A stretch of DNA of 64,000 nucleotides, taken from Candidatus Omnitrophota bacterium. GTDB lineage: Bacteria; Omnitrophota; Gorgyraeia; 2-01-FULL-45-10. The position numbers were made by a program, and so were the translations under genes. The notes under the pieces are model-generated. The model was given only the letters and a program-made list of their open reading frames with translations. It did no database searches and was not told where the DNA came from. How positions within the stretch are numbered: the first letter of the stretch is position 1; each line of letters begins with the position of its first letter. The DNA lies in the NCBI GenBank assembly GCA_041650935.1, contig JBAZKH010000001.1:9243-73242 (forward strand), read 5' to 3'. Below, one piece after another: positions 1 to 64,000 of the stretch.

Positions 1-126
1 AGCGCGGGGGTCTCAACGTATCCCAGCGATTCAGAGGAGGCGGATAGTCTGATAGAGAAGGCCGACTCCGCGCTTTACGACGCGAAGAAAATGGGTAAAA
101 ATGTTGTATGTAGGTTTAAAGCATAG
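1..126 (+). CDS. 3' fragment of a GGDEF-domain (diguanylate cyclase-like) protein; 5' end outside window
   Basis: Frame-1 translation ...SDSEEADSLIEKADSALYDAKKMGKNVVCRFKA* ends at TAG 124-126. The AD.ALY.AK..G.N tail is typical of GGDEF C-termini. Confidence 0.4.
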   Translation, partial: SAGVSTYPSDSEEADSLIEKADSALYDAKKMGKNVVCRFKA

Positions 127-238
127 TATAATATGCGTTAAATTCGAATGTCGAAATTCTAAACAAAGATGAAATTCGAAATCGTGATTTGTTTCGCATT
201 TCGATATTAAGATTTCGTATTTAAAACAGGGGTTTAGG
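127..238. repeat. AT-rich leader upstream of tal with iterated (T)TTCG(A/C)A(A/T) motifs
   Basis: TTCGAAT 143-149, TCGAAAT 151-157, TTCGAAAT 175-182, TTTCGCA 192-198, TTTCGATA 199-206, TTTCGTAT 213-220. TATAAT at 127-132. Confidence 0.3.
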
Positions 239-886
239 GTGAAATTATTTATAGATACCGCTAATATAAACGAAATACGTGAAGCAAACGCTATAGGGAT
301 AATCGACGGTGTCACAACGAACCCTTCCCTCATTGCGAAAGAAGGCAGGGACTTCATATCGGTCGTAAAAGAGATCTGCTCCATAGTTGATGGTCCCGTC
401 AGCGCCGAAGTAATAAGCCTGAAATGCGACGAGATGGTCAGGGAAGCGGTACCTCTGGCAAAGGTACATAAGAATATAGTCATAAAGGTACCGCTTACGG
501 CGGAGGGGCTCAAGGCAGCAAAGATATTGTCCCGGGATGGGGTAAAGACGAACCTCACGTTATGTTTCTCGCCGACACAGGCTCTCCTGGCCGCAAAGGC
601 CGGCGCTACTTACGTCAGCCCTTTCATAGGAAGGCTCGATGACATAAGCCTTACGGGTATGGATCTCATAAGAGATATAAAGACGATATTCACCAACTAC
701 TCCTTTAAGACTCAGATCATTGTGGCGAGCGTGAGAAACCCGCTCCACGTATTGGACGCGGCCAGGATAGGTGCGGATATAGCTACGGTGCCGTATGGCA
801 CACTGATGGCGCTTATCAGGCATCCTCTCACGGATATAGGCATAGAGAGATTTTTAAAGGATTGGCAGAGTGCCCAGAAAAAATAA
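239..886 (+). CDS. tal: transaldolase (short ~215 aa Tal/FSA type)
   Basis: GTG start preceded by aacagggg. N-terminus [16 protein letters not shown]...GVTTNPSL and length 215 aa match the short transaldolase/fructose-6-phosphate aldolase family. Confidence 0.8.
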
Positions 887-3071
887 GATAGTTATTGGTT
901 GTCAGTTGTTAGTTGTTGGTATGACAGTACTATCCCTGTCTTTTACTCCAGCCGCTTTTGCTCTCACCTCACCGGAAGAAGTTACCCCGCAGGTGCCCAA
1001 AGAACCGATAATAGTCAACGGCGACAATGTCGAATATTTTCATGAAAAGAAGATGGTCATAGGCTCCGGAAACGTATCGATAAAGTATAAAGATATCGAT
1101 CTTACCTGCGATAAGATAACCGTATATCTGGATACGAGAGAAGCTATAGCCGAAGGTAACGTCCGCGTGACCCAGAAAGGGGCCTACTTTACCGGTGAGC
1201 GGATGAACTATAATTTCGACACGAAAAAAGGCTCGGTCCTCAAAGGTTACGTCAACGCAAAGCCGTTCTACGGGAAGGCCGAAGAAGTTAATAAGATAGA
1301 GCATAAGGACCAGTTCAAACTGCGCGAAGGATATGTTACCACATGCGACCTGGAAACGCCCCATTACCGGATACAGGCGAAACAGGTCATGGTCTACCTC
1401 GGCGACAAGGTGGTGGCGAAGCATATATTTATGTACATAAAGAATGTCCCGGTCCTCTATTTCCCGTATTACGTCCAGCCGCTCAAGGAACATAAGTCCC
1501 ATATTACTATTATCCCCGGCCAGAAAAAGGATTGGGGTTACTATGCCCTTACCTCATACCGCTACTATATAGACGACAAAAATAAGGGCGACATCCTTCT
1601 GGACTACAGGGCCAAGAAAGGTCTTGCGGCAGGTATTAATCATTATTACGAAACCAAGGATGTGGGTAAAGGCGCCATTAAATACTACTTTACCCGCGAA
1701 AACGAGTTTGTTTATGAGCGGAGCGGGGCGGTCAGGGATAGGTTTAGATGGCAGATAAGGCATGAGTGGGATCTGCCCGAGGAGACCGATACTAAAGCGC
1801 TCTTTGAATTCAATACGATGTCCGACAGGGATGTAATAAAAGATTACCTGTATAACGAATACGAGGAGCTGGGCGCTACGCCGGATAATTACTTAACGTT
1901 CATAACGCAAAAAGACAGTTTCTCGACGGAATTTTTAATGAGGAAACGCTTCGATAAATTCCTGACCGTAGTCGAGCGCCTGCCGGAATACAGCATAACC
2001 ATACCGGATAATAATATAATAAAGGAACTCCCCGTATATTACAGGATGAACGCCAGCGCCGCTTACCTGAACCACACGTTCGATAATTCCAATACGGCCA
2101 ACGGGCTGAAAGATTTCAATTCGGGCAGGATCGATTTCTACAACCGCCTCTCCTACGCGCTGAATTTTTTCCGGTCCCTTAATATTACTCCCTATGCCGG
2201 CATCGAAGATACGTACTATTCGAGGCTTGCCGGCGGCCGGACTAACCAGATAAGGAATATCTTCAGCGCCGGAGTTACGAATTCCATCAAGTTTTATAAG
2301 ATATATGAGGTTCAGACAAACGTCCTGGGGCTGGATATAAATAAACTGCGCCACATCATCACTCCCACGATCGATTACTACTATACCCACAAGCCTTCGA
2401 TCGCGGCAGACAAAATTCATCAGTTTGACAGTGTCGATGCGATCGATAAGGCAAACGGTTTCCTGTTTGGGCTTGAAAACAGGCTCCAGACCAAGCGCAT
2501 GGACGATGAGGGCAATATGAACTCGATCGACCTCGCGACATTAAGGGTCACCACCGACTATGCTTTTACATTGAAGAGGGGCGAGCTATTCGAATCTAAG
2601 TACGATAAATTCAAGAGCGTGGATTTCCTGCTGGAACTCATGCCGTACAACTGGGCCTACCTGCAGTCGACGATGTCGATAGATACAAAGCATTACTGGA
2701 TACAGAGCGAGAGCGTCGATTTGGTCGCAACCTGGAAGGATATATGGACCGCCGCCATAAGTAATAGATACGAATATACGACCAACGGCCAAAGCAGCCT
2801 CGTTACATTTGACGGCACATGGAAGATAAACGAAAAGTGGAAGATACGCGCTTACGAGCGATATAATACCTATAAGGCCATCCTTGAGGAGCACGAGTAT
2901 ACCCTTACAAGAGACCTGCACTGCTGGGTTGCCGAGCTTACGGCACGGTTCGACACTACCAGCACGGTGGGCCTATGGTTGGTATTCAGGCTAAAAGCAT
3001 TCCCTCAAACCCCTATTGGCCTCAAACAGACCTATTCGCGCCCGCGTTTTGGAGAAGCGGGTACGCATTAA
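870..3071 (+). CDS. lptD: LPS-assembly outer-membrane protein LptD (OstA family)
   Basis: 733 aa. N-terminal signal-like segment (..[22 protein letters not shown]). OstA-like N-domain (GDNVEY...[16 protein letters not shown]) followed by a long beta-barrel-like C-terminal region rich in Y/F/N/T. Start uncertain: GTG 870 overlaps the tal stop, alternative ATG at 921. Confidence 0.7.
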
Positions 3072-3103
3072 TATTTCAGGTTCACTCAGCATAAATTTTC
3101 CAC

Positions 3104-3133
3104 TTGCCTCATATTATAATATTATGCTATAAT
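3104..3133 (+). promoter_or_regulatory. sigma70-like promoter candidate for ugd (TTGCCT-N18-TATAAT)
   Basis: -35-like TTGCCT at 3104-3109 and consensus TATAAT at 3128-3133, about 26 nt upstream of ugd ATG, with aagggg RBS. Confidence 0.3.
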
Positions 3134-3159
3134 CCTAGCCTTATTTTAAGGGGTAGACC

Positions 3160-4455
3160 ATGAATATATGCTTTATAGGTGCAGGATACGTAGGTTTGGT
3201 AACCGGAACATGCTTTGCGGACCTCGGGAACACTGTTTTCTGTATAGATAATGACGAAAAGAAGGTCAAACAGTTAAAGGCCGGCGTAATTCCTATATAT
3301 GAGCCGGGTTTGGAGGAGTTGGTTAGGCATAATAGAAAGGAAGGTAGGCTATTCTTTAGCACTAACATCAAAGAAGGCGTAAAAAAGTGTGAAGTTATAT
3401 TTATTGCGGTTGGCACCCCTTCCAGGGATAACGGCGATGCCGACCTGACATTCGTAGAGAATGTTTGCCGGGAGATAGCCGCATCGATGCCGTCTTACCG
3501 CCTCATTATTGAAAAATCTACAGTTCCAGTAAATACCGGCGAATGGGTGGAACATACCATAAAAGTATTCAATAAGAGGAATATAAAGTTCGACGTCGCT
3601 TCCAACCCGGAATTTTTGAGGGAAGGCTCTGCTATCAAGGATTTTATGAATCCGGATAGGATCGTAATCGGCGTGAAGTCGCGGAAGGCTAAAGAGATTC
3701 TCGTGGAATTATATAAGCCGCTCAAGGCCCCCATAGTTGTGACCGATATTAAATCCGCAGAGATAATAAAACACGCCTCGAACTCGTTCCTGGCCACGAA
3801 GATATCTTTCATAAACGCGATATCGGATATATGCGATAAAGTCGGCGCGGATATAGTGGAGGTGGCAAAGGGCATAGGCCTTGACAGGAGGATTGGCAAG
3901 GATTTCCTGAATGCCGGTATAGGTTTCGGCGGATCGTGTTTCCCCAAGGACCTGTCGGCTTTTATACGCATTGCGGACAAGGTAGGGTACGATTTCGGCA
4001 TCTTGAAAGAGGTCCAGGCGGTGAACAGGTGCCAGAAGGCCCTCCTCATAAAGAAGATGGAGACACTGCTCTGGAACCTGCCGAAGAAGACCATAGGTAT
4101 CCTGGGGTTGTCCTTTAAACCGGATACCGACGATATCAGGGAGGCGCCGGCCCTTGAGATAATAGATATGCTGCATAAGGAGGGCGCCGCCGTAAAGGTC
4201 TACGATCCGCAGGCGATGGCAAGGTCGCGGCAGGTGCTGCCTAAAGAAGTGGTCTTTTGCAAGGACCCGTATGCCGTGGCAAAGAATAGCGACTGCCTCC
4301 TGCTCGCGACGGAATGGAACGAATTCAAGGAGCTTGACTTCAAAAAGATAAAGCGGCTCATGCGCCAGCCTATAATCGTCGACGGCAGGAATATTTACGA
4401 CCCGGCCGAAATGAAGAGGCTCGGGTTTAATTATGTAGGGATCGGGAGGAAGTGA
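3160..4455 (+). CDS. ugd: UDP-glucose 6-dehydrogenase (nucleotide-sugar dehydrogenase)
   Basis: MNICFIGAGYVGLVTGTCFADLGN Rossmann N-terminus, GFGGSCFPKD catalytic Cys motif, 431 aa. RBS aagggg sits 8 nt upstream. Confidence 0.8.
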   Translation: MNICFIGAGYVGLVTGTCFADLGNTVFCIDNDEKKVKQLKAGVIPIYEPGLEELVRHNRKEGRLFFSTNIKEGVKKCEVIFIAVGTPSRDNGDADLTFVENVCREIAASMPSYRLIIEKSTVPVNTGEWVEHTIKVFNKRNIKFDVASNPEFLREGSAIKDFMNPDRIVIGVKSRKAKEILVELYKPLKAPIVVTDIKSAEIIKHASNSFLATKISFINAISDICDKVGADIVEVAKGIGLDRRIGKDFLNAGIGFGGSCFPKDLSAFIRIADKVGYDFGILKEVQAVNRCQKALLIKKMETLLWNLPKKTIGILGLSFKPDTDDIREAPALEIIDMLHKEGAAVKVYDPQAMARSRQVLPKEVVFCKDPYAVAKNSDCLLLATEWNEFKELDFKKIKRLMRQPIIVDGRNIYDPAEMKRLGFNYVGIGRK

Positions 4456-4535
4456 TTTCGGTGTTTGTGGAAGGGCATCTCGTATTCCGGCACGACACGA
4501 AATACGAACGACGAATAATGTGGTTGGAGGATTAA

Positions 4536-4982
4536 ATGATAGATGGCGTTAAGGTCAAGAGACTGAAGATTATTCCCGATGAGCGCGGCAGGCTTATGGA
4601 GATACTCCGTAAAGATGACGATATTTTCGCGAAGTTCGGGCAGGTCTATATGACGACCGCCTATCCCGGTATAGTCAAGGCGTGGCATTATCACAAGAAG
4701 CAGGACGACAACTTTACCTGTATACATGGAAAGATGAGACTTGCCCTCTACGACGCGCGGCCCAGCTCCCCGACATATAAGGAAGTAAATGATTTCGAAA
4801 TAAGCCTCGAAAACCCGATGCTTGTCCATATACCTAAAAATGTTTACCATGGTTTCAAGTGCATCAGCGATACGGAAGCATTTGTCATAAATACGGTGAC
4901 ACGACCGTACGATTACAAGAATCCCGACGAATACAGGCTGGATGCTTACGAAAATGAGATACTTTACGACTGGAGGACCTAG
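4536..4982 (+). CDS. RmlC-like cupin (dTDP-4-dehydrorhamnose 3,5-epimerase family or related sugar ketoisomerase)
   Basis: 148 aa. PDERGRLMEI...AWHYHKKQDDNFTCIHGKMRLALYDAR resembles the RmlC RG.F.E / WH.H.Q / G.v.dV..DlR motifs. Strong ggagg RBS. Shorter than canonical RmlC. Confidence 0.5.
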   Translation: MIDGVKVKRLKIIPDERGRLMEILRKDDDIFAKFGQVYMTTAYPGIVKAWHYHKKQDDNFTCIHGKMRLALYDARPSSPTYKEVNDFEISLENPMLVHIPKNVYHGFKCISDTEAFVINTVTRPYDYKNPDEYRLDAYENEILYDWRT

Positions 4983-4985
4983 AAG

Positions 4986-5720
4986 ATGAAAGGCCTGAAG
5001 GGCGTTATATTGGCCGGCGGCCTGGGTAAACGTTTATATCCCTTGACCAAGGTAACGAATAAGCATCTGCTGCCCATCTTTTCCAAGCCGATGATATATT
5101 ATCCCATCCAGACGCTTGTCGACGCCGGCATTAAGGATATCCTTGTAGTTACCGGCGGTATGCATGCAGGCGAATTCTTAAGGCTTCTCGGCAACGGCAA
5201 GGAGTTCGGGCTCAAACACATAAACTATACTTATCAGGAAGGCGAGGGCGGCATAGCGGAGGCGCTGCGGCTTGCCGAGCACTTCGCGGACGAGAGCCGT
5301 ATAGTCGTTATTCTCGGTGATAATGTAATCGAGACGGACATAAGGGATTGCGTAAACGATTTTGTCAAACAGAAAAGCGGCGCCAAGATATTGCTGAAAG
5401 CGGTCGATGACCCGGAGAGGTTCGGCGTGCCGGAGCTCAAAGGAGATAAGATAGTGAGCATACAGGAAAAGCCTAAGAATCCAAAATCCAAATATGCCGT
5501 AACGGGGATATACATGTACGACGAGCAGGTATTCGATATTATCAAGACACTGAAGCCGTCCGGCAGGGGAGAGCTCGAGATAACGGATGTCAATAATGCC
5601 TATATAAAGAAGGGCGAGCTGACATACAGTATTCTCGACGGCTGGTGGACAGACGCGGGGACGTTCGAATCGCTTTTGAGGGCAAACAACCTGGTAGCGG
5701 AAAGGGAAGTGAGGGAATGA
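4986..5720 (+). CDS. sugar-1-phosphate nucleotidylyltransferase (RmlA/glucose-1-phosphate thymidylyltransferase-like, short form)
   Basis: GVILAGGLGKRLYPLT nucleotidyltransferase signature. 244 aa. Confidence 0.6.
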   Translation: MKGLKGVILAGGLGKRLYPLTKVTNKHLLPIFSKPMIYYPIQTLVDAGIKDILVVTGGMHAGEFLRLLGNGKEFGLKHINYTYQEGEGGIAEALRLAEHFADESRIVVILGDNVIETDIRDCVNDFVKQKSGAKILLKAVDDPERFGVPELKGDKIVSIQEKPKNPKSKYAVTGIYMYDEQVFDIIKTLKPSGRGELEITDVNNAYIKKGELTYSILDGWWTDAGTFESLLRANNLVAEREVRE

Positions 5721-5816
5721 CAAATTTCAAAATCCAAATCAATCATTTAAAACCAAATATTTTAATGTTGGTCATTTAAAGATTGATTTGTCATTTGGAT
5801 TTTGTCATTTGTCATT
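5716..5816. repeat. imperfect inverted repeat with 24 bp arms (22/24) and 53 bp AT-rich spacer spanning the rmlA-like/rmlB intergenic region
   Basis: Left arm AATGACAAATTTCAAAATCCAAAT (5716-5739) and right arm ATTTGGATTTTGTCATTTGTCATT (5793-5816). The right half also has four GTCATT iterations. Confidence 0.4.
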
Positions 5817-5821
5817 AATAT

Positions 5822-6844
5822 ATGGCTAAAAAAAGACTGCTAATCACCGGCGGGGCCGGGTTCATCGGCTCCAATTTCATCAGGCACCTGCTGACCAAAT
5901 ATGACGGCTGCCGTATTACCAACCTGGATAAACTGACTTACTGCGGCAATTTGGAGAACCTTAAGGATGCGGCGAAAAATAAACGCTACAAATTTGTGAA
6001 GGGCGATATTGCCGACGATAAATTGGTGAGGAGGCTCGTCAAGGGCTGCGATATAATAATAAATTTTGCCGCAGAGACGCATGTCGACAGGTCTATAACG
6101 GACCCTCACAGCTTTGTCCGTACGAATGTTTTTGGCACGCATACGCTTCTTGAGGCGGCCAGGGCAAGCGGCATCGAGCGTTTTATACAGATATCTACCG
6201 ACGAGGTTTACGGGAGTATAGAGCGGGGCTCTTTTAAAGAGACCGATCCGCTCCTTCCTAATAGCCCATATTCTGCGGCAAAAGCCGGGGGAGACCTTTT
6301 AGCCAGGTCCTATTTCATCACTTTTAAGCTCCCCGTCATCATAACGCGCAGTTCCAATAACTTCGGCCCGTACCAGTACCCGGAGAAAGTTATACCGCTC
6401 TTCATAACGAATGCGATTGAGAATAAGAGGCTGCCCCTATACGCCGACGGCATGAATGTGAGAGACTGGCTCTTTGTCCTCGACAATTGCGAGGCGATCG
6501 ACATGGTCCTGCATAAAGGGAGGCCCGGAGAGATATACAATATAGGCGGCGGCACCGAGATAACCAACCTGAGGCTGACTCACGCGATACTGGATATGCT
6601 CGGTAAGAGCCGCAGTCTCATAAAGTTTGTCAATGACAGGCCCGGCCACGATAAACGTTATTCGCTCGATATAGCCAAGATAAGCGCGCTGGGATGGCGG
6701 CCCGGCCGCGATTTCGAATCTAGCTTAAAAGCGACCGTCAACTGGTATATTGCGAATGAGCGGTGGTGGAGGCGGTTGGTCAAATGCGGGAAAAACGTTC
6801 CTGCCTGGAACGCCGCGCGCGGGGCGGGATCCCGCCAGAGATGA
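5822..6844 (+). CDS. rfbB: dTDP-glucose 4,6-dehydratase
   Basis: [28 protein letters not shown] (YxxxK) and 340 aa are typical of RmlB. Confidence 0.8.
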   Translation: MAKKRLLITGGAGFIGSNFIRHLLTKYDGCRITNLDKLTYCGNLENLKDAAKNKRYKFVKGDIADDKLVRRLVKGCDIIINFAAETHVDRSITDPHSFVRTNVFGTHTLLEAARASGIERFIQISTDEVYGSIERGSFKETDPLLPNSPYSAAKAGGDLLARSYFITFKLPVIITRSSNNFGPYQYPEKVIPLFITNAIENKRLPLYADGMNVRDWLFVLDNCEAIDMVLHKGRPGEIYNIGGGTEITNLRLTHAILDMLGKSRSLIKFVNDRPGHDKRYSLDIAKISALGWRPGRDFESSLKATVNWYIANERWWRRLVKCGKNVPAWNAARGAGSRQR

Positions 6845-7776
6845 AAGCGATGGCGGGGAAGGTACTGATAACCGGATCGAACGGGATGCTCGGGACGGAT
6901 TTGTGCAGTGAACTGAGCGCTGACTATGCGGTTTATGGAGCTGATTTAGCTGTTAACTGTCAGCTGCCGGTTGCCGGTAAAAAAATTATATGCGATATAA
7001 CCGACGGAGCGGACGTCGCGGACGCGTTCGGAAAATTAAGGCCGCGGTTTGTGATTCACACAGCGGCCTGGGCTGATGTCGACGGTTGCGAGCTTGATGG
7101 CGGGAAGGCATATGCCGTTAACTCCGCAGGGACGCAGAATGTAGCGCTTGCCTCAGAAGAGGCGGGAGCGACCCTTATATATATAAGCACGGATTTCGTA
7201 TTCGACGGCAGAAAGAAGAGCCCGTATATAGAAACGGATAAACCCGGTCCGCTTAATATTTACGCCAGGTCAAAGCTGTCAGGCGAAGAGTCGGTAAAGA
7301 AGATCATGACGAACTATTTTACTCTTCGGACGAGCTGGCTATATGGAAAGAACGGGAAAAATTTTGTAGATACGATCATTGATAAGGCTAAGGCGGCCAG
7401 AGAACTGAAGGTTGTCGATGACCAGGCCGGTTCACCGACTTATACGAAAGATTTCGCGAAAGCGATACATACGCTTCTGGATAAAATAACTATGGACCAT
7501 CAACCATCAACTATCAACTATGGACTATACCACGTCTCTAACTCCGGCGGCGTATCATGGTACGAATATGCGAAAGAGATCCTTAAGTTATCGGGTCTCG
7601 ATACCAAAATTTCGCCGATTTCATCGGAGGAGCTTGGCAGGCCGGCAAAACGTCCGGCTATGTCTGTCCTGGATAATTCAAAGTTTAATATCTTTACCGG
7701 ACATAAGATGCGTCCATGGAAGGACGCGTTGAAAGAATATCTAAAGGAAAGGCCTGCCGCGCTTATCAATAGCTAA
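6841..7776 (+). CDS. rfbD: dTDP-4-dehydrorhamnose reductase
   Basis: KVLITGSNGMLGTDL..., YARSKLSGE and ~310 aa from ATG 6841 (ATGA overlap with the rfbB stop). The track ORF begins at 6763, but that extension overlaps rfbB and looks non-coding. Confidence 0.7.
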   Translation: MKAMAGKVLITGSNGMLGTDLCSELSADYAVYGADLAVNCQLPVAGKKIICDITDGADVADAFGKLRPRFVIHTAAWADVDGCELDGGKAYAVNSAGTQNVALASEEAGATLIYISTDFVFDGRKKSPYIETDKPGPLNIYARSKLSGEESVKKIMTNYFTLRTSWLYGKNGKNFVDTIIDKAKAARELKVVDDQAGSPTYTKDFAKAIHTLLDKITMDHQPSTINYGLYHVSNSGGVSWYEYAKEILKLSGLDTKISPISSEELGRPAKRPAMSVLDNSKFNIFTGHKMRPWKDALKEYLKERPAALINS

Positions 7777-7827
7777 ATTATGGTTTGAGCGTCGGATGGC
7801 TAAGCAGAAAAAGGAAAGGGAAGGGTT

Positions 7828-9132
7828 ATGCTGAGTAAATTAAAAGAAAAGATTTTAAAACGGGAAGCTAAGGTAGGCATTATAGGATTGGGTTACGTGG
7901 GACTGCCGCTTGCGCTGACGTTTGCAAAGAACGGTTTCAGGGTCAAGGGCATAGATATCGATAAAGACAGGATAGCGCGGCTTAACAAAGCGCAGTCGTA
8001 TATCCTTGATGTTACATCGTCGGAGATAAGCTCGGCGATGAAGGGCGGAACCCTCAGCGTTACGACGGACTTCAGTTTCATAAAAGGGCTCGACGCGGTT
8101 ATCATATGCGTCCCGACGCCGCTGTATAAGACCAAAGAGCCCGACGTTTCGTATATTGTTGCAGCGGTCCAGAATATAAAGAAGTATATGAAACGAGGCC
8201 AGATAATAGTCCTGGAATCGACCACCTATCCCGGCACGACCGAGGAGGTCATGCTCCCGATACTGGAGTCGGAAGGCTTGAAAGAGGGGAAGGATTTTTA
8301 CCTGGCTTTCTCGCCTGAGAGGGTAGATCCGGGTAATATAAAGTATGATACGAAGAATACGCCCAAGATCATAGGCGGCATCTCCAAAAATTCTACGGAA
8401 TTAGCGCGGCTCCTGTATGAGCAGGCCATAGATACCGTCGTGCCCGTATCGTCGAGCAAAGTGGCAGAAATGGTAAAGCTCCTCGAAAATACCTTCAGGA
8501 TCGTAAATATAGGGCTCGTCAATGAGATAATGCTGATGAGCGACAAGCTCGGCATCAATGTCTGGGAGGTCATAGACGCAGCAAAGACAAAACCGTACGG
8601 CTTCATGCCGTTCTATCCCGGGCCCGGAGTAGGAGGGCATTGTATCCCCGTCGATCCCATCTATCTTTCGTGGAAGGCCAGGATGCACGGTTTCGAGGCC
8701 CGTTTCATCGATCTCGCTTCGCAGGTCAATTCGGAAATGCCCCACCATGTAGTTGCCAAGGCGGCGGAGGGACTTAACGACCGGTGTAAATCCTTAAAAT
8801 GCTCGACCGTCCTGGTGGCGGGAGTGGCTTATAAGAAGGACGTTAAGGACCTGCGTGAATCTCCGGCTCTCGAGATAATAGATCTGCTGATAAAGAAGGG
8901 GGCGCTCGTCTCTTATTACGATCCTTATCTGCCATACCTGAAGATCGGCGGCATAAACCTGAAGAGCGTCTCGTTCGATAAAAATTCGTTCAAGGATTCC
9001 GATTGCGTTATTATCGTGACGGACCACTCCAACGTCGATTATAAGTTCATCGCTGCGAACTCGAAACTGGTGGTAGACACGAGAAACGTCCTGAAGGGTA
9101 TAAAGAACAGGACAAACATAGTGAGGTTATAG
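7828..9132 (+). CDS. UDP-N-acetyl-D-glucosamine/mannosamine 6-dehydrogenase (WbpA/TviB/WecC family)
   Basis: KVGIIGLGYVGLPLALTFA, GPGVGGHCIPVDP catalytic Cys, 434 aa. Confidence 0.75.
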   Translation: MLSKLKEKILKREAKVGIIGLGYVGLPLALTFAKNGFRVKGIDIDKDRIARLNKAQSYILDVTSSEISSAMKGGTLSVTTDFSFIKGLDAVIICVPTPLYKTKEPDVSYIVAAVQNIKKYMKRGQIIVLESTTYPGTTEEVMLPILESEGLKEGKDFYLAFSPERVDPGNIKYDTKNTPKIIGGISKNSTELARLLYEQAIDTVVPVSSSKVAEMVKLLENTFRIVNIGLVNEIMLMSDKLGINVWEVIDAAKTKPYGFMPFYPGPGVGGHCIPVDPIYLSWKARMHGFEARFIDLASQVNSEMPHHVVAKAAEGLNDRCKSLKCSTVLVAGVAYKKDVKDLRESPALEIIDLLIKKGALVSYYDPYLPYLKIGGINLKSVSFDKNSFKDSDCVIIVTDHSNVDYKFIAANSKLVVDTRNVLKGIKNRTNIVRL

Positions 9133-10064
9133 TGGCTAATTATCTGGTTACAGGCGGTGCGGGTTTTATAGGTTCGAATATCGTCGAGGAGCTTGTCAGG
9201 CGGAAAGAGACGGTCCGCGTCCTCGACAGTTTCATAACCGGCAAAAAGGAGAATCTCGCGCCGTTTTCGGGCCGCGTTAAAGTTATCGAAGGCGACATCA
9301 GGGATAAAGCGGCGTTAAAGAGATCGATGGAGGGCATAGATTACGTCATACATCAGGCCGCCCTTCGTTCAGTGCCCAAGTCGGTCGACGATCCGTTTAC
9401 GACCAATGAGATAAACGTCTTCGGCACCCTCAATCTCCTGATGGAGGCGAAGAACGCGGGGGTCAAGAGAGTCGTCTATGCGTCGTCCAGTTCTGTTTAC
9501 GGGGACGCTAAACATTTTCCTCAAAGGGAGACGGACATGGTCTCTCCAATCTCGCCTTATGGCGTATCAAAACTTGCGGCGGAAAATTACTGCGTCACGT
9601 TCGCCAAGACTTTCGGATTGGAGACGGTATCTTTACGGTATTTCAATGTCTTTGGCCCCAGGCAAAATCCCGAGTCAAAATATTCTGCGGTAATCCCGGC
9701 CTTCTTATTTACTATGGCAAAAGGCGATTCCCCGATAGTGGATTGGGACGGCAGGCAGTCGCGTGACTTTACCTATGTGGCGAATGTGGTCGCGGCGAAT
9801 TTAAGGGCGTGTGTTGCCAAAAAGGTGTCCGGGGAGGTTTTTAATGTAGCGTGCGGTTCTACGGCATCTGTAAACGATATCGTAAGGATGCTCAATAAGA
9901 TATTAGGAACGGATATAAAGGCAAAGTATGCACCGAAAAGAAAAGGCGATATCCGGAAGACATCCGCGGACATAAAGAAGATGAAGACGCTTCTTGGGGT
10001 CCGGAAGATAATCGGTTTTGAGGAAGGCCTGAAGTTGACGGTAGAATGGTTTAAAAATAGATGA
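9132..10064 (+). CDS. NAD-dependent nucleotide-sugar epimerase (WbpP/TviC-like 4-epimerase family)
   Basis: GTG start. [18 protein letters not shown]..., YGVSKLAAE (YxxxK), 310 aa. Sits directly after the WbpA-like dehydrogenase. Confidence 0.6.
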
Positions 10065-11020
10065 ACCCCGCCCTTTCGAAGAAGACCATTCTCATTACGG
10101 GCGGGGCCGGATTTATCGGCTCACATCTTTGCGACCTCTTCATGTCGAAGGAGTATCGCGTTATCTGCATGGACAACCTCATCACCGGTAAGATCAAAAA
10201 TATAAAACATCTTCTTGGGAATAAAGATTTCAAATTTATCAGGCACAATGTTTCGGAATATATCGATCTTAAGGGACGGATCGACTATATTTTGCATTTT
10301 GCTTCGCCCGCCAGCCCGGTCGATTATCTAAAGCACCCTATACCGACATTGAAGGTCGGTTCTCTTGGGACGCATAACGTCCTCGGCCTTGCGAAAGCAA
10401 AGAAAGCGGTATTTCTTCTCGCGTCAACGAGCGAAGTTTACGGCGATCCCCTTATCAATCCCCAGACCGAAGACTATTGGGGCAATGTCAATCCCGTGGG
10501 CCCCCGAAGCGTATACGACGAGGCAAAACGTTTTTCCGAGGCGATTACGATGGCCTATCATCGCTTCCATAAACTCGATACCAGGATAGTCCGCATATTC
10601 AATACTTACGGCGAACGGATGCGGGAAAAGGACGGCCGGGCAATACCTAATTTCATAAGCCAGGCGCTTGCGAATAGACCGATAACGGTTTACGGGGACG
10701 GCTCCCAGACGAGAAGTTTCTGCTATGTCTCCGATCTGGCAGGCGGCATATATAAACTCTTGATGTCGCGTGAACATAATCCGGTCAATATAGGAAATCC
10801 GAACGAGATGACTCTTCTTAAGCTTGCCAGGACAATAATTAAACTTATGGGATCGAAGAGTAAAATTGTATACAAACCGCTGCCCGTCGATGATCCAAAG
10901 GTCAGGCGGCCGGACATAAAAAAGGCAAAAACGATCCTCCGATGGCATCCGGCCGTGAAACTCGAGGAAGGCCTGGCAAGGACCATAAGTTATTTCGAAT
11001 CCAGTAAGGAGAATGGATGA
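10061..11020 (+). CDS. UDP-glucuronate decarboxylase (UDP-xylose synthase)
   Basis: [36 protein letters not shown] and 319 aa match UXS. ATGA overlap with the upstream gene. Confidence 0.7.
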
Positions 11021-12120
11021 AAATACCGTTATTAGATTTGAAGGCCCAGTACCAATCGATAAGAAATGAGATAGAGGCTGCGGTCAAAAAGACGATAGAG
11101 GAGCAGGATTTCATACTGGGCGCGGATGTGAAGGGGCTCGAGAAGGAAGTTGCCTGTTATTGCGGCGCAAAATACGGCGTCGGGGTGGCGTCGGGCACCG
11201 ATGCGTTGATACTTGCCTTAAGGGCGTTGAACGTAGGCCCCGGCGATGAGGTCATAACCACACCGTTCACTTTTTTTGCCACAGCCGAATCCATCTCTAT
11301 AGTCGGGGCAAGGCCCGTATTTGTCGACATAGAACCAAAGACTTATAATATAGATCCCGCGCTTATCGAGAAGAAGATCACGAAACTTACCAAGGCTATC
11401 ATGCCCGTCCATCTATATGGCCAATGTGCCGATATGGATCCTATAATGGAAATTGCAGGGAAACGCGGCCTCAAAGTCATCGAAGACAATGCGCAGTCGA
11501 TAGGGGCCGCCTACAAAGGCAGGCGGTCGGGATCGATGGGCGATACCGGAGCCTTAAGCTTCTTCCCGAGTAAGAATCTGGGGGCGTTCGGCGACGCGGG
11601 GATGGTAGTGACTAACGATGAAAAACTGGCCGAGAGGGTTAAGGTTTTGCGTGTTCATGGTAGTTCTGCCAGATATATCCATTCCGAGATAGGCATGAAT
11701 TCACGCCTAGACAATCTCCAGGCCGCCGTGCTCAGGGTAAAGCTGAAACATCTCGATTCCTGGGCTAAGAAGAGGCAGGAGAATGCCGCGCGCTATAATG
11801 CCATTTTGAAAAGTACGCTCGCCGTAACGCCTTACGTGCCTTCTTACAATACACACGTATATCACCAGTACATGATAAGGGTCGATAAGTCAAAAAGGGA
11901 CGCCCTGGTCGGGCATCTGGTGAAGAGTGGAGTAGAAGCAAGAGTCTATTATCCCATACCGCTCCATCTCCAGGAGTGCTACAAGTTTTTAGGCTATAAG
12001 AAGGGCGACATGCCCAATTCCGAAATTGCCTCGGAATCCGTCCTGGCTTTACCGGTCTATCCGGAGCTTAAGACAGACGAGATCGCCCGCGTTGCAGAAC
12101 TTATAAAGAATTTTAAATAA
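11017..12120 (+). CDS. DegT/DnrJ/EryC1/StrS-family PLP-dependent sugar aminotransferase
   Basis: [10 protein letters not shown]..., the lysine-containing [17 protein letters not shown] motif, 367 aa. Confidence 0.8.
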
Positions 12121-12128
12121 TATCCGAC

Positions 12129-12893
12129 ATGCGGCTAAAGAAGAGACTGCTTCTATCCATTCCGGTCTGCCTGGCCATAGTCCTTGCGATAGGGCTGGTT
12201 ATGAATATGCAGGTCTCTATCCGCCAGGGCATAAATGGCCGTGTGCGCGAAATCAAAATGCCTCTCTATATCAAGGCGATGGAGTTCCTGGCGCGGGATT
12301 ACGAGTATCATAGAATAACACGGGAGATAATAAAGAGCTGTAATACCGACGAAGAGAAGGCCCTGGCCATATTCGACTGGACGCACGAGAATATAAAACC
12401 CACCCCGCCCGGCATGCCGATTGTCGACGATCATATCCTCAATATCATCATACGCGGATACGGAGCGGTAGACCAGTCCCAGGATGTATTTACCAACCTG
12501 TGCGCCTATGCGGGGCTGCCCGCTTTTTTTATGCGGGTCTATACGCCGGACAGGCGGGCCTACTACCCCCTTTCGTTCGTAAAGATAAAGGGGCGGTGGC
12601 GGGTATTCGATTCCTATAACAAAAAATATTTCAGGACAAATTCCGGCGAGATTGCCGGCGTCGAGGACCTGGCGTCGGATAGATCGATAATCGATAAGGA
12701 CGATATCGCAGGCCGTCTTTACGGCGGCGTCCCATATAAAGAATTTTACTATAACCTGAAACCGTGGGCGGATGAAGCCAAAACGATGAGGTCCGAGAAA
12801 CAGATGCCCCTGAAGCGTTTTATTTTCGAGATGAAGAAATCGTTCGGCATAGAAAAGGAAGAGATCGTTACCGATGAGTCCGGACAATCTTAA
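12129..12893 (+). CDS. membrane-anchored transglutaminase-like domain protein, apparently catalytically degenerate (Cys replaced by Val)
   Basis: N-terminal TM (LLLSIPVCLAIVLAIGLV). Core GAVDQSQDVFTNLCAYAGLPAFF aligns with the transglutaminase-like G.C....lF..l.R..GIPAR block, but with V at the Cys position and no downstream His. Confidence 0.35.
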   Translation: MRLKKRLLLSIPVCLAIVLAIGLVMNMQVSIRQGINGRVREIKMPLYIKAMEFLARDYEYHRITREIIKSCNTDEEKALAIFDWTHENIKPTPPGMPIVDDHILNIIIRGYGAVDQSQDVFTNLCAYAGLPAFFMRVYTPDRRAYYPLSFVKIKGRWRVFDSYNKKYFRTNSGEIAGVEDLASDRSIIDKDDIAGRLYGGVPYKEFYYNLKPWADEAKTMRSEKQMPLKRFIFEMKKSFGIEKEEIVTDESGQS

Positions 12894-13620
12894 GGCAAAG
12901 CAGACGTTCTCCGTCATAATACCCGTATATAACGAGGAGCGGATTCTTAAAGGCTCGGTCGAGTCGCTCGTCCGCGACATAGGCAGGATCACGGATTTCG
13001 ATTCCGACTATGAGATAATACTTTGCGAGAACGGGAGCAGCGACGGCACCTGCCGGATAGCGCAGGCGCTGGTCGAAGAGTTTCCCGTCGTCCGCGTCGA
13101 GCGATTGCGGGATCCCAGCTACGGCCGGGCGCTCAAGGCGGGGATAAACACTGCCCGGCACGAAAAGGTTATCATCTTCAATATCGATTTCTGGGACATA
13201 GATTTCCTTAAGAAGACATTAACGCTTCTGGATAAGTATGATTGTATCGTTGGTTCCAAAGTGATAGCGGGCGCGGTGGACAAGAGAAAACTCGTGCGCA
13301 GGCTTATTACAAGATGGTTCAACCTGCTGTTGAGGTTATTGTACGGCTTCAAGGGTACGGATACTCACGGCATAAAAGGTTTCAGGAAGTCGGCGGTATA
13401 TCCGGTTGCGGCGGAATGTCTCACCGACCGCGAGATATTCGATACGGAACTCCTGCTTCGCGCCGACAGGGCCGGCGTCTCTATCTTTGAGCTGCCCGTC
13501 AAGATCGAAGAAGTGCGCCTGACAAGGCTGAACTTACTTAAAAGGATACCTTCGACGGCAAGCGACCTGGTAAGGCTGTTCGTCGCGCTTCGTCTCAAGC
13601 CTATAATAAAGAGAGGATGA
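12874..13620 (+). CDS. family-2 glycosyltransferase (DPM1/dolichyl-phosphate hexosyltransferase-like)
   Basis: FSVIIPVYNEE...CENGSSDGT... GT2 fold. 248 aa. Confidence 0.7.
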   Translation: MSPDNLKAKQTFSVIIPVYNEERILKGSVESLVRDIGRITDFDSDYEIILCENGSSDGTCRIAQALVEEFPVVRVERLRDPSYGRALKAGINTARHEKVIIFNIDFWDIDFLKKTLTLLDKYDCIVGSKVIAGAVDKRKLVRRLITRWFNLLLRLLYGFKGTDTHGIKGFRKSAVYPVAAECLTDREIFDTELLLRADRAGVSIFELPVKIEEVRLTRLNLLKRIPSTASDLVRLFVALRLKPIIKRG

Positions 13621-14306
13621 TAAAGACGGATAAAAAAAGATATTTTTACGATACCTTTGCCGGGGATTTCGACGGCTATATGAACCGGTATGACCTTAAT
13701 AAGAGATTATCGATAGTCTTCGGGATTCTCTCCGGCGGCGGTGAGCTTAAAGGTAAGAGATTGCTCGACCTGGGATGCGGTACCGGCCACTTTTCGAAAT
13801 GTGCGGTTGACGCCGGCGCGGACGTTTACTCTCTCGATATCGGTTTTAACCTCCTCAAAAAGGCCGCGGAAAAATGCGACACAAAACGGATAGTTTCCGA
13901 TGGCGCTTTCATAGGCATAAAGAACGCAACTTTTGACTATGTCATAGCCACCGAAGTCATAGAACATGCCCCCGATCCTAAAGCGGTCCTCGGTGAAGCG
14001 CGCAGGGTGCTTAAGCCTGGCGGGATACTTATATTGACAGTGCCGAACAGGTTCTGGCATTTTACAGTATCCGTTGCCAGGATATTGAGAATAAGAAAAT
14101 ATGACGGGTACGAGAATTGGGTGGGCTATTACGAGCTCCAGCGGTGGCTTCAAGAACTCGGGTTTTCGGTGGAGCGGATATTCGGCTTCCACCTCTTTCC
14201 TTTTGTCGTGCCTTTCCTGAACCCTATACTGAACATACTTGATTCGGGCTCACGTTTCTATTCCCCGGTAATGGTGAATATAGCCGCCAGGTGCAAAAAA
14301 ATATGA
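13617..14306 (+). CDS. class I SAM-dependent methyltransferase
   Basis: LLDLGCGTGHFS motif I, VLKPGGILIL. ATGA overlap upstream. Confidence 0.65.
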   Translation: MIKTDKKRYFYDTFAGDFDGYMNRYDLNKRLSIVFGILSGGGELKGKRLLDLGCGTGHFSKCAVDAGADVYSLDIGFNLLKKAAEKCDTKRIVSDGAFIGIKNATFDYVIATEVIEHAPDPKAVLGEARRVLKPGGILILTVPNRFWHFTVSVARILRIRKYDGYENWVGYYELQRWLQELGFSVERIFGFHLFPFVVPFLNPILNILDSGSRFYSPVMVNIAARCKKI

Positions 14307-15736
14307 AGGTGCTATTTATAAACCCCAGCTGCTCCCTCGAAGAACTTTACGGTGACCTTGCCGGGGGCGGTAATGAATTGCCGCCTCAGACATTGGCCGC
14401 GCTCGCGGCCGTTACCCGCCGCGGCGGATACGATACGGCGATACTCGATTGCCCGGTGCTTAAGATGGATATGGCGGCGATATTAAAGAAGGTCGCCGAT
14501 TTTTCACCTGACTATGTCGGGATCACCGCCACCACGATAACTATGGAGAATGCGGGGCGTATAGCCGCCGGGATAAAAGCCAATACTCCTTCGGCGAAGA
14601 TAATAGCCGGAGGCCCGCACGTTACGGCGCTTGTCGAAGATACTCTTGAGCGATTCCCCGAGATCGACATAGGGGTCGTGGGCGAAGGGGAGGAGACGCT
14701 CATCGAAGTATTGCGCTCTCTAGATAGGAAAGAGCCCTTGGATCAGGTCCGGGGCATTGCCTTTCGCGGGCCGGATAAGCGGATTACCGTTACCGGGAAA
14801 AGAGACCTGATCAGAGATATCGATACCCTGCCGCTCCCGGCATGGGAACTATTGCCGCCCCTCGGTAAGTTTTACAACCCGCCGGGAGATTCGATCAACA
14901 GGATGCCGGCCGTCGGCCTTGTCACTTCGCGCGGCTGTCCCGGAAAGTGCATATTCTGCGACAATCGCACATTCGGCCGCGTCTTCCGCGCGCACAGCCC
15001 TGCCCATGTCCTTAAAATGATAAGGGTCCTCGTCGAGGATCATGGCGTAAAAGAGATATATTTCGAGGACGACTATTTTATGGCCTCACGCAAAAGGTTG
15101 GTCGAGATCTGCAACGGGCTCATCACAGCAAAGTTCGATCTTACGTGGACCTGTACGGGCAGGATATCCAAGTCTATCGATAACGAGCTGCTCAAACTGA
15201 TGAAGAGGGCCGGGTGCTGGCAGATCTGCTACGGCATAGAGAGCGGCTCGCAGGAGATACTGGATATTATAGAGAAGGGTATAAAGCTTGCGGATGTTAA
15301 AGAGTGCGTTGCCAGGACCAGGCGCGCCGGGCTCTCGGTGAAAGGATTTTTCATGCTCGGCAACTTCCTGGAGACGGAAGAGACGATCAGGAAGACGATG
15401 GGGCTGATCCGCGAACTGCCGCTTACAGATTTCCACATGTGCTACTTTGTGCCGTTCCCGGGCTCGGCGGCATATGCGGCCGCGGATAGATACGGCAAGT
15501 TCAATAAAGAGTGGCGGAACATGAACCTGTATGAGCCCAGGGCTTTTGTGCCGGGCGCTCTCACCGAAGACCGGATGAAAGAGAGCTTCAAAAAATGTTA
15601 TGCCGCGCACTATTTTAAACCGTCGGTAATCCTGCACTATGCGCGGAAGATAAAGAATCTCGGCGCGTTGAAAAAACTTATCGTCTCGTTCATTGCTTTT
15701 TTACGGTTTTCTTTTTTCACCGGAAGGGAGGCTTAA
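14303..15736 (+). CDS. cobalamin-binding (class B) radical SAM enzyme #1
   Basis: N-terminal B12-binding Rossmann-like domain (MKVLFINP...IAGGPHVT), SRGCPGKCIFCDN CxxxCxxC cluster. ~477 aa. Confidence 0.75.
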   Translation: MKVLFINPSCSLEELYGDLAGGGNELPPQTLAALAAVTRRGGYDTAILDCPVLKMDMAAILKKVADFSPDYVGITATTITMENAGRIAAGIKANTPSAKIIAGGPHVTALVEDTLERFPEIDIGVVGEGEETLIEVLRSLDRKEPLDQVRGIAFRGPDKRITVTGKRDLIRDIDTLPLPAWELLPPLGKFYNPPGDSINRMPAVGLVTSRGCPGKCIFCDNRTFGRVFRAHSPAHVLKMIRVLVEDHGVKEIYFEDDYFMASRKRLVEICNGLITAKFDLTWTCTGRISKSIDNELLKLMKRAGCWQICYGIESGSQEILDIIEKGIKLADVKECVARTRRAGLSVKGFFMLGNFLETEETIRKTMGLIRELPLTDFHMCYFVPFPGSAAYAAADRYGKFNKEWRNMNLYEPRAFVPGALTEDRMKESFKKCYAAHYFKPSVILHYARKIKNLGALKKLIVSFIAFLRFSFFTGREA

Positions 15737-15743
15737 AGTCCCT

Positions 15744-17090
15744 ATGAATCTCGTGAAGACGGCAATCTTCCTGATACTCGCTTCCGTGACGGTTATGTTT
15801 ACTAACGGGCTCTTTACGCATAAGGTTCAGATCGCCGATCTCATCTTCCTGGCCGTCTTTGTACCGGTGGCAATAAAGTTCATATCGGCCGGAAAAGAGA
15901 TATATCTTTCGCCTTTCATAAAACCTATTAGCGTATATTTACTGGCGGCAGGCTTGAGCATATTCGTTTCGGTGAGCGCTAGGACCACAGCGCTCGAGTT
16001 CGCGGGTACCTTCTATCTCGTCCTACTCTTTCTTTTATGGATAAATATCGTAGATACAAAAAAAATGCTTTATTATGCGGTCTGGTGCTGGGTAGCGATC
16101 AGCGTTGCGGTCGGTCTTGTAGGGCTTTACGGTATCATCCTTGCGTACGGTTTTAATATAAATAATCCATTCGTGACGTTATTTGCCAAGCATCCTTATA
16201 TAAATAACCTCTACAGGGTCCATTCCACTTTCTTCCAGAACGAAAAGTTCTTCTCCAGCTACCTGCTTATCTCGATCCCATTTACGCTGGGCCTGGCATT
16301 CTCCGAAAAGAAGAAGGGAATAAAAGTCTTCCTTTATGCCGCGCTCGCGCTATTCCTTATAAACGTATTCTTCACATATTCCAGGAGCCTTGTGGGCATA
16401 TTGTGCGCGGTCTATATTGTGATATGCAGATCTTCCGGGTATTTTGCGTCGGGGAAGGGTCCTCTGGTGAAGGCGCTTAAAGCAGGAGGGGCCGTCTTGA
16501 TCCTGGCAGTGTGGATAGTGATGACGATATTCTCCTATATACAGTTTATCGATATATCGGCCAGGACCACAAAGCTGTTCGAATTGCCGGAGGAGATGGA
16601 GGAGCCGTTCTATTACAGGAACGATATCGGGATAGAGCGTGCGGATATAACGGTCTATTATAATTATACCTATTATTTCCTACTGAAGAAGTATGCGTTA
16701 AAGATCTTTGCCGAACGTCCTCTTTTTGGCGTCGGCGGCGGCGCTTTCATCGATAAGATGAAGATTTACGAAGATGAAGGACGGGCGCCTAAGGGCTATT
16801 TCCTCTACGATCCGCATTCGACATTCTTCGGGAGCCTTGCGGAGGGCGGCATGATCGGCTTCGGAGTTCTCCTCTTTCTGTGGGGATCGATAATCTTTTC
16901 CATAAAGGACCGGATCAGGGATCGCAAGGATGACTTTATCTTTTATACGCTGGTTGCCGGCTATGCGGCAATCATAGGTTATTTTGTCCAGGCTATCGAT
17001 ATGGATATCATGAATTTCCGCTTCCTGTGGCTCTTGTTCGGGTTTGCCGCGGCGGCTTTGAGGCTGTGCAGGCCGCAGGGCGTCAAATGA
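15744..17090 (+). CDS. polytopic membrane protein, O-antigen ligase/polymerase (Wzy/WaaL-like) family
   Basis: About 10-12 hydrophobic helices with a large loop near the C-terminus. ggaagggagg RBS 13 nt upstream of ATG 15744. Confidence 0.45.
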   Translation: MNLVKTAIFLILASVTVMFTNGLFTHKVQIADLIFLAVFVPVAIKFISAGKEIYLSPFIKPISVYLLAAGLSIFVSVSARTTALEFAGTFYLVLLFLLWINIVDTKKMLYYAVWCWVAISVAVGLVGLYGIILAYGFNINNPFVTLFAKHPYINNLYRVHSTFFQNEKFFSSYLLISIPFTLGLAFSEKKKGIKVFLYAALALFLINVFFTYSRSLVGILCAVYIVICRSSGYFASGKGPLVKALKAGGAVLILAVWIVMTIFSYIQFIDISARTTKLFELPEEMEEPFYYRNDIGIERADITVYYNYTYYFLLKKYALKIFAERPLFGVGGGAFIDKMKIYEDEGRAPKGYFLYDPHSTFFGSLAEGGMIGFGVLLFLWGSIIFSIKDRIRDRKDDFIFYTLVAGYAAIIGYFVQAIDMDIMNFRFLWLLFGFAAAALRLCRPQGVK

Positions 17091-18154
17091 GCCATAATCC
17101 GATAAAAAAAACCCGCGGCTTTACCGATAAGATAATCTCGAAGTGTTTTGTGCCGAAATATATCATACTTTTCTTCGCCGTAGTTTTTATAGGCGCGGCC
17201 TGCTATATCTACAACAGTTTTTTCTTCGCCAACCTTTTATACCAGCACTATCCCGGCGTCTCATACTACTATATAGCGAAGAAGGTGACTAAGGGTGAGC
17301 CGGATATAATCAAGAAGTCGCAGATGCTCGTCGATTATATAAATCAGAACGTCTTTACCGGTCCATTCCCCGTTAAGGATCTGCCGCCTATAAGTAATCT
17401 GATAAGAGGCGTCGGCTGGTGCGACCAGGTCTCGCATCTGTTTTTGAGGCTTATCGGGCCCCTGGACGTGCGGGGATATCTTGTCTTCCTGAATAGGTCC
17501 AGGGACGGCACAGGAGCGTCCCCTCATTCCATAGCCGTTATTACTCCCAACACGAAAGAAGCGCTGGGATACGACGATATGATTAAGCAGGGTGTAATCG
17601 TAGATGTTATGCAGGGCGTCATATTCAAAAACGAAAACGGCGGGGATGCGACATTCGGAGATGTATGTGCCAGAAATATCCTCGAATCACAGCGTAAGTA
17701 CTTTACAGGAAATCCCGGTATTCGCTATGATATATATTGTAATAAGGCGGGCATATTCCTGTATAATACGCCGATTTCCATGGCTAGCCAAAAACGGCAA
17801 TTATTTTATAAATATTTCTACTCGCGCCTGCCGGAATGGGCCATACGTCTATACCAGGATATGACGCTCGACAGGTGGTATAGGAGACGGTACCCCAAAG
17901 AGCTCGGTTTTCTCTATTACAAGGCGCGGAATTACCATATTTATGAAAGGTTTGGCGAGGCTATAAAACTTTATGATATAGTTATAGAAAAGACTGCCGA
18001 AAAAGAAGTCGCGGCCAAATGCCTTTTCTTTAAAGGAATGGCCCTTTATAGGATGGGACGAATCGACGCCGCCAGGAAAGAATTCGAAAAGGCCATTAAG
18101 GACTATCCGGATTCGCCATGGTCCAGCCCGGCGGGTGAGTGGCTGCGCAAGTAA
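17087..18154 (+). CDS. membrane-anchored transglutaminase-like cysteine-protease-fold protein with C-terminal TPR repeats
   Basis: TM (YIILFFAVVFIGAACYIY). GVGWCDQVSHLFLRLIGP...RGYLV...HSIAVI matches the transglutaminase-like Cys/His core. C-terminal TPR-like YYKARNY...AIKDYPDS. Confidence 0.4.
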   Translation: MSHNPIKKTRGFTDKIISKCFVPKYIILFFAVVFIGAACYIYNSFFFANLLYQHYPGVSYYYIAKKVTKGEPDIIKKSQMLVDYINQNVFTGPFPVKDLPPISNLIRGVGWCDQVSHLFLRLIGPLDVRGYLVFLNRSRDGTGASPHSIAVITPNTKEALGYDDMIKQGVIVDVMQGVIFKNENGGDATFGDVCARNILESQRKYFTGNPGIRYDIYCNKAGIFLYNTPISMASQKRQLFYKYFYSRLPEWAIRLYQDMTLDRWYRRRYPKELGFLYYKARNYHIYERFGEAIKLYDIVIEKTAEKEVAAKCLFFKGMALYRMGRIDAARKEFEKAIKDYPDSPWSSPAGEWLRK

Positions 18155-18159
18155 TTTTC

Positions 18160-18188
18160 TTGACAATAGGTTAATACGATAGTATCAT
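18160..18188 (+). promoter_or_regulatory. sigma70-like promoter candidate (TTGACA-N17-TATCAT) upstream of the FAD oxidoreductase gene
   Basis: Consensus -35 TTGACA at 18160-18165, 17 bp spacer, TATCAT at 18183-18188, in the 118 bp intergenic gap. Confidence 0.4.
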
Positions 18189-18213
18189 CGTTTAAAACGT
18201 TTTAAACGATGAT
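18184..18213. promoter_or_regulatory. perfect 30 bp palindrome ATCATCGTTTAAAACGTTTTAAACGATGAT (candidate operator)
   Basis: Exact reverse-complement symmetry verified base by base; extendable to 32 bp (18183-18214). Overlaps the putative -10 and the expected transcription start. Confidence 0.55.
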
Positions 18214-18272
18214 AAAATATGTCAAAATCATATCAAACCAGCCTCAATTGCTAAAAAAAGTGCCAGTCTATT

Positions 18273-19406
18273 GTGTATAAAGCCGATGTTTTAATTATAG
18301 GAGCCGGTGTTGTAGGATTGGCCGTTGCCGAAGAGCTTAGCAAATCTTCGAAGAATGTAGTAGTTGTAGAGAGGAACAAGGGGTTTGGACGGGAGACGAG
18401 TTCGCGTAATAGTGAGGTAATACACGGCGGTATATACTATCCTCCCGGCAGTCTCAAGGCGAGGATGTGTGTCCGGGGCAGGGAGCTCTTATATAAGTTT
18501 TGCATAGAGAATAAGATACCGCATAAGAAGACCGGCAAACTCGTAGTTGCCACAGACAAAGAAGATGTTGCGGCCCTGGAAGAGCTCTTCTCGAATGCTG
18601 TTAAGAATGGAGTGCCGGGATTACGGATTCTCGACGGGAAAGAAGCCGGGAAGATGGAGCCGGAGATCTCCGGGACAGCGGCTCTCTATTCTCCGGAGAC
18701 CGGGATAGTCGATTCGCATGCCCTTATGCAGAGGTTAAACGACAGGGCAAAAGATAACGGCGCCATGATAGCGCTCGATTCCGAGGTCATAGCTATCGAT
18801 GGCCGCGGCTATGATGTAACCGTAGAAGACGCGGATGGAACCGGTAAAATCTCCGCCGGACTTGTGATAAACTGCGCCGGCCTGGATTCGGATACCGTGG
18901 CCGCAATGGCAGGGATAGATATAAAGGAGCGTGGATATGAGCTTCATTATTGCAAGGGGCAGTATTTCCGTGTTAATCAAAAGAAGGCCGCGCGCATAAA
19001 GAGGCTGGTATATCCGGTTCCCGAGCCTAAAGCTGTCGGCCTGGGAATACATGCAACGCCGGATCTCGGGGGAGGGCTTCGCTTGGGGCCCGATCATGAA
19101 TATCTGAAGATCCGCGAAAAGGATTATTCGGTAGACGAGTCGCGGCGCGGAGATTTTTTCGAATCCGCCGTAAGATATATGCCTTTTCTCGAAGAGGAAG
19201 ATATCTATCCTGATACCGCCGGGATAAGGCCCAAACTGCAGGCCCGCGGCGGAGATTTTCGTGATTTTGTGATCGAAGAAGGATCTAAACTGGGATTACC
19301 GGGGTTCATCAATTTAATAGGCATAGAATCGCCCGGACTGACCGCCTCTCTTGCGATAGCTGAATACGTAAGCGGTCTTATCGGGCGCTCACAATCCAAT
19401 GGCTAA
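18273..19406 (+). CDS. FAD-dependent oxidoreductase (L-2-hydroxyglutarate oxidase/glycerol-3-phosphate dehydrogenase-like DAO family)
   Basis: GTG start. DVLIIGAGVVGLAVAEEL dinucleotide-binding motif, 377 aa. Confidence 0.65.
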   Translation: MYKADVLIIGAGVVGLAVAEELSKSSKNVVVVERNKGFGRETSSRNSEVIHGGIYYPPGSLKARMCVRGRELLYKFCIENKIPHKKTGKLVVATDKEDVAALEELFSNAVKNGVPGLRILDGKEAGKMEPEISGTAALYSPETGIVDSHALMQRLNDRAKDNGAMIALDSEVIAIDGRGYDVTVEDADGTGKISAGLVINCAGLDSDTVAAMAGIDIKERGYELHYCKGQYFRVNQKKAARIKRLVYPVPEPKAVGLGIHATPDLGGGLRLGPDHEYLKIREKDYSVDESRRGDFFESAVRYMPFLEEEDIYPDTAGIRPKLQARGGDFRDFVIEEGSKLGLPGFINLIGIESPGLTASLAIAEYVSGLIGRSQSNG

Positions 19407-20934
19407 AGAGAAAAATATAATCCTGATCTATCCCAAGACGGGCATGGACTTCGGCTCGACGGTAGCGCCGCCGCATGCGCTTCTTACGATAGCCGCGCCT
19501 CTACACAGGCAGGGGTACAGGATAGAGATTATCGACCAGAGGGTCGATAAGAATTGGCAGGAGAGGATAACATCGGCTCTCGGGCCGGAGACTATCTGCG
19601 TGGGTATTTCGTGCATGACCGGTACGCAGATATATTTTGCGGTAGAGATCGCAAAGGCCGTAAGAAGGTCCGGTTACGGAAAGGTGCCGATCGTGTGGGG
19701 CGGGCCGCATCCGTCGATATTGCCGGCCCAGACGCTTGCAAAAGAGTATGTGGATATAGTGTGCGTCGGCGAAGGGGACGTTACTTTCCCCGGCCTCGTA
19801 AAGGCGCTGGAGACCGGCTCGCCATTAAGCGGAATAAACGGCATAGCATTTAAAGACGGAGGCAAGGTTATCGTCAATTCCCCGGCGCCATTACTCGATA
19901 TGGAAGATCTGCTGCCTGTGCCGTGGGAACTTATAGACGTGGAAAGATATATTCACCCCGACATGTATCTCAAGAGATCGCGGGTCCTCGACATCGGCCA
20001 GACGAGCAGGGGCTGTCCTTTTAACTGCGGTTTCTGCTGCAGCGCCAGCCTGCGCATGCGGAAGTGGCGCGCCATGTCCGTCGCAAAGAGCCTGGAGAGG
20101 ATCATAGGGCCGGTCAGGAAATTCAACCTGGACGGGGTCTGGATCAGGGATGACGAATTTTATATAGATAGGGATAGAGCGAACAAGATCTGCGCGGAGA
20201 TAGTAAGGGAGGATCTGAATATCCGGTGGTACACTTCGGGGACGAGGGTCGATGTATTCAACAAAGCGTCGGGCGAGCAGACCGCCCTATTAAAGAAGAG
20301 CGGCGCGTATGTATTGAAGTTCGGCGCGGAATCGGGGAATAACAGGATATTGAAACTGGTTAATAAGGGGATAACGGTCGAAGAGACGATCCGCACGAAC
20401 CTCAAAGCCAGGACGCATGATATCATCCCTGCTTTTGCCCTTATGATAGGTTTCCCGACGGAGACATTCGACGAGGTAAACAATACTATCGACCTCATCT
20501 TCCGCCTGAAGAAAGATAATCCAAAAGCGCAGTTCGAAACAATGGCCATATATACGGCGCTGCCCGGTACTCCCATGTACGAGCTGGCGCTCGGCCACGG
20601 CCTTAAGCCGCCGCAGGACCTGGAGGAATGGAGCGACTGGAATTTCGATGAATACGATTTCCCCGGTAAGAGGATACCGTGGTTTAACGCAAGGGAGCGG
20701 GAGCGCCTGGGAAACATCTCATATATGAGCGTCCTTGCCAACGCCCTGCCGAACGCGATAGACAGCATAGAAAATTTATTCCTGAGAAGTTTATTGAAGA
20801 TACTCTACAGGCCCGTGAGCGCCTATTACAGGTTCAGGTTGAGACACAAGATGTACAGTTTTTCCCTGGACCTTGCGGCCGTGAGATACTTAAGAAAGAA
20901 GATATTTTACAGGAGCCATATCGTAGTAAAGTGA
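19399..20934 (+). CDS. cobalamin-binding (class B) radical SAM enzyme #2
   Basis: B12-binding N-domain, SRGCPFNCGFCCS. 511 aa. Confidence 0.75.
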   Translation: MAKEKNIILIYPKTGMDFGSTVAPPHALLTIAAPLHRQGYRIEIIDQRVDKNWQERITSALGPETICVGISCMTGTQIYFAVEIAKAVRRSGYGKVPIVWGGPHPSILPAQTLAKEYVDIVCVGEGDVTFPGLVKALETGSPLSGINGIAFKDGGKVIVNSPAPLLDMEDLLPVPWELIDVERYIHPDMYLKRSRVLDIGQTSRGCPFNCGFCCSASLRMRKWRAMSVAKSLERIIGPVRKFNLDGVWIRDDEFYIDRDRANKICAEIVREDLNIRWYTSGTRVDVFNKASGEQTALLKKSGAYVLKFGAESGNNRILKLVNKGITVEETIRTNLKARTHDIIPAFALMIGFPTETFDEVNNTIDLIFRLKKDNPKAQFETMAIYTALPGTPMYELALGHGLKPPQDLEEWSDWNFDEYDFPGKRIPWFNARERERLGNISYMSVLANALPNAIDSIENLFLRSLLKILYRPVSAYYRFRLRHKMYSFSLDLAAVRYLRKKIFYRSHIVVK

Positions 20935-20950
20935 AAGGGTTTTTAGCTTT

Positions 20951-21907
20951 ATGGATAAGATGCCGCTTGTCTCCGTTATAACGCCCTTCTATAACGACAT
21001 AAAGTATTTTCCGGAGACTCTCAGTTCCTATTTTGCGCAAAGTTATCCGAATATCGAGATGATAGTCGTAGACGATAATTCCGACCTGCGTCCCGACCCT
21101 ATCGTTCCCGCCCAAATGAAACATCCGGTCAGGATAATCCGTTCGCAGCGGAAACTGGGCCCCGGCGGCGCGCGCAACCTTGGTATCCGGCAGGCGCTGG
21201 GAGAGTTTATCGCTTTTCTGGATTCGGACGATATCTGGAAACCGGATTTTGTCCGGAAATGCGTCGATGTTTTTTTGAAGCACGACGCCGCCGAATGGGT
21301 CTACACGGACGGGTATTATATAATAGACGGCAAGCCCGTTACGAAGCCCAACTCCGCCTACTTTGGATTTAAGAACGGTCTGCCGAAGGGGTTCGAGCCG
21401 AACGAATATCACCTGAAGGGCTATGCCTTCGAGCTGATGTCGGCCAACGTGGTACGGCGCTCCGCCGTCGAACGGGCGGGGTTTTTCACCGAGGGTCTGG
21501 CCATATCCGAGGACTGGGATTTCTTCTGCCGGGTAGGAGCCGGAGGCAACGTTTATGCCGTCGATGAGCCGCTCATCTATTACCGTAAAAGATCGGATGG
21601 GTTCCATTATACGAGGCTCGAAAATTACGCCGCGGTCCATTCCGCTATACTGAAGAAGGTATATGAAAGCCAGGGCCTGCTTCCCGGGAGGCAGGAGGAT
21701 CTCGGCCGGGCCATAGCATTAAGTTACGAACGCGTCGGGATCCAATATCTGAATAAGGGTCTCCCCGCGCAGGCGCGTTACTATCTGACGCATGAAGCCG
21801 CGCGCCCGATAAGTTCGAGTTTCAGGATGACGGTGCTTAAGTGCCTGAGCTTTATGCCGCCCGTTTTCTATAAGGCCGCGATTAAGTTGTACGAATTGAT
21901 CATCTAA
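20951..21907 (+). CDS. family-2 glycosyltransferase
   Basis: VSVITPFYND...VVDDNSD...FLDSDD GT2 motifs. 318 aa. Confidence 0.75.
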   Translation: MDKMPLVSVITPFYNDIKYFPETLSSYFAQSYPNIEMIVVDDNSDLRPDPIVPAQMKHPVRIIRSQRKLGPGGARNLGIRQALGEFIAFLDSDDIWKPDFVRKCVDVFLKHDAAEWVYTDGYYIIDGKPVTKPNSAYFGFKNGLPKGFEPNEYHLKGYAFELMSANVVRRSAVERAGFFTEGLAISEDWDFFCRVGAGGNVYAVDEPLIYYRKRSDGFHYTRLENYAAVHSAILKKVYESQGLLPGRQEDLGRAIALSYERVGIQYLNKGLPAQARYYLTHEAARPISSSFRMTVLKCLSFMPPVFYKAAIKLYELII

Positions 21908-21919
21908 GAAGAGGAAGAG

Positions 21920-23020
21920 ATGCAGGAAGCCAAGTTTGCCTGTGGTGAGATAGCGAAATATTTTAAGCCGGCGGGTCTGGACAGCCTGGTCCATTTCGTG
22001 ACCTATAAGTGTAATGCCAGATGCGCGCACTGTTTCTTCTCGAAGCAGCTCAACAAAGAAGGCGAGCTCTCCAGGGACGAAATTTTCCGCATGATCGGGA
22101 AACTCGGGAAACTGAAAGGGCTCCTCATCTCCGGCGGAGAGCCGTTTTTGCGGGACGACCTTGCCGGGATCGTGGCCGAATATGCGCTCAGGTGCGGCGT
22201 TGCCGTAGCATCGATTCCCACAAACGGATTTAATACGGACCGGATTATCGGCGCCTGTGAAACCATCTTAGGAAAGTGTAAGAACCTGAACCTGACCGTG
22301 GCTGTCTCCATCGACGCTCTCCACGATGATCATGACAGGCGGCGCGGTTTCCCGGGCGGGTTTGCCAGGGCCGCAGAGACCGCCCGGACTCTTGTCGAGT
22401 TGAAAAAGGCTTATCCGCGTTTGCGCGTGCATATCGTTACGGTTATAATGCCCGACAATGCAAAGACCGTCAGGGCCGTCTCCGGGTTTGTCCGGGACCG
22501 GATCGACCCCGATTATCACTGGTTTGAGCCTATGCGCCGGTTGTCCGGGAAGAGTCTTCCCCTGGAAGGTATCGCGCCGGATGAGTTGAGGAGATTTTTA
22601 AACGAGAATATCATATACTATTTTAAGAAGATCAAAGGCAGTTCGCAGAATATATATTCGAGCCGCAGGCTGAATAACGCCATAATAAATTTTGCGCTCA
22701 ACAACCTTAATATTGCGCTCGACAATTTCTTAGACGGCAAGAGATGGCCGGTCAAATGTGTCGCTGGCAGGAGGATAGCGGTCCTTTACCCGGACGGCGC
22801 CGTCTCGGCCTGCGAACTGCGTGAGCCGGTAGCGACGGTGCGCGATTTCGGTTATGATCTGCGGAGGTTGTTAAAGGACTATAAGTTTAAGGATGAAGTC
22901 AGGGATATATCGAAGGGGAACTGCAGCTGCTTCCACGGCTGTTTCATACCTCCTTCCGTCAGGTTCGATCCGCTCCAGATGGGCCGGCTGGCGTTTAAGA
23001 CGCTTTTCACCAAATACTAA
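21920..23020 (+). CDS. radical SAM enzyme with C-terminal SPASM/twitch-like Cys-rich domain
   Basis: FVTYKCNARCAHCF CxxxCxxC, GGEP motif, C-terminal ..GNCSCFHGCF Cys cluster. 366 aa. Confidence 0.6.
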   Translation: MQEAKFACGEIAKYFKPAGLDSLVHFVTYKCNARCAHCFFSKQLNKEGELSRDEIFRMIGKLGKLKGLLISGGEPFLRDDLAGIVAEYALRCGVAVASIPTNGFNTDRIIGACETILGKCKNLNLTVAVSIDALHDDHDRRRGFPGGFARAAETARTLVELKKAYPRLRVHIVTVIMPDNAKTVRAVSGFVRDRIDPDYHWFEPMRRLSGKSLPLEGIAPDELRRFLNENIIYYFKKIKGSSQNIYSSRRLNNAIINFALNNLNIALDNFLDGKRWPVKCVAGRRIAVLYPDGAVSACELREPVATVRDFGYDLRRLLKDYKFKDEVRDISKGNCSCFHGCFIPPSVRFDPLQMGRLAFKTLFTKY

Positions 23021-23042
23021 AAAGGAGCCAGGAGACGCCAAG

Positions 23043-23747
23043 ATGAAGACGACCTTAATATTACCTACTTTGAATGAATTGGGCGGCATGAAAGAGATCA
23101 TGCCCAAGATAAAGAAGGAATGGTTCGACCAGATAATAGTGGTAGACGGCGGGTCGACGGACGGAACGATAGAATATGCCAGAGATAACGGCTACTCCAT
23201 CTACATCCAGAAAGGGAAGGGTTTAAGGCAGGGTCTGCGGGAGATGTGGGGAATGGTCGAAGGGGATATCGTGGTCACTTTCTCTCCCGACGGCAATTCG
23301 ATCCCGGAACTCATCCCGCCGCTTATAGAGAAGATGAAAGGCGGATACGACATGGTGATCGTCTCGCGGTATGCCAAGGGCGCGAGAAGTTACGACGACG
23401 ATTGGCTGACCCGTTTCGGCAACTGGATGTTTACGACGATGATAAACGTCCTTTTCAGGGCGCGTTACGACGACGCCCTTGTAATCTTCCGCGCATATAA
23501 GACAGATCTCATAGACAGGCTGGATATAAATAATGAGGCAAAGTTCCTGACGGCCGCCGAAAGGGCGGGGATACTCATAGGATGGGAACCCCAGCTCTCT
23601 ATCCGCTGTGCCAAGCGGAAACTTAAAGTGGCCGAGATACCGGGCGACGAACCGGCAAGGATATACGGCAAGAGGAAGATGAGACCGTTCCAGTCGGGAT
23701 CGGTCATGCTTGCGCAGATACTTTATGAGATTTTCGTCTGGCGTTAA
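23043..23747 (+). CDS. family-2 glycosyltransferase (DPM1-like)
   Basis: TLILPTLNE...VVDGGSTDGT... from ATG 23043. The track ORF starts at 22893, but its first 50 aa overlap the radical SAM gene and look non-coding. Confidence 0.7.
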   Translation: MKTTLILPTLNELGGMKEIMPKIKKEWFDQIIVVDGGSTDGTIEYARDNGYSIYIQKGKGLRQGLREMWGMVEGDIVVTFSPDGNSIPELIPPLIEKMKGGYDMVIVSRYAKGARSYDDDWLTRFGNWMFTTMINVLFRARYDDALVIFRAYKTDLIDRLDINNEAKFLTAAERAGILIGWEPQLSIRCAKRKLKVAEIPGDEPARIYGKRKMRPFQSGSVMLAQILYEIFVWR

Positions 23748-23761
23748 ATTTTAACGAAAAT

Positions 23762-24733
23762 ATGAAGATGAATAAAGCACAACTTACGGCGCTTTATGAG
23801 ACGATGCTTAAGATCAGGCTCGTCGAGCTGAAGATAGAAGAGCTCTATCCTCAGGACGAGATGCGGACACCCGTCCATCTCTGCATAGGCCAGGAGGCGG
23901 CGCCGGCCGGAGTTTGCGCGAATCTGGAAAAGGACGATTACGTCTTCAGCAACCATCGCGGGCACGGACACTATATCGCCATGGGCGGCGATCTGAGGTC
24001 CATGATCGCCGAATTATACTGCAAAGAGACCGGCTGTTCCAAAGGCCGGGGCGGCTCGATGCATCTTATAGATACCGCCGCCGGGTTCATCGGCAGTTCT
24101 TCGATCGTGGCCGGCAGTATACCTATTGCGACGGGCGCGGCTCTCGCTTCGGTATTACGCAATAGGCGCGGAAGAGTATCCGTAGTCTTCTTCGGCGATG
24201 CGGCCTCCGAGGAGGGCGTCCTCTTCGAGAGCATGAACTTTGCCGCGCTGAAGCGCCTGCCCGTCGTCTATGTGTGCGAGAATAATTTCTATTCGGTCTT
24301 TTCTCATCAAAGCGCAAGGCAGGCCAACTGCGACATCTTCAAAAGGCCGAGAGCGTTCGACATACCTTCATATCTCGCAGACGGGACCGACGCGGCCGAT
24401 GTCTACCTGAAATCACGGAAGGCCGTTTGCGATGCCCGTTCAGGCAGGGGCCCGTCGTTTCTGGAGTGCAGGGCATACCGCTGGAGGGGCCATGCCGGCC
24501 CCGGCGATCCCCTCAAAGACTCTTACAGAAAACCGGGCGAATGGGATGAATGGATCGTGAAGGACCCGGTTAAAAAATTTGAAGGCGTTCTTAAAAAGAA
24601 GAAGGTTATTACGGGTAAAAGTATAGAAAAGCTTCGGGCAAAGATCGAGAGGGAGATCATGGAGGCATTCGAATTTGCCATACGGTCTCCTCTGCCTGCG
24701 CGGAGCGCAGTTGCGGAATATCTGGTGGGTTAG
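23762..24733 (+). CDS. thiamine-diphosphate-dependent dehydrogenase E1 component, alpha subunit (PdhA/AcoA-like)
   Basis: HLCIGQEA...NHRGHGH..GGDL...GGSMH...GIPIATGAA...VVFFGDAASEEG...YVCENN motifs. 323 aa. Confidence 0.75.
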   Translation: MKMNKAQLTALYETMLKIRLVELKIEELYPQDEMRTPVHLCIGQEAAPAGVCANLEKDDYVFSNHRGHGHYIAMGGDLRSMIAELYCKETGCSKGRGGSMHLIDTAAGFIGSSSIVAGSIPIATGAALASVLRNRRGRVSVVFFGDAASEEGVLFESMNFAALKRLPVVYVCENNFYSVFSHQSARQANCDIFKRPRAFDIPSYLADGTDAADVYLKSRKAVCDARSGRGPSFLECRAYRWRGHAGPGDPLKDSYRKPGEWDEWIVKDPVKKFEGVLKKKKVITGKSIEKLRAKIEREIMEAFEFAIRSPLPARSAVAEYLVG

Positions 24734-24737
24734 ATAT

Positions 24738-25781
24738 ATGCCCTGGACAAAAATTTTAATAGAGAAAAAAGCGCCGGACTTCGATGAAGATGCGGGTAAG
24801 GATTTAAGGAAACTTACCGTACCTGAAGCGATACAGGAGACGCTTTCCCAGGCGCTTGCCGTAGATAAGCGGGTCTTTGTGATGGGTCAGGGCGTTGACG
24901 ATCCCTCAGGGATGTTCGGCATGACGCTTGGCCTCCAGGAGAGATACGGCAGACAGAGGGTTTTTGACACGCCTCTATCCGAAAATGCCCTTACCGGCGT
25001 AGCGATAGGCGCGGCGCTTACGGGCATGAGGCCCGTGTACTTTCATAACAGGCCCGACTTTCTTTTACTGGCAATGGACCAGATCGTGAACCACGCCGCG
25101 AAGTATAGTTATATGTTCGGGGGCAAAGTGCGGATCCCGATGGTAATTGCCGCCGTGATAGGCAGGGGATGGGGCTCCGCCGCCCAGCATTCCCAGTCCC
25201 TGCACGGGCTCTTTATGCACGTCCCGGGACTGCGCCTTGTCATGCCGAGCACCGCATACGACGCAAAGGGGCTGTTGGCTGCCGCGATTGCCGACGGTAA
25301 TCCCGTCATATTCATAGAACATCGCTGGCTCTTTAAGCACAAAAGCCATGTCCCGAAAGAGCTATATACTATCCCGTTCGGCAAAGGGCTGGTGCGGCGT
25401 CAGGGCAGGGATGTGACGATCGTGGGAATTTCCTGTATGGTTATAGAGGCCCTGCGCGCGGCGGAGGAACTGGCGCGCGCAGGCTGCAGCGCCGAGGTGA
25501 TCGATCCCAGGACATTGAGGCCGCTCGATGAAGAGGTCATCCTGAAGTCCGTCAGAAAGACAGGGCGTTTATTGATTGCCGATACCGACTGGCGGACTTG
25601 CGGCGCAGCCTCCGAGATCGCTTCGATAGCGGCGCAAAAAGGATTGAAATACCTTAAAGCGCCTGTGAAGATAGTTGCCTGGCCGGACCTGCCGGTCCCG
25701 GCCAGTTATGTCCTAGAGGAGGCTTTTTATCCGGGTAAGGACGATATCGTAAAAACGGTGAAGGAGTTATTGAAAAGATGA
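24738..25781 (+). CDS. thiamine-diphosphate-dependent dehydrogenase E1 component, beta subunit (transketolase-like)
   Basis: KLTVPEAIQETL...VFVMGQGV...FDTPLSENALTGVAIGAAL. ATG 24738, 4 nt after the alpha stop. Confidence 0.75.
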   Translation: MPWTKILIEKKAPDFDEDAGKDLRKLTVPEAIQETLSQALAVDKRVFVMGQGVDDPSGMFGMTLGLQERYGRQRVFDTPLSENALTGVAIGAALTGMRPVYFHNRPDFLLLAMDQIVNHAAKYSYMFGGKVRIPMVIAAVIGRGWGSAAQHSQSLHGLFMHVPGLRLVMPSTAYDAKGLLAAAIADGNPVIFIEHRWLFKHKSHVPKELYTIPFGKGLVRRQGRDVTIVGISCMVIEALRAAEELARAGCSAEVIDPRTLRPLDEEVILKSVRKTGRLLIADTDWRTCGAASEIASIAAQKGLKYLKAPVKIVAWPDLPVPASYVLEEAFYPGKDDIVKTVKELLKR

Positions 25782-26731
25782 AGAAGACGATTAAACGGAT
25801 GAAGATACTGGTTACCGGAGGAGCGGGCTATATAGGATCTGTGCTGGTGCCCGCGCTATTGAAAGAAGGATTTGAGGTTACCGTGATCGATAACTTCATA
25901 TATAATCAGGCCCCGCTGCTGGACTGTTGTCATGACGACAAGCTGACCATAGTCCGCGCGGACGCCAGGGATAAGAGTATAGTTTCCAGATACCTGAAAG
26001 GGGCCGATGCGATATTCCCGCTGGCCTGTCTTACAGGCGCGCCTCTTTGCCAGCAGAATCCTCTCGAGGCCAGGAGCGTAATCGTAGATGCTTTAAAGAT
26101 GATACTGAGCCTGCGCAGCAAAAAGCAGGCCATCATCTATCCGACTACCAACAGCGGCTATGGAATAGGCCAGAAAGGGATCTTCTGCACAGAGCGGACG
26201 CCGTTACGGCCGGTCTCTCTCTACGGAAGACTAAAAGTTGAGGCGGAGAAGGCACTGCTCGACTCAGGTGATTGTATCACATTGAGGCTCGCCACGGCCT
26301 TCGGTATAAGCCCTCGGATGAGGCTCGATCTCCTGGTCAACGATTTCACCTACCGCGCCGTAAACGACCGGTTCATCGTCCTGTTTGAGGCGCACGCGAA
26401 GAGAAATTATATACACGTCCGGGATGTGGCGAAGGCGTTTATACATTGTCTGAATAATTTTCCGTTCCTTAAGGGCGAGCCGTATAACGTAGGCCTTAGT
26501 GACGCCAATTTGAGCAAGCGGGAACTGTGCGCGGAAATAAAAAAACAGGTGCCGGACTTCTATTTTACCGAGGCGCGGATCGGTCATGATCCGGACAAGA
26601 GGGATTATATCGTCAGTAACGAAAAGATAGAACGGACCGGGTACAGACCCGACTATTCCATCCGGAAGGGTATATCGGAATTGATAAAGGGTTACCAGGT
26701 CGTCAGAAGAAACCAGTTCTCAAACGTATGA
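25778..26731 (+). CDS. NAD-dependent epimerase/dehydratase (SDR) acting on a nucleotide sugar
   Basis: ILVTGGAGYIGSVL, YGRLKVEAE (YxxxK). 317 aa. ATGA overlap upstream. Confidence 0.7.
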   Translation: MKKTIKRMKILVTGGAGYIGSVLVPALLKEGFEVTVIDNFIYNQAPLLDCCHDDKLTIVRADARDKSIVSRYLKGADAIFPLACLTGAPLCQQNPLEARSVIVDALKMILSLRSKKQAIIYPTTNSGYGIGQKGIFCTERTPLRPVSLYGRLKVEAEKALLDSGDCITLRLATAFGISPRMRLDLLVNDFTYRAVNDRFIVLFEAHAKRNYIHVRDVAKAFIHCLNNFPFLKGEPYNVGLSDANLSKRELCAEIKKQVPDFYFTEARIGHDPDKRDYIVSNEKIERTGYRPDYSIRKGISELIKGYQVVRRNQFSNV

Positions 26732-26740
26732 GGTGAAAAG

Positions 26741-27748
26741 ATGATAATATCGAGGACGCCTTTCCGCATCTCTTTTTTCGGCGGAGGGACCGATTATCCT
26801 GCGTGGTACAGGGAGAAGAACGGCGCTGTGCTGGCCACCACCATAAATAAGTACTGCTATATCTCCTGCCGTTATCTTCCTCCTTTCTTTGCCCATAAAT
26901 CGCGGATCATCTACTCGAAGATGGAACAGGTCAGGCGGGTATCCGAGATACAGCATCCTTCCGTCCGGGCCTGTCTTACCCTGATGAGGATAAGGGACGG
27001 CGTGGAGATACACCACGACGGAGATTTGCCTGCAAGGACGGGACTCGGGTCGAGTTCTACGTTCACCGTAGGACTGCTTAACTCCCTGGCCGGGCTGAAG
27101 GGCAACATAATATCGAAGATGGATCTGGCCAAGAAAGCTATCCACGTAGAGCAGGATATGCTGAAGGAGAACGTAGGGTCGCAGGACCAGATATCCGCCG
27201 CTTACGGCGGTTTTAACCTGATAGAATTCAGCGGCGACCACAAATTCAAGATACACCCGGTGACTATCAACCATAAAAGGCTCAACCTATTGCAGGACCA
27301 TCTTCTTCTCTTCTTTACGGGGATTTCCCGCTATGCCTCGGAGATAGCCAGGGAGCAGATAAAGAGGATACCGGACAATAAGAGCGAGCTGGGCGAGATC
27401 TTCGACATGGTCCATGAAGCGGTCGACATAGTCAAAGGCAATGCCGGGTTGTCGCGGTTCGGGAGGCTCTTGAACGAGAGCTGGCAGATCAAGAAGAGGT
27501 TATCGAAACTCATAACGACGCCGGAGATAGACGATATATATTACTCTGCCATAAAAGCCGGGGCGATAGGCGGCAAACTCCTCGGAGCCGGAGGGGGAGG
27601 GTTCATTCTCTTCTTTGCCGAACCCGGAGCGCATCCGCGGATCAGGGAGCGGTTAAAGCATCTTCTTAATGTCCCGTTCAAATTCGAAAATTTCGGCAGC
27701 CAGATAATATTCTACGATCCTACCGGTTCGCTCGAGAGGGGCAAATGA
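26741..27748 (+). CDS. hddA: GHMP kinase, D-glycero-alpha-D-manno-heptose 7-phosphate kinase (HddA-like)
   Basis: MIISRTPFRISFFGGGTD, GLGSSSTF (GHMP motif), GAGGGGF. 335 aa. Confidence 0.7.
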   Translation: MIISRTPFRISFFGGGTDYPAWYREKNGAVLATTINKYCYISCRYLPPFFAHKSRIIYSKMEQVRRVSEIQHPSVRACLTLMRIRDGVEIHHDGDLPARTGLGSSSTFTVGLLNSLAGLKGNIISKMDLAKKAIHVEQDMLKENVGSQDQISAAYGGFNLIEFSGDHKFKIHPVTINHKRLNLLQDHLLLFFTGISRYASEIAREQIKRIPDNKSELGEIFDMVHEAVDIVKGNAGLSRFGRLLNESWQIKKRLSKLITTPEIDDIYYSAIKAGAIGGKLLGAGGGGFILFFAEPGAHPRIRERLKHLLNVPFKFENFGSQIIFYDPTGSLERGK

Positions 27749-28467
27749 ACGGATTCAGCCTATCGAAGATAGACGTCCTTATTTTATGCGGCGGTAAAGG
27801 GGAGCGGCTCAAGGGCCTTGCCGGCGAAAAACCCAAGCCGATGGCCGATATCAGCGGCAGGCCGTTCCTCGATATTCTGATAACACACCTGGCGGGTTTC
27901 GGGTTTCGCAGGTTTATCTTATGCGCCGGTTATAAAGGCGAGGTTATCAGGGATTATTATTCGCAAAAACCGCAGGGCAATTCCGAAATTTTAACGATAA
28001 TAGAGAAGCCGCCGCTAGGGACCGCCGGTGCGATAAAGAACGCGGAGCCGGTTATCGGGACCAACCCTTTCCTGGTTTCGAACGGAGACTCGTTCTGCAA
28101 GCTCGATTACTTTGAATTTGTTAAAGACCATTTCGCAAGAGGCTCTTCATATTCTATGGTCGTAGCCAAGTCGTCGGGTAACCGGGACTGCGGCCTGGTT
28201 AAGCTGAACGATGCCGGCAGGATAACGGGATTTAGCGAGAAAAAGGAGAGCGCGGGCGACGGGTATGTGAATGCCGGCATCTATCTGCTGGATAAGAAGA
28301 TATTTGCCCTTATAAAACGCGGCAAGAAGACGTCGCTGGAACACGACATCTTTCCTGGATTAGCCGGTAAGGATTTTTACGGTTACCCGGTAAATAACGT
28401 TCTTACGGATATAGGGACGCCCGAAAGATATTTGCGGGCCCGGAAACTTTTTGACGATGCAGGCTAA
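27745..28467 (+). CDS. hddC: D-glycero-alpha-D-manno-heptose 1-phosphate guanylyltransferase-like nucleotidyltransferase (HddC-like)
   Basis: VLILCGGKGERLKGL nucleotidyltransferase motif, 240 aa, directly downstream of hddA-like. Confidence 0.6.
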   Translation: MNGFSLSKIDVLILCGGKGERLKGLAGEKPKPMADISGRPFLDILITHLAGFGFRRFILCAGYKGEVIRDYYSQKPQGNSEILTIIEKPPLGTAGAIKNAEPVIGTNPFLVSNGDSFCKLDYFEFVKDHFARGSSYSMVVAKSSGNRDCGLVKLNDAGRITGFSEKKESAGDGYVNAGIYLLDKKIFALIKRGKKTSLEHDIFPGLAGKDFYGYPVNNVLTDIGTPERYLRARKLFDDAG

Positions 28468-29902
28468 ACCGCTAGACCTTCTTATAATAAAACCCGGAAG
28501 CCAGAAGATACTATACGGCGACCTGAGCAGGACTTTATCCGCCCTCGAGCCGCCGCTCTGGGCGGCGCTCCTTGCGGCATTCGTAAGAGACGCAGGTTTT
28601 AGCGTAAAGATTATCGATATGGAGATAGGGCCGGATAGTCTTTTGCCTATCCTGCGGGAAGAGAGTCCGCGTCTTGCGGCTATTGCGGTCTCCGGCACAA
28701 ATCCTTCCGCTTCTACAATGAACATGATAGGAGCCCGGGCGGTCCTGGGAAGTATCAGGCGGTCGAATGCGTCTATCGCGACTATCCTGATGGGTCTGCA
28801 CCCATCCGCTCTGCCGGAGAGGACTCTTAAAGAAGAGCCTGTGGATATGGTCTGCCAGGGCGAAGGTTTTCATACGCTTACGGATATTTTAAGCGGCCGG
28901 GCGAATAAAGGAATAAAAGGGTTGTGGTATAGGGACGGTGACCGTATAAAAAGTAGTCCTATGGCAGAGCTGGCCGACCCGGACAAACTTCCGTCTCCGG
29001 CCTTCGATCTTCTGCCCATGCCAAGCTACAGGGCGCATAATTGGCACAGCTGGACCAATAAGTCGGAGCGTCAGCCGTATGGAGTTATCTATACGAGCCT
29101 GGGATGCCCGTATAACTGCTCTTTCTGCTGTATCAATGCTCTATTCGGCGTCCATAAGATACGGCAGAGGTCTCCGGACCTGGTCATAGAGGATATCGCC
29201 TGCCTCGTCGATAATTACGGGGTCAAAAATATAAAGATAATAGACGAGATGTTCGCTTTCAAGGAAGCGCATGTCGATAAATTGTGCGATCTGATCGTCG
29301 AGCGCGGGTATGACCTGAACATATGGGCCTATGCGAGGGTCGATACGCTTACCAAAGGCATGGTCGGTAAGATGAAGAGCTCCGGCATAAACTGGCTCGC
29401 CCTGGGCTTCGAATCGGGGAGCAAAAAGGTAAGGGACGGTGTTACAAAGGGCAGGTTCGGAAATAAAGAGGTACTCGCCTCCGTCAGGATGATACGGGAT
29501 GCCGGCATCGGTATAATCGGCAACTTCATCTTCGGCCTGCCTAACGACGATATAGATACGATGAACGAGACGCTCGAGATGGCAAAAGAGCTTAATTGCG
29601 AGTATACGAATTTCTACGTCTGTATGGCCTATCCCGGCTCGCGGCTTTACGGCGAGACCGACCCGGCATATCTGCCGGAGTCATGGGAAGGTTATTCGCA
29701 GTTCGGTTACGAGACAAAACCTCTCCCGACGAAATGCCTGCGCCCTGAAGAGGTGCTGGCTTTCAGGGACCGGGCTTTCATAGATTTTTATGGCAGCCGG
29801 CGGTATCAGGATATGATGGCCGCGCGGTTCGGGACGAAGGTGCAGGGCGAGATAAAAAACATGCTTGAATATAAACTGGCCAGGAGACTATTAAGTGTCT
29901 AA
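28457..29902 (+). CDS. cobalamin-binding (class B) radical SAM enzyme #3
   Basis: B12-binding N-domain, SLGCPYNCSFCCI. ATG 28457, with an in-frame TTG at 28451. Confidence 0.75.
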   Translation: MQAKPLDLLIIKPGSQKILYGDLSRTLSALEPPLWAALLAAFVRDAGFSVKIIDMEIGPDSLLPILREESPRLAAIAVSGTNPSASTMNMIGARAVLGSIRRSNASIATILMGLHPSALPERTLKEEPVDMVCQGEGFHTLTDILSGRANKGIKGLWYRDGDRIKSSPMAELADPDKLPSPAFDLLPMPSYRAHNWHSWTNKSERQPYGVIYTSLGCPYNCSFCCINALFGVHKIRQRSPDLVIEDIACLVDNYGVKNIKIIDEMFAFKEAHVDKLCDLIVERGYDLNIWAYARVDTLTKGMVGKMKSSGINWLALGFESGSKKVRDGVTKGRFGNKEVLASVRMIRDAGIGIIGNFIFGLPNDDIDTMNETLEMAKELNCEYTNFYVCMAYPGSRLYGETDPAYLPESWEGYSQFGYETKPLPTKCLRPEEVLAFRDRAFIDFYGSRRYQDMMAARFGTKVQGEIKNMLEYKLARRLLSV

Positions 29903-31130
29903 AAAAAAGCGGAAAGATAATGCGGTGCAGGTTACGTTCGGAACGGTATCTATAGACAATAGATCCAAGCGGCTCGTAAGGGATATACTCGATTCTAACC
30001 GGGTTTCGAGCGGCAGCCATGTCCGCGAGTTCGAAAGAAGGTTCGCCGCGCTTATCGGCGCCAGAGCGGCTGTAGCGCTTAGTTCCGGGACGGATGCCGA
30101 TGCGCTCGCGTTGGCGGTATTGTACGATTTCGGCGCGCGCCGCGGCGACGATATCATAGTCCCGGCGCTATCTTTTGTCGCGACGGGAAATGCCGTCCTG
30201 CAGGCAGGTTTCAACCCCGTCTTCGTCGACGTGGACAGGGGAACGCTCAATATCGACCCCTTGAAGATAGAGTCTGCCATAACGCGGAAGACTAGAGCGA
30301 TAATGCCTGTCCATCTCATGGGCAAGCCGGCGCCGATGGATGAGATAAAAAGGATCGCGCGGCGGCATAAGCTATTCGTCATAGAAGATGCCGCCGAGGC
30401 GCATGGCGCTAAATATAAAGGAAAGAATATCGGTACGCTGGGCGACATGGGGGCATTCAGCCTTTACGTGGCCCACATAATAACGACGATAGAGGGCGGT
30501 GTGGTGGTTACGGACAGGCCTGAGTTTGCGGAGATACTGAGGTCGCTCAGGTCGCACGGCAGGGCCTGTAAGTGCGAAAGGTGCGTCCTGAATATCTCTT
30601 CCGGGTATTGCCCGAAGAGATTCAGCGGAGAGAATAAGGACGACATAAGGTTCGTCTTCGAGAGGATAGGATTTTCGTGCAAGATGAACGAACTGGAGGC
30701 GGCTGTAGGGCTCGGCAATATAGGCAAATACGCAAAGATAGTCGAGGCAAGGAGGCGGAACCTTAAATATCTGATGAAAAAGTTCCGCCGGTTCAGCCCT
30801 TATCTTGCGACGATCAGCGAGGAGCGTTACGAGCGTATCGGCCCTCACGCCTTTCCCGTAATAATACAGGCGGCGGCCGGATTTACAAGGAACGAGATAG
30901 TCGATTACCTCGAAAAAAACGGCGTCGAAACCCGCACGCTATTTTCATCGATGCCGACACAGTGTGCCGGTTTCAAGTACCTGGGATACAAAGAAGGCGA
31001 TTTCCCGAATGCCGAATATATCGGCAATAACGGTTTTCACATTGGTGTGCACCAGGGCCTGAAGCGCTGTCACCTGGATCATTTCCTCGGGCTCGTCGCT
31101 GAATTTTTGGATAGATGCGATAGACGGTAA
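29895..31130 (+). CDS. DegT-fold PLP/PMP-dependent sugar 3-dehydratase-like enzyme (ColD/E1 RfbH-like; His replaces the Schiff-base Lys)
   Basis: GTG start. FSLYVAHIITTIEGG aligns with the aminotransferase FS..aiK.ittgEGG block with H in place of K, as in ColD and CDP-6-deoxy-L-threo-D-glycero-4-hexulose 3-dehydrase. Extra CKCERC...C cysteine cluster. Confidence 0.55.
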   Translation: MSKKKRKDNAVQVTFGTVSIDNRSKRLVRDILDSNRVSSGSHVREFERRFAALIGARAAVALSSGTDADALALAVLYDFGARRGDDIIVPALSFVATGNAVLQAGFNPVFVDVDRGTLNIDPLKIESAITRKTRAIMPVHLMGKPAPMDEIKRIARRHKLFVIEDAAEAHGAKYKGKNIGTLGDMGAFSLYVAHIITTIEGGVVVTDRPEFAEILRSLRSHGRACKCERCVLNISSGYCPKRFSGENKDDIRFVFERIGFSCKMNELEAAVGLGNIGKYAKIVEARRRNLKYLMKKFRRFSPYLATISEERYERIGPHAFPVIIQAAAGFTRNEIVDYLEKNGVETRTLFSSMPTQCAGFKYLGYKEGDFPNAEYIGNNGFHIGVHQGLKRCHLDHFLGLVAEFLDRCDRR

Positions 31131-31134
31131 AATT

Positions 31135-32058
31135 ATGAAAAGAGACTCGAAGATATTGATAATCGGCTGGAAGAGTCCGGTGGGGCAAAGACTCGCGGAA
31201 CGCCTTAAGGCCGATGATTTTAAGCGGATAATTACTATGCCGGAGGGAGGCTTGTCAAGACAGTCTGCCGTCGAGAGATTCTTTAAGAGTAAGAGGCCTC
31301 GCTACGTCTTCTTCATGGATGTCAGGTCGGGAGGGATCGCCGCCAATTCGGCTTATCCGGCGGAATTTATCTATGATAATCTTAGCGCGGAATTGAATGT
31401 GATCCACGCCTCATATAAAACGGGGGTAAAGAGGCTGCTCTTTATGGCCAGCTCCTGCTCATATCCGAAAGCCTGTCTTCAGCCGATGAGAGAAGAGTAT
31501 ATTTTGAGCGGGCCGCTTGAACCTACGAGCGCGGCCTTCGCTATAGCGAAGATAGCGGGGATGAAGATGTGCCAGTATTACAACCGCCAATATGGCACTA
31601 GTTTTGTATGCGTGATCCCGGCTACAGCGTACGGTCCGGGCGATGATTTCGACATCGGAACCTCTCATGTGATCCCGGCGCTTATCCATAAGATACATAG
31701 CGCTAAGACGGGCGGCCGGAGCAGTGTTACCATATGGGGTACGGGATCTCCGCGGCGTGAATTTATCCATGCCGATGACCTGGCTGACGCCGCCATAAAG
31801 ATAATGCTGGATAAGAAAGCCCCGCCGGTTATAAATATAGGTACGGGTCACGACGTTTCTATAAAAGAACTGGCGCTGCTCCTTAAAGATATAACAGGAT
31901 TCAGGGGCAAGCTTAAATTCGACCGCGCAAAACCCGACGGTGCTTACCGTAAACTGCTCGATATATCCAAATTGAAATCTACAGGCTGGATGCCTAGAGT
32001 AGACCTTAGGACAGGCCTTGAAGATCTCTATAAGTGGTACCTGAAGCATGCGGCATAA
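31135..32058 (+). CDS. GDP-L-fucose synthase-like 3,5-epimerase/4-reductase (Fcl/ColC family)
   Basis: About 307 aa SDR with the Fcl-like order (KILIIG..., YAIAKIAG YxxxK, WGTGSPRREF). Confidence 0.6.
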   Translation: MKRDSKILIIGWKSPVGQRLAERLKADDFKRIITMPEGGLSRQSAVERFFKSKRPRYVFFMDVRSGGIAANSAYPAEFIYDNLSAELNVIHASYKTGVKRLLFMASSCSYPKACLQPMREEYILSGPLEPTSAAFAIAKIAGMKMCQYYNRQYGTSFVCVIPATAYGPGDDFDIGTSHVIPALIHKIHSAKTGGRSSVTIWGTGSPRREFIHADDLADAAIKIMLDKKAPPVINIGTGHDVSIKELALLLKDITGFRGKLKFDRAKPDGAYRKLLDISKLKSTGWMPRVDLRTGLEDLYKWYLKHAA

Positions 32059-34207
32059 ATATAAAAGAATCCTCTATATTTGCGCCGCCCTTCTTGTGGC
32101 GGGCATCTTTTTAGCGCTCCTTTACCAACCCATACAGGCTTCTTTCCACGAGCAGGATCTCTGGTGGATGGTCCCCGCGATATCGTCGCTTACGGAGGGC
32201 CGCTCTATCCTGGAAAACCTGAAACTCTTCCTCTTCAATCCATATCCCACGCATCAGGGGGACCCGGGGATGAACATTTATTTAGCGCTGGTGCTCTCGA
32301 CATTCGGTTTCGAGACGAAATATTTTCTTTTTATATTAGTCGCGCTCCATCTCCTCTCGGCGTTTCTCTTCTATACTCTCCTGCGGAGAATGGGACTGGA
32401 ATTCCGGATCGCCTTCTTTTCAGCCATTGTATATCTGGCGACTTTCATCCATTTCAGTTACTATACATGGCCCATGTCGGCCCACCATCTTTTTGTGCTC
32501 TTCCTGAGCCTTGTCATCCTGAACCTGTACTTCGAGACTACCGCAAGGTTCGACGCTAAAGGTAACTGGAAGCCGGTCTACTGGCTTACCATAGGCGTTA
32601 ACTTCCTGGCGCCGTTCTGCCAGATAACGATCCTTCTATTGCCGGCCGCTATCCTCGCCCATATACTCATATCGGCCAAAGACGGCGGGGAGAGGCTCAA
32701 AAAATACGACTTATGGCTGCCGCTGTTCATAACCTATCTGGGTTACCCGGTGATGCGGTTTCTCTGTGTCGGCTATATCCATCTCGAGCGGTTCCTCCAT
32801 TTTGCCAATAATGCGTCGAGAAATATGGCGCTATTCCCGGCGGTCTTTGCGGCAGGGGTCGGCGCGTTATTTATCTTCAGGGGTTTCATAAAATACTCGT
32901 CCAGGTATAAACTGGGCAGGATATTCAAGATCCTGTGCATAGCCGCGGTGGTCCTGTATCTAGCCGTCTTCATTGCGGTCTCCGGCAGAAGCGATCTCAC
33001 CTCGCCCAGCAAGGTCAAACTGCATGACTTCTTGTCGCCATACAATTTTCTCAGACCCTTCGGCATAATGTTCATGAATTTCATATCGCCTATCAGGTCG
33101 GCATTATCCATCGACTCGACGATGACCTACCATATAATACCTCCGCGCGATACCCTCGCCGGTAATTTAATATGCCTCCTGCTTATAGGCATCTTCGTAA
33201 GCAAGTATCTTTTTAAGCATAGAGGGCTCATCGTCTTCCTGCTATTCTATGCCGTTGCCTTGCGCTATATGCGCATATTGACGACCATGCTATATTCCCG
33301 CCACTTCCTTTATGTCACGCCATTATTCGCCGTGGTCTTTTCCGGGTCTTTCGTATATATCTACGACTGGATCATCTCCCGTATCAAGTTGAAGAAGGTA
33401 ATACAGGAGATCGTCCTGGTCATTATCTTCGTCGGGCTTTGCGTTCCGAATATATTTGCGATAAAGACTGCTTTGGCGCGGGGCAGGCTGGTGAATACCT
33501 TTTTGATATACGATTATATCAGGGCGGCCAATATAATTAAGAATGATACCGTTTCCACGCCCGGCCGTATTAACGCGAACGATATATCTATCAAGGGTGT
33601 GGTGCCGATGCCTTTCAATGTCGATGAATACTGGAGCCCCGGGCCCGGCGATCCGTTGAGATTTGCCCCGTTCCGGTATGCCTTCGGGCAGGTCTTTAAC
33701 GACAGGTCTATGGCCGGTATCAATATAAATCGTCCCGCGGCGGCGGGTAGGCCGGCCTATGAGATAAGGGATTTCAGGGTATATGATTCGCATGGCCGGA
33801 ACGTAGACAGGTTTAGTTCTTGCGTCGACGAGGGACTGCAAGAGCTGAGGATGGGAAATGATAAGAAGGCCTTGTCGGCATTTAATGAAGCTATAAAAGT
33901 GCGGCCGTTCCTATTTAAATTTATTCTCCCCGGAGATAAGTTAAGCGATATCGGGTGGATTACAAACGGCACCGATCTTAAGACCTGGATAAAGGATATT
34001 TATAATTATAATAATAATTGTGACGAAGAGTTTTATGTTGCGAAAATTAAATATGTCCAGGCTACGATTACAAGCGAGATAGCCGATTACCTTAAGGCCC
34101 TTTCTTGTGCCGCGTCCCTGGATGAGAAGCTTGGAAGGGCGGCGGAGTCTAAGGAGCTCCTGTCGTATATACGCTATATCGATAGTAATTATTCTATTGA
34201 CAAGTGA
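32048..34207 (+). CDS. polytopic membrane protein with GT-C-like (ArnT/PMT-type) N-terminal domain and C-terminal TPR-like region
   Basis: About 12 TM helices over the first ~470 aa, an early loop with an HEQD acidic motif, and a soluble C-terminus with TPR-like repeats (FNEAIKVRP...). 719 aa. Confidence 0.4.
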   Translation: MRHKYKRILYICAALLVAGIFLALLYQPIQASFHEQDLWWMVPAISSLTEGRSILENLKLFLFNPYPTHQGDPGMNIYLALVLSTFGFETKYFLFILVALHLLSAFLFYTLLRRMGLEFRIAFFSAIVYLATFIHFSYYTWPMSAHHLFVLFLSLVILNLYFETTARFDAKGNWKPVYWLTIGVNFLAPFCQITILLLPAAILAHILISAKDGGERLKKYDLWLPLFITYLGYPVMRFLCVGYIHLERFLHFANNASRNMALFPAVFAAGVGALFIFRGFIKYSSRYKLGRIFKILCIAAVVLYLAVFIAVSGRSDLTSPSKVKLHDFLSPYNFLRPFGIMFMNFISPIRSALSIDSTMTYHIIPPRDTLAGNLICLLLIGIFVSKYLFKHRGLIVFLLFYAVALRYMRILTTMLYSRHFLYVTPLFAVVFSGSFVYIYDWIISRIKLKKVIQEIVLVIIFVGLCVPNIFAIKTALARGRLVNTFLIYDYIRAANIIKNDTVSTPGRINANDISIKGVVPMPFNVDEYWSPGPGDPLRFAPFRYAFGQVFNDRSMAGININRPAAAGRPAYEIRDFRVYDSHGRNVDRFSSCVDEGLQELRMGNDKKALSAFNEAIKVRPFLFKFILPGDKLSDIGWITNGTDLKTWIKDIYNYNNNCDEEFYVAKIKYVQATITSEIADYLKALSCAASLDEKLGRAAESKELLSYIRYIDSNYSIDK

Positions 34208-34223
34208 TGGGCTGGAGTGTAAA

Positions 34224-34247
34224 ATCGTTTAAAACGTTTTAAACAAT
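34224..34247. promoter_or_regulatory. second copy (23/24) of the operator core ATCGTTTAAAACGTTTTAAAC(A/G)AT upstream of the MarR/GbsR-like regulator
   Basis: ATCGTTTAAAACGTTTTAAACAAT matches 18187-18210 except one base. Lies 16 nt upstream of the regulator's start codon. Confidence 0.45.
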
Positions 34248-34263
34248 ACTAAAGCGAGGTAAT

Positions 34264-34758
34264 ATGCATACTAAACTGGAGATGGCTCAGGATAAGTTCA
34301 TAGAGAGTATAGGTGAGCTGGCTGGAAGCATCGGCATCAATAACTTCATCGCACAGCTATATGCGGTGCTCTATCTCAGCGATAAGCCCCTTTCGCTCGA
34401 TGAGATAGTCGAACGCCTTAAGGCAAGTAAGGGGAATATAAGCTTGAATATAAGGGAATTGGAGAAATGGGGCGCGGTAAAGAAAGTGTGGGTTAAGGGC
34501 TCCCGCAAGGATTATTACGAGGCTGAACCGGACGTCAAAAAGGTGGCTGTGAATAAGCTGAAGAACGGTGTCGAGAAGAGGATGGCCCAGGTATCTAATA
34601 TGATAGAAGAGTTTAAGGGGCTTGTCCACTCGGCCGAAAACGATATGACCGAAGAAGATAAGAAGATAGTGAAGGCATACGACCAGAAACTTAAGAAGAT
34701 AGAAGAGATGAAGTCGCTCGTGTCCAAGGCGCTCGGCATTGCCGAGAAATTCTTTTAA
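34264..34758 (+). CDS. winged-helix transcriptional regulator (MarR/GbsR-like)
   Basis: 164 aa. LSLDEIVERLKASKGNISLNIRELEKWG HTH-like segment. gaggt RBS. Preceded by the palindromic motif shared with 18184-18213. Confidence 0.5.
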   Translation: MHTKLEMAQDKFIESIGELAGSIGINNFIAQLYAVLYLSDKPLSLDEIVERLKASKGNISLNIRELEKWGAVKKVWVKGSRKDYYEAEPDVKKVAVNKLKNGVEKRMAQVSNMIEEFKGLVHSAENDMTEEDKKIVKAYDQKLKKIEEMKSLVSKALGIAEKFF

Positions 34759-34769
34759 CGAAAGGCGCG

Positions 34770-35465
34770 ATGAAGAGTTTAGATAAGTGCGGCATAATAA
34801 TCCAGGCGCGCATGTCGTCAAAAAGGTTCTCCGGGAAGATGATGGCCAGGTTATCCGCGGACCCGCTGGTAAAATATGTATACGCCCGGTGCAGGAGATC
34901 CGGGGCCGGCAAGGTCCTGGTGGCTACATCCACGGAGGGTTCCGACGACGTTCTGTATAACTATTGCAAAGCGGAGCGGATACCGGCGATGCGGGGGGAT
35001 ATCGACAACGTCGTAAAAAGATATGCCGACGCCGCCCGCGCGGCAGGCATCGAATATATCTGCAGGGTATGCGGAGATACGCCGTTCGTCGATACGGCGC
35101 TCATAGACGCTCTATTCGATACGCTTATTTCCGGAAAACTCGATTACGCCGCGCCCGACAGGCAGACATGCGCCCCGGGATTCTATTGCGAGACATTTAC
35201 ACTTAAAGCGCTAACGAAGGTTCTCGAGTCGGCTAAATCACCGGATGACCTGGAGCATGTTACGAAGTATATCCTGGATAACAGGGATAAATTTGCGGTG
35301 AAACTTGTGGACGCGGGCCTGAACCCGGACTTCGCAAGGAAGACGAGATTCACGATAGACTACCCGGAAGATATCGAGACCGGAAGAAAGATAGCGGCGA
35401 GGCTTTCGGCCGATTATTCCTTTACTTCACGCGATGTCCTCGAAGCGGTCCGGGAGATCGGGTAA
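34770..35465 (+). CDS. cytidylyltransferase (acylneuraminate/NeuA-PseF-SpsF family)
   Basis: GIIIQARMSSKRFSGK N-terminal CTP-transferase motif. 231 aa. Confidence 0.6.
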   Translation: MKSLDKCGIIIQARMSSKRFSGKMMARLSADPLVKYVYARCRRSGAGKVLVATSTEGSDDVLYNYCKAERIPAMRGDIDNVVKRYADAARAAGIEYICRVCGDTPFVDTALIDALFDTLISGKLDYAAPDRQTCAPGFYCETFTLKALTKVLESAKSPDDLEHVTKYILDNRDKFAVKLVDAGLNPDFARKTRFTIDYPEDIETGRKIAARLSADYSFTSRDVLEAVREIG

Positions 35466-35472
35466 ATTTTAG

Positions 35473-37326
35473 ATGTGCGGGATAGCGGGCTATAAAACAG
35501 GAAGGCGGATAGACGCATCTGCGATAAAGCGTATGGTGAGCGCATTATACCATCGCGGGCCGGATGCCGACGGTTACTATTCGTCCGGCGATTACTGCGC
35601 CGGCATGAGGCGGCTTATGATAAACGACCTTAAGACGGGCAATCAGCCGCTCTTTAACAGGGATAATACTATCGTTCTTTTCTATAACGGGGAGATATAT
35701 AACTCTCCGGAATTGCGCAACGCCCTGGAAACTAAGGGTTACGTCTTCAGGACGCATTCGGACGGCGAGGTCATATGCCACATGTATGAAGAGTACGGCG
35801 AGGGCCTCTTCGAGCGGCTTGACGGTATGTTTGCCGTTGCGCTGTGGCTGGAGAAGGAAAAGCGCCTGATACTGGCAAGGGATATACCCGGCGAGAAGCC
35901 GTTATATTATGCCGCGCTCTCAGCCACCGATATTGTTTTCAGCTCGGAGATAAAGAGTATCAAGCTATTCCCCGCGCTCGACCTGGAGCTTGACCGCCAG
36001 GCGATATGGGACTTCCCGACGTTTCTATGGATACCGGAACCGCAGACTATATACAGGTCGGTCCGCGCGCTCATGCCCGGGCATATACTCATCGCCGACA
36101 GCGCCGGCATAAAGATAAGACCTTACGCCAACATTTTTAACAGGCGCCGCGCAAAGACAGATGCCGCGTCCCTTGTTGATGAGACGAGGGTAGTGGTCGA
36201 AAATGCCGTAAAGAGCCGGCTCTTATCCGATGTACCCGTCGGATCTTTTTTAAGCAGCGGGCTCGACAGTTCCATAGTGACGACGCTGGCCGCCCGCAAC
36301 GTAGGCGAGCTGGCGACTTTTACCATAGGGTTCGAGGATGTGGCAGACCCGTACCACGGACATGCCGATGAGTCCGCTCATGCCGAGGCCTACGCGCGTA
36401 AGTTAGGCACAAAACACACTACGATAAGAGTAAAAGCCGGCGACTTCCTCGAATCTCTCGACACCTTTTGCAAATACGGGGACCAGCCGTTTGCCGTCTC
36501 TTCGGGGCTGGGACTGCTTGCCGTGGCAAAGTCGGCCAGGGCGGCCGGCGTGAAGGTCCTCCTTTCCGGCGACGGCGCCGACGAGATCTTCGGAGGGTAC
36601 TCCTGGTACAGCTGTTTAAGCGCTTCGCGGGAAGGGGAAGCTTATCCAGACGATTCCGGCGCAGATGTATCTTTTCAGAATTTCGGGACGGATATAAAAA
36701 CCCGTCTGGATATCATAAATAATTACCCGCCGCAGTTAAAGGCGTGGGCGTGGCACTATTACGCTTCGGAAAACGAAAAGAAGCGGCTATTTTCCCGGGA
36801 GATATCCGGCGCGGTCGATTCGTCCCTGCGTTTCTTCCGGCAGTTTAAGCCGCAGGGCGGCTGGACGAGGGAAGATTACATAAAGCAGGACAGGTTGTTC
36901 TATCTTCCGAACGAGATGCTGAAGAAAGTCGACAGGATGACCATGGCATACTCTATCGAGGGCCGGGCGCCGTTTGTGGCGCCGGAAGTTCTTTCGCACG
37001 CGGATAAGCTTAAATATGAGCACCTGATAAGAGGGGATGAATTGAAGTGGGTCCTGCGCCGGGCATTCGCGGACATACTGCCGCAGGATATCATTGCGCG
37101 GCCCAAGCACGGTTTCAACGTTCCGATAGATCACTGGTTGAAGAACGATTGGTCCGTCCTGATGGAGGAAGCCTTCTCCGGGACTTCCGCGCTTTCCAGG
37201 GCCGGTATAATAAGCGGCAAGTCCCTGGATGTGGCGAGGAATATGGTAAACGATAAGGTGAGGTTGAGCGGCCACACGATATTTACGTATATTATGTTAA
37301 ATTGGTGGCTCGAAAGGTATAACTGA
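35473..37326 (+). CDS. asparagine synthase (glutamine-hydrolysing) family amidotransferase (AsnB/WbpS-like)
   Basis: MCGIAGY N-terminal nucleophile Cys2, SGGLDSS PP-loop. 617 aa. Confidence 0.8.
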   Translation: MCGIAGYKTGRRIDASAIKRMVSALYHRGPDADGYYSSGDYCAGMRRLMINDLKTGNQPLFNRDNTIVLFYNGEIYNSPELRNALETKGYVFRTHSDGEVICHMYEEYGEGLFERLDGMFAVALWLEKEKRLILARDIPGEKPLYYAALSATDIVFSSEIKSIKLFPALDLELDRQAIWDFPTFLWIPEPQTIYRSVRALMPGHILIADSAGIKIRPYANIFNRRRAKTDAASLVDETRVVVENAVKSRLLSDVPVGSFLSSGLDSSIVTTLAARNVGELATFTIGFEDVADPYHGHADESAHAEAYARKLGTKHTTIRVKAGDFLESLDTFCKYGDQPFAVSSGLGLLAVAKSARAAGVKVLLSGDGADEIFGGYSWYSCLSASREGEAYPDDSGADVSFQNFGTDIKTRLDIINNYPPQLKAWAWHYYASENEKKRLFSREISGAVDSSLRFFRQFKPQGGWTREDYIKQDRLFYLPNEMLKKVDRMTMAYSIEGRAPFVAPEVLSHADKLKYEHLIRGDELKWVLRRAFADILPQDIIARPKHGFNVPIDHWLKNDWSVLMEEAFSGTSALSRAGIISGKSLDVARNMVNDKVRLSGHTIFTYIMLNWWLERYN

Positions 37327-37328
37327 TA

Positions 37329-38027
37329 ATGGAAATAATCGCAGAGATAGGGCAGAATCATAATGGCGAGATGGATCTGGCTATGATGATGATCCACAGC
37401 GCGAAAGCCGCCGGGGCAGATGCGGTAAAATTTCAGCTTTATGAGGCCAGGAAATTATTCCCCAGGGCCAATAATCCGTGGTTTAAATATAATTGCAAGA
37501 CGGAACTCTCGCGCGACCAGGTCCGCCGCCTTGCCCGGACCTGCAAGTCTGTCGGGATAGAATTTCTTGCCTCGGTCTTCGATACGGAACGCGTCAAATG
37601 GCTCGAAGATGTAGGGGTGAAGCGCCACAAAGTAGCGTCGAGGTCCATCCGCGATAAGAAACTGATTGCCGCGCTCTGCCGCACGAAAAAACCATTGCTT
37701 GTGTCGCTGGGGATGTGGAGCGGGAAGGGATTCCCCGAGATACCCGCAAAAAGCGGCCTCCAATTCCTATACTGCGTCTCAAAATATCCGGCAAAGCTTT
37801 CCGATCTCAACCTTACGAAAGTCGATTTTAACAAATATGCCGGGTTCAGCGACCATACCGTCGGGATATCCGCGGCAATGGCGGCGCTCGCGCGCGGCGC
37901 CGGGATAATAGAGAAACATTTTACACTCGATAAGAATCTTTACGGGCCCGACCACGGATGCAGTATGACGCCGGACGAGCTCAAAGCGCTTAACCGTTTT
38001 CGTAAGGACCTCGGGAGGCTCTTGTAA
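37329..38027 (+). CDS. NeuB-family (sialic-acid-synthase-like) TIM-barrel protein lacking the C-terminal SAF domain
   Basis: IIAEIGQNHNG...AVKFQ...IEKHFTLDK...GPDH match the NeuB/PseI catalytic barrel. Ends at 232 aa, whereas canonical NeuB is ~340 aa with a SAF domain. Confidence 0.55.
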   Translation: MEIIAEIGQNHNGEMDLAMMMIHSAKAAGADAVKFQLYEARKLFPRANNPWFKYNCKTELSRDQVRRLARTCKSVGIEFLASVFDTERVKWLEDVGVKRHKVASRSIRDKKLIAALCRTKKPLLVSLGMWSGKGFPEIPAKSGLQFLYCVSKYPAKLSDLNLTKVDFNKYAGFSDHTVGISAAMAALARGAGIIEKHFTLDKNLYGPDHGCSMTPDELKALNRFRKDLGRLL

Positions 38028-38029
38028 CC

Positions 38030-39403
38030 ATGGGCGGAAAAAGGATAACGGTATATATAGTTTCGCATAATTACGGCAAATACCTGCAGGAGGCTGTTGA
38101 GAGCGTTCTCCGTCAGACCGTAGACAGCTGGGAACTTTTGCTCTTCGATAACGGCTCGACCGACAATACCTCAGAGGTGATGGCGCTTTACAGGGGCGAT
38201 CCGCGGGTGAAGATATTCAGGACGCGGAAGGTCAGCCTGCCCAGGGCAGCAAATATGGCGCTTAAGAAAGCAAAGGGCAGCTATATAGTCCGCCTCGACG
38301 CCGATGACGTGATGGACGAGAACATGCTTCTTGTATTGAGTAACTATCTCGACCGGCACCAGGATATCGCCCTTGTCTTCCCGGACTATTTCCTGATGAA
38401 TGAATACGGCGAAATCATAAGCCATGAGCGGCGCAAACAGATATACCATTCAAACCACCTGTTAGATGCGCCCGCTAACGGGGCCTGCACCATGATACGC
38501 GTCGGCGCACTGAAGAAATTAGGCGGTTATCGCGAGGATCTCGGCGCACAGGACGGCTTCGACGTCTGGTCGAGGATCATCCGCGCGTATAAGTGCAACA
38601 ACATAAATCTCCCGCTCTTCTACTATCGCCGCCACGGCAAAAATCTCACCGACAACCAGCTGATGATCCTGAGCGCCCGCCGCACCATAAAGAAGGACGC
38701 GAGCGCTTCTTTGCTGAAGAAGTGCAGACCCATCGTAGTGACTATCCCGTGCAGGCGGAATTACGACATCTTTCCGGATCTCTGGAGCCAGAAGATAGGA
38801 AACGAGACGTTACTCGATAGGGCGATAAAGACGACAATAGCCTCCGGTATACCGGATAAGATAGTCGTCACCTCCGACAGCCCGGCGGTCCGGGACGTAA
38901 TGGCAAAATACCGCGATAAACGGCTCGTATATGTCGAGAGGAGCGCAAAGAGCACTATAATTTCCGCGTCGATCGTCTTTACCCTGGAGCATATAACGCG
39001 GAAACTTAAATTGCGCCCGTCCGGTATTACCGCGGTTCTATATACCCAGGCGCCGTTCACGCCCACGGCTACTCTGGAGGAAGCGATATATACGCTTGTG
39101 ATGAATGAGGCCGATTCCGCGATAGCCGTCGAAGAGGTGCCTACCCAGCTGTATAAGAGGACGCCTCACGGCCTTACGTGCATCAATTCGGTGGGGAATA
39201 TGCGGTCGGACTTCGATACCGTCTATAACCAGGTCCGATCGTCGATGGCGGCCAGGAACGGTAATTTCAGGACGGGGAGTCTAATAGGATCGAAGGTTGC
39301 TTATTTTGTGGTCCCGCGGGAAGAAGTATTTTTCATAGAGACCAAGAGAGATTTAAGCGTCGCGAGAGCGCTTGCAAGAGAAGAGAAGAGGGAAAATGGA
39401 TAA
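38030..39403 (+). CDS. bifunctional-looking fusion: N-terminal GT2 glycosyltransferase + C-terminal cytidylyltransferase-like domain
   Basis: N-terminus ITVYIVSHNYGKYL...LFDNGSTDNT...RLDADD (GT2). C-terminal half IVVTIPCRRNYD...LLDRAI... resembles CMP-sugar synthetase (NeuA/KdsB) folds. 457 aa. Confidence 0.55.
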   Translation: MGGKRITVYIVSHNYGKYLQEAVESVLRQTVDSWELLLFDNGSTDNTSEVMALYRGDPRVKIFRTRKVSLPRAANMALKKAKGSYIVRLDADDVMDENMLLVLSNYLDRHQDIALVFPDYFLMNEYGEIISHERRKQIYHSNHLLDAPANGACTMIRVGALKKLGGYREDLGAQDGFDVWSRIIRAYKCNNINLPLFYYRRHGKNLTDNQLMILSARRTIKKDASASLLKKCRPIVVTIPCRRNYDIFPDLWSQKIGNETLLDRAIKTTIASGIPDKIVVTSDSPAVRDVMAKYRDKRLVYVERSAKSTIISASIVFTLEHITRKLKLRPSGITAVLYTQAPFTPTATLEEAIYTLVMNEADSAIAVEEVPTQLYKRTPHGLTCINSVGNMRSDFDTVYNQVRSSMAARNGNFRTGSLIGSKVAYFVVPREEVFFIETKRDLSVARALAREEKRENG

Positions 39404-39707
39404 GAAAAAACTTAAAGTTAAGGATTATTATAATCAGGAGGCTCGGGGCTACATAATGCAGTATAAGGAAGGTTATGAAAAGTATCCGGCCAATGCTATA
39501 AGGATCGATATGGTCATCGATCGGCTGAAGAAAAATAATGTAAAGACTATCCTCGACTCCGGCTGTGGTACGTGCGGGCCGATGATAAGGCTTCTAAAAG
39601 AAGGCTTTGATGTGAAGGGTTTCGTGGAAAAACTTAAGGCGGCCGGTCTTTTTGCGAAGAACACGCGGGCAGGCGCGGATGAGGAAAAAATATCGAAAGG
39701 AGTTTAA
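39396..39707 (+). CDS. short ORF resembling the N-terminal ~100 aa of a class I SAM methyltransferase (possible gene remnant/pseudogene)
   Basis: ..VKTILDSGCGTCGPMIRLLKEGFDV motif I, then a stop after ~104-111 aa. The next gene starts immediately at 39708 (TAAATG). Confidence 0.3.
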   Translation: MDKKKLKVKDYYNQEARGYIMQYKEGYEKYPANAIRIDMVIDRLKKNNVKTILDSGCGTCGPMIRLLKEGFDVKGFVEKLKAAGLFAKNTRAGADEEKISKGV

Positions 39708-41510
39708 ATGTACATTTTAGGGATTCATGACGGCCATGACGCATCCGCGGCCCTGATGAAAGACGGGCGGATAATCGCGGCGGCCCAGGAGGAGAGGTTC
39801 AGCGGCCTGAAAGGGGATTATGGGTATCCCAGGCTCAGCATAGACTACTGCCTTGATTTTGCCGGGATCGGCGGCGCCGATATAGATCATATTACGCTGT
39901 CGGCTAAACATCTAAATCCCGCTATATCATATATAAAAAGGAACGCCAATTTTTCCGTCTCTCATTGGGTGAAGGAGCAGGAGCTTTTTTGGAAACCGCT
40001 AAAATTCAATAACAAAAAAGTGAGCCACTATAAGATATTCAAAGACGAGGGTTTTACAACGGACGAGTATTATGATTATCGCGGCATACTGTCGGGATAC
40101 ATGACCGAGCGGGAGATGAAGATCTTCCTGAAGAGGCGCGTCTCTTATATAGCAAAAAGCCTTGGCGTAAGCGCGGATAAGATAACGGTGACAAAGCATG
40201 AGACGAACCATAAATCGTATGCGTTATTCGGATCCAGGTTCAGGAATGAGCCGGTCATTATCATCACGGCCGAAGGTATCGGCGAAGCGTATAACGGGAC
40301 AGTCTCCTTATATAAAGACGGCAGGATAGAGACCCTTTCCGAGATGCGCGAAAACCACCTGGCCCACATATACCAGTACGTTACGCTGATGCTGGGCATG
40401 AAGCCGAACCAGCACGAATATAAGGTCATGGGGCTGGCGCCTTATGCGAATAAATACGAGACAGAAAAGGCGTACAGGGTATTCAAAAAGATACTTAAAG
40501 TCGAAGGCATGGAAGTGAAATTCGATGTCAAGCCGAAAGACCTGTACTATTCGATCAGGGAAGCGCTTAAGGATTGCCGTTTCGACGGCATAGCCGCAGG
40601 AGCGCAGCTCCTGCTGGAGAATATATTATGCGAATTAGCGCGTAATTGCGTAGCCGCGACCGGTGTGCGCAAGGTCGTTATGGCGGGCGGCGTGGCCCAG
40701 AACATAAAAGCCATCAAGGCCGTCAGCGAGCTTGATTGTATCGACGACATCTTCGTTCCGCCTGCCGCCGGAGACACCTCGAATTCCGTGGGCACCTGCT
40801 ACCAGATGGCTTACGAACTTGCCCCAAAGACATATGACGCGCATAATGCGATCGCGCCGCTCTCTACAGCGTATCTGGGTCCGAAATTCAGCGCCGGCGA
40901 GATCGAGGCAGCGATAAAACAGGATATTTCAGGTAAGGATTTTGACGTCAGGAAGAAAGCCGATAACAGGATGATAGCGTCGCTCCTGGCGGACGGCAAG
41001 ATACTTGGCATAATGAGGGGCAGGATGGAATTCGGGTTAAGGGCCCTCGGCAACAGGAGTATCATTGCCGATCCATCGAACCCCATGACAGTCGACAAGA
41101 TCAACCAGAAGATAAAATTCCGGGATTTTTGGATGCCGTTCACTCCCTCGATACTTGATTACAGGGCGAAGGATTATATAAAAAATCCGAAGAATCTGTA
41201 CAGCCCGTACATGACCATGGCGTTTAACTCTACGGAAGGGTCGAAGAATAGAGGCGAATTGGCTGCTGCTGTCCATCCGGCGGATAAGACTGTCCGGCCG
41301 CAGATATTGGAAAAAGCCGGTAATCCGAAATACTATGACCTTATACAGGAATTTGAGAAGATTACCAAGGTAGGGGCCTTGCTCAATACGTCATTCAATC
41401 TGCACGGCAAACCCGTCGCTCTTGGTCCGAAAGAATCGATAAATATACTTCTGAACTCCGGCCTGGACGGCCTGGTCCTGGAAGACCGTATTATCCTAAG
41501 GAGAGCATGA
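39708..41510 (+). CDS. carbamoyltransferase (NodU/CmcH family)
   Basis: MYILGIHDGHDASAAL...AAQEERFSGLKGDYGYP N-terminal Kae1/YgjD-like domain. 600 aa, as in NodU/NovN/TobZ. Confidence 0.7.
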   Translation: MYILGIHDGHDASAALMKDGRIIAAAQEERFSGLKGDYGYPRLSIDYCLDFAGIGGADIDHITLSAKHLNPAISYIKRNANFSVSHWVKEQELFWKPLKFNNKKVSHYKIFKDEGFTTDEYYDYRGILSGYMTEREMKIFLKRRVSYIAKSLGVSADKITVTKHETNHKSYALFGSRFRNEPVIIITAEGIGEAYNGTVSLYKDGRIETLSEMRENHLAHIYQYVTLMLGMKPNQHEYKVMGLAPYANKYETEKAYRVFKKILKVEGMEVKFDVKPKDLYYSIREALKDCRFDGIAAGAQLLLENILCELARNCVAATGVRKVVMAGGVAQNIKAIKAVSELDCIDDIFVPPAAGDTSNSVGTCYQMAYELAPKTYDAHNAIAPLSTAYLGPKFSAGEIEAAIKQDISGKDFDVRKKADNRMIASLLADGKILGIMRGRMEFGLRALGNRSIIADPSNPMTVDKINQKIKFRDFWMPFTPSILDYRAKDYIKNPKNLYSPYMTMAFNSTEGSKNRGELAAAVHPADKTVRPQILEKAGNPKYYDLIQEFEKITKVGALLNTSFNLHGKPVALGPKESINILLNSGLDGLVLEDRIILRRA

Positions 41511-41514
41511 AAAT

Positions 41515-42897
41515 ATGAAGATAGCGTTCATTAATATTTCTTTGCGCCCTGATTCAAAAAGAAGGCAGCTGCCGGTCGGGCTCGCATACGTTATGACCGC
41601 CGCGGGTAAGGCCGGTTTCGGATTCGATCTCATCGATATGGATATAAACAACCTGGGCATGCAGGATCTGGAGCGGATCGCTTCCGGCGGGAAATATGAC
41701 GTATATGCCATGGGATGTATCGTGACCGGTTTCAGGCTGGTAAGACAAATTTCCGAGGTAATCAAAAAAAATAGTCCCGCGGCCGTGATCATCGCGGGCA
41801 ATTCCGTCGCCACTTCCATCCCGGAGCTGCTGCTTGAACATACAAAAGTAGATATCGCGGTCATAGGGGAAGCGGATATCACTATCGTAGAGCTCCTGAA
41901 AGCCCTGGATTCAAAGAAACCCATGTCAGGCGTAAAAGGCATAGCCTTTAAGGAAAACGGCAGGGTAGTTTGCACTCAAAAACAGCCGATCATACCCGAC
42001 CTGGACACCGTTGGTTTTCCCGACTGGGATATCTTCGAATTGGATAAGTATGAGAAATACGCCTCTATAAATGTTAATAATTTTTCCGGGGACGAGATAT
42101 TGTCCTACCCGCTCAATTTTGCGAGAGGGTGCCCGTTCAGCTGTACTTTTTGTTATCATGTATTCAAGGGCGAAAAGTACAGGAGGTATTCCGAAGACGC
42201 CTGCATCGAAGAGATGAAGAGGCTGCATAGCAAATACAGCTGCGATTTTATCTCTTTTTGGGATGAGCTTACCTTCCCCAGCCTGAAGAGTGTGGAAGAT
42301 ATGGTAAGGAAAATAAAAAAACTGGATTTTAAAATAACGTGGCAGGCCACGGTCAGGGGAGACCTGTTCAAGACCAAAGACCTCGATCTCGTAAAGGCCA
42401 TGAAAGAATCCGGATGCGACAACGTTGGTTTTTCGCTGGAAAACGCCGATCCCGATATCTTAAAGGCGATAAATAAGAAGATATCCGTTTCCAACGTTAT
42501 AGAGCAGGCAAAAGTCCTGTGGCAGGGCGGGGTCGTGCCTATAACAAGCGTCATCTTCGGATATCCCCAGGAGACGCCCGCGAGCATACGGCGTACCGTC
42601 GAAGTTTGTGAAGAATGCCGCATGTACCCAAGCTCCGGGTTCTTGCTTCCGCTGCCGGGCACGCAAGTGTATGAATGGGCGAAAGCGAACGGGCATATCA
42701 CGAACGATGTAGAGTATCTGGAAAGGATCGGGGACAGGCAGGATTTTCATATCAACCTTACCGGGATGCCCGACGATGAATTTGTATCGTTGGTTGAAAA
42801 TGAGCTGAGGGCGCTGTCGGTGCGCTTAGGTTTAAAACTGGATTCCGTCTTCAAGACGGTGACGTATCAAAAGCCAAAGGATAGTTTAACGAAATGA
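41515..42897 (+). CDS. cobalamin-binding (class B) radical SAM enzyme #4
   Basis: B12-binding N-domain, ARGCPFSCTFCYH. 460 aa. Confidence 0.75.
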   Translation: MKIAFINISLRPDSKRRQLPVGLAYVMTAAGKAGFGFDLIDMDINNLGMQDLERIASGGKYDVYAMGCIVTGFRLVRQISEVIKKNSPAAVIIAGNSVATSIPELLLEHTKVDIAVIGEADITIVELLKALDSKKPMSGVKGIAFKENGRVVCTQKQPIIPDLDTVGFPDWDIFELDKYEKYASINVNNFSGDEILSYPLNFARGCPFSCTFCYHVFKGEKYRRYSEDACIEEMKRLHSKYSCDFISFWDELTFPSLKSVEDMVRKIKKLDFKITWQATVRGDLFKTKDLDLVKAMKESGCDNVGFSLENADPDILKAINKKISVSNVIEQAKVLWQGGVVPITSVIFGYPQETPASIRRTVEVCEECRMYPSSGFLLPLPGTQVYEWAKANGHITNDVEYLERIGDRQDFHINLTGMPDDEFVSLVENELRALSVRLGLKLDSVFKTVTYQKPKDSLTK

Positions 42898-44651
42898 GAG
42901 CGGCCGTGGTGTTGCATAGCATAAAGGACGCGGAAGACTGCGTCCGCAATAAGCTTTATGAAGGCCGAATCCTTCTCTCGACTCATCCAAGCGTTGACGT
43001 TTACCTTAAGGAAGAACATAACCTGGACTGCAGGTGCTTGAGCAGGTTTACTTCGGTGGGGGCGGTCATCGATCAAAAGAAGGCATGCTCAGATATGGTA
43101 GACGATTTACTGATAAGACTGGACCGCGACCTGTCGCCGGTACTAGGCGAAAGGTTTGGCCTTAAATTGGATTATTTTGTTTCGCTCTATTCATATCTGG
43201 GTAAATATCATCTGCTGCCGTACCTATGTTTTACGGACTGCGTGAAGAAAGCCGTCGAATCATTAAAACCCGATAAGATCTATTTTTATGATTTTAAATT
43301 CGACTCTTTCCTGAAAACCAGCACGGGTATGAGCGATATCGCGGAACGTTTTTTCGCCGGTATGGCGATAGAAATTATAACGGTTTCACAATCCGGAGGA
43401 CGTTTAAGGAAAATTTTTGTAAAAACCTCCGGGTGGGTCAAAAAAATATTTTCCCGCGGGCCAAAAGGCATATGGGCCGGAATAAAATTAAGGCTGGGAA
43501 TGAAGGACTTCGGGAACGGCCGTTTTCGGCCAGGCAGGAAGTCGATAGTAGTAAATAACCCGCTCTTTGAGCTCGATTTCTTAAAAGAGGAGATGAAAAA
43601 ATACAATATCTTTGATCCCACGGCCGATAACGGTAACGCCGGCCCGATCCCGCGGTCCGACCTGGATATCGCCGGGCTCGCGAAAGATACGGACGACCCA
43701 TTCATAAAATTATTGCTTAAAGATATCGACGAAGACTTCCGTTCCGGCATAAAAGGTTACATGGAGACCGTCAATGCGGCCAGGGCGGTGAAGGAAAGCC
43801 ATGGTATAGATCTGGGTGTGTGGGGGATACCGCCCTGTTGGAAGGGCCAGGCCCTAGTATATGAGTACCTTAGGACTGAAGCCATAAAGGTGGTCGGCGC
43901 CCAGCACGGCTGTTTGTACGGCGACTCTTTCCAGCCGTGGCATTTCGATTCCGACTTTAAAAGATGCGATTATTATTTAAGCTATGGGTTTACGGCAGAT
44001 GACTTAAAGAGGTTATACCCGGATAAGAAGATGGGCTGCGAGATACTGCCTTTCGGAAAAGTGAAATCCGTGAAACCAGGAAAAACGGCCAAAAAGTTAG
44101 ACATACTTTTCCCGATAACAAACAGCATCTCGATGCTCCGGGAAGAGATGGAAGTGGCTATGCCTCATGAGTTGACGGACGCTCAGATAGCGATCCTGGA
44201 ATATTTGAATGCCATAGACGGGGCCGATGTCTACGTCAAGCCATTTGCTTATTCCGACAGGGAGAATTGCGCGGCGATCTCTTTATTCAAGCGGTTGAAG
44301 AATCTTAATGTGGTGAATAATATGACCCTCATGGAATTTCTTGCCGGACATGCCCCCAGGGCTGTGGTCATGGAGCTTCCGTCACAGCCTTTATTCGAGG
44401 TGATGCACCTTGATACCGAAATATTTTTGATGGGCACCCGGGTTATGCCTTATGAAGGAAATGCGCTCAAAGAGCTTACCAGGCGTGTTCATTATTCCGA
44501 GGATGCCAGCGGGATTATACAAAAGCTCGAACTCTTTTTAAAAGGCAGGCTGGAGAAGAAGAGAGATAATACTTTTTATGACCACTATATCCATAAGGAG
44601 AATACAGAAAAAAATATATCCGGATTGATAAGCACAATGATGTGCCGATAA
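42894..44651 (+). CDS. hypothetical protein (585 aa, no recognisable motif)
   Basis: Long uninterrupted ORF with ATGA coupling to the upstream radical SAM gene. Composition consistent with coding. I cannot assign a family. Confidence 0.45.
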   Translation: MRAAVVLHSIKDAEDCVRNKLYEGRILLSTHPSVDVYLKEEHNLDCRCLSRFTSVGAVIDQKKACSDMVDDLLIRLDRDLSPVLGERFGLKLDYFVSLYSYLGKYHLLPYLCFTDCVKKAVESLKPDKIYFYDFKFDSFLKTSTGMSDIAERFFAGMAIEIITVSQSGGRLRKIFVKTSGWVKKIFSRGPKGIWAGIKLRLGMKDFGNGRFRPGRKSIVVNNPLFELDFLKEEMKKYNIFDPTADNGNAGPIPRSDLDIAGLAKDTDDPFIKLLLKDIDEDFRSGIKGYMETVNAARAVKESHGIDLGVWGIPPCWKGQALVYEYLRTEAIKVVGAQHGCLYGDSFQPWHFDSDFKRCDYYLSYGFTADDLKRLYPDKKMGCEILPFGKVKSVKPGKTAKKLDILFPITNSISMLREEMEVAMPHELTDAQIAILEYLNAIDGADVYVKPFAYSDRENCAAISLFKRLKNLNVVNNMTLMEFLAGHAPRAVVMELPSQPLFEVMHLDTEIFLMGTRVMPYEGNALKELTRRVHYSEDASGIIQKLELFLKGRLEKKRDNTFYDHYIHKENTEKNISGLISTMMCR

Positions 44652-44756
44652 TACCCGGGACGCGGATAGGTTCCCCTGATACTATGGACAAAGAAGTCCA
44701 TCTGGGAAGAAAATGTGGATTGTCTTAACGCATAGTATAAAAAGGAGATAGCAAAG

Positions 44757-46508
44757 ATGCAGGCGATATATATATCGAACACAAAGAAAGACGGAAAGTT
44801 ATTTGCGGAAGTTAAAAAACTGCTTCAGGAAAAGGAGGCGGTGCCGGAGCCGCAGGGTATTCATGTAAACATCTTCTACAATAACCACCACTTGTCGTAT
44901 TATCAGAGCGGGAACGACTTTGTAGCTAATAACGGCACCTTCGTATATAAGGATCTTTTCAATAAGAGAGCGCTTGAAGTATTTTATGCGGATCTTATGA
45001 AAGGCCAAAAGCTCTCCGAGTTGCTATCGAAAGCGCACGGGCAGTTTTTCCTGGTTGCGCACCTGGCCGGAAAACTGTATGTAGCTACCGATAAGTTGAG
45101 GACGATCCCGATCTTTATACTCAGGGCAAACGGCGCTATCGAGATATCGAACCTCTACCATCCGCTGTCGCGAAATCCATCGGTGAAATATACGGTAAGT
45201 TTCGACCACCTGGCGCAGCAGTTGTCGTTCAACGGCTCCGGCACGCACCTATTTACCGGGGAGACGCTCTATAACGAGATCGCGTATCTTGACGCGGGGA
45301 CGATCTTTACGGTGGAAAAAGATAATGTCGGCAAAGAACTCTATTACAATATTAAGAAGGACATAGAGTTCGGAAAATATAAGAGCCTCCCGGATGTAAT
45401 AGACGCCGTGGCCGCCGAACTTGAGAAAAATTATAAGTTCCTTGACAGCGTGGACAGGGTATTTTGCGGTGTCACAGGCGGATACGACACAAGGTTTAAC
45501 CTCGATACAGTCCTTAAAAAGAAGAAGAATTTTGCCTGCGGCAACATGATATTGGAGAGAGAGTGGGGTTTACGGCAGGGAAAGTTCAGTGATTTCAATA
45601 TAACAAAGAAGATAGCCAGGGTGATGGGGCTGGAGTATAAAAATTTCGGTGTTCTGCAGGAAGATATCGATAATTGGGTCGACCAAAACCGGGTATTTAT
45701 CGAATCCCATAAGGATACGGCGGGAAGCTCCCACCGTTACTATTATTATAATTCTGTCTCCAAAGAGTTCGATATAGAACTGACCGGCATGGGCGGGACG
45801 GAGCTTTTGAATAAATTCTCCAATGAGTATTACAGGAAAGGAGGGCGGTTCGACATAGACGAATTCCTGGCTCCGCAGAAGTATAACGACATATTGCAGG
45901 ACCGGTATTACGACGGCCGTAAATATAAAGCGAGGCTGCGGGAATACGTATCGGACCTGCTCGACGGCATAACCTACTCCTCGAGAGGCGACCTGTTTAC
46001 TTATATAATCTATGAGGGCACTTACAGGAGCTTCCAGGATGAGTATGTGGGAGCGATAAATATGTTCTGCACGGCTTACTCTCCGTATCTTGAGCCGGGT
46101 TTTGTCAAGATCATGCTGGAGACGCCTTACCGCCTGAAGGGGTTTCACATGATACAGCGCCATATCTATGCCAGGATAATGGATAAGCGGCTTGCTAATA
46201 TAGATACGACGCACGGTTATCCTCCGACCACTATAGGATTTAAGAACTTTTACAGGTTCTTGCGGTTGTTGAATCCTATCGAGCCGAGCCTTCAGTATTA
46301 CGGCCTGCTTAACAGGCTAAGGATAATTTATGGCAAGTATCTATACAACATGAACAGGCCGGAGCTCTATGATTTCGGGTCCGATAACCCCGTCTATAAA
46401 TATATAGACAGGGATAAGCTGAATAAGCGCAGGCTTTTTACAACGACCAATTCGTTGACAAACTGGGTATCGCGGTATGCCAAAAAATTACCGCATTATG
46501 ACATTTGA
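44757..46508 (+). CDS. hypothetical protein with possible PP-loop-like (adenine-nucleotide alpha-hydrolase) segment
   Basis: 583 aa. RBS aaaaggag. ..VFCGVTGGYDTRF.. weakly resembles the SGGxDS PP-loop of AsnB-C/N-acetyl-sugar amidotransferases. Confidence 0.45.
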   Translation: MQAIYISNTKKDGKLFAEVKKLLQEKEAVPEPQGIHVNIFYNNHHLSYYQSGNDFVANNGTFVYKDLFNKRALEVFYADLMKGQKLSELLSKAHGQFFLVAHLAGKLYVATDKLRTIPIFILRANGAIEISNLYHPLSRNPSVKYTVSFDHLAQQLSFNGSGTHLFTGETLYNEIAYLDAGTIFTVEKDNVGKELYYNIKKDIEFGKYKSLPDVIDAVAAELEKNYKFLDSVDRVFCGVTGGYDTRFNLDTVLKKKKNFACGNMILEREWGLRQGKFSDFNITKKIARVMGLEYKNFGVLQEDIDNWVDQNRVFIESHKDTAGSSHRYYYYNSVSKEFDIELTGMGGTELLNKFSNEYYRKGGRFDIDEFLAPQKYNDILQDRYYDGRKYKARLREYVSDLLDGITYSSRGDLFTYIIYEGTYRSFQDEYVGAINMFCTAYSPYLEPGFVKIMLETPYRLKGFHMIQRHIYARIMDKRLANIDTTHGYPPTTIGFKNFYRFLRLLNPIEPSLQYYGLLNRLRIIYGKYLYNMNRPELYDFGSDNPVYKYIDRDKLNKRRLFTTTNSLTNWVSRYAKKLPHYDI

Positions 46509-48045
46509 TGACATGCACGATTCTTTAAAAAAAAGGTACTTCTATAAGCTTTCGACCAACGCCCTCGGTCTTATCCTGGGTTTTTTTAACCAGGCAATAA
46601 TACCGAGGGGTCTTGGTCCGAAGGCTTACGGGGACTTCAATTTCTTAAATAGTTTTTTTACTTTTCTCGTGGCTTTTTTCGATACCGGCACATCGACATG
46701 TTTTTATATCAAGCTTTCGCAAAGGCAAAGAGAGCCGAAGATAGTCCTGTTCTACGTCTATTTCATAGGGGCGGTACTGCTCTTTATGACGGTATTTATG
46801 ACCGTTGCGAACCTGGCGGGAGCGCGTGATAAACTCTGGCCGGGGCAGTTGACCGGATATATCTACCTGGCGGCCTTCCTGGCGATTTTGGTATGGGCGA
46901 CCACTCTGGCGATCCAGATGGCCGATGCCTACGGCCTTACGGTTTCGGTAGAGATAAAAAGGATGTTCCTGAAGATTTTTTCGCTTGCTTTGATCGCGCT
47001 GCTATTTGTGAACAATAAGCTGAACCTGCTCAATTTTTTTATATACAACTATGTCGTCTCTATCGCTTTGATAGCCCTGGTATTGGGGATAATTATAAAG
47101 CGAGGGTATCTTTTATTGGAGAGCTGGAAGCTGAAATGGGCGGAGGTCAAAAGCTATGCTTTGGAATTTTACAATTATTCTCATCCGCTTTTTGTAAGTT
47201 CGTCGGTCGGTGTCGTGATCAGCATGCTTGATATATGGCTTTTGCAGGTATGGGGCGGAAGCGTTCAGCAGGGTTTCTTCGGTCTTTCGAACCAGATAAG
47301 CAATATATGTTTCTTTTTTACGGGCGCGATGACGCCGCTTATGATGCGGGAGTTTTCGGTTGCGCATGGCGATAATGATATCAAGCGGATGGCGACGCTT
47401 TTTCGCAGGAATATACCGTTATTATTTTCGGTTACCGCCTTCATTTCGTGTTTTGCGGTCGTCAATGCCGACAAACTGACTATCATATTGGGCGGAGGTA
47501 AATTCAGGGAAGCCTATATGGCCGTTGCGATAATGTCGATCTACCCGATCCATAGGGTATATGGACAGATGACCGGATCTTTATTCTATGCTACCGGGCA
47601 GACGAAGCTTTTCAGGAACATTAGCTTATTTTTTGCCGTGATAGGCCTGCCTTTTACATACATTTTACTCGCGCCCGCGCGATTTTTTGGACTGAATATG
47701 GGCGCAGGGGGATTGGCGATAAAGACCGTCCTAATATGTATCATTGCTGTTAATGTACAGCTCTATTTCAACTCGCGATTTCTAGGTCTTTCTTTCTGGA
47801 AATACATTGCGCATCAGGCGGCAAGCGTGGGATCTTTTTTGTTTATAGCGGTGCTTATTTCATTCGGTTTAAGGTATGCAATGGGTAAAGACGTTAATAT
47901 TATTCTGGGCCTTCTGGCTTCGGGAACGGCTTATACGATAGTTGTCGGCCTCTTCGTATACTTTTATCCCAGGATCTTTGGGCTGGTAAAGACCGATATC
48001 GATAGACTTAAAGGTTTATTGCTGAGGTCGCCTGTAATAGGATAG
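46498..48045 (+). CDS. polytopic membrane protein, Wzx-like oligosaccharide flippase (MOP/polysaccharide biosynthesis family)
   Basis: About 12-14 TM helices, ~515 aa, no soluble domain, typical Wzx size. Confidence 0.55.
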   Translation: MTFDDMHDSLKKRYFYKLSTNALGLILGFFNQAIIPRGLGPKAYGDFNFLNSFFTFLVAFFDTGTSTCFYIKLSQRQREPKIVLFYVYFIGAVLLFMTVFMTVANLAGARDKLWPGQLTGYIYLAAFLAILVWATTLAIQMADAYGLTVSVEIKRMFLKIFSLALIALLFVNNKLNLLNFFIYNYVVSIALIALVLGIIIKRGYLLLESWKLKWAEVKSYALEFYNYSHPLFVSSSVGVVISMLDIWLLQVWGGSVQQGFFGLSNQISNICFFFTGAMTPLMMREFSVAHGDNDIKRMATLFRRNIPLLFSVTAFISCFAVVNADKLTIILGGGKFREAYMAVAIMSIYPIHRVYGQMTGSLFYATGQTKLFRNISLFFAVIGLPFTYILLAPARFFGLNMGAGGLAIKTVLICIIAVNVQLYFNSRFLGLSFWKYIAHQAASVGSFLFIAVLISFGLRYAMGKDVNIILGLLASGTAYTIVVGLFVYFYPRIFGLVKTDIDRLKGLLLRSPVIG

Positions 48046-48054
48046 GACTTTATC

Positions 48055-49731
48055 GTGAAAAGACCTTTAAAGAACTTGCTTGTCTCCATAGGTGCCGGTT
48101 ATCATCCTGCGGTCAGGAGCCTTCATGGCATGGTTAGAGAGATGAGTGACAGCCGGATACTTATCTTCCAGCTGGAAAAAACATCCGCTATTGGCGAGGA
48201 TCTGAGAGTAGATTGTTCAGTATCGTATAAGGATTTCCCCGGGGCATTCAAACTTTTTGAAGAATGGATTCTCAAGAACCGGTTCGAGCTTATAGGGATA
48301 AGCTTTATGTCTCATCACCGGGATATCTTTGTCGAGATGACGAGAATTATAAGGAAAGCGCTCCCCGGGTGTAAGATCATAGCCGGTGGCGTGCACGCAT
48401 GGTTGATAGATCCCGACAGGACTATCGAACATTGCGATTACGTCTGCGCGGGAGAGGGGGAGGAACTTTATAAAAATTTGCTGGAATCTCTTTCCGGCCC
48501 GGAAACCGGGCGCCCGCTGAGGCTGCCGGGATTGATGGAAAAATATGACGGGAATGTTATCCGTACACCTGTGAAAGAATATATGCCGATCGACGATCTC
48601 CCGGTTCCGACGATGGGCTCGGAGTATATCCATTACCTGTATTCAAAGGGCGATATTATTACTTTTAAGCAAGAGGATCCGCAGTTGAGCAATACATTCA
48701 GCTGCGTCCATATCGGCAGAGGGTGCCCGTTTAAGTGCACGTATTGCATAAACAGTCTCTTCCCCGAAAGGCGAAAAGTGCGCGTGAGGTCTGTTAATAA
48801 GGTCATAAGCGAGATAAAGAGGCTCCTGGGATTCAGGAAATTTGAGGCGTTTATATTTATGGATGAAATTTTTCCGTTGCAAGCGAGCTGGCTGGAAGAA
48901 TTCGCCGCGGCATACAAAAAAGAAGTGGGCGTTCCATTTGTCATTACGCTGTATCCCGGCATGTTGACCTATGAAAAAACAAAGCTCCTTAAAGAAGCGG
49001 GACTTAAAGAGGTTTCTATCGGTATCCAGAGCGGTTCGGAAAATATAAGGAAGAATGTTTACGAAAGGAGCGGTACTAATTCCAGGATACTCGAAGAAAA
49101 CGAGATGCTTTCAAAACTAGGGATAATGACATATTATGATTTTATAATTAAAAACCCATTTGAAAAAGAGGCCGACTACCGGGATAGTCTTGAGCTGGTA
49201 AGCAGCCTGAAGAGGCCGTTCTATCTGAAGTTTCATACGCTTGCTTATTATCCTAGGCATCCGATAACGGATATGGCTTTGGGCCATAAACTTATCGATG
49301 AGGGAGATATCAGCGCTACCATAGGGTATCTCGATGTCAATACACCTCATAAAGTAGCGATAGTGGATCATTACCCAGTGGAAAGAAATCTTCTCTTCTG
49401 GAATGCCAAGCTTAGGAAAGAGATGAGTTGCGGGCACACGGACTCTTCCTACTGGTTATTGGCATCTTATTATGGGTATTGGTATATGCCGAAATTTATT
49501 CTGGAAGCTGTCAAGAGGCAGTATTTAAAGGGCGGTAGGCGGGCCTTGAACATACTTTCCTCGATAGTCCAGTTTACGCTTGTAATCCGCAATAATATAT
49601 TTAGCAAGAAAGTCAATATTGCAGTTTGCATGTATAAGCAAAGAGGCCCGGTATTCGTGATGGACGAGATAAGGATGAAGATATTGCGGAGCATAAAACA
49701 GGGGCGTTATGGCAAAAAAACAAATTGTTAA
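48055..49731 (+). CDS. cobalamin-binding (class B) radical SAM enzyme #5
   Basis: GTG start. B12-binding N-domain (..IIAGGVHAW..), GRGCPFKCTYCIN. 558 aa. Confidence 0.7.
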   Translation: MKRPLKNLLVSIGAGYHPAVRSLHGMVREMSDSRILIFQLEKTSAIGEDLRVDCSVSYKDFPGAFKLFEEWILKNRFELIGISFMSHHRDIFVEMTRIIRKALPGCKIIAGGVHAWLIDPDRTIEHCDYVCAGEGEELYKNLLESLSGPETGRPLRLPGLMEKYDGNVIRTPVKEYMPIDDLPVPTMGSEYIHYLYSKGDIITFKQEDPQLSNTFSCVHIGRGCPFKCTYCINSLFPERRKVRVRSVNKVISEIKRLLGFRKFEAFIFMDEIFPLQASWLEEFAAAYKKEVGVPFVITLYPGMLTYEKTKLLKEAGLKEVSIGIQSGSENIRKNVYERSGTNSRILEENEMLSKLGIMTYYDFIIKNPFEKEADYRDSLELVSSLKRPFYLKFHTLAYYPRHPITDMALGHKLIDEGDISATIGYLDVNTPHKVAIVDHYPVERNLLFWNAKLRKEMSCGHTDSSYWLLASYYGYWYMPKFILEAVKRQYLKGGRRALNILSSIVQFTLVIRNNIFSKKVNIAVCMYKQRGPVFVMDEIRMKILRSIKQGRYGKKTNC

Positions 49732-50836
49732 ATTCGCGATAATAGGCTGCGGCAGGATTTCGTACCGGCATATCGAGGCCATAAAGGCGAACGCCGGCGC
49801 CGAATTGATAGCGTTGTGTGACCTTAACGTGGATAAGGCTATCGAGAGGAATGCGGCGGCCGGGGTAAAGGTCTACCGGGATTATAACGAGATGCTTCAG
49901 AAAGAGGCGATAGATGTCGTCTGTATTATGACACCCAGCGGGATGCATGCCGAACACGCCATCGATATAATAAAAAAATACAAAAAACACATTGTGGTGG
50001 AAAAGCCGATGTCTTTAACGGTTGCAGGCGGCGTGAAACTTATAAAAACAGCCAAAGCCGGCGGTGTTAAATTATTTGTAGTCCATCAGAACCGTTTTAA
50101 CAGGGCCGTGCAGAAGGTAAAGACGGCTATAGATGATAACGCTTTCGGCAAAATAACTCTAGGCACGGTCAGGATCCGCTGGTCGCGGGGCCAGAAATAT
50201 TACGACCGTGATCCGTGGCGCGGCACATGGGCGCTCGATGGAGGCGTCCTTACGAACCAGGCAATTCACCATATCGATCTTTTGCAGTGGCTTGCCGGCG
50301 GGATCGACAGCGTCTCTGCCATAGGCGCTACTCAGCTCGTCGATGTCGAGGTGGAAGATACGGCATGCGCGTGGCTTAAATTCAAAAATGGCGCGTTGGG
50401 TATTATCGAAGCGACTACAACAGCAAGGCCCATAGACAAAGATCTGGAGGCATCTATATCGATCCTGGGAGCCAAAGGCGCGGTGATCGTCGAAGGCGCT
50501 TCCGTAAACCGCCTGACTACGTGGACCTTTGGCGATATAGACCTGAAAGAGTATTCCGAAAACCCGCCGAACGTCTATGGCTACGGGCATAATAACATAA
50601 TCGATAATGTCGTGGAGGTATTGACGAAAGGCGGTGAGCCGCTGGTAAGAGGAGAAGCAGCCCTCGATTCGATAAAGTTGCTGCATGCGCTATACAGGTC
50701 TATGGAACTGGGCGGCAAAGAGGTCAATCTGAGCGATAACCCCGTTTCGGCGAAGCTCGGTCTTTTCGATAAGACCAGCGAGCCCATAGTGAATCTGTAT
50801 AGGACGGATATGGTCCTCGAGGTAAAGAGAGCATGA
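49709..50836 (+). CDS. Gfo/Idh/MocA-family NAD(P)-dependent oxidoreductase (WbpB/WlbA-like sugar 3-dehydrogenase family)
   Basis: KFAIIGCGRISYRHIEA... N-terminal Rossmann plus the MocA C-domain. 375 aa. Confidence 0.7.
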   Translation: MAKKQIVKFAIIGCGRISYRHIEAIKANAGAELIALCDLNVDKAIERNAAAGVKVYRDYNEMLQKEAIDVVCIMTPSGMHAEHAIDIIKKYKKHIVVEKPMSLTVAGGVKLIKTAKAGGVKLFVVHQNRFNRAVQKVKTAIDDNAFGKITLGTVRIRWSRGQKYYDRDPWRGTWALDGGVLTNQAIHHIDLLQWLAGGIDSVSAIGATQLVDVEVEDTACAWLKFKNGALGIIEATTTARPIDKDLEASISILGAKGAVIVEGASVNRLTTWTFGDIDLKEYSENPPNVYGYGHNNIIDNVVEVLTKGGEPLVRGEAALDSIKLLHALYRSMELGGKEVNLSDNPVSAKLGLFDKTSEPIVNLYRTDMVLEVKRA

Positions 50837-51795
50837 AAAAATACATCGTAACGGGCGGAGCGGGATTCATAGGTTCGAACCTTACCGCGAGGCTTTTAAA
50901 AGACGGCGCAAAAGTCTATGTTATAGACGATCTGTCGACAGGTTTTAAAAGGAATGTGCCTAGGGGCGCCGAATTTTTTAAAGCGGACATAAGTAATTTT
51001 CGCGAACTGAAGGATCTTGATATCCCTGGAAACATAGATGCGGTCTTTCATCTTGCGGCCCAGACATCCGGCGAGGCCTCTTTTGACGACCCTGCAAGGG
51101 ATGTGGAGGTAAACCATAAAGGCACTTACAATGTATTGAAACTTGCGCAGGCCAAAGGATGCGGGAAATTCATATATACAAGCTCTATGAGCGTCTATGG
51201 CGAAGTAAAAAAGACCTCCGGCAAGGTTAGCGAGGGCGACGAATGCCGTCCGGTATCTTATTACGGATGTAATAAGCTTGCGTCCGAAAAACTGATAGAA
51301 GTATTTGCGAAAAATACGGGAATGAAAACGGTTGTGTTAAGGCTCTTTAACGTATATGGTCCCGGGCAGAATATGCTGAATATGAAGCAGGGTATGGTGA
51401 GCATATATATGTCCTATCTCCTTAATAGCAGGCCGGTGCACGTGAAGGGCGGCCTGGACAGGTTCAGGGATATCGTCTATATAGACGATGTAATCGATGC
51501 CCTTATGCTATGTGAAAGTAACCGTAAACTTTGCGGGGAAATTCTTAATATCGGGACCGGCAGGCGGACGACTGTCCGCCGGTTGCTCGAAGTCATGCTG
51601 AAAGCCTATGGGCGAAAGGATTTTCCCGCTTGGGTACGCTGCAGCGGCAATACGCCCGGAGATGTAAAAGGATGTTTTGCGGACACAAAAAAGACGGTCA
51701 GGCTTCTTGGGTGGGAGCCAAAATACGATCTAAAAGAAGGTGTATGCCGTATGAAGACATGGGCCGAGGGGACGATAAGATGGTGGCAAAGATAA
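50833..51795 (+). CDS. NAD-dependent epimerase/dehydratase (SDR)
   Basis: [23 protein letters not shown]. 320 aa. Confidence 0.75.
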   Translation: MKKYIVTGGAGFIGSNLTARLLKDGAKVYVIDDLSTGFKRNVPRGAEFFKADISNFRELKDLDIPGNIDAVFHLAAQTSGEASFDDPARDVEVNHKGTYNVLKLAQAKGCGKFIYTSSMSVYGEVKKTSGKVSEGDECRPVSYYGCNKLASEKLIEVFAKNTGMKTVVLRLFNVYGPGQNMLNMKQGMVSIYMSYLLNSRPVHVKGGLDRFRDIVYIDDVIDALMLCESNRKLCGEILNIGTGRRTTVRRLLEVMLKAYGRKDFPAWVRCSGNTPGDVKGCFADTKKTVRLLGWEPKYDLKEGVCRMKTWAEGTIRWWQR

Positions 51796-52691
51796 TGAAC
51801 GTTTGTAATGTTGTATGTAATCTATGCGGCTCCAGGAATTACGGTGAGATCAAAAAGGGCGTATACGGCAACGCCGCGCAGAATATCTACAAATGCGGCG
51901 CCTGCGGCCATTTCTTCCTCGGGCCGCTTCTGGACGATGCCGAAGAGGAGAGGTTTTACATAGAAGACTATCCGGCGTTCCTTCTGAAGAGGGGTGATTT
52001 TAAAAATACTACGCCGGAGGACCATTTCATCAAGAATGAAAAAGAAGCCCGGCGCAGATTCGGGCTGATCAAGTACCTGCTGGCGAAAGGGCAGAGCGTC
52101 CTCGAAATAGGTTCGGCAAGCGGTTTTTTCTTAAGCAAGATAAAACCCCGCGTGGAAGAAGTCTTCGGGATCGAACCCAATACGGCTTACAGGGAGTATG
52201 CCAATAAAAAAGGTATACCGACCTGCCCGGATATAAAAGAATTGGGTCATAGGAAGTTCGATATTATATTTCTGTATTATGTGCTTGAACATATAAAGGA
52301 CCCGAACGGGTTTTTAAAGCACGTTAAGCATTTTTTAAAGAGTTCAAAGTCCAGGATCGTTATAGAGGTGCCGAATGTCGACGAAGCGCTTGTGTCGTTA
52401 TACCATTCTCCGGCATATAACGAATTTGTCTGGCAGAGGGCCCACTGCAGTTATTTTTCTGCGCTCACCATGGAAAAGTTATTTAAAAGGTCCGGGCTAA
52501 AGGCTAAGTTTATACCCGAGCAGAGATATGATATTTCGAACCACATATATTGGCTCGCAGAGTGCAAACCGGGCGGCGCCGGCAAGTATGCGCATATATT
52601 TTCCGGGGCCCTGAATAGAAAATATGCCGATGATTTGAAGGACAAATGGCTATGCGATACTATTTTGGCCGTCGCGCAGCCTACACGATAA
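51795..52691 (+). CDS. zinc-ribbon-containing class I SAM-dependent methyltransferase (resembles NDP-sugar C-/O-methyltransferases)
   Basis: CNLCGS...CGACGH N-terminal CxxC pairs, then VLEIGSASGFF motif I. Start chosen at ATG 51795 (TAATG overlap). The longer track ORF from 51630 overlaps the upstream SDR. Confidence 0.5.
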   Translation: MNVCNVVCNLCGSRNYGEIKKGVYGNAAQNIYKCGACGHFFLGPLLDDAEEERFYIEDYPAFLLKRGDFKNTTPEDHFIKNEKEARRRFGLIKYLLAKGQSVLEIGSASGFFLSKIKPRVEEVFGIEPNTAYREYANKKGIPTCPDIKELGHRKFDIIFLYYVLEHIKDPNGFLKHVKHFLKSSKSRIVIEVPNVDEALVSLYHSPAYNEFVWQRAHCSYFSALTMEKLFKRSGLKAKFIPEQRYDISNHIYWLAECKPGGAGKYAHIFSGALNRKYADDLKDKWLCDTILAVAQPTR

Positions 52692-52704
52692 AGGAGGTTT
52701 TTAG

Positions 52705-54207
52705 ATGAAAGTATTACTGGTATATCCCAATATGCATGGCATGAATATGCTGCCGTCGGCTATCGCGCTCTTTAGCAGCATACTGAAAGCGCAAGGCCAT
52801 AAAATCGATCTCTTCGATTCCACCAACTGGATGATCCCCGGAGAAGAAGATTTCGACAGCGATAAGGTCAAAGAGCGAAATCTCAACGTCAGGCCTTTCG
52901 ACGATTCGAAACTAAGATCGGAGATGAGACAGACGAACCTCTTCGACGATTTTAAGAAAAAAGTTGCCGGCTTCAATCCCGACCTTATGGCCGTTTCGGT
53001 GAGCGAGGACATATTTCCTATAGGCATCAGATTGCTCGAAACGGTCCGCAGTTTGAATATCCCCACGATCATGGGCGGCGTCTTCCCGACATTTGCGCCT
53101 GAACTTTGTCTTTCGTATGAAGATGTGGACATGGTATGCGTCGGGGAAGGCGAGAGGGCTATCGTGGAACTTTGCGCTAAGATGGAACGGGGAGAACCGT
53201 TCGATAACATAAATAATATATGGGTGAAATCGAACGGCTCGATAAAGAAGAATCCGATGGGCCCGTTAAATAATATGGATGAGAATCCACAGCTCGACCT
53301 GAGCCTCTTCGACAGCTCCCGCCTCTACAGGCCCATGCAGGGAAAAGTCTGGAAAATGGTGCCCGTCGAAACGCACAGGGGCTGTCCTTACCAATGCGCG
53401 TATTGCAACTCTCCGGCGCAGGCCGAACTTTACAGGCGCGAGACCGGCGGTAAGTATTTCAGGAAGAAATCCTTTGCCGCGGTCAGAAAGGATCTGCTCT
53501 ATTTCAGGGACGTTATCAAGGCCGAAGCGTTCTACTTCTGGGCCGATACGTTCATGACCTACAATGATTCCGAGTTTGAGGAGTTTATCGAACTCTATTC
53601 CGATATTAAACTGCCGTTCTGGTGCCAGGCGTTCCCGGAGACCATCAAAGAGGAGAGGATACGGCGGCTCATGAGTGTCGGCCTCTTCAGGCTCAGCAGC
53701 GGCGTCGAACATGGAAACGCGGATTTCAGGGTCAGGGTGCTAAGGCGCCGCGTAAAAAACGATGTAATGATAGAGCATTTTAAAATCCTTAATAAGTGCG
53801 GCCTCCCCTTCAGCGTCAATAACATCATGGGATTCCCGACGGAAACGCGAAAACTTGCGATGGAGACAGTGGAGGTCAACCGTTCCATAGATTCCGACGG
53901 CACGAATGCCTATACCTTTAGCCCGTTTCACGGCACACCGCTGCGGGCAATGTCCGAAAAGCTGGGATATATCGATTCCAAAACGATCGCCAGGTCCGCG
54001 ACCAAACAGAGCCTCTTGCGCATGCCGCAATTTACTCCCGCGGCTATCGAGGGCGTTAGAAGATGCTTTGTGCTTTACGTGAGGATGCCCAAAGATAAAT
54101 GGCCGGATATTGAGCGCGCGGAGAAACTGACGCCGGAGGGCGATAAGATATGGGCGGAGTTAAGGGACGAATGCGCGGAAAAGTATATGAGTTTCTCGGC
54201 CGGATAG
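52705..54207 (+). CDS. cobalamin-binding (class B) radical SAM enzyme #6
   Basis: MKVLLVYPNM..., HRGCPYQCAYCNS. 500 aa. Confidence 0.75.
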   Translation: MKVLLVYPNMHGMNMLPSAIALFSSILKAQGHKIDLFDSTNWMIPGEEDFDSDKVKERNLNVRPFDDSKLRSEMRQTNLFDDFKKKVAGFNPDLMAVSVSEDIFPIGIRLLETVRSLNIPTIMGGVFPTFAPELCLSYEDVDMVCVGEGERAIVELCAKMERGEPFDNINNIWVKSNGSIKKNPMGPLNNMDENPQLDLSLFDSSRLYRPMQGKVWKMVPVETHRGCPYQCAYCNSPAQAELYRRETGGKYFRKKSFAAVRKDLLYFRDVIKAEAFYFWADTFMTYNDSEFEEFIELYSDIKLPFWCQAFPETIKEERIRRLMSVGLFRLSSGVEHGNADFRVRVLRRRVKNDVMIEHFKILNKCGLPFSVNNIMGFPTETRKLAMETVEVNRSIDSDGTNAYTFSPFHGTPLRAMSEKLGYIDSKTIARSATKQSLLRMPQFTPAAIEGVRRCFVLYVRMPKDKWPDIERAEKLTPEGDKIWAELRDECAEKYMSFSAG

Positions 54208-54233
54208 AGCTCGTTCAAATGCAGGAGGAATAG

Positions 54234-55721
54234 ATGAAGGTTTTATTGGTTTACTGCAATACTATGCTGGAAAATGCGATACCCATTTCGGTTTCGCAGT
54301 TATCCGCGTGTTTAAAAAAAGCCGGCATAGACGTCGAACTGTTCGACACCACATTCTACCGCCATGGCGGGAAGAGCGCCATGGAAACACGTATATATGC
54401 CCTGCAGATAGCGCCATGTCCGCTTAACTTTACAGAGGGGGATATGGAGGCCGATTTTGTAAAGCGGATAAATGAGTATCAACCCGACCTGATAGGGCTT
54501 TCGGTGGTTGAACCGACATTCAACCTGGCCGGCAGGCTTTTAAAATGCGCAAAAGAGGTGATAGGGCGGGAAAAGATAAAGGTGGCGGTGGGAGGGGTCC
54601 ACACCATACTTGCTCCCCAGACCATGTTGAAGGCGGAGCCCGTAGATTATATCTCGATCAGCGAAGGCGAGATCGCTTTCGTAGAACTCTGCCGCAGGAT
54701 AAAGAAGGGTCAGGAGACTAAAGATACGCCGGGTTTCTGGGTAAAAGACGGCGATCGATGGATAAAAAATCCGCCGGCTCCGCTTGTCGATATAAATGCC
54801 CTGCCGGGCCTCGACCTGTCTATATTCTCGGAATCATACCTTAATAAGCCTATTATGGGCAGGCTCTACAGGACGATCTCGATAGAGACTACGAGGGGAT
54901 GTCCTTACCATTGCTCGTATTGCGCCGACCAGTCGCTTACCGAACTCTTCAGGTCTTCCGGCAGATGGTACCGCCAGAAGACGATGGAGCGCGTAGAGGC
55001 CGAGCTTAAAGAATCCGTTGCGGCTTACAACCCGGAATTCCTGTATATAATGTCGGAATCGTTCCTTTCCGGGAGCGTGGAGCGCGTAAAAGCCTTTGCC
55101 GATAGCTACCGCGCTTTTTCCACGCCGTTCTGGTTCAATACCAGGCCGGAGGACATTACGAGCGAAAAGGTGAAGATCATCAAGGATATCGGCTGTAAAA
55201 GGATAAGCATAGGCCTGGAGCACGGCAACGAAGAGTACAGAAAAAAATATTTCTATCGCAACTATTCCAACGAGACATTTAAAAAGGCGTGCCGGGTGTT
55301 GAGAGAATACGAGATACCGTTCTCCGTCAATGTTATCCTGGGCGCGCCTTATGACACAAGGCCAATGGTCTTTGAGGCCATCGACCTCTTGCGCGAAACA
55401 AAACCGGACGGCGTAAGCACGTGCATCTTCAACCCTTATTACGGGTCGCACTTAAGAAAAGTATGCCTGCAGGAGAATATGATCGCGCCGGACCTTATAG
55501 CCGCCGATGTCTTCCAGTTCGAATATTGCCTTACAAACAACACTATTTCGAAAGATGCGGTCTTCGGGCTCTTCAGAACTATACCGCTTTATATGGAAAT
55601 GGGCCGGGGTGAAGAATCACGCATAGCGGCGGCGGAGAAACTTGACGACCATGGCAACAAAGTCTTCGAGGAGCTGAGAAAAGAATTTTATAAGATCAAA
55701 GGATGGCAGGATAACGGATAA
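54234..55721 (+). CDS. cobalamin-binding (class B) radical SAM enzyme #7 (cassette A)
   Basis: MKVLLVYCNTMLENAIPISVSQLSACLKKAG..., TRGCPYHCSYCAD. 495 aa. Close paralogue of 57734-59227. Confidence 0.75.
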   Translation: MKVLLVYCNTMLENAIPISVSQLSACLKKAGIDVELFDTTFYRHGGKSAMETRIYALQIAPCPLNFTEGDMEADFVKRINEYQPDLIGLSVVEPTFNLAGRLLKCAKEVIGREKIKVAVGGVHTILAPQTMLKAEPVDYISISEGEIAFVELCRRIKKGQETKDTPGFWVKDGDRWIKNPPAPLVDINALPGLDLSIFSESYLNKPIMGRLYRTISIETTRGCPYHCSYCADQSLTELFRSSGRWYRQKTMERVEAELKESVAAYNPEFLYIMSESFLSGSVERVKAFADSYRAFSTPFWFNTRPEDITSEKVKIIKDIGCKRISIGLEHGNEEYRKKYFYRNYSNETFKKACRVLREYEIPFSVNVILGAPYDTRPMVFEAIDLLRETKPDGVSTCIFNPYYGSHLRKVCLQENMIAPDLIAADVFQFEYCLTNNTISKDAVFGLFRTIPLYMEMGRGEESRIAAAEKLDDHGNKVFEELRKEFYKIKGWQDNG

Positions 55722-55724
55722 AAA

Positions 55725-57725
55725 ATGGCGACTCTGATAATATTCGACTCATCGGTATGCGGAAAAGAGGCTTCTGCGGTAAAATTGCCGGGAAAGACGG
55801 ACGAGGCAGTCCTCTTTCCGCTTACATCCGACAGCGGGATAACGTCGGAATTCTTCAATATGGTTACAGCGGCAGGTTTTAAAGCCCGCTTATTGGACAC
55901 AGCAGGCCTGATAAACTCGGCGGCAGAAGAGCTGAGGGGCAGGTATTTGAAATTCATAGCCGACATGCCGGATAATGTCATTGCGGGCAATAAGAATATA
56001 AAAGAGATGTTCGCCTTGGACGGCGACACATCGTTATGGTGGCTTAGCCTTGTTGCCGGCAAAAGCAATTTTAAATCTATCGCGTTTAACAGTATTGCCC
56101 AGCTGGACGCGATGATAAAAGCGATAGGTGATAACGGTATAGATAATGCAGTATACGCCGGCCGTGACCATACGCTGAGGAAATCTTTCTTAGAATATTG
56201 CAGAGAGAAGCGAATATTGGTTAAGTGTCTGCCCGGCGCCGGATTTAAGGATATCCTCGACGGGGCGCTTCAATGGAAGCCGGTTGTATACCTCGGGCAT
56301 ATCTATTTTCTATTCAGGGCCGCGGCGGGATTTTTGGTCAGGATGTCAAGAGCGCGGAATATGGCGTCGAGGGCAGGCGGACCCGGCAGGGTAAAGCCGG
56401 GCTTTGAACATCCGATGCTCATAACCTATTATCCTGTAATAGACACAGCGCTTGCCGGGCAGGGCATATTCAAAAATATCCATTATGACTACATCCAGGA
56501 GGCGCTGGAATCTAAAGGCCAAAAACCGGTTTGGGTCGCCCTGTATCTTAAAAATCCGGCGGTCTCGCACGCCGAAGCCGTTAAATATGCCGAAAAATTT
56601 ATCAAGAACGGATATTCTATCTACATGCTTGACGAATTCGGATCCGTTCGAAGCCATCTGGCGGCTTTCCTGCGGATAATATCATTCGGGATGAAATTTT
56701 TGTTTTACGAAAGGTCCATAGCAAAGCTGCATGATCTCGGTGGTTACAATGTGTATGATTTTTTGAAAAATGACTGGTATTCATCTTTCTGCGGGTCGGC
56801 GGGTTATAGCGCCATCCTATATTACGAGATGTTTAAATCGATGTTTGCGGCCTCGCAGTACAAAAAATGTTTCTTCCAATGCGAGATGCAGCCGTGGGAG
56901 AAGGCGCTCATAAGCGCCAGGAATTTCCTGGGAAGTTCCTCCTGCCTGGTTGGGTATCAGGCCGGGGTTCCGGCAAGAATGCTTTTAGGATGTTTCAACC
57001 ATCCTGCGGAATTCAGGCGGGATTGCCGGTATCCGATGCCCGTCCCGGACAAATATGTATGTAACGGCAATGTCACATTTAACAACCTGAAGGAGTGCGG
57101 TTGGCCGGAAGATACATTAGGTATAGTCGAGGCGGTCCGCTATAACTATCTAAAGAGATATTTGGAATCGAGATGGGATAAGAAAAGAAAAGTCGTCCTG
57201 CTCCTTTTTTCGATAAGCGTGCACGAATCGAGCGCCATATTAAATACGGCTTACCATGCTTTAAAAGGGCTTGACGGCGTGGAGGTATGGATGCGTCCGC
57301 ACCCGTTTATAAGTATCGAGAGCGTGCTGAAACAGTCCGGCCGCGGCATAAACGATATACCGTTTGTGATCAAAGACGGGCCGCTCGCTGACTCTCTCCG
57401 TGAGGCGAGGATAGTAATAGGGGGCGAATCCGGCACGTGTGTAGAAGCCCTGGCCTTCGGCTGTAATGTCGTTCTGGTCAATAACCCGGAATGGATCAAT
57501 ATGTCGTCTTTGAAGCACGAAAAATCCGGCAATATTAAAACGGCCGGCTCGGCGGAAGAGCTTAAGAGTATCGTTACCGGGATACTGGCGCAAGCGTATG
57601 ACCCCGGAGTATTGAAAAAAGAGTCGGCCAGGATAATAGGGAATTATTATTATCTCGATCCCGCTTCGGATACGCCTTCAAGGATACTGGAGCTCTTGAC
57701 GCCGTTTGAGGCTAAGAAAGGATAG
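55725..57725 (+). CDS. large hypothetical protein (666 aa) with GT-B-like C-terminal segment (cassette A)
   Basis: C-terminal ...ARIVIGGESGTCVEALAFGCNVVLVN resembles the E..G helix of GT-B glycosyltransferases/2-epimerases. Paralogue of 59228-61213. Confidence 0.45.
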   Translation: MATLIIFDSSVCGKEASAVKLPGKTDEAVLFPLTSDSGITSEFFNMVTAAGFKARLLDTAGLINSAAEELRGRYLKFIADMPDNVIAGNKNIKEMFALDGDTSLWWLSLVAGKSNFKSIAFNSIAQLDAMIKAIGDNGIDNAVYAGRDHTLRKSFLEYCREKRILVKCLPGAGFKDILDGALQWKPVVYLGHIYFLFRAAAGFLVRMSRARNMASRAGGPGRVKPGFEHPMLITYYPVIDTALAGQGIFKNIHYDYIQEALESKGQKPVWVALYLKNPAVSHAEAVKYAEKFIKNGYSIYMLDEFGSVRSHLAAFLRIISFGMKFLFYERSIAKLHDLGGYNVYDFLKNDWYSSFCGSAGYSAILYYEMFKSMFAASQYKKCFFQCEMQPWEKALISARNFLGSSSCLVGYQAGVPARMLLGCFNHPAEFRRDCRYPMPVPDKYVCNGNVTFNNLKECGWPEDTLGIVEAVRYNYLKRYLESRWDKKRKVVLLLFSISVHESSAILNTAYHALKGLDGVEVWMRPHPFISIESVLKQSGRGINDIPFVIKDGPLADSLREARIVIGGESGTCVEALAFGCNVVLVNNPEWINMSSLKHEKSGNIKTAGSAEELKSIVTGILAQAYDPGVLKKESARIIGNYYYLDPASDTPSRILELLTPFEAKKG

Positions 57726-57733
57726 GCGAAAAG

Positions 57734-59227
57734 ATGAAGATACTGCTTGTATATTGTAACGCCATGCTGGAGAATGCGACGCCGATGTCGATTTCGCAGT
57801 TATCCGCGTGCCTGAAACAGGCGGGTATGACGGTGGAACTATTCGATACGACATTTTACCGCTATGGCGGCAAGAGCGCCATGGAGAACCGGATCGAGGC
57901 GCTGCAGATAGCGCCGTGTCCGCTGAATTTTATCGAGGGCGATATAGAAGAGGAATTCGTAAAGAAGATAACCCGGTTCCAGCCCGACGTGATCGGGTTT
58001 TCGGTAGTAGAGCCGATGTTTGGCCTTATGACGAGGCTTATGAAGTGCGCGCAAGAGGTGATAAAGAAGAATAATATAAAAGTAGCGGTGGGGGGCGTCC
58101 ACGCCATACTTGCCGCGGAAACTTTCCTGGGCGAAGAGATGATAGATTATATTTCGATCAGCGAAGGCGAAACGGCTTTTGTGGAACTGTGCCGCAGGAT
58201 AGAAAAAAAGATGAGAACCGACGATGTGGCCGGATTCTGGGTAAAACAGGACGGACTCTGGATAAAGAACGGGAAAGCGCCGATCGTCGATATAAATAAC
58301 CTGCCGAGCCTCGACCTGTCCATATTCTCGGAGTCGTATCTGAACAAGCCTATGATGGGGAGATGCTACCGGACGATCTCGGTCGAGATAACGCGGGGAT
58401 GCCCTTACAACTGTTCATACTGTGCCGACAGGACGCTGACGGAGTTATTCAAGGCCTCGGGCAGATGGTACAGGCAAAAGACTATGCAGAGGATAGAGGC
58501 CGAGTTTAAGGAATTGATAGCGTTATATAACCCGGAGTTCGTATATATCATGTCCGAGTCGTTCCTCTCCGGCAGTATAAAACGGATCGCCGAATTTGCC
58601 GACATGTACCGCAAGTTTTCCATACCGTTCTGGTTCAATACGAGGCCTGAAGATATAACCGAGGAGAAGGCGCGGCTTATAAAAGAGATCGGATGTAAAA
58701 GGATAAGCATAGGCCTGGAGCACGGCAACGAGGCGTATAGGAAAAAATTTATGTATCGCAACTATTCGAACGAAACTTTTAAACGGGCATGTGGGATACT
58801 GACGGATTGCGGCATATCGTTCTCGGTCAATCTTATCATAGGCGTTCCTTTCGATACGCGGGAGATGATATTTGAAGCTATCGATCTATTGCGCGAGGCC
58901 GGGCCGCAGGGAGTAAGCACTTTTATTTTCAGCCCGTATCATGGGTCGGACTTAAGGGGAGTGGCCGCGAGAGAGCGGATGATAAAACCGGACCTTATAG
59001 CGGGAGATTATTTCCAGCTCGATTATCAACTGACCAATAATACTATCTCGGAGGAGGAGGTCTTCGGCATGTTCAGGACGATACCTCTCTATATCGAATT
59101 GGATAAAAAAGAGTTTCCGCGCATCAAAAAGGCGGAAAAGTTCGACCGGGCGGGTGATGAGGCTTTCGCGGAGCTTAGGGGAGAGTTCTATAAAATGAAA
59201 GGCTGGCAGCTGCCTCAAAAGGTATAA
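57734..59227 (+). CDS. cobalamin-binding (class B) radical SAM enzyme #8 (cassette B)
   Basis: MKILLVYCNAMLENATPMSISQLSACLKQAG..., TRGCPYNCSYCAD. 497 aa. Confidence 0.75.
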   Translation: MKILLVYCNAMLENATPMSISQLSACLKQAGMTVELFDTTFYRYGGKSAMENRIEALQIAPCPLNFIEGDIEEEFVKKITRFQPDVIGFSVVEPMFGLMTRLMKCAQEVIKKNNIKVAVGGVHAILAAETFLGEEMIDYISISEGETAFVELCRRIEKKMRTDDVAGFWVKQDGLWIKNGKAPIVDINNLPSLDLSIFSESYLNKPMMGRCYRTISVEITRGCPYNCSYCADRTLTELFKASGRWYRQKTMQRIEAEFKELIALYNPEFVYIMSESFLSGSIKRIAEFADMYRKFSIPFWFNTRPEDITEEKARLIKEIGCKRISIGLEHGNEAYRKKFMYRNYSNETFKRACGILTDCGISFSVNLIIGVPFDTREMIFEAIDLLREAGPQGVSTFIFSPYHGSDLRGVAARERMIKPDLIAGDYFQLDYQLTNNTISEEEVFGMFRTIPLYIELDKKEFPRIKKAEKFDRAGDEAFAELRGEFYKMKGWQLPQKV

Positions 59228-61213
59228 ATGAGAACCCTTGTGATTTTCGACTCTTCAAAAACTATCCTGGCGCGTCGCTCGCGCGCGTTTTCCGCCGGCG
59301 ATACGGCATACCTATTCCCGATGAACGTGGACAAACGCTCGCTGGAGGGAACAGCCGGGGTATTAAAAAGCGCCGGCTCAAAAGTCGAAGTTATAGATAC
59401 CGGCAGGTTGATAAACGATACGGCGGAGGACTTGAGGCTGAAATATGTCAAATTTATCGCAGAGCTTCCCGGGAGGGTCTCTTACCGGGGGAAAAATCTA
59501 AAGGAGCTCTTTGCCGTAGACGATACCGCGTCGCTATGGTGGTACAGCCTGGTTGCCGAAAAATGTACTTTCAAATCCGACGCGTTTAACAGTATCGTCC
59601 AGTTCAATTCTATAATCAAAATAATAGAGGAAAAGCAGATAGAAAGGATATTGTACGGTTGCGATGATTATATCCTTGGAAAAGAGCTTCTTCGATATTC
59701 AAAAGAGCATTCGATAGCGGCGGAAACGATAGCGGTCAGGACCTTAAAAGAGACCGCGCGCAATGTTTTTAAGTCCGGCATATTCGTTTATCTCAAACAT
59801 ACGGCATTGCTTTTTATCGGCAGCCGGAAGACCTTTTTGGACATGTACAGGATCAAACGGGCCTACGGCAAGGTGCAAGCGCCGGTTCCCGCGGCCGGAA
59901 AATCGATTTTTGTAACTTATTATCCGGCCTTCGATATCCGGCAGGCCGATAAAGGCATATACGTAAACAGCAATTATCCGTATTTGCAGGAAGCTCTGAA
60001 ATTACGCCGCGCGGAGATTACGTGGGTGGCGCTTTATGTCCAGCATGCAACAATACCTTTTGCGGACGCCCTGGGATATTGGAAAAGATTCGCCGGCAAC
60101 GGTTACAACATAGTCTTCGTGGACAATTTCTTTTCCGCGCGGATGCATATCAATACATTGTTCCCGGTCCTCGTCAACGGCTTTAAGCTATTATATTACA
60201 GAAAACGGATCAAAGGGGCCCATGAGTTCGAGGGCCATAATGTCTATGGCTTTTTGAAGAACGACTGGTATGCGTCTTTTGCCGGGTTTACCGGGTATAC
60301 AGGTTTGCTATATTACCGCCTTTTCAGGAGCATCCTGGGAAAAGTAAAAGGGCAGGTGTGCGTATATCCATTCGAGATGCACTATTGGGAGAAGGCTATC
60401 GTAGATGCAAGAAATTCCATCAAATCGCAAACAGCCCTTTTTGCATATCAACCGGCCGGCATATCGCGGATGTCGTTGAATTATTTCAATCATCCGCTTG
60501 AAATAAACGCGAACGGGCCGTATCCAATCCCGGTGTCGGATAAGCTCTTATGCGACGGGCCTATAACCAGCGGTTATCTTAAAACGTCCGGCCGGGATGC
60601 CGGCAGCCTGGAGATCGTCGAAGCGATAAACTACTACCATCTTCGAAGATATTTTTCCGATAATGTAAAAGAGAAAAAGGATGAGGTGCTGATACTATTA
60701 TCCATCCATCCGAAGGAGAGCCGTTCACTGCTCATGGCAGCTTATGAAGCATTTAAAGATTCCGGGGATGTCCGTGTCCTGGTCAAGCTCCACCCGTATT
60801 TAAATTTAAACGAAACCCGTAAACTGCTGAAAAAGGCGGTCAATGGTATACCTTTTCCGGTCAAGGCGGGGCCTATCGACAAGTGTTTGTCGGAGGCGAG
60901 GATAGTAATAGCCGGAGAAACGACCGCCTCAATCGAGGCTTTGGCGTATGGATGCGAAGTAATAAATGTCGATTCGCCCGATTGGATCAATATGTCTCCC
61001 TTAAAGACCATGGCATGTCCGGTTGTCAGGACTGTCAGGTCTCCCATTGAACTGCGGCAGGCGGTCTTAAGCATATTCAGCAGAAGATACGACCCGGCAG
61101 CCAATTTTTCCGAGGCGCGGAAGATAATAGAAGGTTTTTTCTACCTGGGCGACAAGATAAACGTACCAGAAAGATTTGTGAACTTGATCTATTCGGAGAG
61201 CATGCGCGGATGA
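59228..61213 (+). CDS. large hypothetical protein (661 aa) with GT-B-like C-terminal segment (cassette B)
   Basis: Shares N-terminus (M.TL.IFDSS), LWW.SLVA.K..FKS.AFNSI.Q, GYN.VDFLKNDWY.SF.G and C-terminal ARIVIAGETTASIEALAYGCEVINV blocks with 55725-57725. Confidence 0.45.
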   Translation: MRTLVIFDSSKTILARRSRAFSAGDTAYLFPMNVDKRSLEGTAGVLKSAGSKVEVIDTGRLINDTAEDLRLKYVKFIAELPGRVSYRGKNLKELFAVDDTASLWWYSLVAEKCTFKSDAFNSIVQFNSIIKIIEEKQIERILYGCDDYILGKELLRYSKEHSIAAETIAVRTLKETARNVFKSGIFVYLKHTALLFIGSRKTFLDMYRIKRAYGKVQAPVPAAGKSIFVTYYPAFDIRQADKGIYVNSNYPYLQEALKLRRAEITWVALYVQHATIPFADALGYWKRFAGNGYNIVFVDNFFSARMHINTLFPVLVNGFKLLYYRKRIKGAHEFEGHNVYGFLKNDWYASFAGFTGYTGLLYYRLFRSILGKVKGQVCVYPFEMHYWEKAIVDARNSIKSQTALFAYQPAGISRMSLNYFNHPLEINANGPYPIPVSDKLLCDGPITSGYLKTSGRDAGSLEIVEAINYYHLRRYFSDNVKEKKDEVLILLSIHPKESRSLLMAAYEAFKDSGDVRVLVKLHPYLNLNETRKLLKKAVNGIPFPVKAGPIDKCLSEARIVIAGETTASIEALAYGCEVINVDSPDWINMSPLKTMACPVVRTVRSPIELRQAVLSIFSRRYDPAANFSEARKIIEGFFYLGDKINVPERFVNLIYSESMRG

Positions 61214-62055
61214 GGAGCTGGTATAAATATTTCATAAACTATAATACCGAAGAGAAGATTGTTGCGAAGGACGCAAGCTTTGCAGACCATAAAAAATCTA
61301 TGGAAGGATATAGTTCTGCCAAAGGCTATGGTTCGAAAGAGGATTTTTTCCGGACGCATTTTTTAAACGCCCACCCTAGGCATAGGTATTACCATGATTA
61401 CCTGCGCACGCATCTCAATAAGGCGGACAATATACTTTCTATCGGTAGCGGCCGGTGTGTTAACGAATTACTGCTAGCGGAGGAAGGTTTCAGTATAACG
61501 TGTTCTGACCTTGAACAGCCGTGCATGGGCGAGACAGCGCGGCTTTTCCCCGGGATGCGTTTTATGAAATACGACGTAACGAAAGGGCCGGTGGAAGACA
61601 AATTCGATTCAATAATCTGTTTAAGCATATTCTATCTTTTTGACAAAACCATGCTCGCGGAGGTCTTCAGGAACGTGTCCGACAGCCTGAAGCCGGGGGG
61701 CAGTTTTATCGTAGACCCGTGTGGCGCCGAAAACAACGTCTGGACACGCATCATCGACGATATCATATGCCCGTTGGAAATGGTGCTGATAATGTTTTTG
61801 AAGCGTTTGACGGGAAAACGGCGTTGTATCGTTACCAAAAAGCACCAGGGCTACAGGACTACCAATGCCGAATTGACGGCGATAGCCGGAAAAGCGGGCT
61901 TTCGCCTGCGCAGTATCGAGAAATATGACCATTTTACGGAATTCGGCATGAGGAGCAACTTTTTTAGCAGGTTGCCGAAAGGCATTGTAAGGCTTTTTGG
62001 TAGAGGAGCTCCTTATGTGCGCATGATTAGCTTCGAAAAAAACTTAACGGAGTAA
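61210..62055 (+). CDS. class I SAM-dependent methyltransferase
   Basis: ILSIGSGRCVNE motif I-like, LKPGGSFIV. 281 aa. ATGA overlap upstream. Confidence 0.55.
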   Translation: MRSWYKYFINYNTEEKIVAKDASFADHKKSMEGYSSAKGYGSKEDFFRTHFLNAHPRHRYYHDYLRTHLNKADNILSIGSGRCVNELLLAEEGFSITCSDLEQPCMGETARLFPGMRFMKYDVTKGPVEDKFDSIICLSIFYLFDKTMLAEVFRNVSDSLKPGGSFIVDPCGAENNVWTRIIDDIICPLEMVLIMFLKRLTGKRRCIVTKKHQGYRTTNAELTAIAGKAGFRLRSIEKYDHFTEFGMRSNFFSRLPKGIVRLFGRGAPYVRMISFEKNLTE

Positions 62056-62059
62056 AAAT

Positions 62060-63127
62060 ATGCCAGAAATAAAAAAATACTTAAAGGATCTTCATCGTAC
62101 CAATCCGGCCGAAGCGCTACGGAAGGGCCGGATGCGGCTCGATATGAACGAAGGTGTCCACGGCCTTCCCGATGGATTCGTGCGGTCCGTAGCGGGTAAG
62201 ATCGACAATAAGCTTATGTTGACATATCCCGCATGCGCCGGACTATTGAAGAAGATCGCCCGGCATAACGGGATCAGGCCGGAGAATATATGCCTGGGCA
62301 ACGGCTCGGATGGCGTCATAAAGTATATATTCGATGCGTACATTTCCCCTAACGATAAAGTATTGCTGACTAACCCGACTTTTGCCATGTATCCGATATA
62401 TTGCAGGATCTCCGACGCAAAGCCGGTAGTAATCGATTATAAACCCGACCTGACATTCCCTTTCGAGGAATTCATCGGCAAGCTTAAGCGGGGTGTTAAG
62501 ATGGCGGTAGTCGTAAACCCTAACAACCCTACGGGTGATGTGATCGACCCGGACAGGATGGTTTATATGATCAGGCACGCCGCGCAGAATGATATTCTGA
62601 TGGTTGTCGACGAGGCGTATTTCTACTATTATCCGGAAACGGTGATAAAACTTGTCGCTAAATATGACAATCTGATAATCCTCAGGACTTTTTCCAAGCT
62701 GTGCGCCATGGCTAATGTGAGGATAGGTTATGCCGCCGCGGCGCCTTCCGTGATCCGAAATATAAAAAAAGTGAAGCCTTCGTTCGATGTTAACGGCCTA
62801 GCGGTGTTATTTACATCCGAACTTCTCGACAGGCCCGCAATAATATCGGCTATGACGAAAAAAGCCAGGGCGGGCGGTGATTATCTTTGCAGAATGCTTA
62901 AAAGGGCCGGCATAGAGCACAGGGGAGGCAATACTAACTTCATCCTGATAAAGTGCGGCAGCCGCGCGGGCGAGATAGTGAAGAAACTTAAATCCCGCGG
63001 GATCTTGGTCAGTGGTAATTTCAGCCAACCGTTCCTGAAGGATTATTTACGCGTTACCATCGGAGATAAGTCCCAAATGGCGCATTTCTGGAAAACTTTT
63101 GTTTCTATCTGGAGGCGTACGAAGTAG
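62060..63127 (+). CDS. class I/II PLP-dependent aminotransferase (histidinol-phosphate aminotransferase/HisC-like family)
   Basis: NPNNPTGDVI, TFSKLCAMANVRIGY (PLP-Lys motif). 355 aa. Confidence 0.65.
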   Translation: MPEIKKYLKDLHRTNPAEALRKGRMRLDMNEGVHGLPDGFVRSVAGKIDNKLMLTYPACAGLLKKIARHNGIRPENICLGNGSDGVIKYIFDAYISPNDKVLLTNPTFAMYPIYCRISDAKPVVIDYKPDLTFPFEEFIGKLKRGVKMAVVVNPNNPTGDVIDPDRMVYMIRHAAQNDILMVVDEAYFYYYPETVIKLVAKYDNLIILRTFSKLCAMANVRIGYAAAAPSVIRNIKKVKPSFDVNGLAVLFTSELLDRPAIISAMTKKARAGGDYLCRMLKRAGIEHRGGNTNFILIKCGSRAGEIVKKLKSRGILVSGNFSQPFLKDYLRVTIGDKSQMAHFWKTFVSIWRRTK

Positions 63128-63142
63128 GCGGGGTGTGCAACT

Positions 63143-63874
63143 ATGCGCAAGGCAGTCTTTCTCGATTTTGACGGTGTATTGTTCGATACGGTAAAAGAGG
63201 CTTACTATATCGCTATGCTCGCTTCAGGCAAAGCCGAGTCCGCGGACGATATCGATTTCAATTCGGAGCATTATGCGAAGTTTAGAAAATACAGGTTTTT
63301 GATAACGAAAGCCCCGGATTATTATTATCTGCTCAAAGCTATAGATAAAAGAAACGGGATGCCCGGCATATACAGCGCGCTTCTTGGGACCGATAAAGCG
63401 GGCGAGGAGAAGTTTAAAAGGAAGTATTTTGCACGGCGCAAGTCATTTAAAACCAAGAACCGCGATTTCTGGCTTTCATTGAATACGCCGTATGTTTTTT
63501 TTCACCGTATCAGGTATATAGTCGGGCGAAAGCCGGAAGTGTTTTTCATAATAACGACGAAGGACAAGGATACGGTGATCGACCTGCTAAAGATCCAGGG
63601 GATCAGGTTTTTTAAAAGAAACATCTTTGACTTGAGCGCCGGAGACGTTTTTAGATCAAAAAGAGAGGCCATACTATTTGTGTGCGGGAAATATAGGGTG
63701 AAGAGGAGCTTGTATATAGATGATTCTGCGTACCACCTTGCGCAGGCATCGGGAATACCGGGTATGGATATATTGCAGGCCGGATGGGGATACGCGGGCG
63801 GATCAAAAAATACCGCCGGCGAATCGGAGGCCCTGGCTAGGATAGAAAAATTTTTCGGAGGTAAAAATGTATAA
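63143..63874 (+). CDS. HAD-superfamily hydrolase/phosphatase
   Basis: VFLDFDGVLFDT DxDG motif I. 243 aa. Confidence 0.55.
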   Translation: MRKAVFLDFDGVLFDTVKEAYYIAMLASGKAESADDIDFNSEHYAKFRKYRFLITKAPDYYYLLKAIDKRNGMPGIYSALLGTDKAGEEKFKRKYFARRKSFKTKNRDFWLSLNTPYVFFHRIRYIVGRKPEVFFIITTKDKDTVIDLLKIQGIRFFKRNIFDLSAGDVFRSKREAILFVCGKYRVKRSLYIDDSAYHLAQASGIPGMDILQAGWGYAGGSKNTAGESEALARIEKFFGGKNV

Positions 63875-64000
63875 ATCGGAAAAAGCGCTATTCGCGCAGT
63901 TGTTGAATCTTAAAAAGAATTATGGTCTCAAGGGCATAAAAGCTGAATTCGAGGCGGAGGGATCCTCCTTCAGGGATATCGTGCGGCTCCGGAGGATGAC
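63867..64000 (+). CDS. 5' fragment of an unidentified gene (continues beyond window)
   Basis: ATG 63867 overlaps the HAD stop. Open to the window end (MYKSEKALFAQLLNLKKNYGLKGIKAEFEAEGSS...). No family assignable. Confidence 0.3.
   Translation, partial: MYKSEKALFAQLLNLKKNYGLKGIKAEFEAEGSSFRDIVRLRRM

Follow-up and report, generated by a model that had tools for sequence, protein, structure and literature searches.

Eight radical SAM enzymes with B12-binding domains in a large surface-glycan locus of an uncultivated Omnitrophota bacterium

The stretch of DNA analysed in this study (64,000 nucleotides, hereafter the window) covers 63 kb from the start of a surface-glycan locus that extends over 73 kb or more in an uncultivated Omnitrophota bacterium. 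In the open reading frame list, all genes lie on the + strand with tiny gaps between them across the window. An earlier, sequence-only reading of this DNA as a very large surface-glycan locus is supported. By Pfam and NCBIfam the gene content includes Ugd, RmlABCD, DegT aminotransferases, SDR epimerases/dehydratases, five GT2 enzymes, Wzy_C and Wzx-like proteins, NeuB, cytidylyltransferases, an AsnB-like protein and a carbamoyltransferase, so the glycan setting proposed for the radical SAM genes is borne out. Five ordinary SAM methyltransferases are also present in the locus. An initiating phosphoglycosyl transferase was not seen within the window. A PMT_2-type GT-C gene lies downstream. The general glycan genes are:

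3160..12120, + strand: ordinary precursor genes (Ugd, RmlC, RmlA, RmlB, RmlD, a second UDP-sugar dehydrogenase, two SDRs and a DegT aminotransferase)
15693..17090, + strand: Wzy_C-type polymerase or ligase (PF04932 44.4 bits, cutoff 31.7; 10 predicted transmembrane segments)
34264..39403, + strand: ulosonic-acid-type block, opening with a MarR/CudC-like regulator
34770..35465, + strand: CTP_transf_3 of this block
35473..37326, + strand: AsnB-like amidotransferase of this block
37329..38027, + strand: short NeuB (232 aa) of this block
38030..39403, + strand: GT2 of this block, whose C-terminal part shows weak CTP_transf_3/PseF-like similarity, below threshold
46477..48045, + strand: Wzx-like flippase (PF01943 23.9 bits, under the 28.2 cutoff; 10 predicted transmembrane segments)

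The Wzx-like flippase matches the Polysacc_synt protein of another locus, L004, at 430 bits. Judged from sequence, the Wzx- and Wzy-type genes are the predicted export and polymerisation functions of the locus.

Nine radical SAM genes are set among these genes, eight of them (R1-R8) with a B12-binding domain:

14291..15736, + strand: R1, 481 aa, first ATG at 14303 (PF02310 80.4 bits, PF04055 78.7 bits)
19399..20934, + strand: R2, 511 aa, both Pfam domains
21920..23020, + strand: radical SAM enzyme without B12 domain, 366 aa (PF04055 63.8 bits, Fer4_12 22.5 bits)
28451..29902, + strand: R3, 483 aa, first ATG at 28457, both Pfam domains
41515..42897, + strand: R4, 460 aa, both Pfam domains
48055..49731, + strand: R5, 558 aa, both Pfam domains (533 aa in the public gene call, start 48130)
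52705..54207, + strand: R6, 500 aa, both Pfam domains
54234..55721, + strand: R7, 495 aa, both Pfam domains
57734..59227, + strand: R8, 497 aa, both Pfam domains

The eight genes are present as had been reported, except that 14303 and 28457 proved to be only the first ATGs in longer GTG/TTG open reading frames starting at 14291 and 28451. The profile-HMM check and motif inspection agreed with the proposed architecture of an N-terminal B12-binding domain followed by a cluster motif: all eight exceeded the Pfam cutoffs for B12-binding (PF02310, 37.9-80.4 bits, cutoff 32.1) and Radical_SAM (PF04055, 55.9-84.3 bits, cutoff 29.5), the B12-binding domain being N-terminal in each and weakest in R5 (37.9 bits), and all carry (R/L)GCPxxCx(F/Y)C, in the forms SRGCPGKCIFC, SRGCPFNCGFC, SLGCPYNCSFC, ARGCPFSCTFC, GRGCPFKCTYC, HRGCPYQCAYC, TRGCPYHCSYC and TRGCPYNCSYC. 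By inspection, no signal peptide or membrane anchor was predicted in the first 60 residues of any of the eight. The AlphaFold model of R8 (pLDDT 93.6) has OxsB, TsrM, MgmA, AprD4, CysS and TokK as its best Foldseek matches (TM 0.60-0.74), and on this model its fold is that of class B radical SAM enzymes. R1 stands between a SAM methyltransferase (13617-14306) and the Wzy gene (15693-17090), R2 has an FAD oxidoreductase (18273-19406) before it and a GT2 gene after it, R4 is flanked on its 5′ side by the carbamoyltransferase (39708-41510) and on its 3′ side by two proteins with no family assignment (42894-44651 and 44757-46508), and R5 lies directly 3′ of the Wzx-like flippase.

The eight had been taken for local paralogues. 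This view did not hold, as their mutual identity is 22-31%, apart from R7 and R8 (71%), and the closest relative of each is found in other loci and never inside the window. Their sequences thus place them in at least six old subfamilies and not in a local expansion. The sole recent duplication among the eight is that of R7/R8, in which the neighbouring GT-B gene was copied along. None of the eight reaches a curated NCBIfam equivalog cutoff, so that transfer of a reaction by homology is ruled out; the top matches are HpnJ (TIGR03471) for R1, R3 and R4 (136-202 bits against a cutoff of 577.6, with R1 at 201.6) and BchE for R2 (146 bits against 481). We found no description of these enzymes in the literature or in family databases, in line with the earlier suggestion of an undescribed system.

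The enzyme encoded at 21920 sits between GT2 genes and has a radical SAM cluster, CNARCAHC, at residues 31-38. Its Cys-rich C-terminus reads CVAGRRIAVLYPDGAVSAC...CSCFHGC, with five cysteines at positions 280, 298, 335, 337 and 341, and is possibly a partial SPASM/twitch domain, whereas Pfam SPASM gave no match even at E<=5. The label 'SPASM-type' given to it is therefore confirmed only in part: the radical SAM assignment and the C-terminal cysteines stand, and the SPASM domain is without HMM support. An orthologue in locus L087 (130 bits) adjoins GT2 and CTP_transf_3 genes.

R3 belongs to a nucleotide-sugar pathway, recognised by Pfam and NCBIfam, which we call cassette A:

23762..32058, + strand: cassette A, including R3
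23762..24733, + strand: PDH-E1 alpha-like protein
24675..25781, + strand: E1 beta-like protein
25778..26731, + strand: SDR
26741..27748, + strand: GHMP sugar kinase
27745..28467, + strand: sugar-1-P nucleotidyltransferase
29895..31130, + strand: RfbH/DegT-type PLP enzyme
31135..32058, + strand: GDP-fucose-synthase-like SDR

Only E1 beta reaches its own equivalog cutoff, the other partners being below theirs. The R3 subfamily is large (6575 matches at E<=1e-30), with 52-77% identity across at least six phyla, and the R3 neighbours are kept in three MAG loci; in one of these, from a Deltaproteobacteria MAG (L091), orthologues of all seven partners lie beside the R3 orthologue, together with GmhA and GmhB. 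Among 43 metagenome loci each partner co-occurs with R3 in 47-86% (DegT 37, GHMP 33, SDR 32, Fcl-like 24, E1 beta 23, E1 alpha 22 and NTP-transferase 20). Since the R3 orthologue is the lone B12-radical SAM gene in 32 of the 43, cassette A stands alone.

R6, R7 and R8 belong to a second set of genes, of CMP-sugar type, which we call cassette B:

49709..63874, + strand: cassette B, running beyond the window end
49709..50836, + strand: GFO/IDH/MocA oxidoreductase
50833..51795, + strand: SDR
51630..52691, + strand: SAM methyltransferase
55725..57725, + strand: GT-B-fold protein, 666 aa, partner of R7 (TIGR04326 198.7 bits, cutoff 250)
59228..61213, + strand: GT-B-fold protein, 661 aa, partner of R8 (TIGR04326 175.2 bits, cutoff 250)
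61210..62055, + strand: methyltransferase
62060..63127, + strand: HisC-like aminotransferase
63143..63874, + strand: HAD-like hydrolase

The order after the first methyltransferase is R6, R7, GT-B protein, R8, GT-B protein, and past the window end follow an HpcH/HpaI aldolase, two CTP_transf_3 genes, an SDR and a GT2. The two GT-B proteins are 38% identical. The one at 59228 belongs to a large family (5372 clusters), and its AlphaFold model (pLDDT 87.2) matches UDP-GlcNAc 2-epimerases and GT-B glycosyltransferases in Foldseek (E about 1e-9); it is a candidate for transferring the modified sugar. Orthologues of R6 and R7/8 occur together with a HisC-like aminotransferase in five loci (L004, L005, L006, L087 and L088) from several phyla, Vulcanimicrobiota and Brocadiales among them; R6 orthologues always adjoin this aminotransferase in the loci sampled, and the L087 orthologue is 76% identical to R6. 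A CTP_transf_3 gene is present in each of the five loci; the copy in L088 is truncated, and the other four, which are complete, are PseF-like orthologues of the window's. No recognisable condensing enzyme adjoins cassette B, and the trio of PGDH-like protein, aminotransferase and HAD hydrolase could instead yield a small amino-acid-like substituent.

By sequence comparison, at least four of the eight enzymes are thus placed in sugar-activation cassettes that recur across many phyla. Because these four orthologue sets keep sugar-nucleotide neighbours elsewhere, the enzymes appear integral to the glycan locus and not passengers, as had been proposed; strongly conserved neighbours were absent for R1, R2, R4 and R5 in the loci sampled. 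The claim that so many radical enzymes are far beyond the ordinary holds against characterised polysaccharide loci, among which we looked for a comparable multi-radical-SAM locus and found no example. It does not hold for uncultured anaerobes, in which such multi-enzyme loci are recurrent: 2-5 of these enzymes per 17-21 kb are found in uncultured Omnitrophota, Planctomycetota/Brocadiales, Vulcanimicrobiota and others.

By analogy with known enzymes, we lean modestly towards the reading that R1-R8 modify sugars, either nucleotide-activated or at a precursor stage, that are destined for a surface glycan of Wzx/Wzy type, with C-methylation the likeliest reaction. Our observations cover the domains, motifs and fold, the division into subfamilies and the conservation of gene neighbourhoods; substrates, cobalamin use and type of reaction are what we infer. 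Each enzyme was apparently recruited along with its own pathway cassette. In cassette A, the GHMP kinase and nucleotidyltransferase would activate a sugar, the SDR, the RfbH/DegT-type PLP enzyme and the fucose-synthase-like epimerase/reductase would then remodel the nucleotide sugar, the optional PDH-E1-like thiamine enzyme would attach a two-carbon branch, and R3 would contribute one radical step. In cassette B, a CMP-activated acidic or amino sugar would be assembled by the HisC-like aminotransferase, oxidoreductase, SDR, phosphatase, SAM methyltransferases and PseF-like cytidylyltransferase, with two radical steps, from R6 and from R7/R8, before transfer by the GT-B-fold proteins at 55725 and 59228. 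The joint duplication of R7 and R8 with their GT-B genes suggests two variants of the cassette B residue. In the radical steps, reductive SAM cleavage would give a 5′-deoxyadenosyl radical that takes hydrogen off an unactivated sugar or side-chain carbon, to which methylcobalamin would then donate a methyl group, as in GenK, GenD1 or Fom3. The cassettes of R3 and R6-8, so far unstudied, probably make new, unfamiliar radical-modified sugars.

The glycan setting could be kept with other chemistry, a possibility we regard as real but doubtful: some or all of the eight would not be cobalamin-dependent methyltransferases, the 'B12' domain would be merely a structural Rossmann domain, and the reactions would be AprD4-like dehydration/deoxygenation, epimerisation, HpnJ-like ring contraction or C-C bond formation. 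AprD4 (PDB 6fd2) is the solved structure whose sequence comes closest to R1 and to the R6-8 profile and gives the R8 model's highest target-normalised TM-score (0.74), HpnJ leads the NCBIfam matches noted above, the SDR/GFO reductases adjoining R3, R5 and R6 might complete a dehydration like AprD3, and the locus already has its five ordinary methyltransferases. However, AprD4 is matched weakly (77-79 bits against a family cutoff of 500) and mostly in the radical SAM core, the B12-binding threshold is passed by all eight, R8 finds its best Foldseek E-values with the cobalamin-binding OxsB and TsrM, and most characterised class B radical SAM enzymes are methyltransferases.

Synteny is blind to whether the substrate is a nucleotide sugar, a lipid-linked unit or a polymerised glycan. 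Late action on an undecaprenyl-linked repeat unit, finished polymer or glycoprotein would suit the positions of R1 beside Wzy and GT2, of R2 and the 21920 enzyme between GT2 genes, of R5 beside Wzx and of R7 and R8 beside GT-B proteins, as well as the PMT_2-type gene downstream; we consider it improbable, as no signal peptide or anchor is predicted, radical SAM enzymes depend on cytoplasmic reductants, and R3 and R6-8 co-vary with kinase, nucleotidyltransferases and aminotransferases, not with polymerases. A non-glycan product, whether a lipid of hopanoid, ladderane or tetraether type or a RiPP, with the enzymes merely embedded in the locus, seems very unlikely. The NCBIfam matches to HpnJ, 'lipid biosynthesis B12-binding/radical SAM protein', ApyD and RiPP C-methyltransferases that would favour it are all far under cutoff, none of the 53 genes is a lipid-synthesis, precursor-peptide, protease or RiPP-export gene, the intergenic gaps are tiny and the conserved neighbours are sugar enzymes.

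Tailoring of activated sugars can be compared with several known systems. Cassette A shares its kinase, nucleotidyltransferase, SDR, RfbH-like and Fcl-like enzymes with the HddA/HddC, RfbH and Fcl pathways, and its E1 alpha/beta pair recalls AviB1/AviB2 (avilamycin) and AlmDI/DII (aldgamycin), PDH-E1-like pairs that put C2 branches onto deoxysugars; we know of no version of the GDP-heptose/6-deoxyhexose or C2-branching pathways with a B12-type radical SAM enzyme. NeuB, the AsnB-like protein and the PseF-like cytidylyltransferases resemble pseudaminic/legionaminic pathways, from which the window differs in its short NeuB and in a cassette B aminotransferase that is HisC-like, not DegT-like. Both GT-B partners are alike over their whole length (175-199 bits, cutoff 250) to TIGR04326, the LIC13510 family surface carbohydrate biosynthesis protein, whose function is, to our knowledge, not known. 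HpnJ, a B12-domain radical SAM enzyme of hopanoid cyclitol-ether formation for which glucosamine ring contraction/rearrangement is proposed, has the same domain architecture and is the top curated family of R1, R3 and R4; the locus has no hopanoid genes. AprD4, a radical SAM 1,2-diol dehydratase that acts on an amino sugar in apramycin synthesis and binds no cobalamin, has the fold of the R8 model, including the N-terminal Rossmann domain, but the window enzymes score only 44-83 bits against its 500-bit family cutoff, chiefly over the radical SAM core. Fom3, the class B enzyme that methylates CMP-activated 2-hydroxyethylphosphonate in fosfomycin synthesis, is, compared by description only, similar in its cytidylylated substrate, since cassette B always has a cytidylyltransferase beside the radical enzymes; the window's cytidylyltransferase is, however, of KdsB/NeuA/PseF type, and no PEP mutase or phosphonate genes were seen at the locus. 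GenK and GenD1 (gentamicin), class B enzymes that C-methylate aminoglycoside sugars, have as their substrates free pseudo-oligosaccharide antibiotics of actinomycete secondary metabolism, whereas the window has nucleotide-sugar cassettes of a surface glycan. Compared by description only, they share the B12-binding and radical SAM architecture, a carbohydrate substrate and methylation of an unactivated carbon, and by this analogy are the likeliest chemical model for the enzymes of the window.

All eight proteins R1–R8 carry an N-terminal B12-binding domain (PF02310, 37.9–80.4 bits; cutoff 32.1) and a Radical_SAM core (PF04055, 55.9–84.3 bits; cutoff 29.5) in a Pfam scan of every ORF in the window. 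A [4Fe-4S] motif of the form CX3CX2C (CxxxCxxC) lies at residues 206–234 in each.

Radical SAM genes of the window and the partners of R7 and R8 (window positions)
R1, 14291/14303–15736, + strand, B12-binding radical SAM protein
R2, 19399–20934, + strand, B12-binding radical SAM protein
21920–23020, + strand, ninth radical SAM gene
R3, 28451/28457–29902, + strand, B12-binding radical SAM protein of cassette A (23762–32058)
R4, 41515–42897, + strand, B12-binding radical SAM protein
R5, 48055–49731, + strand, B12-binding radical SAM protein
R6, 52705–54207, + strand, B12-binding radical SAM protein of cassette B (49709 to beyond the window end)
R7, 54234–55721, + strand, as R6, with a 666-aa partner starting at 55725
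R8, 57734–59227, + strand, as R6, with a 661-aa partner starting at 59228

The sequence-only reading had described eight class B genes with an N-terminal B12-binding domain and a characteristic cysteine cluster. This description holds throughout, as the HMM check found neither domain absent from any of the eight ORFs and the cluster motif occurs in all of them (e.g., SRGCPGKCIFC, TRGCPYNCSYC). The AlphaFold model of R8 (pLDDT 93.6) is most similar in structure to OxsB, TsrM, MgmA, AprD4, CysS and TokK (TM 0.60–0.74), and the predicted fold is thus that of class B architecture. To our knowledge no reliable sequence motif for cobalamin binding exists, and AprD4 has the same B12-type domain yet binds no cobalamin. 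The ninth gene had been called SPASM-type, a label that is only partly confirmed because the Pfam SPASM model (PF13186) finds nothing in its product even at E ≤ 5 in a lenient scan. The protein is a radical SAM enzyme whose C-terminus is rich in Cys, with five cysteines there and a SPASM-like first half (CxxG...DG...C), where a full SPASM motif has seven cysteines. Its NCBIfam matches to NirJ-type SPASM proteins fall far under cutoff.

The eight genes had also been taken for local paralogues, and this view has to be given up. Pairwise identities are 22%–31%, the exceptions being R7/R8 at 71% and R6 at ~31% to both over its full length, and all eight match a protein of some other locus better than any within the window. 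A Planctomycetota protein shares 62% identity with R3, and proteins of the MAG GCA_041643055.1 are 76% identical to R6 and 74% to R8. By sequence comparison R1–R8 are therefore best described as old subfamilies and not as a local expansion. Comparison with characterized class B enzymes was made through curated HMM cutoffs and PDB searches. None of the nine radical SAM proteins reached a curated (equivalog) NCBIfam cutoff, the class B families scored being HpnJ, BchE, PhpK, HpnR, KedN5, TsrM, BzaD, MCR glutamine methyltransferase, AprD4, ApyD and ArsL. The top score among the eight was that of R1 against HpnJ (201.6 bits; cutoff 577.6), the others being lower relative to their cutoffs. For R1 and for an R6–8 profile the nearest solved structure by sequence is AprD4, followed by OxsB, MgmA, TsrM, CysS and TokK. 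R8 homologues of at least 39% identity occur in Omnitrophota, Vulcanimicrobiota, Thermodesulfobacteriota, Brocadiales and other Planctomycetota, all of them without a functional name. Matches listed for the R6–8 profile in genome contigs are mostly distant (22%–38% identity) and come from mixed contexts in many phyla, which makes them weak for synteny. Relatives at 25%–39% identity were also seen in MAGs of Hadarchaeota and DPANN archaea (Woesearchaeota, Nanoarchaeota, Pacearchaeota; loci L011, L014, L020, L023, L026, L033, L046, L049 and L051), so the R6–8 family crosses domains.

The setting of these genes is a glycan locus, as the earlier reading had it. The window holds 53 genes, all on the + strand in one co-directional array, and its flanks were read on ENA contig ERZ27247363:k141_609193 (170,744 bp), of which it forms positions 9257–73256. 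Housekeeping genes lie upstream. The locus opens at an LptC/LptA-like gene (window 870) and runs at least 10 kb past the window end, giving at least 73 kb and >60 genes on the same strand with almost no intergenic space. Around the radical genes are Ugd, RmlABCD, a second UDP-sugar dehydrogenase, DegT aminotransferases, five GT2 enzymes, Wzy_C, a Wzx-like protein, NeuB, an AsnB-like amidotransferase and a carbamoyltransferase, a content typical of a heteropolysaccharide locus.

Genes beyond the window end (same strand as the window's genes; flank L003 of the same contig, 10733–20732)
HpcH/HpaI aldolase, two CTP_transf_3 genes, SDRs, GT2, GT4
UDP-GlcNAc 2-epimerase, methyltransferases, PMT_2-type GT-C protein

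Both a Wzy polymerase/ligase (Wzy_C, 44.4 bits; cutoff 31.7) and a Wzx flippase, the pair looked for in a Wzx/Wzy locus, were found; the Wzx-like protein scores 23.9 bits against a Pfam cutoff of 28.2, has 10 transmembrane segments and has a 430-bit orthologue annotated Polysacc_synt. Among 52 window proteins there was no Bac_transf, Glycos_transf_4 or Wzz match for an initiating phosphoglycosyl transferase or chain-length regulator, in a locus that extends beyond the window. The Rfam scan of the window returned no family and thus no cobalamin riboswitch.

Several other genes of the region deserve mention. The 733-aa product of 870–3071 has one N-terminal transmembrane segment and weak LptC/LptA/LptD-N similarity, and is far longer than LptC or LptA. 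The gene at 32048–34207, in a region where GC and AT skew are reversed, encodes a 719-aa protein for which about 11 transmembrane segments are predicted and to which neither Pfam (lenient scan included) nor NCBIfam assigns a family; it may be a new type of polymerase, ligase or oligosaccharyltransferase. It is followed at 34197–34758 by a mid-locus gene for a 164-aa MarR/CudC-like regulator (CudC 78 bits; cutoff 218), directly upstream of which is TTGACA-17-TAAAAT, with 11 of 12 matches the best sigma-70-like site in 31000–50000. Regulator and promoter-like site together suggest a separately regulated transcription unit for the CMP-sugar half. NeuB (37329–38027) has only 232 aa, covers model positions 3–249 of 329 and lacks the usual C-terminal domain, and directly after it is a GT2 gene whose product matches cytidylyltransferases at its C-terminus, weakly and below threshold. 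Between R4 and Wzx are two soluble, mutually dissimilar proteins (42894–44651, 585 aa; 44757–46508, 583 aa) without a family even in lenient Pfam scans, the sole hints being to a LIC12162-family transferase (E 0.0097) and an AsnB-like region (E 6.6e-5). A 213-aa corrinoid-type protein (B12-binding_2 + B12-binding) is encoded ~5 kb before the window start (flank L002, 3801–4442), beside DUF1015 and a carboxyltransferase subunit, and may be relevant to cobalamin handling.

Two sets of genes around the radical enzymes recur elsewhere. Cassette A runs in the order E1 alpha, E1 beta, SDR, GHMP kinase, nucleotidyltransferase, R3, RfbH/DegT-type enzyme and fucose-synthase-like SDR. The R3 family (6575 matches at E ≤ 1e-30) is 52%–77% identical across Omnitrophota, Planctomycetota, Chloroflexota, Kiritimatiellota, Lentisphaerota and Gamma- and Deltaproteobacteria. 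Orthologues of all seven R3 partners form one run with GmhA and GmhB in a deltaproteobacterial MAG (L091), with the R3 orthologue last, and most of the partners are also present in Planctomycetota and Kiritimatiellota loci. A metagenome scan for R3 orthologues yielded 80 loci, 43 of which were at least 9 kb and were used for partner counts.

Genes beside the R3 orthologue (number of the 43 metagenome loci)
RfbH/DegT-type enzyme, 37
GHMP kinase, 33
SDR, 32
Fcl-like SDR, 24
E1 beta, 23
E1 alpha, 22
Nucleotidyltransferase, 20

Since the R3 orthologue was the sole B12-radical SAM gene in 32 of these 43 loci, cassette A is, judged by its gene content, a self-contained and conserved nucleotide-sugar pathway that includes one predicted radical step. 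Adjoining R2, an FAD oxidoreductase near L-2-hydroxyglutarate oxidase (18273–19406; 278 bits, cutoff 299) has orthologues (466–490 bits) within R3-type cassettes of two metagenome loci, L147 and L164. A Planctomycetota locus (L089; CP070728, 722335–739774) with four B12-radical SAM genes, an HMGL-like synthase, a 413-aa class I/II aminotransferase and a 998-aa FGE-sulfatase-domain protein is another variant of cassette A.

Cassette B was compared with five loci, L004 (Vulcanimicrobiota), L005, L006 (Brocadiales), L087 and L088. In the window its order is GFO, SDR, methyltransferase, R6, R7, 666-aa partner, R8, 661-aa partner, methyltransferase, aminotransferase and HAD, continued past the window end by aldolase, two CTP_transf_3 genes and SDR. 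An R6 orthologue occurs together with an R7/8 orthologue in all five loci, as does a HisC-like class I/II aminotransferase (window copy 243 bits; hisC cutoff 276). A PseF-like CTP_transf_3 cytidylyltransferase is found in four of the five, the CTP_transf_3 gene of L088 being incomplete at its start and outside the comparison; an SDR of ~291 aa and a HAD phosphatase likewise recur in four each. One or two SAM methyltransferases are among the recurring genes, and a SPASM radical SAM enzyme of ~330 aa is often present. All five loci have a PGDH-like 2-hydroxyacid dehydrogenase, in place of which a GFO-type oxidoreductase alone occurs in the window; both types are present in L004, L005 and L087. 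GT-B-type proteins of 500–660 aa occur in some loci, with a clear TIGR04326-type orthologue only in L088 and weak matches in L087 and L005. The window's two partners, from a family of 5372 clusters, are 38% identical to each other and are each paired with R7 or R8, so the radical SAM and GT-B genes were duplicated together as a pair. A PDB sequence search with the 661-aa partner gave no match, and its GT-B fold is apparent only from the model (pLDDT 87).

The analysis establishes which domains and motifs these enzymes have, their fold, how they divide into subfamilies and which gene neighbourhoods are conserved. We infer that R3 and R6–R8 act on nucleotide-activated sugars or their immediate precursors. 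By analogy the most likely reaction would be a cobalamin-mediated C-methylation at an unactivated carbon of such a nucleotide sugar or precursor, for which GenK and GenD1 (acting on aminoglycoside sugars) and Fom3 (acting on a CMP-activated substrate) are precedents; the GT-B partners would then install the modified product and the polymer would be exported via Wzx and Wzy. More broadly, we tentatively propose, at a confidence just short of calling it probable, that class B enzymes carry out C-H functionalization (C-alkylation or rearrangement) within at least two widespread, undescribed nucleotide-sugar pathways, the R3-family NDP-sugar cassette and a CMP-sugar cassette with R6, R7/8 and a HisC-like aminotransferase, giving new monosaccharide classes on uncultivated anaerobic bacteria and possibly DPANN archaea. 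Heavy methylation has been described for the Kuenenia S-layer glycan, inferred from mass alone, which is a lead and not evidence.

The main rival keeps the glycan context and replaces the chemistry by AprD4-like deoxygenation or HpnJ-like rearrangement. AprD4 is a cobalamin-independent radical SAM diol dehydratase acting on an aminoglycoside sugar, and the nearest-relative data make such chemistry a serious possibility, albeit one we rate as rather unlikely. It is also possible that R1, R2 and R5 act late, on lipid-linked or polymerized glycan, as they adjoin Wzy, GT2 and Wzx genes and have no strongly conserved partners in the sampled loci. For cassette B, the cytidylyltransferase and the HisC/CobD-like enzyme raised the idea of a phosphonate route (Fom3/FrbH-like), which was set aside, there being no PEP mutase and the nearby TIM-barrel protein scoring as HpcH/HpaI. 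Roles in RiPP or lipid synthesis were dismissed, as no genes support them.

Nine radical enzymes had been thought far beyond ordinary loci, and the window is indeed extreme, but loci with four or five B12-radical SAM genes recur in uncultured anaerobes: five within 21 kb in a Vulcanimicrobiota MAG, four on a Brocadiales contig and four within 17 kb of a Planctomycetota chromosome. The window thus represents an extreme case of an arrangement that recurs but is uncharacterized. Since cassettes A and B are both compact and abundant (thousands of R3 homologues; >5000 clusters of GT-B partners) and are conserved between phyla, they offer concrete gene sets for expression in a search for new sugar chemistry. 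They would also account for some of the many unassigned B12-radical SAM genes in anaerobe metagenomes and would tie the surface-glycan structure of these organisms to cobalamin availability.

The searchable literature links B12-radical SAM enzymes neither with O-antigen, capsule, exopolysaccharide or nonulosonic acids nor with heptose, nucleotide-sugar biosynthesis or Omnitrophota. The words sugar, glycan and polysaccharide are absent from a 2026 review of class B, and in an Omnitrophota preprint radical SAM is mentioned only among the domains of giant proteins; an Arcobacter match proved irrelevant. Among known systems, the GDP-D-glycero-D-manno-heptose pathway is not reached by cassette A at equivalog level (HddA 152.9 of 600 bits, HddC 118.2 of 300 bits), although in L091 the orthologous cassette does come with GmhA and GmhB. 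The GT-B partners of R7 and R8 align over their full length with TIGR04326 (LIC13510 family) at 198.7 and 175.2 bits against a cutoff of 250, and are thus relatives of this curated family that do not belong to it. The known class B radical SAM enzymes belong to the chemistry of antibiotics, cofactors, lipids and peptides; what is new here is their proposed place in an undescribed metabolic role, in two definable conserved cassettes.

Follow-up and report, generated by a model that had tools for sequence, protein, structure and literature searches.

In the present study, two near-identical palindromic sites were found on two near-consensus promoters in a stretch of 64,000 nucleotides from a Candidatus Omnitrophota bacterium (hereafter the window), and the second of these sites stands before a gene encoding a winged-helix protein. 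From sequence comparison, we consider it very probable that the two sites are operators, herein O1 and O2, of the product of this gene at 34264, a dimeric repressor of the GbsR/Mj223 type that would autoregulate and would also co-control two sugar-tailoring operons. Our confidence comes mainly from the convergence of a protein-first and a DNA-first search, which set out from different molecules.

First, the sites themselves are exceptional in the window. The sequence TATCATCGTTTAAAACGTTTTAAACGATGATA at 18183-18214 (no strand assigned, palindrome search) is a perfect palindrome of 32 bp, which extends the exact 30-bp palindrome at 18184-18213 described in the initial annotation. Among the palindromes of the window with 17-nt arms, this one alone is 100% complementary, whereas the rest reach at most 92%, and approximately 1.5e-5 palindromes of this kind would be expected per 64 kb by arithmetic assuming uniform base composition. 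The 24-bp core, ATCGTTTAAAACGTTTTAAACGAT (18187-18210), is the putative operator O1. The putative operator O2, ATCGTTTAAAACGTTTTAAACAAT (34224-34247), agrees with O1 at 23 of 24 positions, and its 3' edge is 16 nt upstream of the regulator ATG at 34264, exactly as the same annotation had placed it. A 24-bp weight matrix (31-bit), trained on the operators of homologous loci, scored O1 at 37.8 bits and O2 at 36.3 bits; no other position in the window exceeded 8 bits, and the runner-up, at 12098, reached 7.2 bits. In the source genome, the operator scan covered the 64-kb window and the 6.8 kb upstream of its start (71 kb), and no operator was present in these 6.8 kb. When up to three mismatches were allowed, the O1 24-mer was matched twice in the window and not once in 100 shuffles. 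Orthologous promoters in dozens of genomes have kept the sites, and neither a transposase nor a repeat family is associated with them, so that a chance similarity or the inverted-repeat remnant of a mobile element is close to negligible as an explanation. A weaker half-site had also been proposed at 5743-5754. This candidate was rejected as background, because it is outside the top six weight-matrix scores (the sixth being 1.6 bits) and it is one of eight one-mismatch 10-mers outside O1 and O2, compared with about 4.9 expected. The gap in that region (5721-5821, before gene 5822) contains four copies of GTCATTT (…GGTCATTTAAAG…TTGTCATTTGGATTTTGTCATTTGTCATT…), which bear no relation to the palindrome and might constitute a separate regulatory site.

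Second, both sites occupy the same position on a promoter. On the plus strand, P1 is TTGACA-atagGTTAATACGATAG-TATCAT at 18160-18188, with a 17-nt spacer, the -35 hexamer at 18160-18165 and the -10 hexamer at 18183-18188. P2 is TTGACA-N17-TAAAAT at 34197-34225 on the same strand, with the -35 hexamer at 34197-34202, on the last codons of the upstream gene (stop at 34205-34207), and the -10 hexamer at 34220-34225. Each matches 11 of 12 positions of the E. coli-type sigma-70 consensus used for scoring, the promoters of Omnitrophota themselves not being characterised. In the consensus scan from 17 to 36 kb, the two highest-ranking hits are P1 and P2, and on the plus strand of the whole 64 kb, they are the only sites that combine a perfect TTGACA with 11/12 overall. 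The palindrome does overlap the TATCAT hexamer of a TTGACA-N17 promoter, as the initial annotation had it, and the register is identical at P1 and P2, with the palindrome core beginning at the final AT of the -10 hexamer. Considering the usual spacing of approximately 7 nt, transcription from P1 would start near 18195, in the left half-site, and transcription from P2 probably starts near 34232. The two 17-nt spacers have no mutual sequence similarity, which points to selection on the individual elements and not to a recent block duplication.

P1 is located in a gap of 118 nt (18155-18272), which is the largest in the first 34 kb; the earlier description of this gap as the only sizeable one does not hold, since gaps of 88, 80 and 101 nt are present at 3072, 4456 and 5721. 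The GTG start of the FAD-oxidoreductase gene at 18273 agrees with the start in homologues, no Shine-Dalgarno sequence is visible, and a leader of about 78 nt is predicted from P1. Between 18215 and 18272, the leader contains an ORF of 11 codons (ATG at 18220 to TAA at 18255, MSKSYQTSLNC). On the minus strand, a mirror promoter-like sequence, TTGATA-N16-TATCAT (10/12), is present at 18209-18236; this sequence shares O1 and is directed antisense toward the TPR gene, with no plausible gene behind it, and arises because the palindrome reaches into the P1 -10 hexamer.

A palindrome in a transcribed region might also work as an RNA hairpin, serving as a terminator, an attenuator or a processing site for read-through transcripts, and the O1 region does fold as a 14-bp hairpin (-15.1 kcal/mol, z = -4.9). 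However, the O2 region folds no better than shuffles (z = -0.41), and the O1 stem is A/U-rich, followed by AAAATATG with no U-tract, and absent from the terminator scan. A search of Rfam 15 gave no match at E <=1 in 17500-35500. In addition, when 64 distinct sites were compared, variable pairs were mismatched without compensation in either orientation (columns 9/16, AC and GA; columns 12/13, CA), and a transcript from the predicted start would hold the right arm only. A hairpin, terminator or riboswitch was thus rejected on the O1-only folding, the U-tract and Rfam results and the mismatches, and an RNA role of the palindrome is, in our judgment, very improbable.

Third, the gene that follows O2 encodes a protein of a family to which repressors belong. 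The gene (34264-34758, plus strand) encodes 164 aa and is preceded by the Shine-Dalgarno sequence GAGG at 34256-34259 on the same strand, where homologues keep GGA at the same place. Its description as a MarR/GbsR-like winged-helix gene was confirmed using profile, phmmer and Foldseek searches. Mj223 (PDB 1ku9) was matched over residues 5-159, at 6e-25 with the single sequence in phmmer and at 1.2e-27 with a profile, and the NCBIfam CudC model was matched over residues 3-147 at 6e-22, with 78.3 bits against a cut-off of 218. In Pfam, the regulator gave sub-threshold winged-helix matches only, among them MarR_2 (PF12802) at 24.7 bits, below the 27-bit gathering threshold; PF12802 is precomputed on several close homologues at JGI, where the homologues are labelled 'GbsR (MarR family)'. 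The AF2 model (pLDDT 88.4) comprises helices H1-H4, a beta-wing at 72-87 and helices at 91-123 and 130-163, that is, a winged helix-turn-helix head and two long C-terminal helices. The best Foldseek match to this model was again 1ku9 (TM 0.59/0.63, 38% identity), followed by uncharacterised regulator structures and then by MarR-family structures, including the MepR-DNA and ST1710-DNA complexes. An identical protein is encoded on a 710-kb contig annotated as Candidatus Omnitrophota, hundreds of 164-aa homologues at 60-82% identity were observed, and a profile search returned 1170 50%-identity clusters at E <=1e-10. Taken from sequence and model, the regulator is assigned to the GbsR/Mj223 type (COG1510) in the MarR superfamily.

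Within this type, the regulator is outside the osmoprotectant subgroup (GbsR/OpuAR/OpcR/CudC). In the alignment, the aromatic-cage insertion DWYQTFTDLFSIKW of Bacillus/Terribacillus GbsR-type proteins is replaced by PDVKKVAVN-KL, the gene is linked to glycan genes and not to opuA/B/C or gbsAB, and the CudC score is far below the cut-off of that model. The regulator is also outside the CydE/CioR subgroup, as no cydAB/cioAB genes are present in the window or in the operator-bearing homologue loci. On distant homologues, NCBIfam returned no named family besides sub-threshold CudC matches. Operator-linked homologues of only 25-45% identity still have the wing and the SK(G/A)(N/S)xS recognition helix.

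Fourth, the site and the gene family occur together in other genomes. The protein-first set comprised 70 homologue loci from species-representative genomes, 42 at >=38% identity and 28 more distant. Among the 42, the palindrome was present within 250 nt upstream of the gene itself in 32, immediately behind a -35/-10 promoter, the other ten having no site directly upstream; among the 28 distant loci (Pseudomonadota, Bdellovibrio and Bacillus/Terribacillus GbsR-like proteins and CydE-like branches), none had the palindrome upstream. The consensus in the homologue loci is ATCGTTTAGAACGTTCTAAACGAT, with TTTA/TAAA blocks that are invariant in 64/64 distinct sites, and the weight matrix at >=20 bits gave only 38 matches in 995 kb of these loci. 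When 36 distinct promoters of homologues at >=50% identity were aligned, anchored on the operator, the -35 and -10 hexamers, the operator and the GGA Shine-Dalgarno sequence were conserved and the spacers were variable. The arrangement TTGACA-N17-TAnnnT, with its end 2 nt into the 24-mer, was found exactly in 20 of these promoters.

The DNA-first set was obtained by scanning JGI metagenome contigs for exact matches to CGTTTARAAYRTTYTAAACG, which gave 117 sites. The start of a regulator homologue is within 140 nt of 53 of these sites, with 25-89% identity to the window protein (median 46%), and the 16 distant operator-linked regulators that were extracted (25-46% identical) are on contigs with GC of 0.47-0.71 and keep SK(G/A)(N/S)xS. 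About half of the sites have no regulator homologue nearby, which might indicate that the palindrome is bound by another factor encoded elsewhere, with the winged-helix gene as merely one of the targets. However, many of these matches are repeated samples of few loci, and the motif and the gene family co-occur over 25-89% identity and over GC of 0.47-0.71. Moreover, the motif is gone in the distant GbsR/CydE-like branches (0/28 loci), and conservation of the recognition helix accompanies the motif throughout. Another factor is therefore quite improbable, and the regulator encoded at 34264 remains the favored binding protein of the sites. The initial annotation had proposed an autoregulated repressor with a second target, and this proposal is supported in silico, at the level of sequence, by the 32/42 and 53/117 linkage and by the partnership with the FAD oxidoreductase described below.

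The metagenome set also contained several particular arrangements. In 15 contigs from one low-GC (0.30) species (L085, L086, L092, L093, L098, L111, L117, L128, L149, L153, L157, L166, L168, L175 and L182), a perfect 26-bp palindrome, AACCGTTTAGAAYRTTCTAAACGGTT, with an identical core, is present 52 nt before the gene for an ABC substrate-binding lipoprotein, and no regulator homologue is near it in those contigs; as they represent one locus of one species, the 15 matches were rejected as independent evidence. Two sites are on Omnitrophota-style promoters before other genes, one methyltransferase-like (L170) and one transketolase-N-like (L165). The regulator promoters of L023, L025, L026, L028, L033, L140 and L181 have a third half-site in 9-bp phase (GTTTAGAACATTCTAAACGTTCTAAAC), which may indicate that more than one dimer binds or that alternative registers exist. 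In L158, L103, L163, L174, L121 and L124 (contig GC 0.47-0.66) and in other distant homologues (25-46%), the operator ends 0-6 nt before the regulator ATG, which suggests very short or leaderless mRNAs.

Fifth, the genes behind the two operators form a conserved partnership. The presumed O1-controlled operon (18273-34207, plus strand) comprises 14 genes packed so tightly that their ends overlap or nearly abut, and it has no internal gap >=40 nt. The first seven encode an FAD oxidoreductase, a B12 radical SAM protein, a GT2, a radical SAM protein, a second GT2 and the alpha and beta subunits of a TPP-dependent E1; the remaining seven encode an epimerase, a GHMP kinase, a nucleotidyltransferase, a B12 radical SAM protein, a DegT aminotransferase, an epimerase and a 719-aa protein without a family match. 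The genes presumably co-transcribed with the regulator extend from 34770 to 44651 on the plus strand, the next gap >=40 nt beginning at 44652. They encode a CMP-sugar cytidylyltransferase, an AsnB-like amidotransferase, NeuB, a GT2 and a 111-aa ORF, and then a carbamoyltransferase, a B12 radical SAM protein and a 585-aa protein without a family match. Both groups are part of approximately 60 kb of co-directional glycan genes (3160-63874), which begin right after an LptC/LptD-like gene. This cluster holds at least four B12-binding radical SAM genes (14291, 19399, 28451 and 41515) as well as TPP-dependent E1/transketolase-like pairs, and this gene content suggests heavily C-methylated or branched sugars.

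In relatives, a homologue of the FAD-oxidoreductase gene directly follows the regulator gene in L145, L009 and L191. In L145, where the regulator is 80% and the oxidoreductase 68% identical, homologues of the B12 radical SAM, GT2, radical SAM and GT2 genes come next; in L017, a 704-aa gene separates the regulator from downstream homologues of six O1-operon genes; and in L008 and L116, the gene order is as in the window. The FAD oxidoreductase thus adjoins the regulator in relatives, indicating that the second target is a conserved partner, which in the window has its own promoter and operator copy instead of being co-transcribed with the regulator. A conserved separate operator before FAD-oxidoreductase homologues was rejected, because L189 and L190 share the cassette and have none before the oxidoreductase, and the gene trails the regulator in L145, L009 and L191. 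O1 is therefore lineage-specific.

Glycan genes also account for most of the first genes after the regulator: among 31 operator-bearing loci, the next gene encodes NeuB in 5, a PseB/CapD-like protein in 5, DegT in 3, an FAD oxidoreductase in 3, a UDP-sugar dehydrogenase in 2 and an ABC-2 permease in 2, and distant homologues head Wzx-like, GT4, NeuB and WbpB-like genes. On the Omnitrophota contig ORJL010179075.1 (GCA_900218215.1; L003 and L192), two regulator paralogues, P0009 and P0038, are located approximately 90 kb apart; they are 80% and 73% identical to the window protein, and each has an operator and heads a different glycan module. The gene order of the regulator operon recurs after P0038, the positional orthologue, in L192. 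L003 contains two operators: one, at 9963, precedes the regulator, and the other, at 9544, precedes a phosphopantetheinyl-transferase gene. The site in L109 was considered as a second target in a relative and rejected, since it is the promoter of P0038 itself.

Members of the MarR family bind palindromes or pseudopalindromes of 16-24 bp that overlap their own promoters, and a ligand releases them. Herein, we propose a similar scheme for the window. Each operator would cover roughly positions -8 to +16 of a near-consensus sigma-70-type promoter, and a dimer bound over -10/+1 would keep RNA polymerase off the promoter or prevent open-complex formation or initiation. With O2 on the promoter of the regulator itself, the predicted outcome at P2 is negative autoregulation together with control of the nonulosonic-acid-type genes (cytidylyltransferase, AsnB, NeuB, GT2, carbamoyltransferase and others). 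The same control would extend, at P1, to the 14-gene operon for sugar-nucleotide tailoring. The sites, the promoter register, the family and fold of the protein and its conserved linkage to the operator and to the O1-operon genes are seen in silico; binding, the dimer stoichiometry, the repressive sign, any roadblock and any ligand are what we infer. Release by a ligand is assumed by analogy with the family, and the missing aromatic cage disfavors choline-like inducers. The glycan-tailoring block would in this case be switchable, and a sugar nucleotide might be the ligand, as had been suggested at the outset.

The bound repressor may also roadblock read-through from the upstream module, which is plausible because the cluster is co-directional and no terminator is evident. 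In a stronger version of this idea, the operator mainly insulates, with the bound protein stopping read-through between the modules of the 60-kb cluster and promoter occlusion being secondary; such a role is compatible with the repressor reading. Every gene of the window is on one strand, no terminator-like site is present between the upstream gene and O1 or O2, P2 extends over the 3' end of the gene before it, and GbsR is reported to act in this manner (PMC7396694). However, most homologues hold the operator in a fixed register on a conserved -35/-10 pair, a constraint that promoter occlusion predicts and that would be unnecessary if the operator were purely a roadblock. Insulation as the main function is therefore possible but somewhat unlikely, and occlusion of the promoter by the repressor remains the preferred mechanism.

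The proposed switch shares features with the characterized members of the family and differs from each of them. GbsR of Bacillus subtilis, the choline-responsive regulator of gbsAB and opuB, is of the same family (COG1510, GbsR type within MarR) and is an autoregulated repressor, with an A/T-rich inverted-repeat operator that has a 4-bp spacer and is located downstream of the start site, resulting in a roadblock (PMC7396694). In the window, by contrast, the operators overlap -10/+1; the insertion matching the GbsR inducer pocket, an aromatic cage of six Phe, is absent from the regulator; and the presumed regulon consists of glycan genes instead of osmoprotectant uptake and synthesis. OpcR, also from B. 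subtilis, is a GbsR-type repressor that sterically hinders RNA polymerase at the promoter (PMC7396694), the mode proposed herein, but its operator is on the -35 of opuB/opuC, and both the operator sequence and the regulon are different. CydE/CioR, the repressors of cydAB/cioAB, form a GbsR branch without the aromatic cage and with a non-osmolyte inducer, sulfate in the case of CydE, showing that the GbsR family can use other ligands (PMC6207618). Like the window regulator, CydE/CioR are encoded beside their target operon; however, this target is the cytochrome bd oxidase, and in the fetched loci, no copy of the palindrome accompanies the distant homologues of this type from Pseudomonadota and Bdellovibrio MAGs. 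A survey of the GbsR family described osmoprotectant and cyd groups and heterogeneous archaeal and Bacteroidetes groups of unknown role (PMC6207618). MarR, MepR and ST1710 share the winged-helix fold, and presumably its dimeric form, with the regulator, but the sequence similarity is remote only, and the C-terminal part of the regulator consists of two long helices as in Mj223, unlike the classical MarR-family repressors.

The closest solved relative is Mj223 (MJ0223) of Methanocaldococcus jannaschii (PDB 1KU9). In recognition helix and wing, it is nearly identical to the regulator, and the GbsR aromatic-cage insertion is missing from both (PMC6207618). According to the literature, neither its function nor its operator is known (PMC7396694). 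Mj223 is archaeal, and the operon that its orthologues head differs from the glycan genes observed here: the regulator gene is followed by MMPL/RND-like and CARDB-like genes and, where the fetched locus reaches, by an MFS transporter gene. Upstream of the Mj223 orthologue in five of five Methanococcales genomes, a palindrome, GTTCAAAAA(A)TTTTTGAAC, is present at the operon head in the fetched loci (L193:3919-3945, L194:3949-3976, L195:3911-3937, L196:2196-2222 and L197:2860-2878), and a TATA-like box is just upstream of it in four of the five. The sequence upstream of MJ0223 is GTTCAAAAATTTTTGAAC. From these sequences, we propose GTTCAAAAA(A)TTTTTGAAC as a candidate operator of Mj223; the half-site is similar to the bacterial GTTCTAAAC, and the arrangement is different.

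In the literature searched, coverage of which was incomplete, no description of a glycan-linked GbsR group or of this motif was found; the motif strings returned eukaryotic heat-shock elements and primers only, and nothing relevant was found on glycan regulators of Omnitrophota. A repressor-operator switch is ordinary in kind, since the mechanism is textbook for MarR-type repressors, and as far as the searched literature shows, this switch has not been described before for the regulator group or the pathway. Thus, several findings are new with respect to that literature. First, a GbsR/Mj223-type clade has a defined and deeply conserved 24-bp putative operator. Second, this clade consistently heads operons for surface polysaccharides and nonulosonic acids in Omnitrophota and in other lineages, with regulators down to 25% identity. 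Third, a second putative operator of one regulator would recruit a 16-kb tailoring operon rich in radical SAM genes. These results also provide a lead on the DNA target of Mj223-like proteins, which is unknown according to the literature.

Finally, we hypothesize, as a speculative and on balance unlikely extension, that the regulator, promoter and operator constitute a portable "module-head" cassette belonging to giant surface-glycan islands with co-directional genes, both in Omnitrophota and in several other largely uncultured lineages, in which one DNA specificity (GTTTAGAAC/GTTCTAAAC) represses and insulates each module. If this hypothesis is true, a single signal, perhaps a pathway intermediate, could switch whole blocks of surface sugars, and the modules could be rewired simply through the gain or loss of a 24-bp site, as with O1 here. 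The Mj223 branch, structurally solved and functionally orphan, would then gain an operator that can be tested.

Follow-up and report, generated by a model that had tools for sequence, protein, structure and literature searches.

The window, i.e., the whole 64-kb stretch of DNA analysed here, comes from a Candidatus Omnitrophota MAG and carries a glycan operon of about 58 kb. Within this operon lie two intact genes for ThDP enzymes, E1 alpha and E1 beta. They open a cassette that continues with a Cj1427-like SDR, an HddA-like kinase, a guanylyltransferase-like protein, a B12 radical-SAM enzyme, a 3-dehydratase, and an Fcl-like protein (Table 1). The first-pass annotation had placed the pair between GT2 genes and nucleotide-sugar enzymes, and the gene order agrees, with a small GT2 gene upstream and the SDR, GHMP kinase, and nucleotidyltransferase genes downstream. 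Five large proteins of the locus have no Pfam match.

Table 1. Genes of the cassette and its surroundings, with positions in the window.
Feature	Position	Strand	Length, domains, and best matches
FAD oxidoreductase, L-2-hydroxyglutarate oxidase-like	18273..19406	+	DAO family 1.9e-68; NF008726 LhgO 278 bits (cutoff 299)
Small GT2 glycosyltransferase accompanying the cassette	23043..23747	+	Glycos_transf_2; likely true start ATG 23043
E1 alpha-like ThDP subunit	23762..24733	+	323 aa; PF00676 (E1_dh) 3.9e-62, residues 15-312
E1 beta-like subunit	24738..25781	+	347 aa; PF02779 (Transket_pyr) 1.8e-32, PF02780 (Transketolase_C) 1.6e-34
SDR, Cj1427 orthologue (GDP-heptose C4-dehydrogenase)	25778..26731	+	410 bits, E 5.7e-122 to PDB 6VO6/6VO8
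GHMP kinase, HddA-like (heptose-7-phosphate 1-kinase type)	26741..27748	+	GHMP_kinases_N, GHMP_kinases_C
Sugar-1-phosphate nucleotidyltransferase, ManC/HddC-like	27745..28467	+	NTP_transferase 2.3e-30
B12-binding radical SAM enzyme	28451..29902	+	B12-binding and Radical_SAM domains
PLP/PMP-dependent sugar 3-dehydratase, RfbH/ColD type	29895..31130	+	Best PDB matches 3BCX (CDP-6-deoxy-4-hexulose-3-dehydrase) and ColD 2GMS
GDP-fucose-synthase-like SDR (Fcl-like)	31135..32058	+	NF047922 373 bits (cutoff 500); 278 bits to E. coli GFS 1BSV
Membrane protein, about 11 TM, directly after the cassette	32048..34207	+	Hydropathy scan

The NCBI call for the identical alpha protein (P0001) has 321 aa and would thus begin with ATG 23768. 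For beta, the mechanical ORF start at TTG 24675 is almost certainly wrong, given the ATG at 24738 and called orthologues of 346-348 aa. The alpha stop codon (TAG, 24731-24733) is followed by the spacer ATAT and then by the beta ATG, four bases after the stop; the two genes are therefore tightly packed and probably co-translated. The translational coupling proposed by the first-pass annotation holds to this extent, but the genes abut without overlapping. A 4-base overlap (ATGA, 25778-25781) is found instead between beta and the following SDR gene.

The Pfam domains of both proteins, together with the GDA...ENN motif of alpha, bear out the initial recognition of an adjacent E1 alpha/beta-like pair with ThDP motifs. 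This motif (G145-D146-A...E173-N174-N175) is invariant in 20 relatives. Residues matching human His63 and His263 are likewise conserved in alpha, and Glu59 and His128 of beta are kept and invariant; a search of the pair for lost lipoyl-related catalytic His residues found none. Alpha scores 306 bits against TIGR03182 (cutoff 394). Beta reaches 327 bits against NF006667, a subfamily model of PDH E1 beta (cutoff 321), 318 bits against the equivalog NF008854 (cutoff 454), and 250 bits against the PDH E1 beta of G. stearothermophilus (3DUF_B). Only E1_dh and transketolase-type domains were found in the pair, and none of the TPP_enzyme_N/M/C domains of a YerE-type single polypeptide.

Several residues are specific to the clade of the pair, namely P37, R186, and G246 in alpha and H103, R105, R143, Q153, and R196 in beta. 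Some of them adjoin active-site positions: alpha P37 corresponds to human Phe61, alpha G246 belongs to the loop that follows His263, and beta Q153 stands beside the active site, two residues after His128. A role of the clade's extra Arg and His residues in binding a nucleotide diphosphate was considered but is weakened by their presence in pairs encoded on Streptomyces plasmids. These plasmid pairs share the clade signature, extra Arg/His included, and their neighbours are a condensation-domain protein and an ACP rather than sugar genes, so clade membership alone cannot fix the acceptor.

The phylogeny of alpha was examined by neighbour-joining on about 320 columns with 100 bootstraps; AviB1 was not included and was represented by two proxies, TxnB3 and a Kibdelosporangium homologue. 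E1 alphas linked to E2, human PDHA1 among them, split off in 99 of the 100 replicates, and the alpha of the window falls on the other side. That side also holds TxnB3 (trioxacarcin) and the Kibdelosporangium homologue from a deoxysugar cluster of the kibdelomycin type, and among the non-E2 groups the tree resolves relationships only poorly. A tight grouping of alpha with housekeeping dehydrogenases, named in the first-pass annotation as part of what would speak against its proposal, is thus not what the tree gives. The annotation had also described the pair as lacking E2/E3 partners, and this is confirmed for the 64-kb window: among its plus-strand ORFs of at least 120 aa, no match to 2-oxoacid_dh, a lipoyl domain, or an E3-type protein was detected. 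In related loci of the glycan type, an E2 gene within 10 kb was found in none of 56, compared with 16 of the 26 loci of the E2 clade.

The enzymes encoded next to the pair point to a GDP-heptose. Residues 8-316 of the SDR align to residues 3-311 of 6VO6, i.e., over the full length, and the 6VO6 chain was identified by homology search as a 313-aa C. jejuni protein. Dehydrogenases of the Cj1427 type oxidise GDP-heptose at C4 (PMC10680097, PMC7949155). The product of Cj1427 is GDP-4-keto-heptose, from which a PLP 3-dehydratase generates GDP-3-deoxy-4-keto-heptose in vitro (PMC10680097). The co-substrate of the Cj1427 orthologue could possibly be recycled by the LhgO-like oxidase encoded upstream. 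A true LhgO (328 bits) occurs within the cassette locus of Solidesulfovibrio magneticus, and LhgO-like genes are present in three loci only (the window, L051, and L088). A direct tie of the E1 pair to the 2-oxoglutarate/L-2-hydroxyglutarate cycle of Cj1427 was considered and rejected, since the two enzymes would each give off reducing equivalents.

The kinase and the nucleotidyltransferase are more distant from their models. The best NCBIfam match of the GHMP kinase is HddA (153 bits, cutoff 600), and the protein is 53-63% identical across all cassette loci. The nucleotidyltransferase, probably a guanylyltransferase, stays below the cutoffs of both its best NCBIfam match, mannose-1-P guanylyltransferase (145 bits), and HddC (118 bits, cutoff 300). 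No SIS (GmhA-type) gene occurs in the 64-kb window, while related cassette loci do contain SIS genes. As to GmhB, the sole HAD-family gene of the window (63143-63874) has a weak Pfam Hydrolase match and lies far from the cassette. Since the HddA- and HddC-like scores fall well short of the equivalog cutoffs and the window has no GmhA and no clear GmhB gene, the sugar could be other than a heptose.

The 3-dehydratase has a His in place of the Schiff-base Lys (SLYVAHIITT), as seen in alignment with 3BCX and a Lys-type perosamine synthase-like aminotransferase. It carries the RfbH-like CxCxxC...C motif, and no gene for the E3-type reductase of an RfbH-like Fe-S dehydratase was seen in the cassette. 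In the Fcl-like protein, the catalytic Tyr136 is replaced by Phe, and Ser107, Cys109, Lys140, and His179 are kept. With its epimerase Cys/His pair in place, the protein is probably an epimerase that does not perform the 4-reduction. The loss of the reductase Tyr, shared by five non-redundant related loci besides the window (L001, L002/3, L006, and L007 among them), fits a pathway in which the C4 ketone has to be kept. This argument is not valid everywhere, because about half of the cassette loci retain the Tyr. The B12 radical-SAM enzyme, whose orthologues in cassette loci of four phyla are 47-53% identical, reaches no NCBIfam equivalog, and a role in C-methylation is a guess. The membrane protein that follows the cassette has no Pfam match either and is a candidate lipid-carrier-dependent glycosyltransferase; an orthologue of 54% identity occupies the same position in L001, and a PMT-like glycosyltransferase is encoded downstream of the S. 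magneticus cassette.

The cassette recurs as a set. E1 alpha, E1 beta, the Cj1427-like SDR, the GHMP kinase, the B12 radical-SAM enzyme, the His-type DegT protein, and the Fcl-like protein are found together, with identities of 47-82%, in Omnitrophota (L001, L008), Planctomycetota (L002/3, L006, L007, L011), and Chloroflexota (L004, L013), and also on plasmid pDMC1 of the cultured S. magneticus RS-1 (L088), whose E1 pair is DMR_RS21995/22000. The nucleotidyltransferase is 33-52% identical wherever it is present, and none was detected in the Chloroflexota locus L004. Orthologues of the small GT2 protein (44-91% identity) occur in L001, L002/3, L008, L025, L037, L047, and L088. Of 15 loci that combine the E1 pair with a Cj1427 orthologue, 13 have a DegT homologue in reach, and all 13 homologues have His at the Lys position. 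These His-type partners belong to two lineages, one RfbH-like with the Cys residues and one ColD-like without them. The constant His indicates that the 3-deoxy-4-keto intermediate is conserved, and a sugar of this type is the acceptor of YerE (PMC9306805).

Beyond the cassette, the phyla with related E1 pairs include Omnitrophota, Planctomycetota, Chloroflexota, Thermodesulfobacteriota, Nitrospirota, Alpha- and Gammaproteobacteria including SAR11, Verrucomicrobiota including Akkermansia, and Bacteroidota. Heptose-pathway markers accompany about two thirds of the related glycan-type loci (36/56). One context, type D, consists of Bac_transf, E1 alpha, E1 beta, DegT, and a PglF-like 4,6-dehydratase and has no kinase, isomerase, or nucleotidyltransferase; in others, the pair stands beside Lys-type aminotransferases and methyltransferases. 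In the Chloroflexota loci, E1 alpha is immediately preceded by a GmhA-like SIS gene. No other partners accompany the pair as faithfully as the two enzymes that create and condition the C4 ketone.

The closest functional parallel is the alpha-KADH2 class, whose members use pyruvate to attach a C2 branch to a keto sugar, either at C3 or at C4, and KbDH-alpha/beta has been tested in vitro (PMC12247030). Known pairs of this class come from actinomycetes, where they add acetyl branches to deoxysugars: AviB1/AviB2 (avilamycin), Pau11/12 = Plm8/9 (paulomycin), TxnB3 and its partner (trioxacarcin), and KbDH-alpha/beta (kibdelomycin). Like them, the pair of the window consists of two neighbouring genes with the same domain families, has no E2/E3 nearby, is set amid enzymes of nucleotide-sugar metabolism that generate a ring ketone, and falls on the same side of the tree. 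The clade-specific residues of alpha are shared with TxnB3 in a BLASTP alignment, and those of beta with the Streptomyces plasmid pairs, where alone the beta residues were checked. The identity between the alpha of the window and TxnB3 is only 42%. The setting differs as well, as the host belongs to a diderm candidate phylum and the genes form part of an envelope glycan operon instead of an antibiotic cluster. The acceptor predicted here is a GDP-heptose oxidised by a Cj1427-type dehydrogenase, whereas the known alpha-KADH2 cases involve TDP-2,6-dideoxyhexoses made with 4,6- and 2,3-dehydratases.

The same logic is followed by YerE/YerF of yersiniose biosynthesis and by the related enzymes ErwE and MMAR_2332 (erwiniose, caryophyllose). 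There, a nucleotide-activated 3-deoxy-4-keto sugar produced by a His-type 3-dehydratase gains an acyl anion derived from a 2-oxo acid at C4 (PMC9306805). YerE, however, is a single chain of the decarboxylase (acetolactate-synthase-like) superfamily, architecturally unrelated to E1 alpha/beta, and its sugar is a CDP-3,6-dideoxyhexose rather than the GDP-heptose predicted for the window. Erwiniose was considered as a heptose-derived model and discarded, since the literature explains it as a hexose on which a YerE homologue forms a long acyl branch. The literature consulted assigns Gram-negative surface sugars to YerE and E1 pairs to the antibiotic enzymes of Gram-positive bacteria (PMC4753412).

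With the capsular GDP-heptose pathway of C. jejuni, the cassette shares the Cj1427 orthologue, an HddA/HddC-like pair, a PLP 3-dehydratase, and an Fcl-family protein. The C. jejuni pathway has neither a ThDP enzyme nor a B12 radical-SAM enzyme and ends with the action of C4-reductases; in the window, the Fcl-like protein is devoid of the reductase Tyr, and the E1 pair is inserted. The E1 alpha2beta2 components of PDH and of the acetoin and branched-chain dehydrogenases have 33-40% identity to the pair and share its fold families, ThDP motif, and catalytic residues. The pair differs from them in its separate clade and its neighbourhood free of E2/E3, and from PDH E1 also in substitutions beside active-site residues and in loops that gate lipoyl-domain access in PDH.

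Taken together, the pair is probably an E2-independent ThDP carboligase of the alpha2beta2 type within a GDP-heptose tailoring cassette, predicted from comparative evidence to transfer the C2 unit of pyruvate to C4 of a GDP-4-keto-3-deoxy-heptose. This reading is held with fair but by no means full confidence. The acceptor would most likely be a GDP-heptose derivative and not a hexose. An E2-independent pair that moves a C2 unit to a keto-sugar nucleotide had already been proposed in the first-pass annotation by analogy with AviB1/AviB2 and the TPP enzymes of yersiniose, and the phylogeny, the absence of E2, and the neighbouring Cj1427 orthologue and 3-dehydratase all support such a role.

Gene identities, the conservation of the cassette, clade membership, and the two substitutions (His for Lys, Phe for Tyr) are direct results of the analysis; the donor, the acceptor, the order of steps, and all chemistry assigned to the pair are predictions in the following route. 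Genes located elsewhere in the genome would provide GmhA and GmhB. The Cj1427 orthologue would oxidise C4 with 2-oxoglutarate as the hydride sink, which the upstream LhgO-like oxidase may regenerate, and the His-type dehydratase would remove the 3-OH to give GDP-3-deoxy-4-keto-heptose. The Tyr-less Fcl-like protein may then catalyse an epimerisation next to the ketone without reducing it. E1 alpha/beta would decarboxylate pyruvate to hydroxyethylidene-ThDP and add this unit to the C4 ketone, so that C4 would become a tertiary alcohol bearing an acetyl branch (4-C-acetyl; net +C2H4O). The B12 radical-SAM enzyme would alter the product further, perhaps by C-methylation, and the small GT2 and 11-TM proteins would bring the sugar to the envelope. 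We know of no sugar of the predicted type, and a literature search of limited coverage found nothing relevant on E1 genes in O-antigen or heptose clusters.

An enzyme of the same kind might act on another partner, either on an aldehyde or ketone at C6/C7 of the side chain, extending the chain and possibly following the B12 radical-SAM enzyme, or with another donor in place of pyruvate, for instance a different 2-oxo acid or a ketose that yields a hydroxyacetyl unit. ThDP carboligases prefer aldehydes over ketones, and the B12 radical-SAM gene is a constant component of the cassette. Long 2-oxo acids serve as donors for relatives of YerE (PMC9306805), and split transketolases have been proposed to yield hydroxyacetyl branches (PMC12247030). 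The Lys-type aminotransferases and methyltransferases that adjoin the pair in other contexts imply that the chemistry around it is varied. All described branching enzymes of the E1 type nevertheless form C2 branches at ring ketones, at C3 or C4, and the donor of KbDH is pyruvate only (PMC12247030); the constant association with enzymes of the C4 ketone argues in the same direction, and a different partner is judged unlikely, if still worth keeping in mind. A role upstream of the nucleotide sugar is considerably less probable. In that case, the pair would resemble a transketolase or DXS and build an unusual ketose or deoxy-ketose phosphate, to be activated by an SIS isomerase, a kinase, and a nucleotidyltransferase. 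The SIS gene preceding E1 alpha in Chloroflexota, a distant similarity of beta to DXS and transketolase, and the kinase and nucleotidyltransferase of the cassette, which mean that a sugar phosphate is activated de novo, would suit such a role. Against it, type D loci have no activating enzymes, so the pair there must act at or after the level of the nucleotide sugar. Moreover, alpha is a true E1_dh protein and not a Transketolase_N protein, the pair overlaps the C4-dehydrogenase gene, and the close match of the Cj1427 orthologue to a solved structure argues for an ordinary GDP-heptose as its substrate.

Least probable is that the pair forms the E1 of an ordinary pyruvate or acetoin dehydrogenase, lies in a glycan locus by chance, and works with E2/E3 encoded elsewhere. 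The best solved-structure matches of the pair are indeed PDH E1 subunits, beta narrowly passes a PDH E1 beta subfamily model, the catalytic His and Glu are intact, and, within this genome, the survey for E2/E3 covers 64 kb of a 710-kb contig. These points are outweighed by the score of alpha below its equivalog cutoff, its exclusion from the E2-linked clade, the contrast in E2 linkage between the two sets of loci, and the embedding of the pair in a cassette across at least four phyla, with an overlap to the next gene.

So far, C-branched surface sugars of Gram-negative bacteria have been ascribed to single-chain enzymes of the YerE type, and E1 pairs have been known only from actinomycete antibiotic clusters. 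On a broader view, which we regard as plausible but place somewhat below even chances, E1 alpha/beta carboligases might represent a broad and unrecognised toolkit for surface glycans in many phyla, mainly wired to heptose. The cassette of the window might then lead to an undescribed 3-deoxy-4-C-acetyl (or 4-C-hydroxyethyl) heptose that is modified by the B12 radical-SAM enzyme and exported to the envelope on a lipid carrier. S. magneticus RS-1, with its cassette on pDMC1, offers a tractable organism for testing this. If true, annotations as pyruvate or acetoin dehydrogenase subunits would need correcting, as these genes would have been miscounted as central metabolism in MAGs of anaerobes, and the enzymes would be new ketone-accepting ThDP biocatalysts. 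A two-subunit carboligase would then have wide use in envelope glycans, both in uncultured bacteria and in some that are cultured, with a family of branched "higher" heptoses that would be new to structural glycobiology.

From about 5.8 kb to its end, the window is occupied by a single long glycan operon on the + strand, which contains the E1 alpha and E1 beta genes. The first-pass annotation had recognised an E1 alpha/beta-like pair in a glycan locus without E2/E3, the usual partners of pyruvate-dehydrogenase-type E1, and this description is borne out: both products have the corresponding Pfam domains (see table), the ThDP motif of alpha (G145-D146-A ... E173-N174-N175) is unbroken, as in 20 of 20 relatives compared, and among the ORFs of the 64-kb window there is no match to E2 acyltransferases, lipoyl domains or E3-type proteins. 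NCBI protein P0001, encoded on a 710-kb contig of a Candidatus Omnitrophota MAG, has the same sequence as the alpha protein. Because called orthologues of beta are 346-348 aa long, its start was set at ATG 24738 and not at the TTG further upstream with which the mechanical ORF begins. The two genes, previously described as translationally coupled, are indeed tightly adjacent, with 4 bases between the alpha stop and the beta start, but they abut without overlap. The start of the next gene, encoding an SDR, overlaps the beta stop (ATGA at 25778-25781).

Features of the glycan operon in window coordinates; the cassette is the conserved gene set that includes the E1 pair
Feature	Position	Remarks
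B12-binding radical SAM genes	14291-15736, 19399-20934, 28451-29902, 41515-42897, 48055-49731, 52705-54207, 54234-55721, 57734-59227	
L-2-hydroxyglutarate-oxidase-like FAD oxidoreductase	18273-19406	278 bits, model cutoff 299
Further radical SAM gene	21920-23020	
Small GT2	probable true start 23043	co-travels with cassette
E1 alpha, E1_dh protein	23762-24733	PF00676, 3.9e-62
E1 beta	24738-25781	Transket_pyr + Transketolase_C
3-dehydratase (DegT family)	29895-31130	
Fcl-like protein	31135-32058	
11-TM protein	32048-34207	co-travels with cassette
Second sugar module, after cassette	34770-41510	CMP-type cytidylyltransferase, AsnB-like amidotransferase, NeuB-family protein (short, 232 aa), GT2, carbamoyltransferase
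Tandem duplication	54234-57725, 57734-61213	B12 radical SAM gene, then ~660-aa protein

With the alpha-subunit alignment as query, 80 loci at 37-82% identity were obtained from a genome set holding one member of each GTDB species; their neighbouring genes were clustered and annotated with Pfam. At alpha identities to the window of about 42% or less, E2 accompanies E1 alpha and E1 beta in most loci, and an AMP-binding enzyme is often present too. Above about 42%, E2 is found in none but L043, which falls in the clade of E2-linked alphas (E2 clade), and the loci sort into four context types. Types A and A', to which the window belongs, are linked to an orthologue of the Campylobacter jejuni protein Cj1427; type B has radical-SAM/SPASM genes and a GT9 heptosyltransferase; type C has HldE, SIS, SDRs, a methyltransferase and Lys-type aminotransferases; type D consists of Bac_transf, E1 alpha, E1 beta, DegT, a class I/II aminotransferase and a PglF-like 4,6-dehydratase. 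An E2 gene is present in none of the 56 non-redundant glycan-type loci, one or more heptose-pathway markers in 36, and a Cj1427 orthologue at 50% identity or more in 15. The E2 clade has an E2 gene in 16 of 26 loci and cassette genes in none of the 26. The DegT partner tracks the E1 context, being His-type, in two lineages, in all 13 Cj1427-linked loci with DegT in reach (13 of 15) and Lys-type in types C and D.

A type-D-like block with a Lys-type DegT aminotransferase recurs (L026, L028, L030, L032-L034, L038, L042, L044, L049, L052, L057) in Nitrospirota, Bacteroidota, Saccharibacteria and other phyla; this Bac_transf/E1/DegT/PglF-like block is predicted to put the E1 clade to another, hexosamine-type use. 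Further heptose-linked contexts were seen in L014-L020 (among them L015), L039, L046 (an Akkermansia muciniphila MAG), L050 and L077 (Pelagibacteraceae), with either HldE, SIS, HAD, SDRs, a methyltransferase and two aminotransferases, or SPASM radical SAM enzymes and a GT9 heptosyltransferase.

A homology search with two Streptomyces plasmid matches led to TxnB3 of the trioxacarcin cluster and to a Kibdelosporangium protein, whose neighbours (NDP-hexose 2,3-dehydratase, macrolide-type glycosyltransferase, carbamoyltransferase, PKS) mark a predicted deoxysugar antibiotic cluster of the kibdelomycin kind. In a distance-based neighbour-joining tree of 91 alpha sequences, the E2-linked alphas and human PDHA1 form one clade (99 of 100 bootstraps), the alphas of type A, the type of the window, form another (86/100), and the actinomycete alphas form a clade (100/100) placed among the glycan-type groups. 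The phylogenetic comparison suggested by the first-pass annotation, made with TxnB3 and the Kibdelosporangium protein in place of AviB1, thus favours its sugar-branching interpretation, drawn by analogy with AviB1/AviB2: the window alpha falls on their side of the tree, apart from the E2 clade. Enzymes of the "alpha-KADH2" class, known from aldgamycin, kosinostatin, paulomycin, trioxacarcin, avilamycin and kibdelomycin, place acetyl branches from pyruvate onto C3 or C4 of keto sugars; KbDH-alpha/beta was assayed in vitro, and later steps reduce, methylate, oxidise or transaminate the ketone of the branch (PMC12247030, a 2025 review). Genetic evidence exists for Plm8/9 (= Pau11/12) in the paulomycin papers, which cite AviB1/B2 (PMC4802897, PMC4753412).

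The Streptomyces plasmid pairs themselves (S. griseofuscus pSGRIFU1, L087 13986-19516; S. albogriseolus pSALBX2, L089) belong to the same E2-independent clade; they share its clade-specific residues, and their alphas are at 51-53% identity to that of the window. Their neighbours are a 1103-aa condensation-domain protein, an ACP, a PPTase and type II PKS genes rather than sugar genes, which suggests a possible acyl transfer to a carrier protein.

The cassette itself was followed by locating close homologues of alpha on long contigs. E1 alpha, E1 beta, SDR, GHMP kinase, nucleotidyltransferase, B12 radical-SAM enzyme, DegT-family enzyme and Fcl-like SDR recur in another Omnitrophota (L001), in Sedimentisphaerales-type Planctomycetota (L002/L003, L006, L007) and in Chloroflexota (L004/L005, L013), where a SIS (GmhA-like) gene precedes them; in L004, one of the Chloroflexota loci, a nucleotidyltransferase was not detected. 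Plasmids were searched with tblastn, and pDMC1 of Solidesulfovibrio magneticus RS-1, a cultured organism, proved to hold the complete cassette (identity to the window: alpha 52%, beta 60%, SDR 54%, DegT 61%, B12 radical-SAM 52%), together with a PMT-like lipid-carrier-dependent glycosyltransferase, a bona fide L-2-hydroxyglutarate oxidase and a SIS protein.

The SDR whose gene overlaps that of E1 beta matches structure 6VO6/6VO8 over its full length (410 bits), a 313-aa C. jejuni chain that we take to be Cj1427, in agreement with the literature. The top matches of the kinase (HddA) and of the nucleotidyltransferase (mannose-1-P guanylyltransferase/HddC) score far under the equivalog cutoffs. 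The DegT-family enzyme is closest to the sugar 3-dehydratases RfbH/E1 (3BCX) and ColD (2GMS) and has His at the PLP-lysine position of aminotransferases. Its RfbH/E1-like CxCxxC...C motif, absent from two cassette orthologues (L004, L011) and from the ColD-like lineage, suggests a putative Fe-S cluster; the window cassette shows no gene for an E3-type reductase. Raushel and co-workers obtained GDP-D-glycero-4-keto-3-deoxy-heptose in vitro with Cj1427 and a C. jejuni 3-dehydratase (PMC10680097); the cassette therefore encodes the means for a 3-deoxy-4-keto nucleotide sugar. This predicted sugar matches the acceptor type of YerE in yersiniose synthesis (PMC9306805). The heptose identity is predicted mainly from SDR orthology and from the heptose genes of related loci.

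The Fcl-like protein retains Ser107, Cys109, Lys140 and His179 (E. coli GFS numbering), with the epimerase Cys/His pair intact, and has Phe at the catalytic Tyr136, a change shared by five non-redundant orthologous loci from two phyla (including L001, L002/3, L006 and L007). The simplest reading is an epimerase that would have lost C4 reduction. Since Tyr136 is retained in cassette variants where the Fcl gene adjoins the E1 pair, this point is supportive only for the subgroup of the window. The FAD oxidoreductase has a 40% identical homologue immediately after E1 beta in L051 (2518-3630), and a true LhgO is present in the S. magneticus locus (L088 22365-23567). It could recycle the Cj1427 co-substrate via L-2-hydroxyglutarate from Cj1427-type dehydrogenases, a link of which no mention was found in the literature examined.

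The pair is probably an E2-independent carboligase of a nucleotide-sugar pathway. With E2 and E3 sought in the window and E2 in the related loci, a housekeeping E1 served by a distant E2/E3 is highly improbable. Every catalytic residue known from E2-coupled E1s is present (alpha His63 and His263 equivalents, beta Glu59 and His128); nothing argues for a dead enzyme, and this conservation does not discriminate between the two readings. Glycan-type and E2-type sequences are separated by alpha P37 (human Phe61, two residues N-terminal of His63), R186 and G246 (human Met265, in the loop following His263), and by beta H103, R105, R143, R196 and Q153; Q153 lies two residues past His128. As several of these positions adjoin active-site residues, they suggest that the acceptor site may have changed. 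The same signature occurs in the Streptomyces pairs beside a condensation-domain protein and ACP; it therefore marks the E2-independent clade rather than a particular acceptor.

Among the specific readings, a C4 branch from pyruvate on GDP-3-deoxy-4-keto-heptose is the somewhat favoured prediction, and the same kind of enzyme acting on another carbonyl or with another donor is a distinctly less likely option. A transketolase-like role upstream in the pathway is improbable, since type D loci hold the pair without any kinase, isomerase or nucleotidyltransferase.

The operon as a whole is unusually dense in radical chemistry for a polysaccharide locus, with eight B12-binding radical SAM genes and one other, none of the nine reaching NCBIfam equivalog level. 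The two ~660-aa proteins of the duplicated module share 38% identity and have no Pfam match. The second sugar module, whose GT2 ends in a weak cytidylyltransferase-like match (PF02348, E-value at the limit), looks like a putative modified nonulosonic-acid or related pathway.

E1-type sugar-branching enzymes are as such already known. The literature searched held no description of an E1 pair in envelope-glycan loci of diderm or candidate phyla, of its coupling to Cj1427-type GDP-heptose oxidation, or of the predicted branched 3-deoxy-heptose, which does not in itself prove novelty. In the proposed pathway, the pair would convert pyruvate to hydroxyethylidene-ThDP and add it at C4 of GDP-3-deoxy-4-keto-heptose, so that a tertiary alcohol with a 4-C-acetyl branch would form. 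This branched product would be changed further by the B12 radical-SAM enzyme, and the small GT2 and the 11-TM protein may then export it as an envelope decoration.
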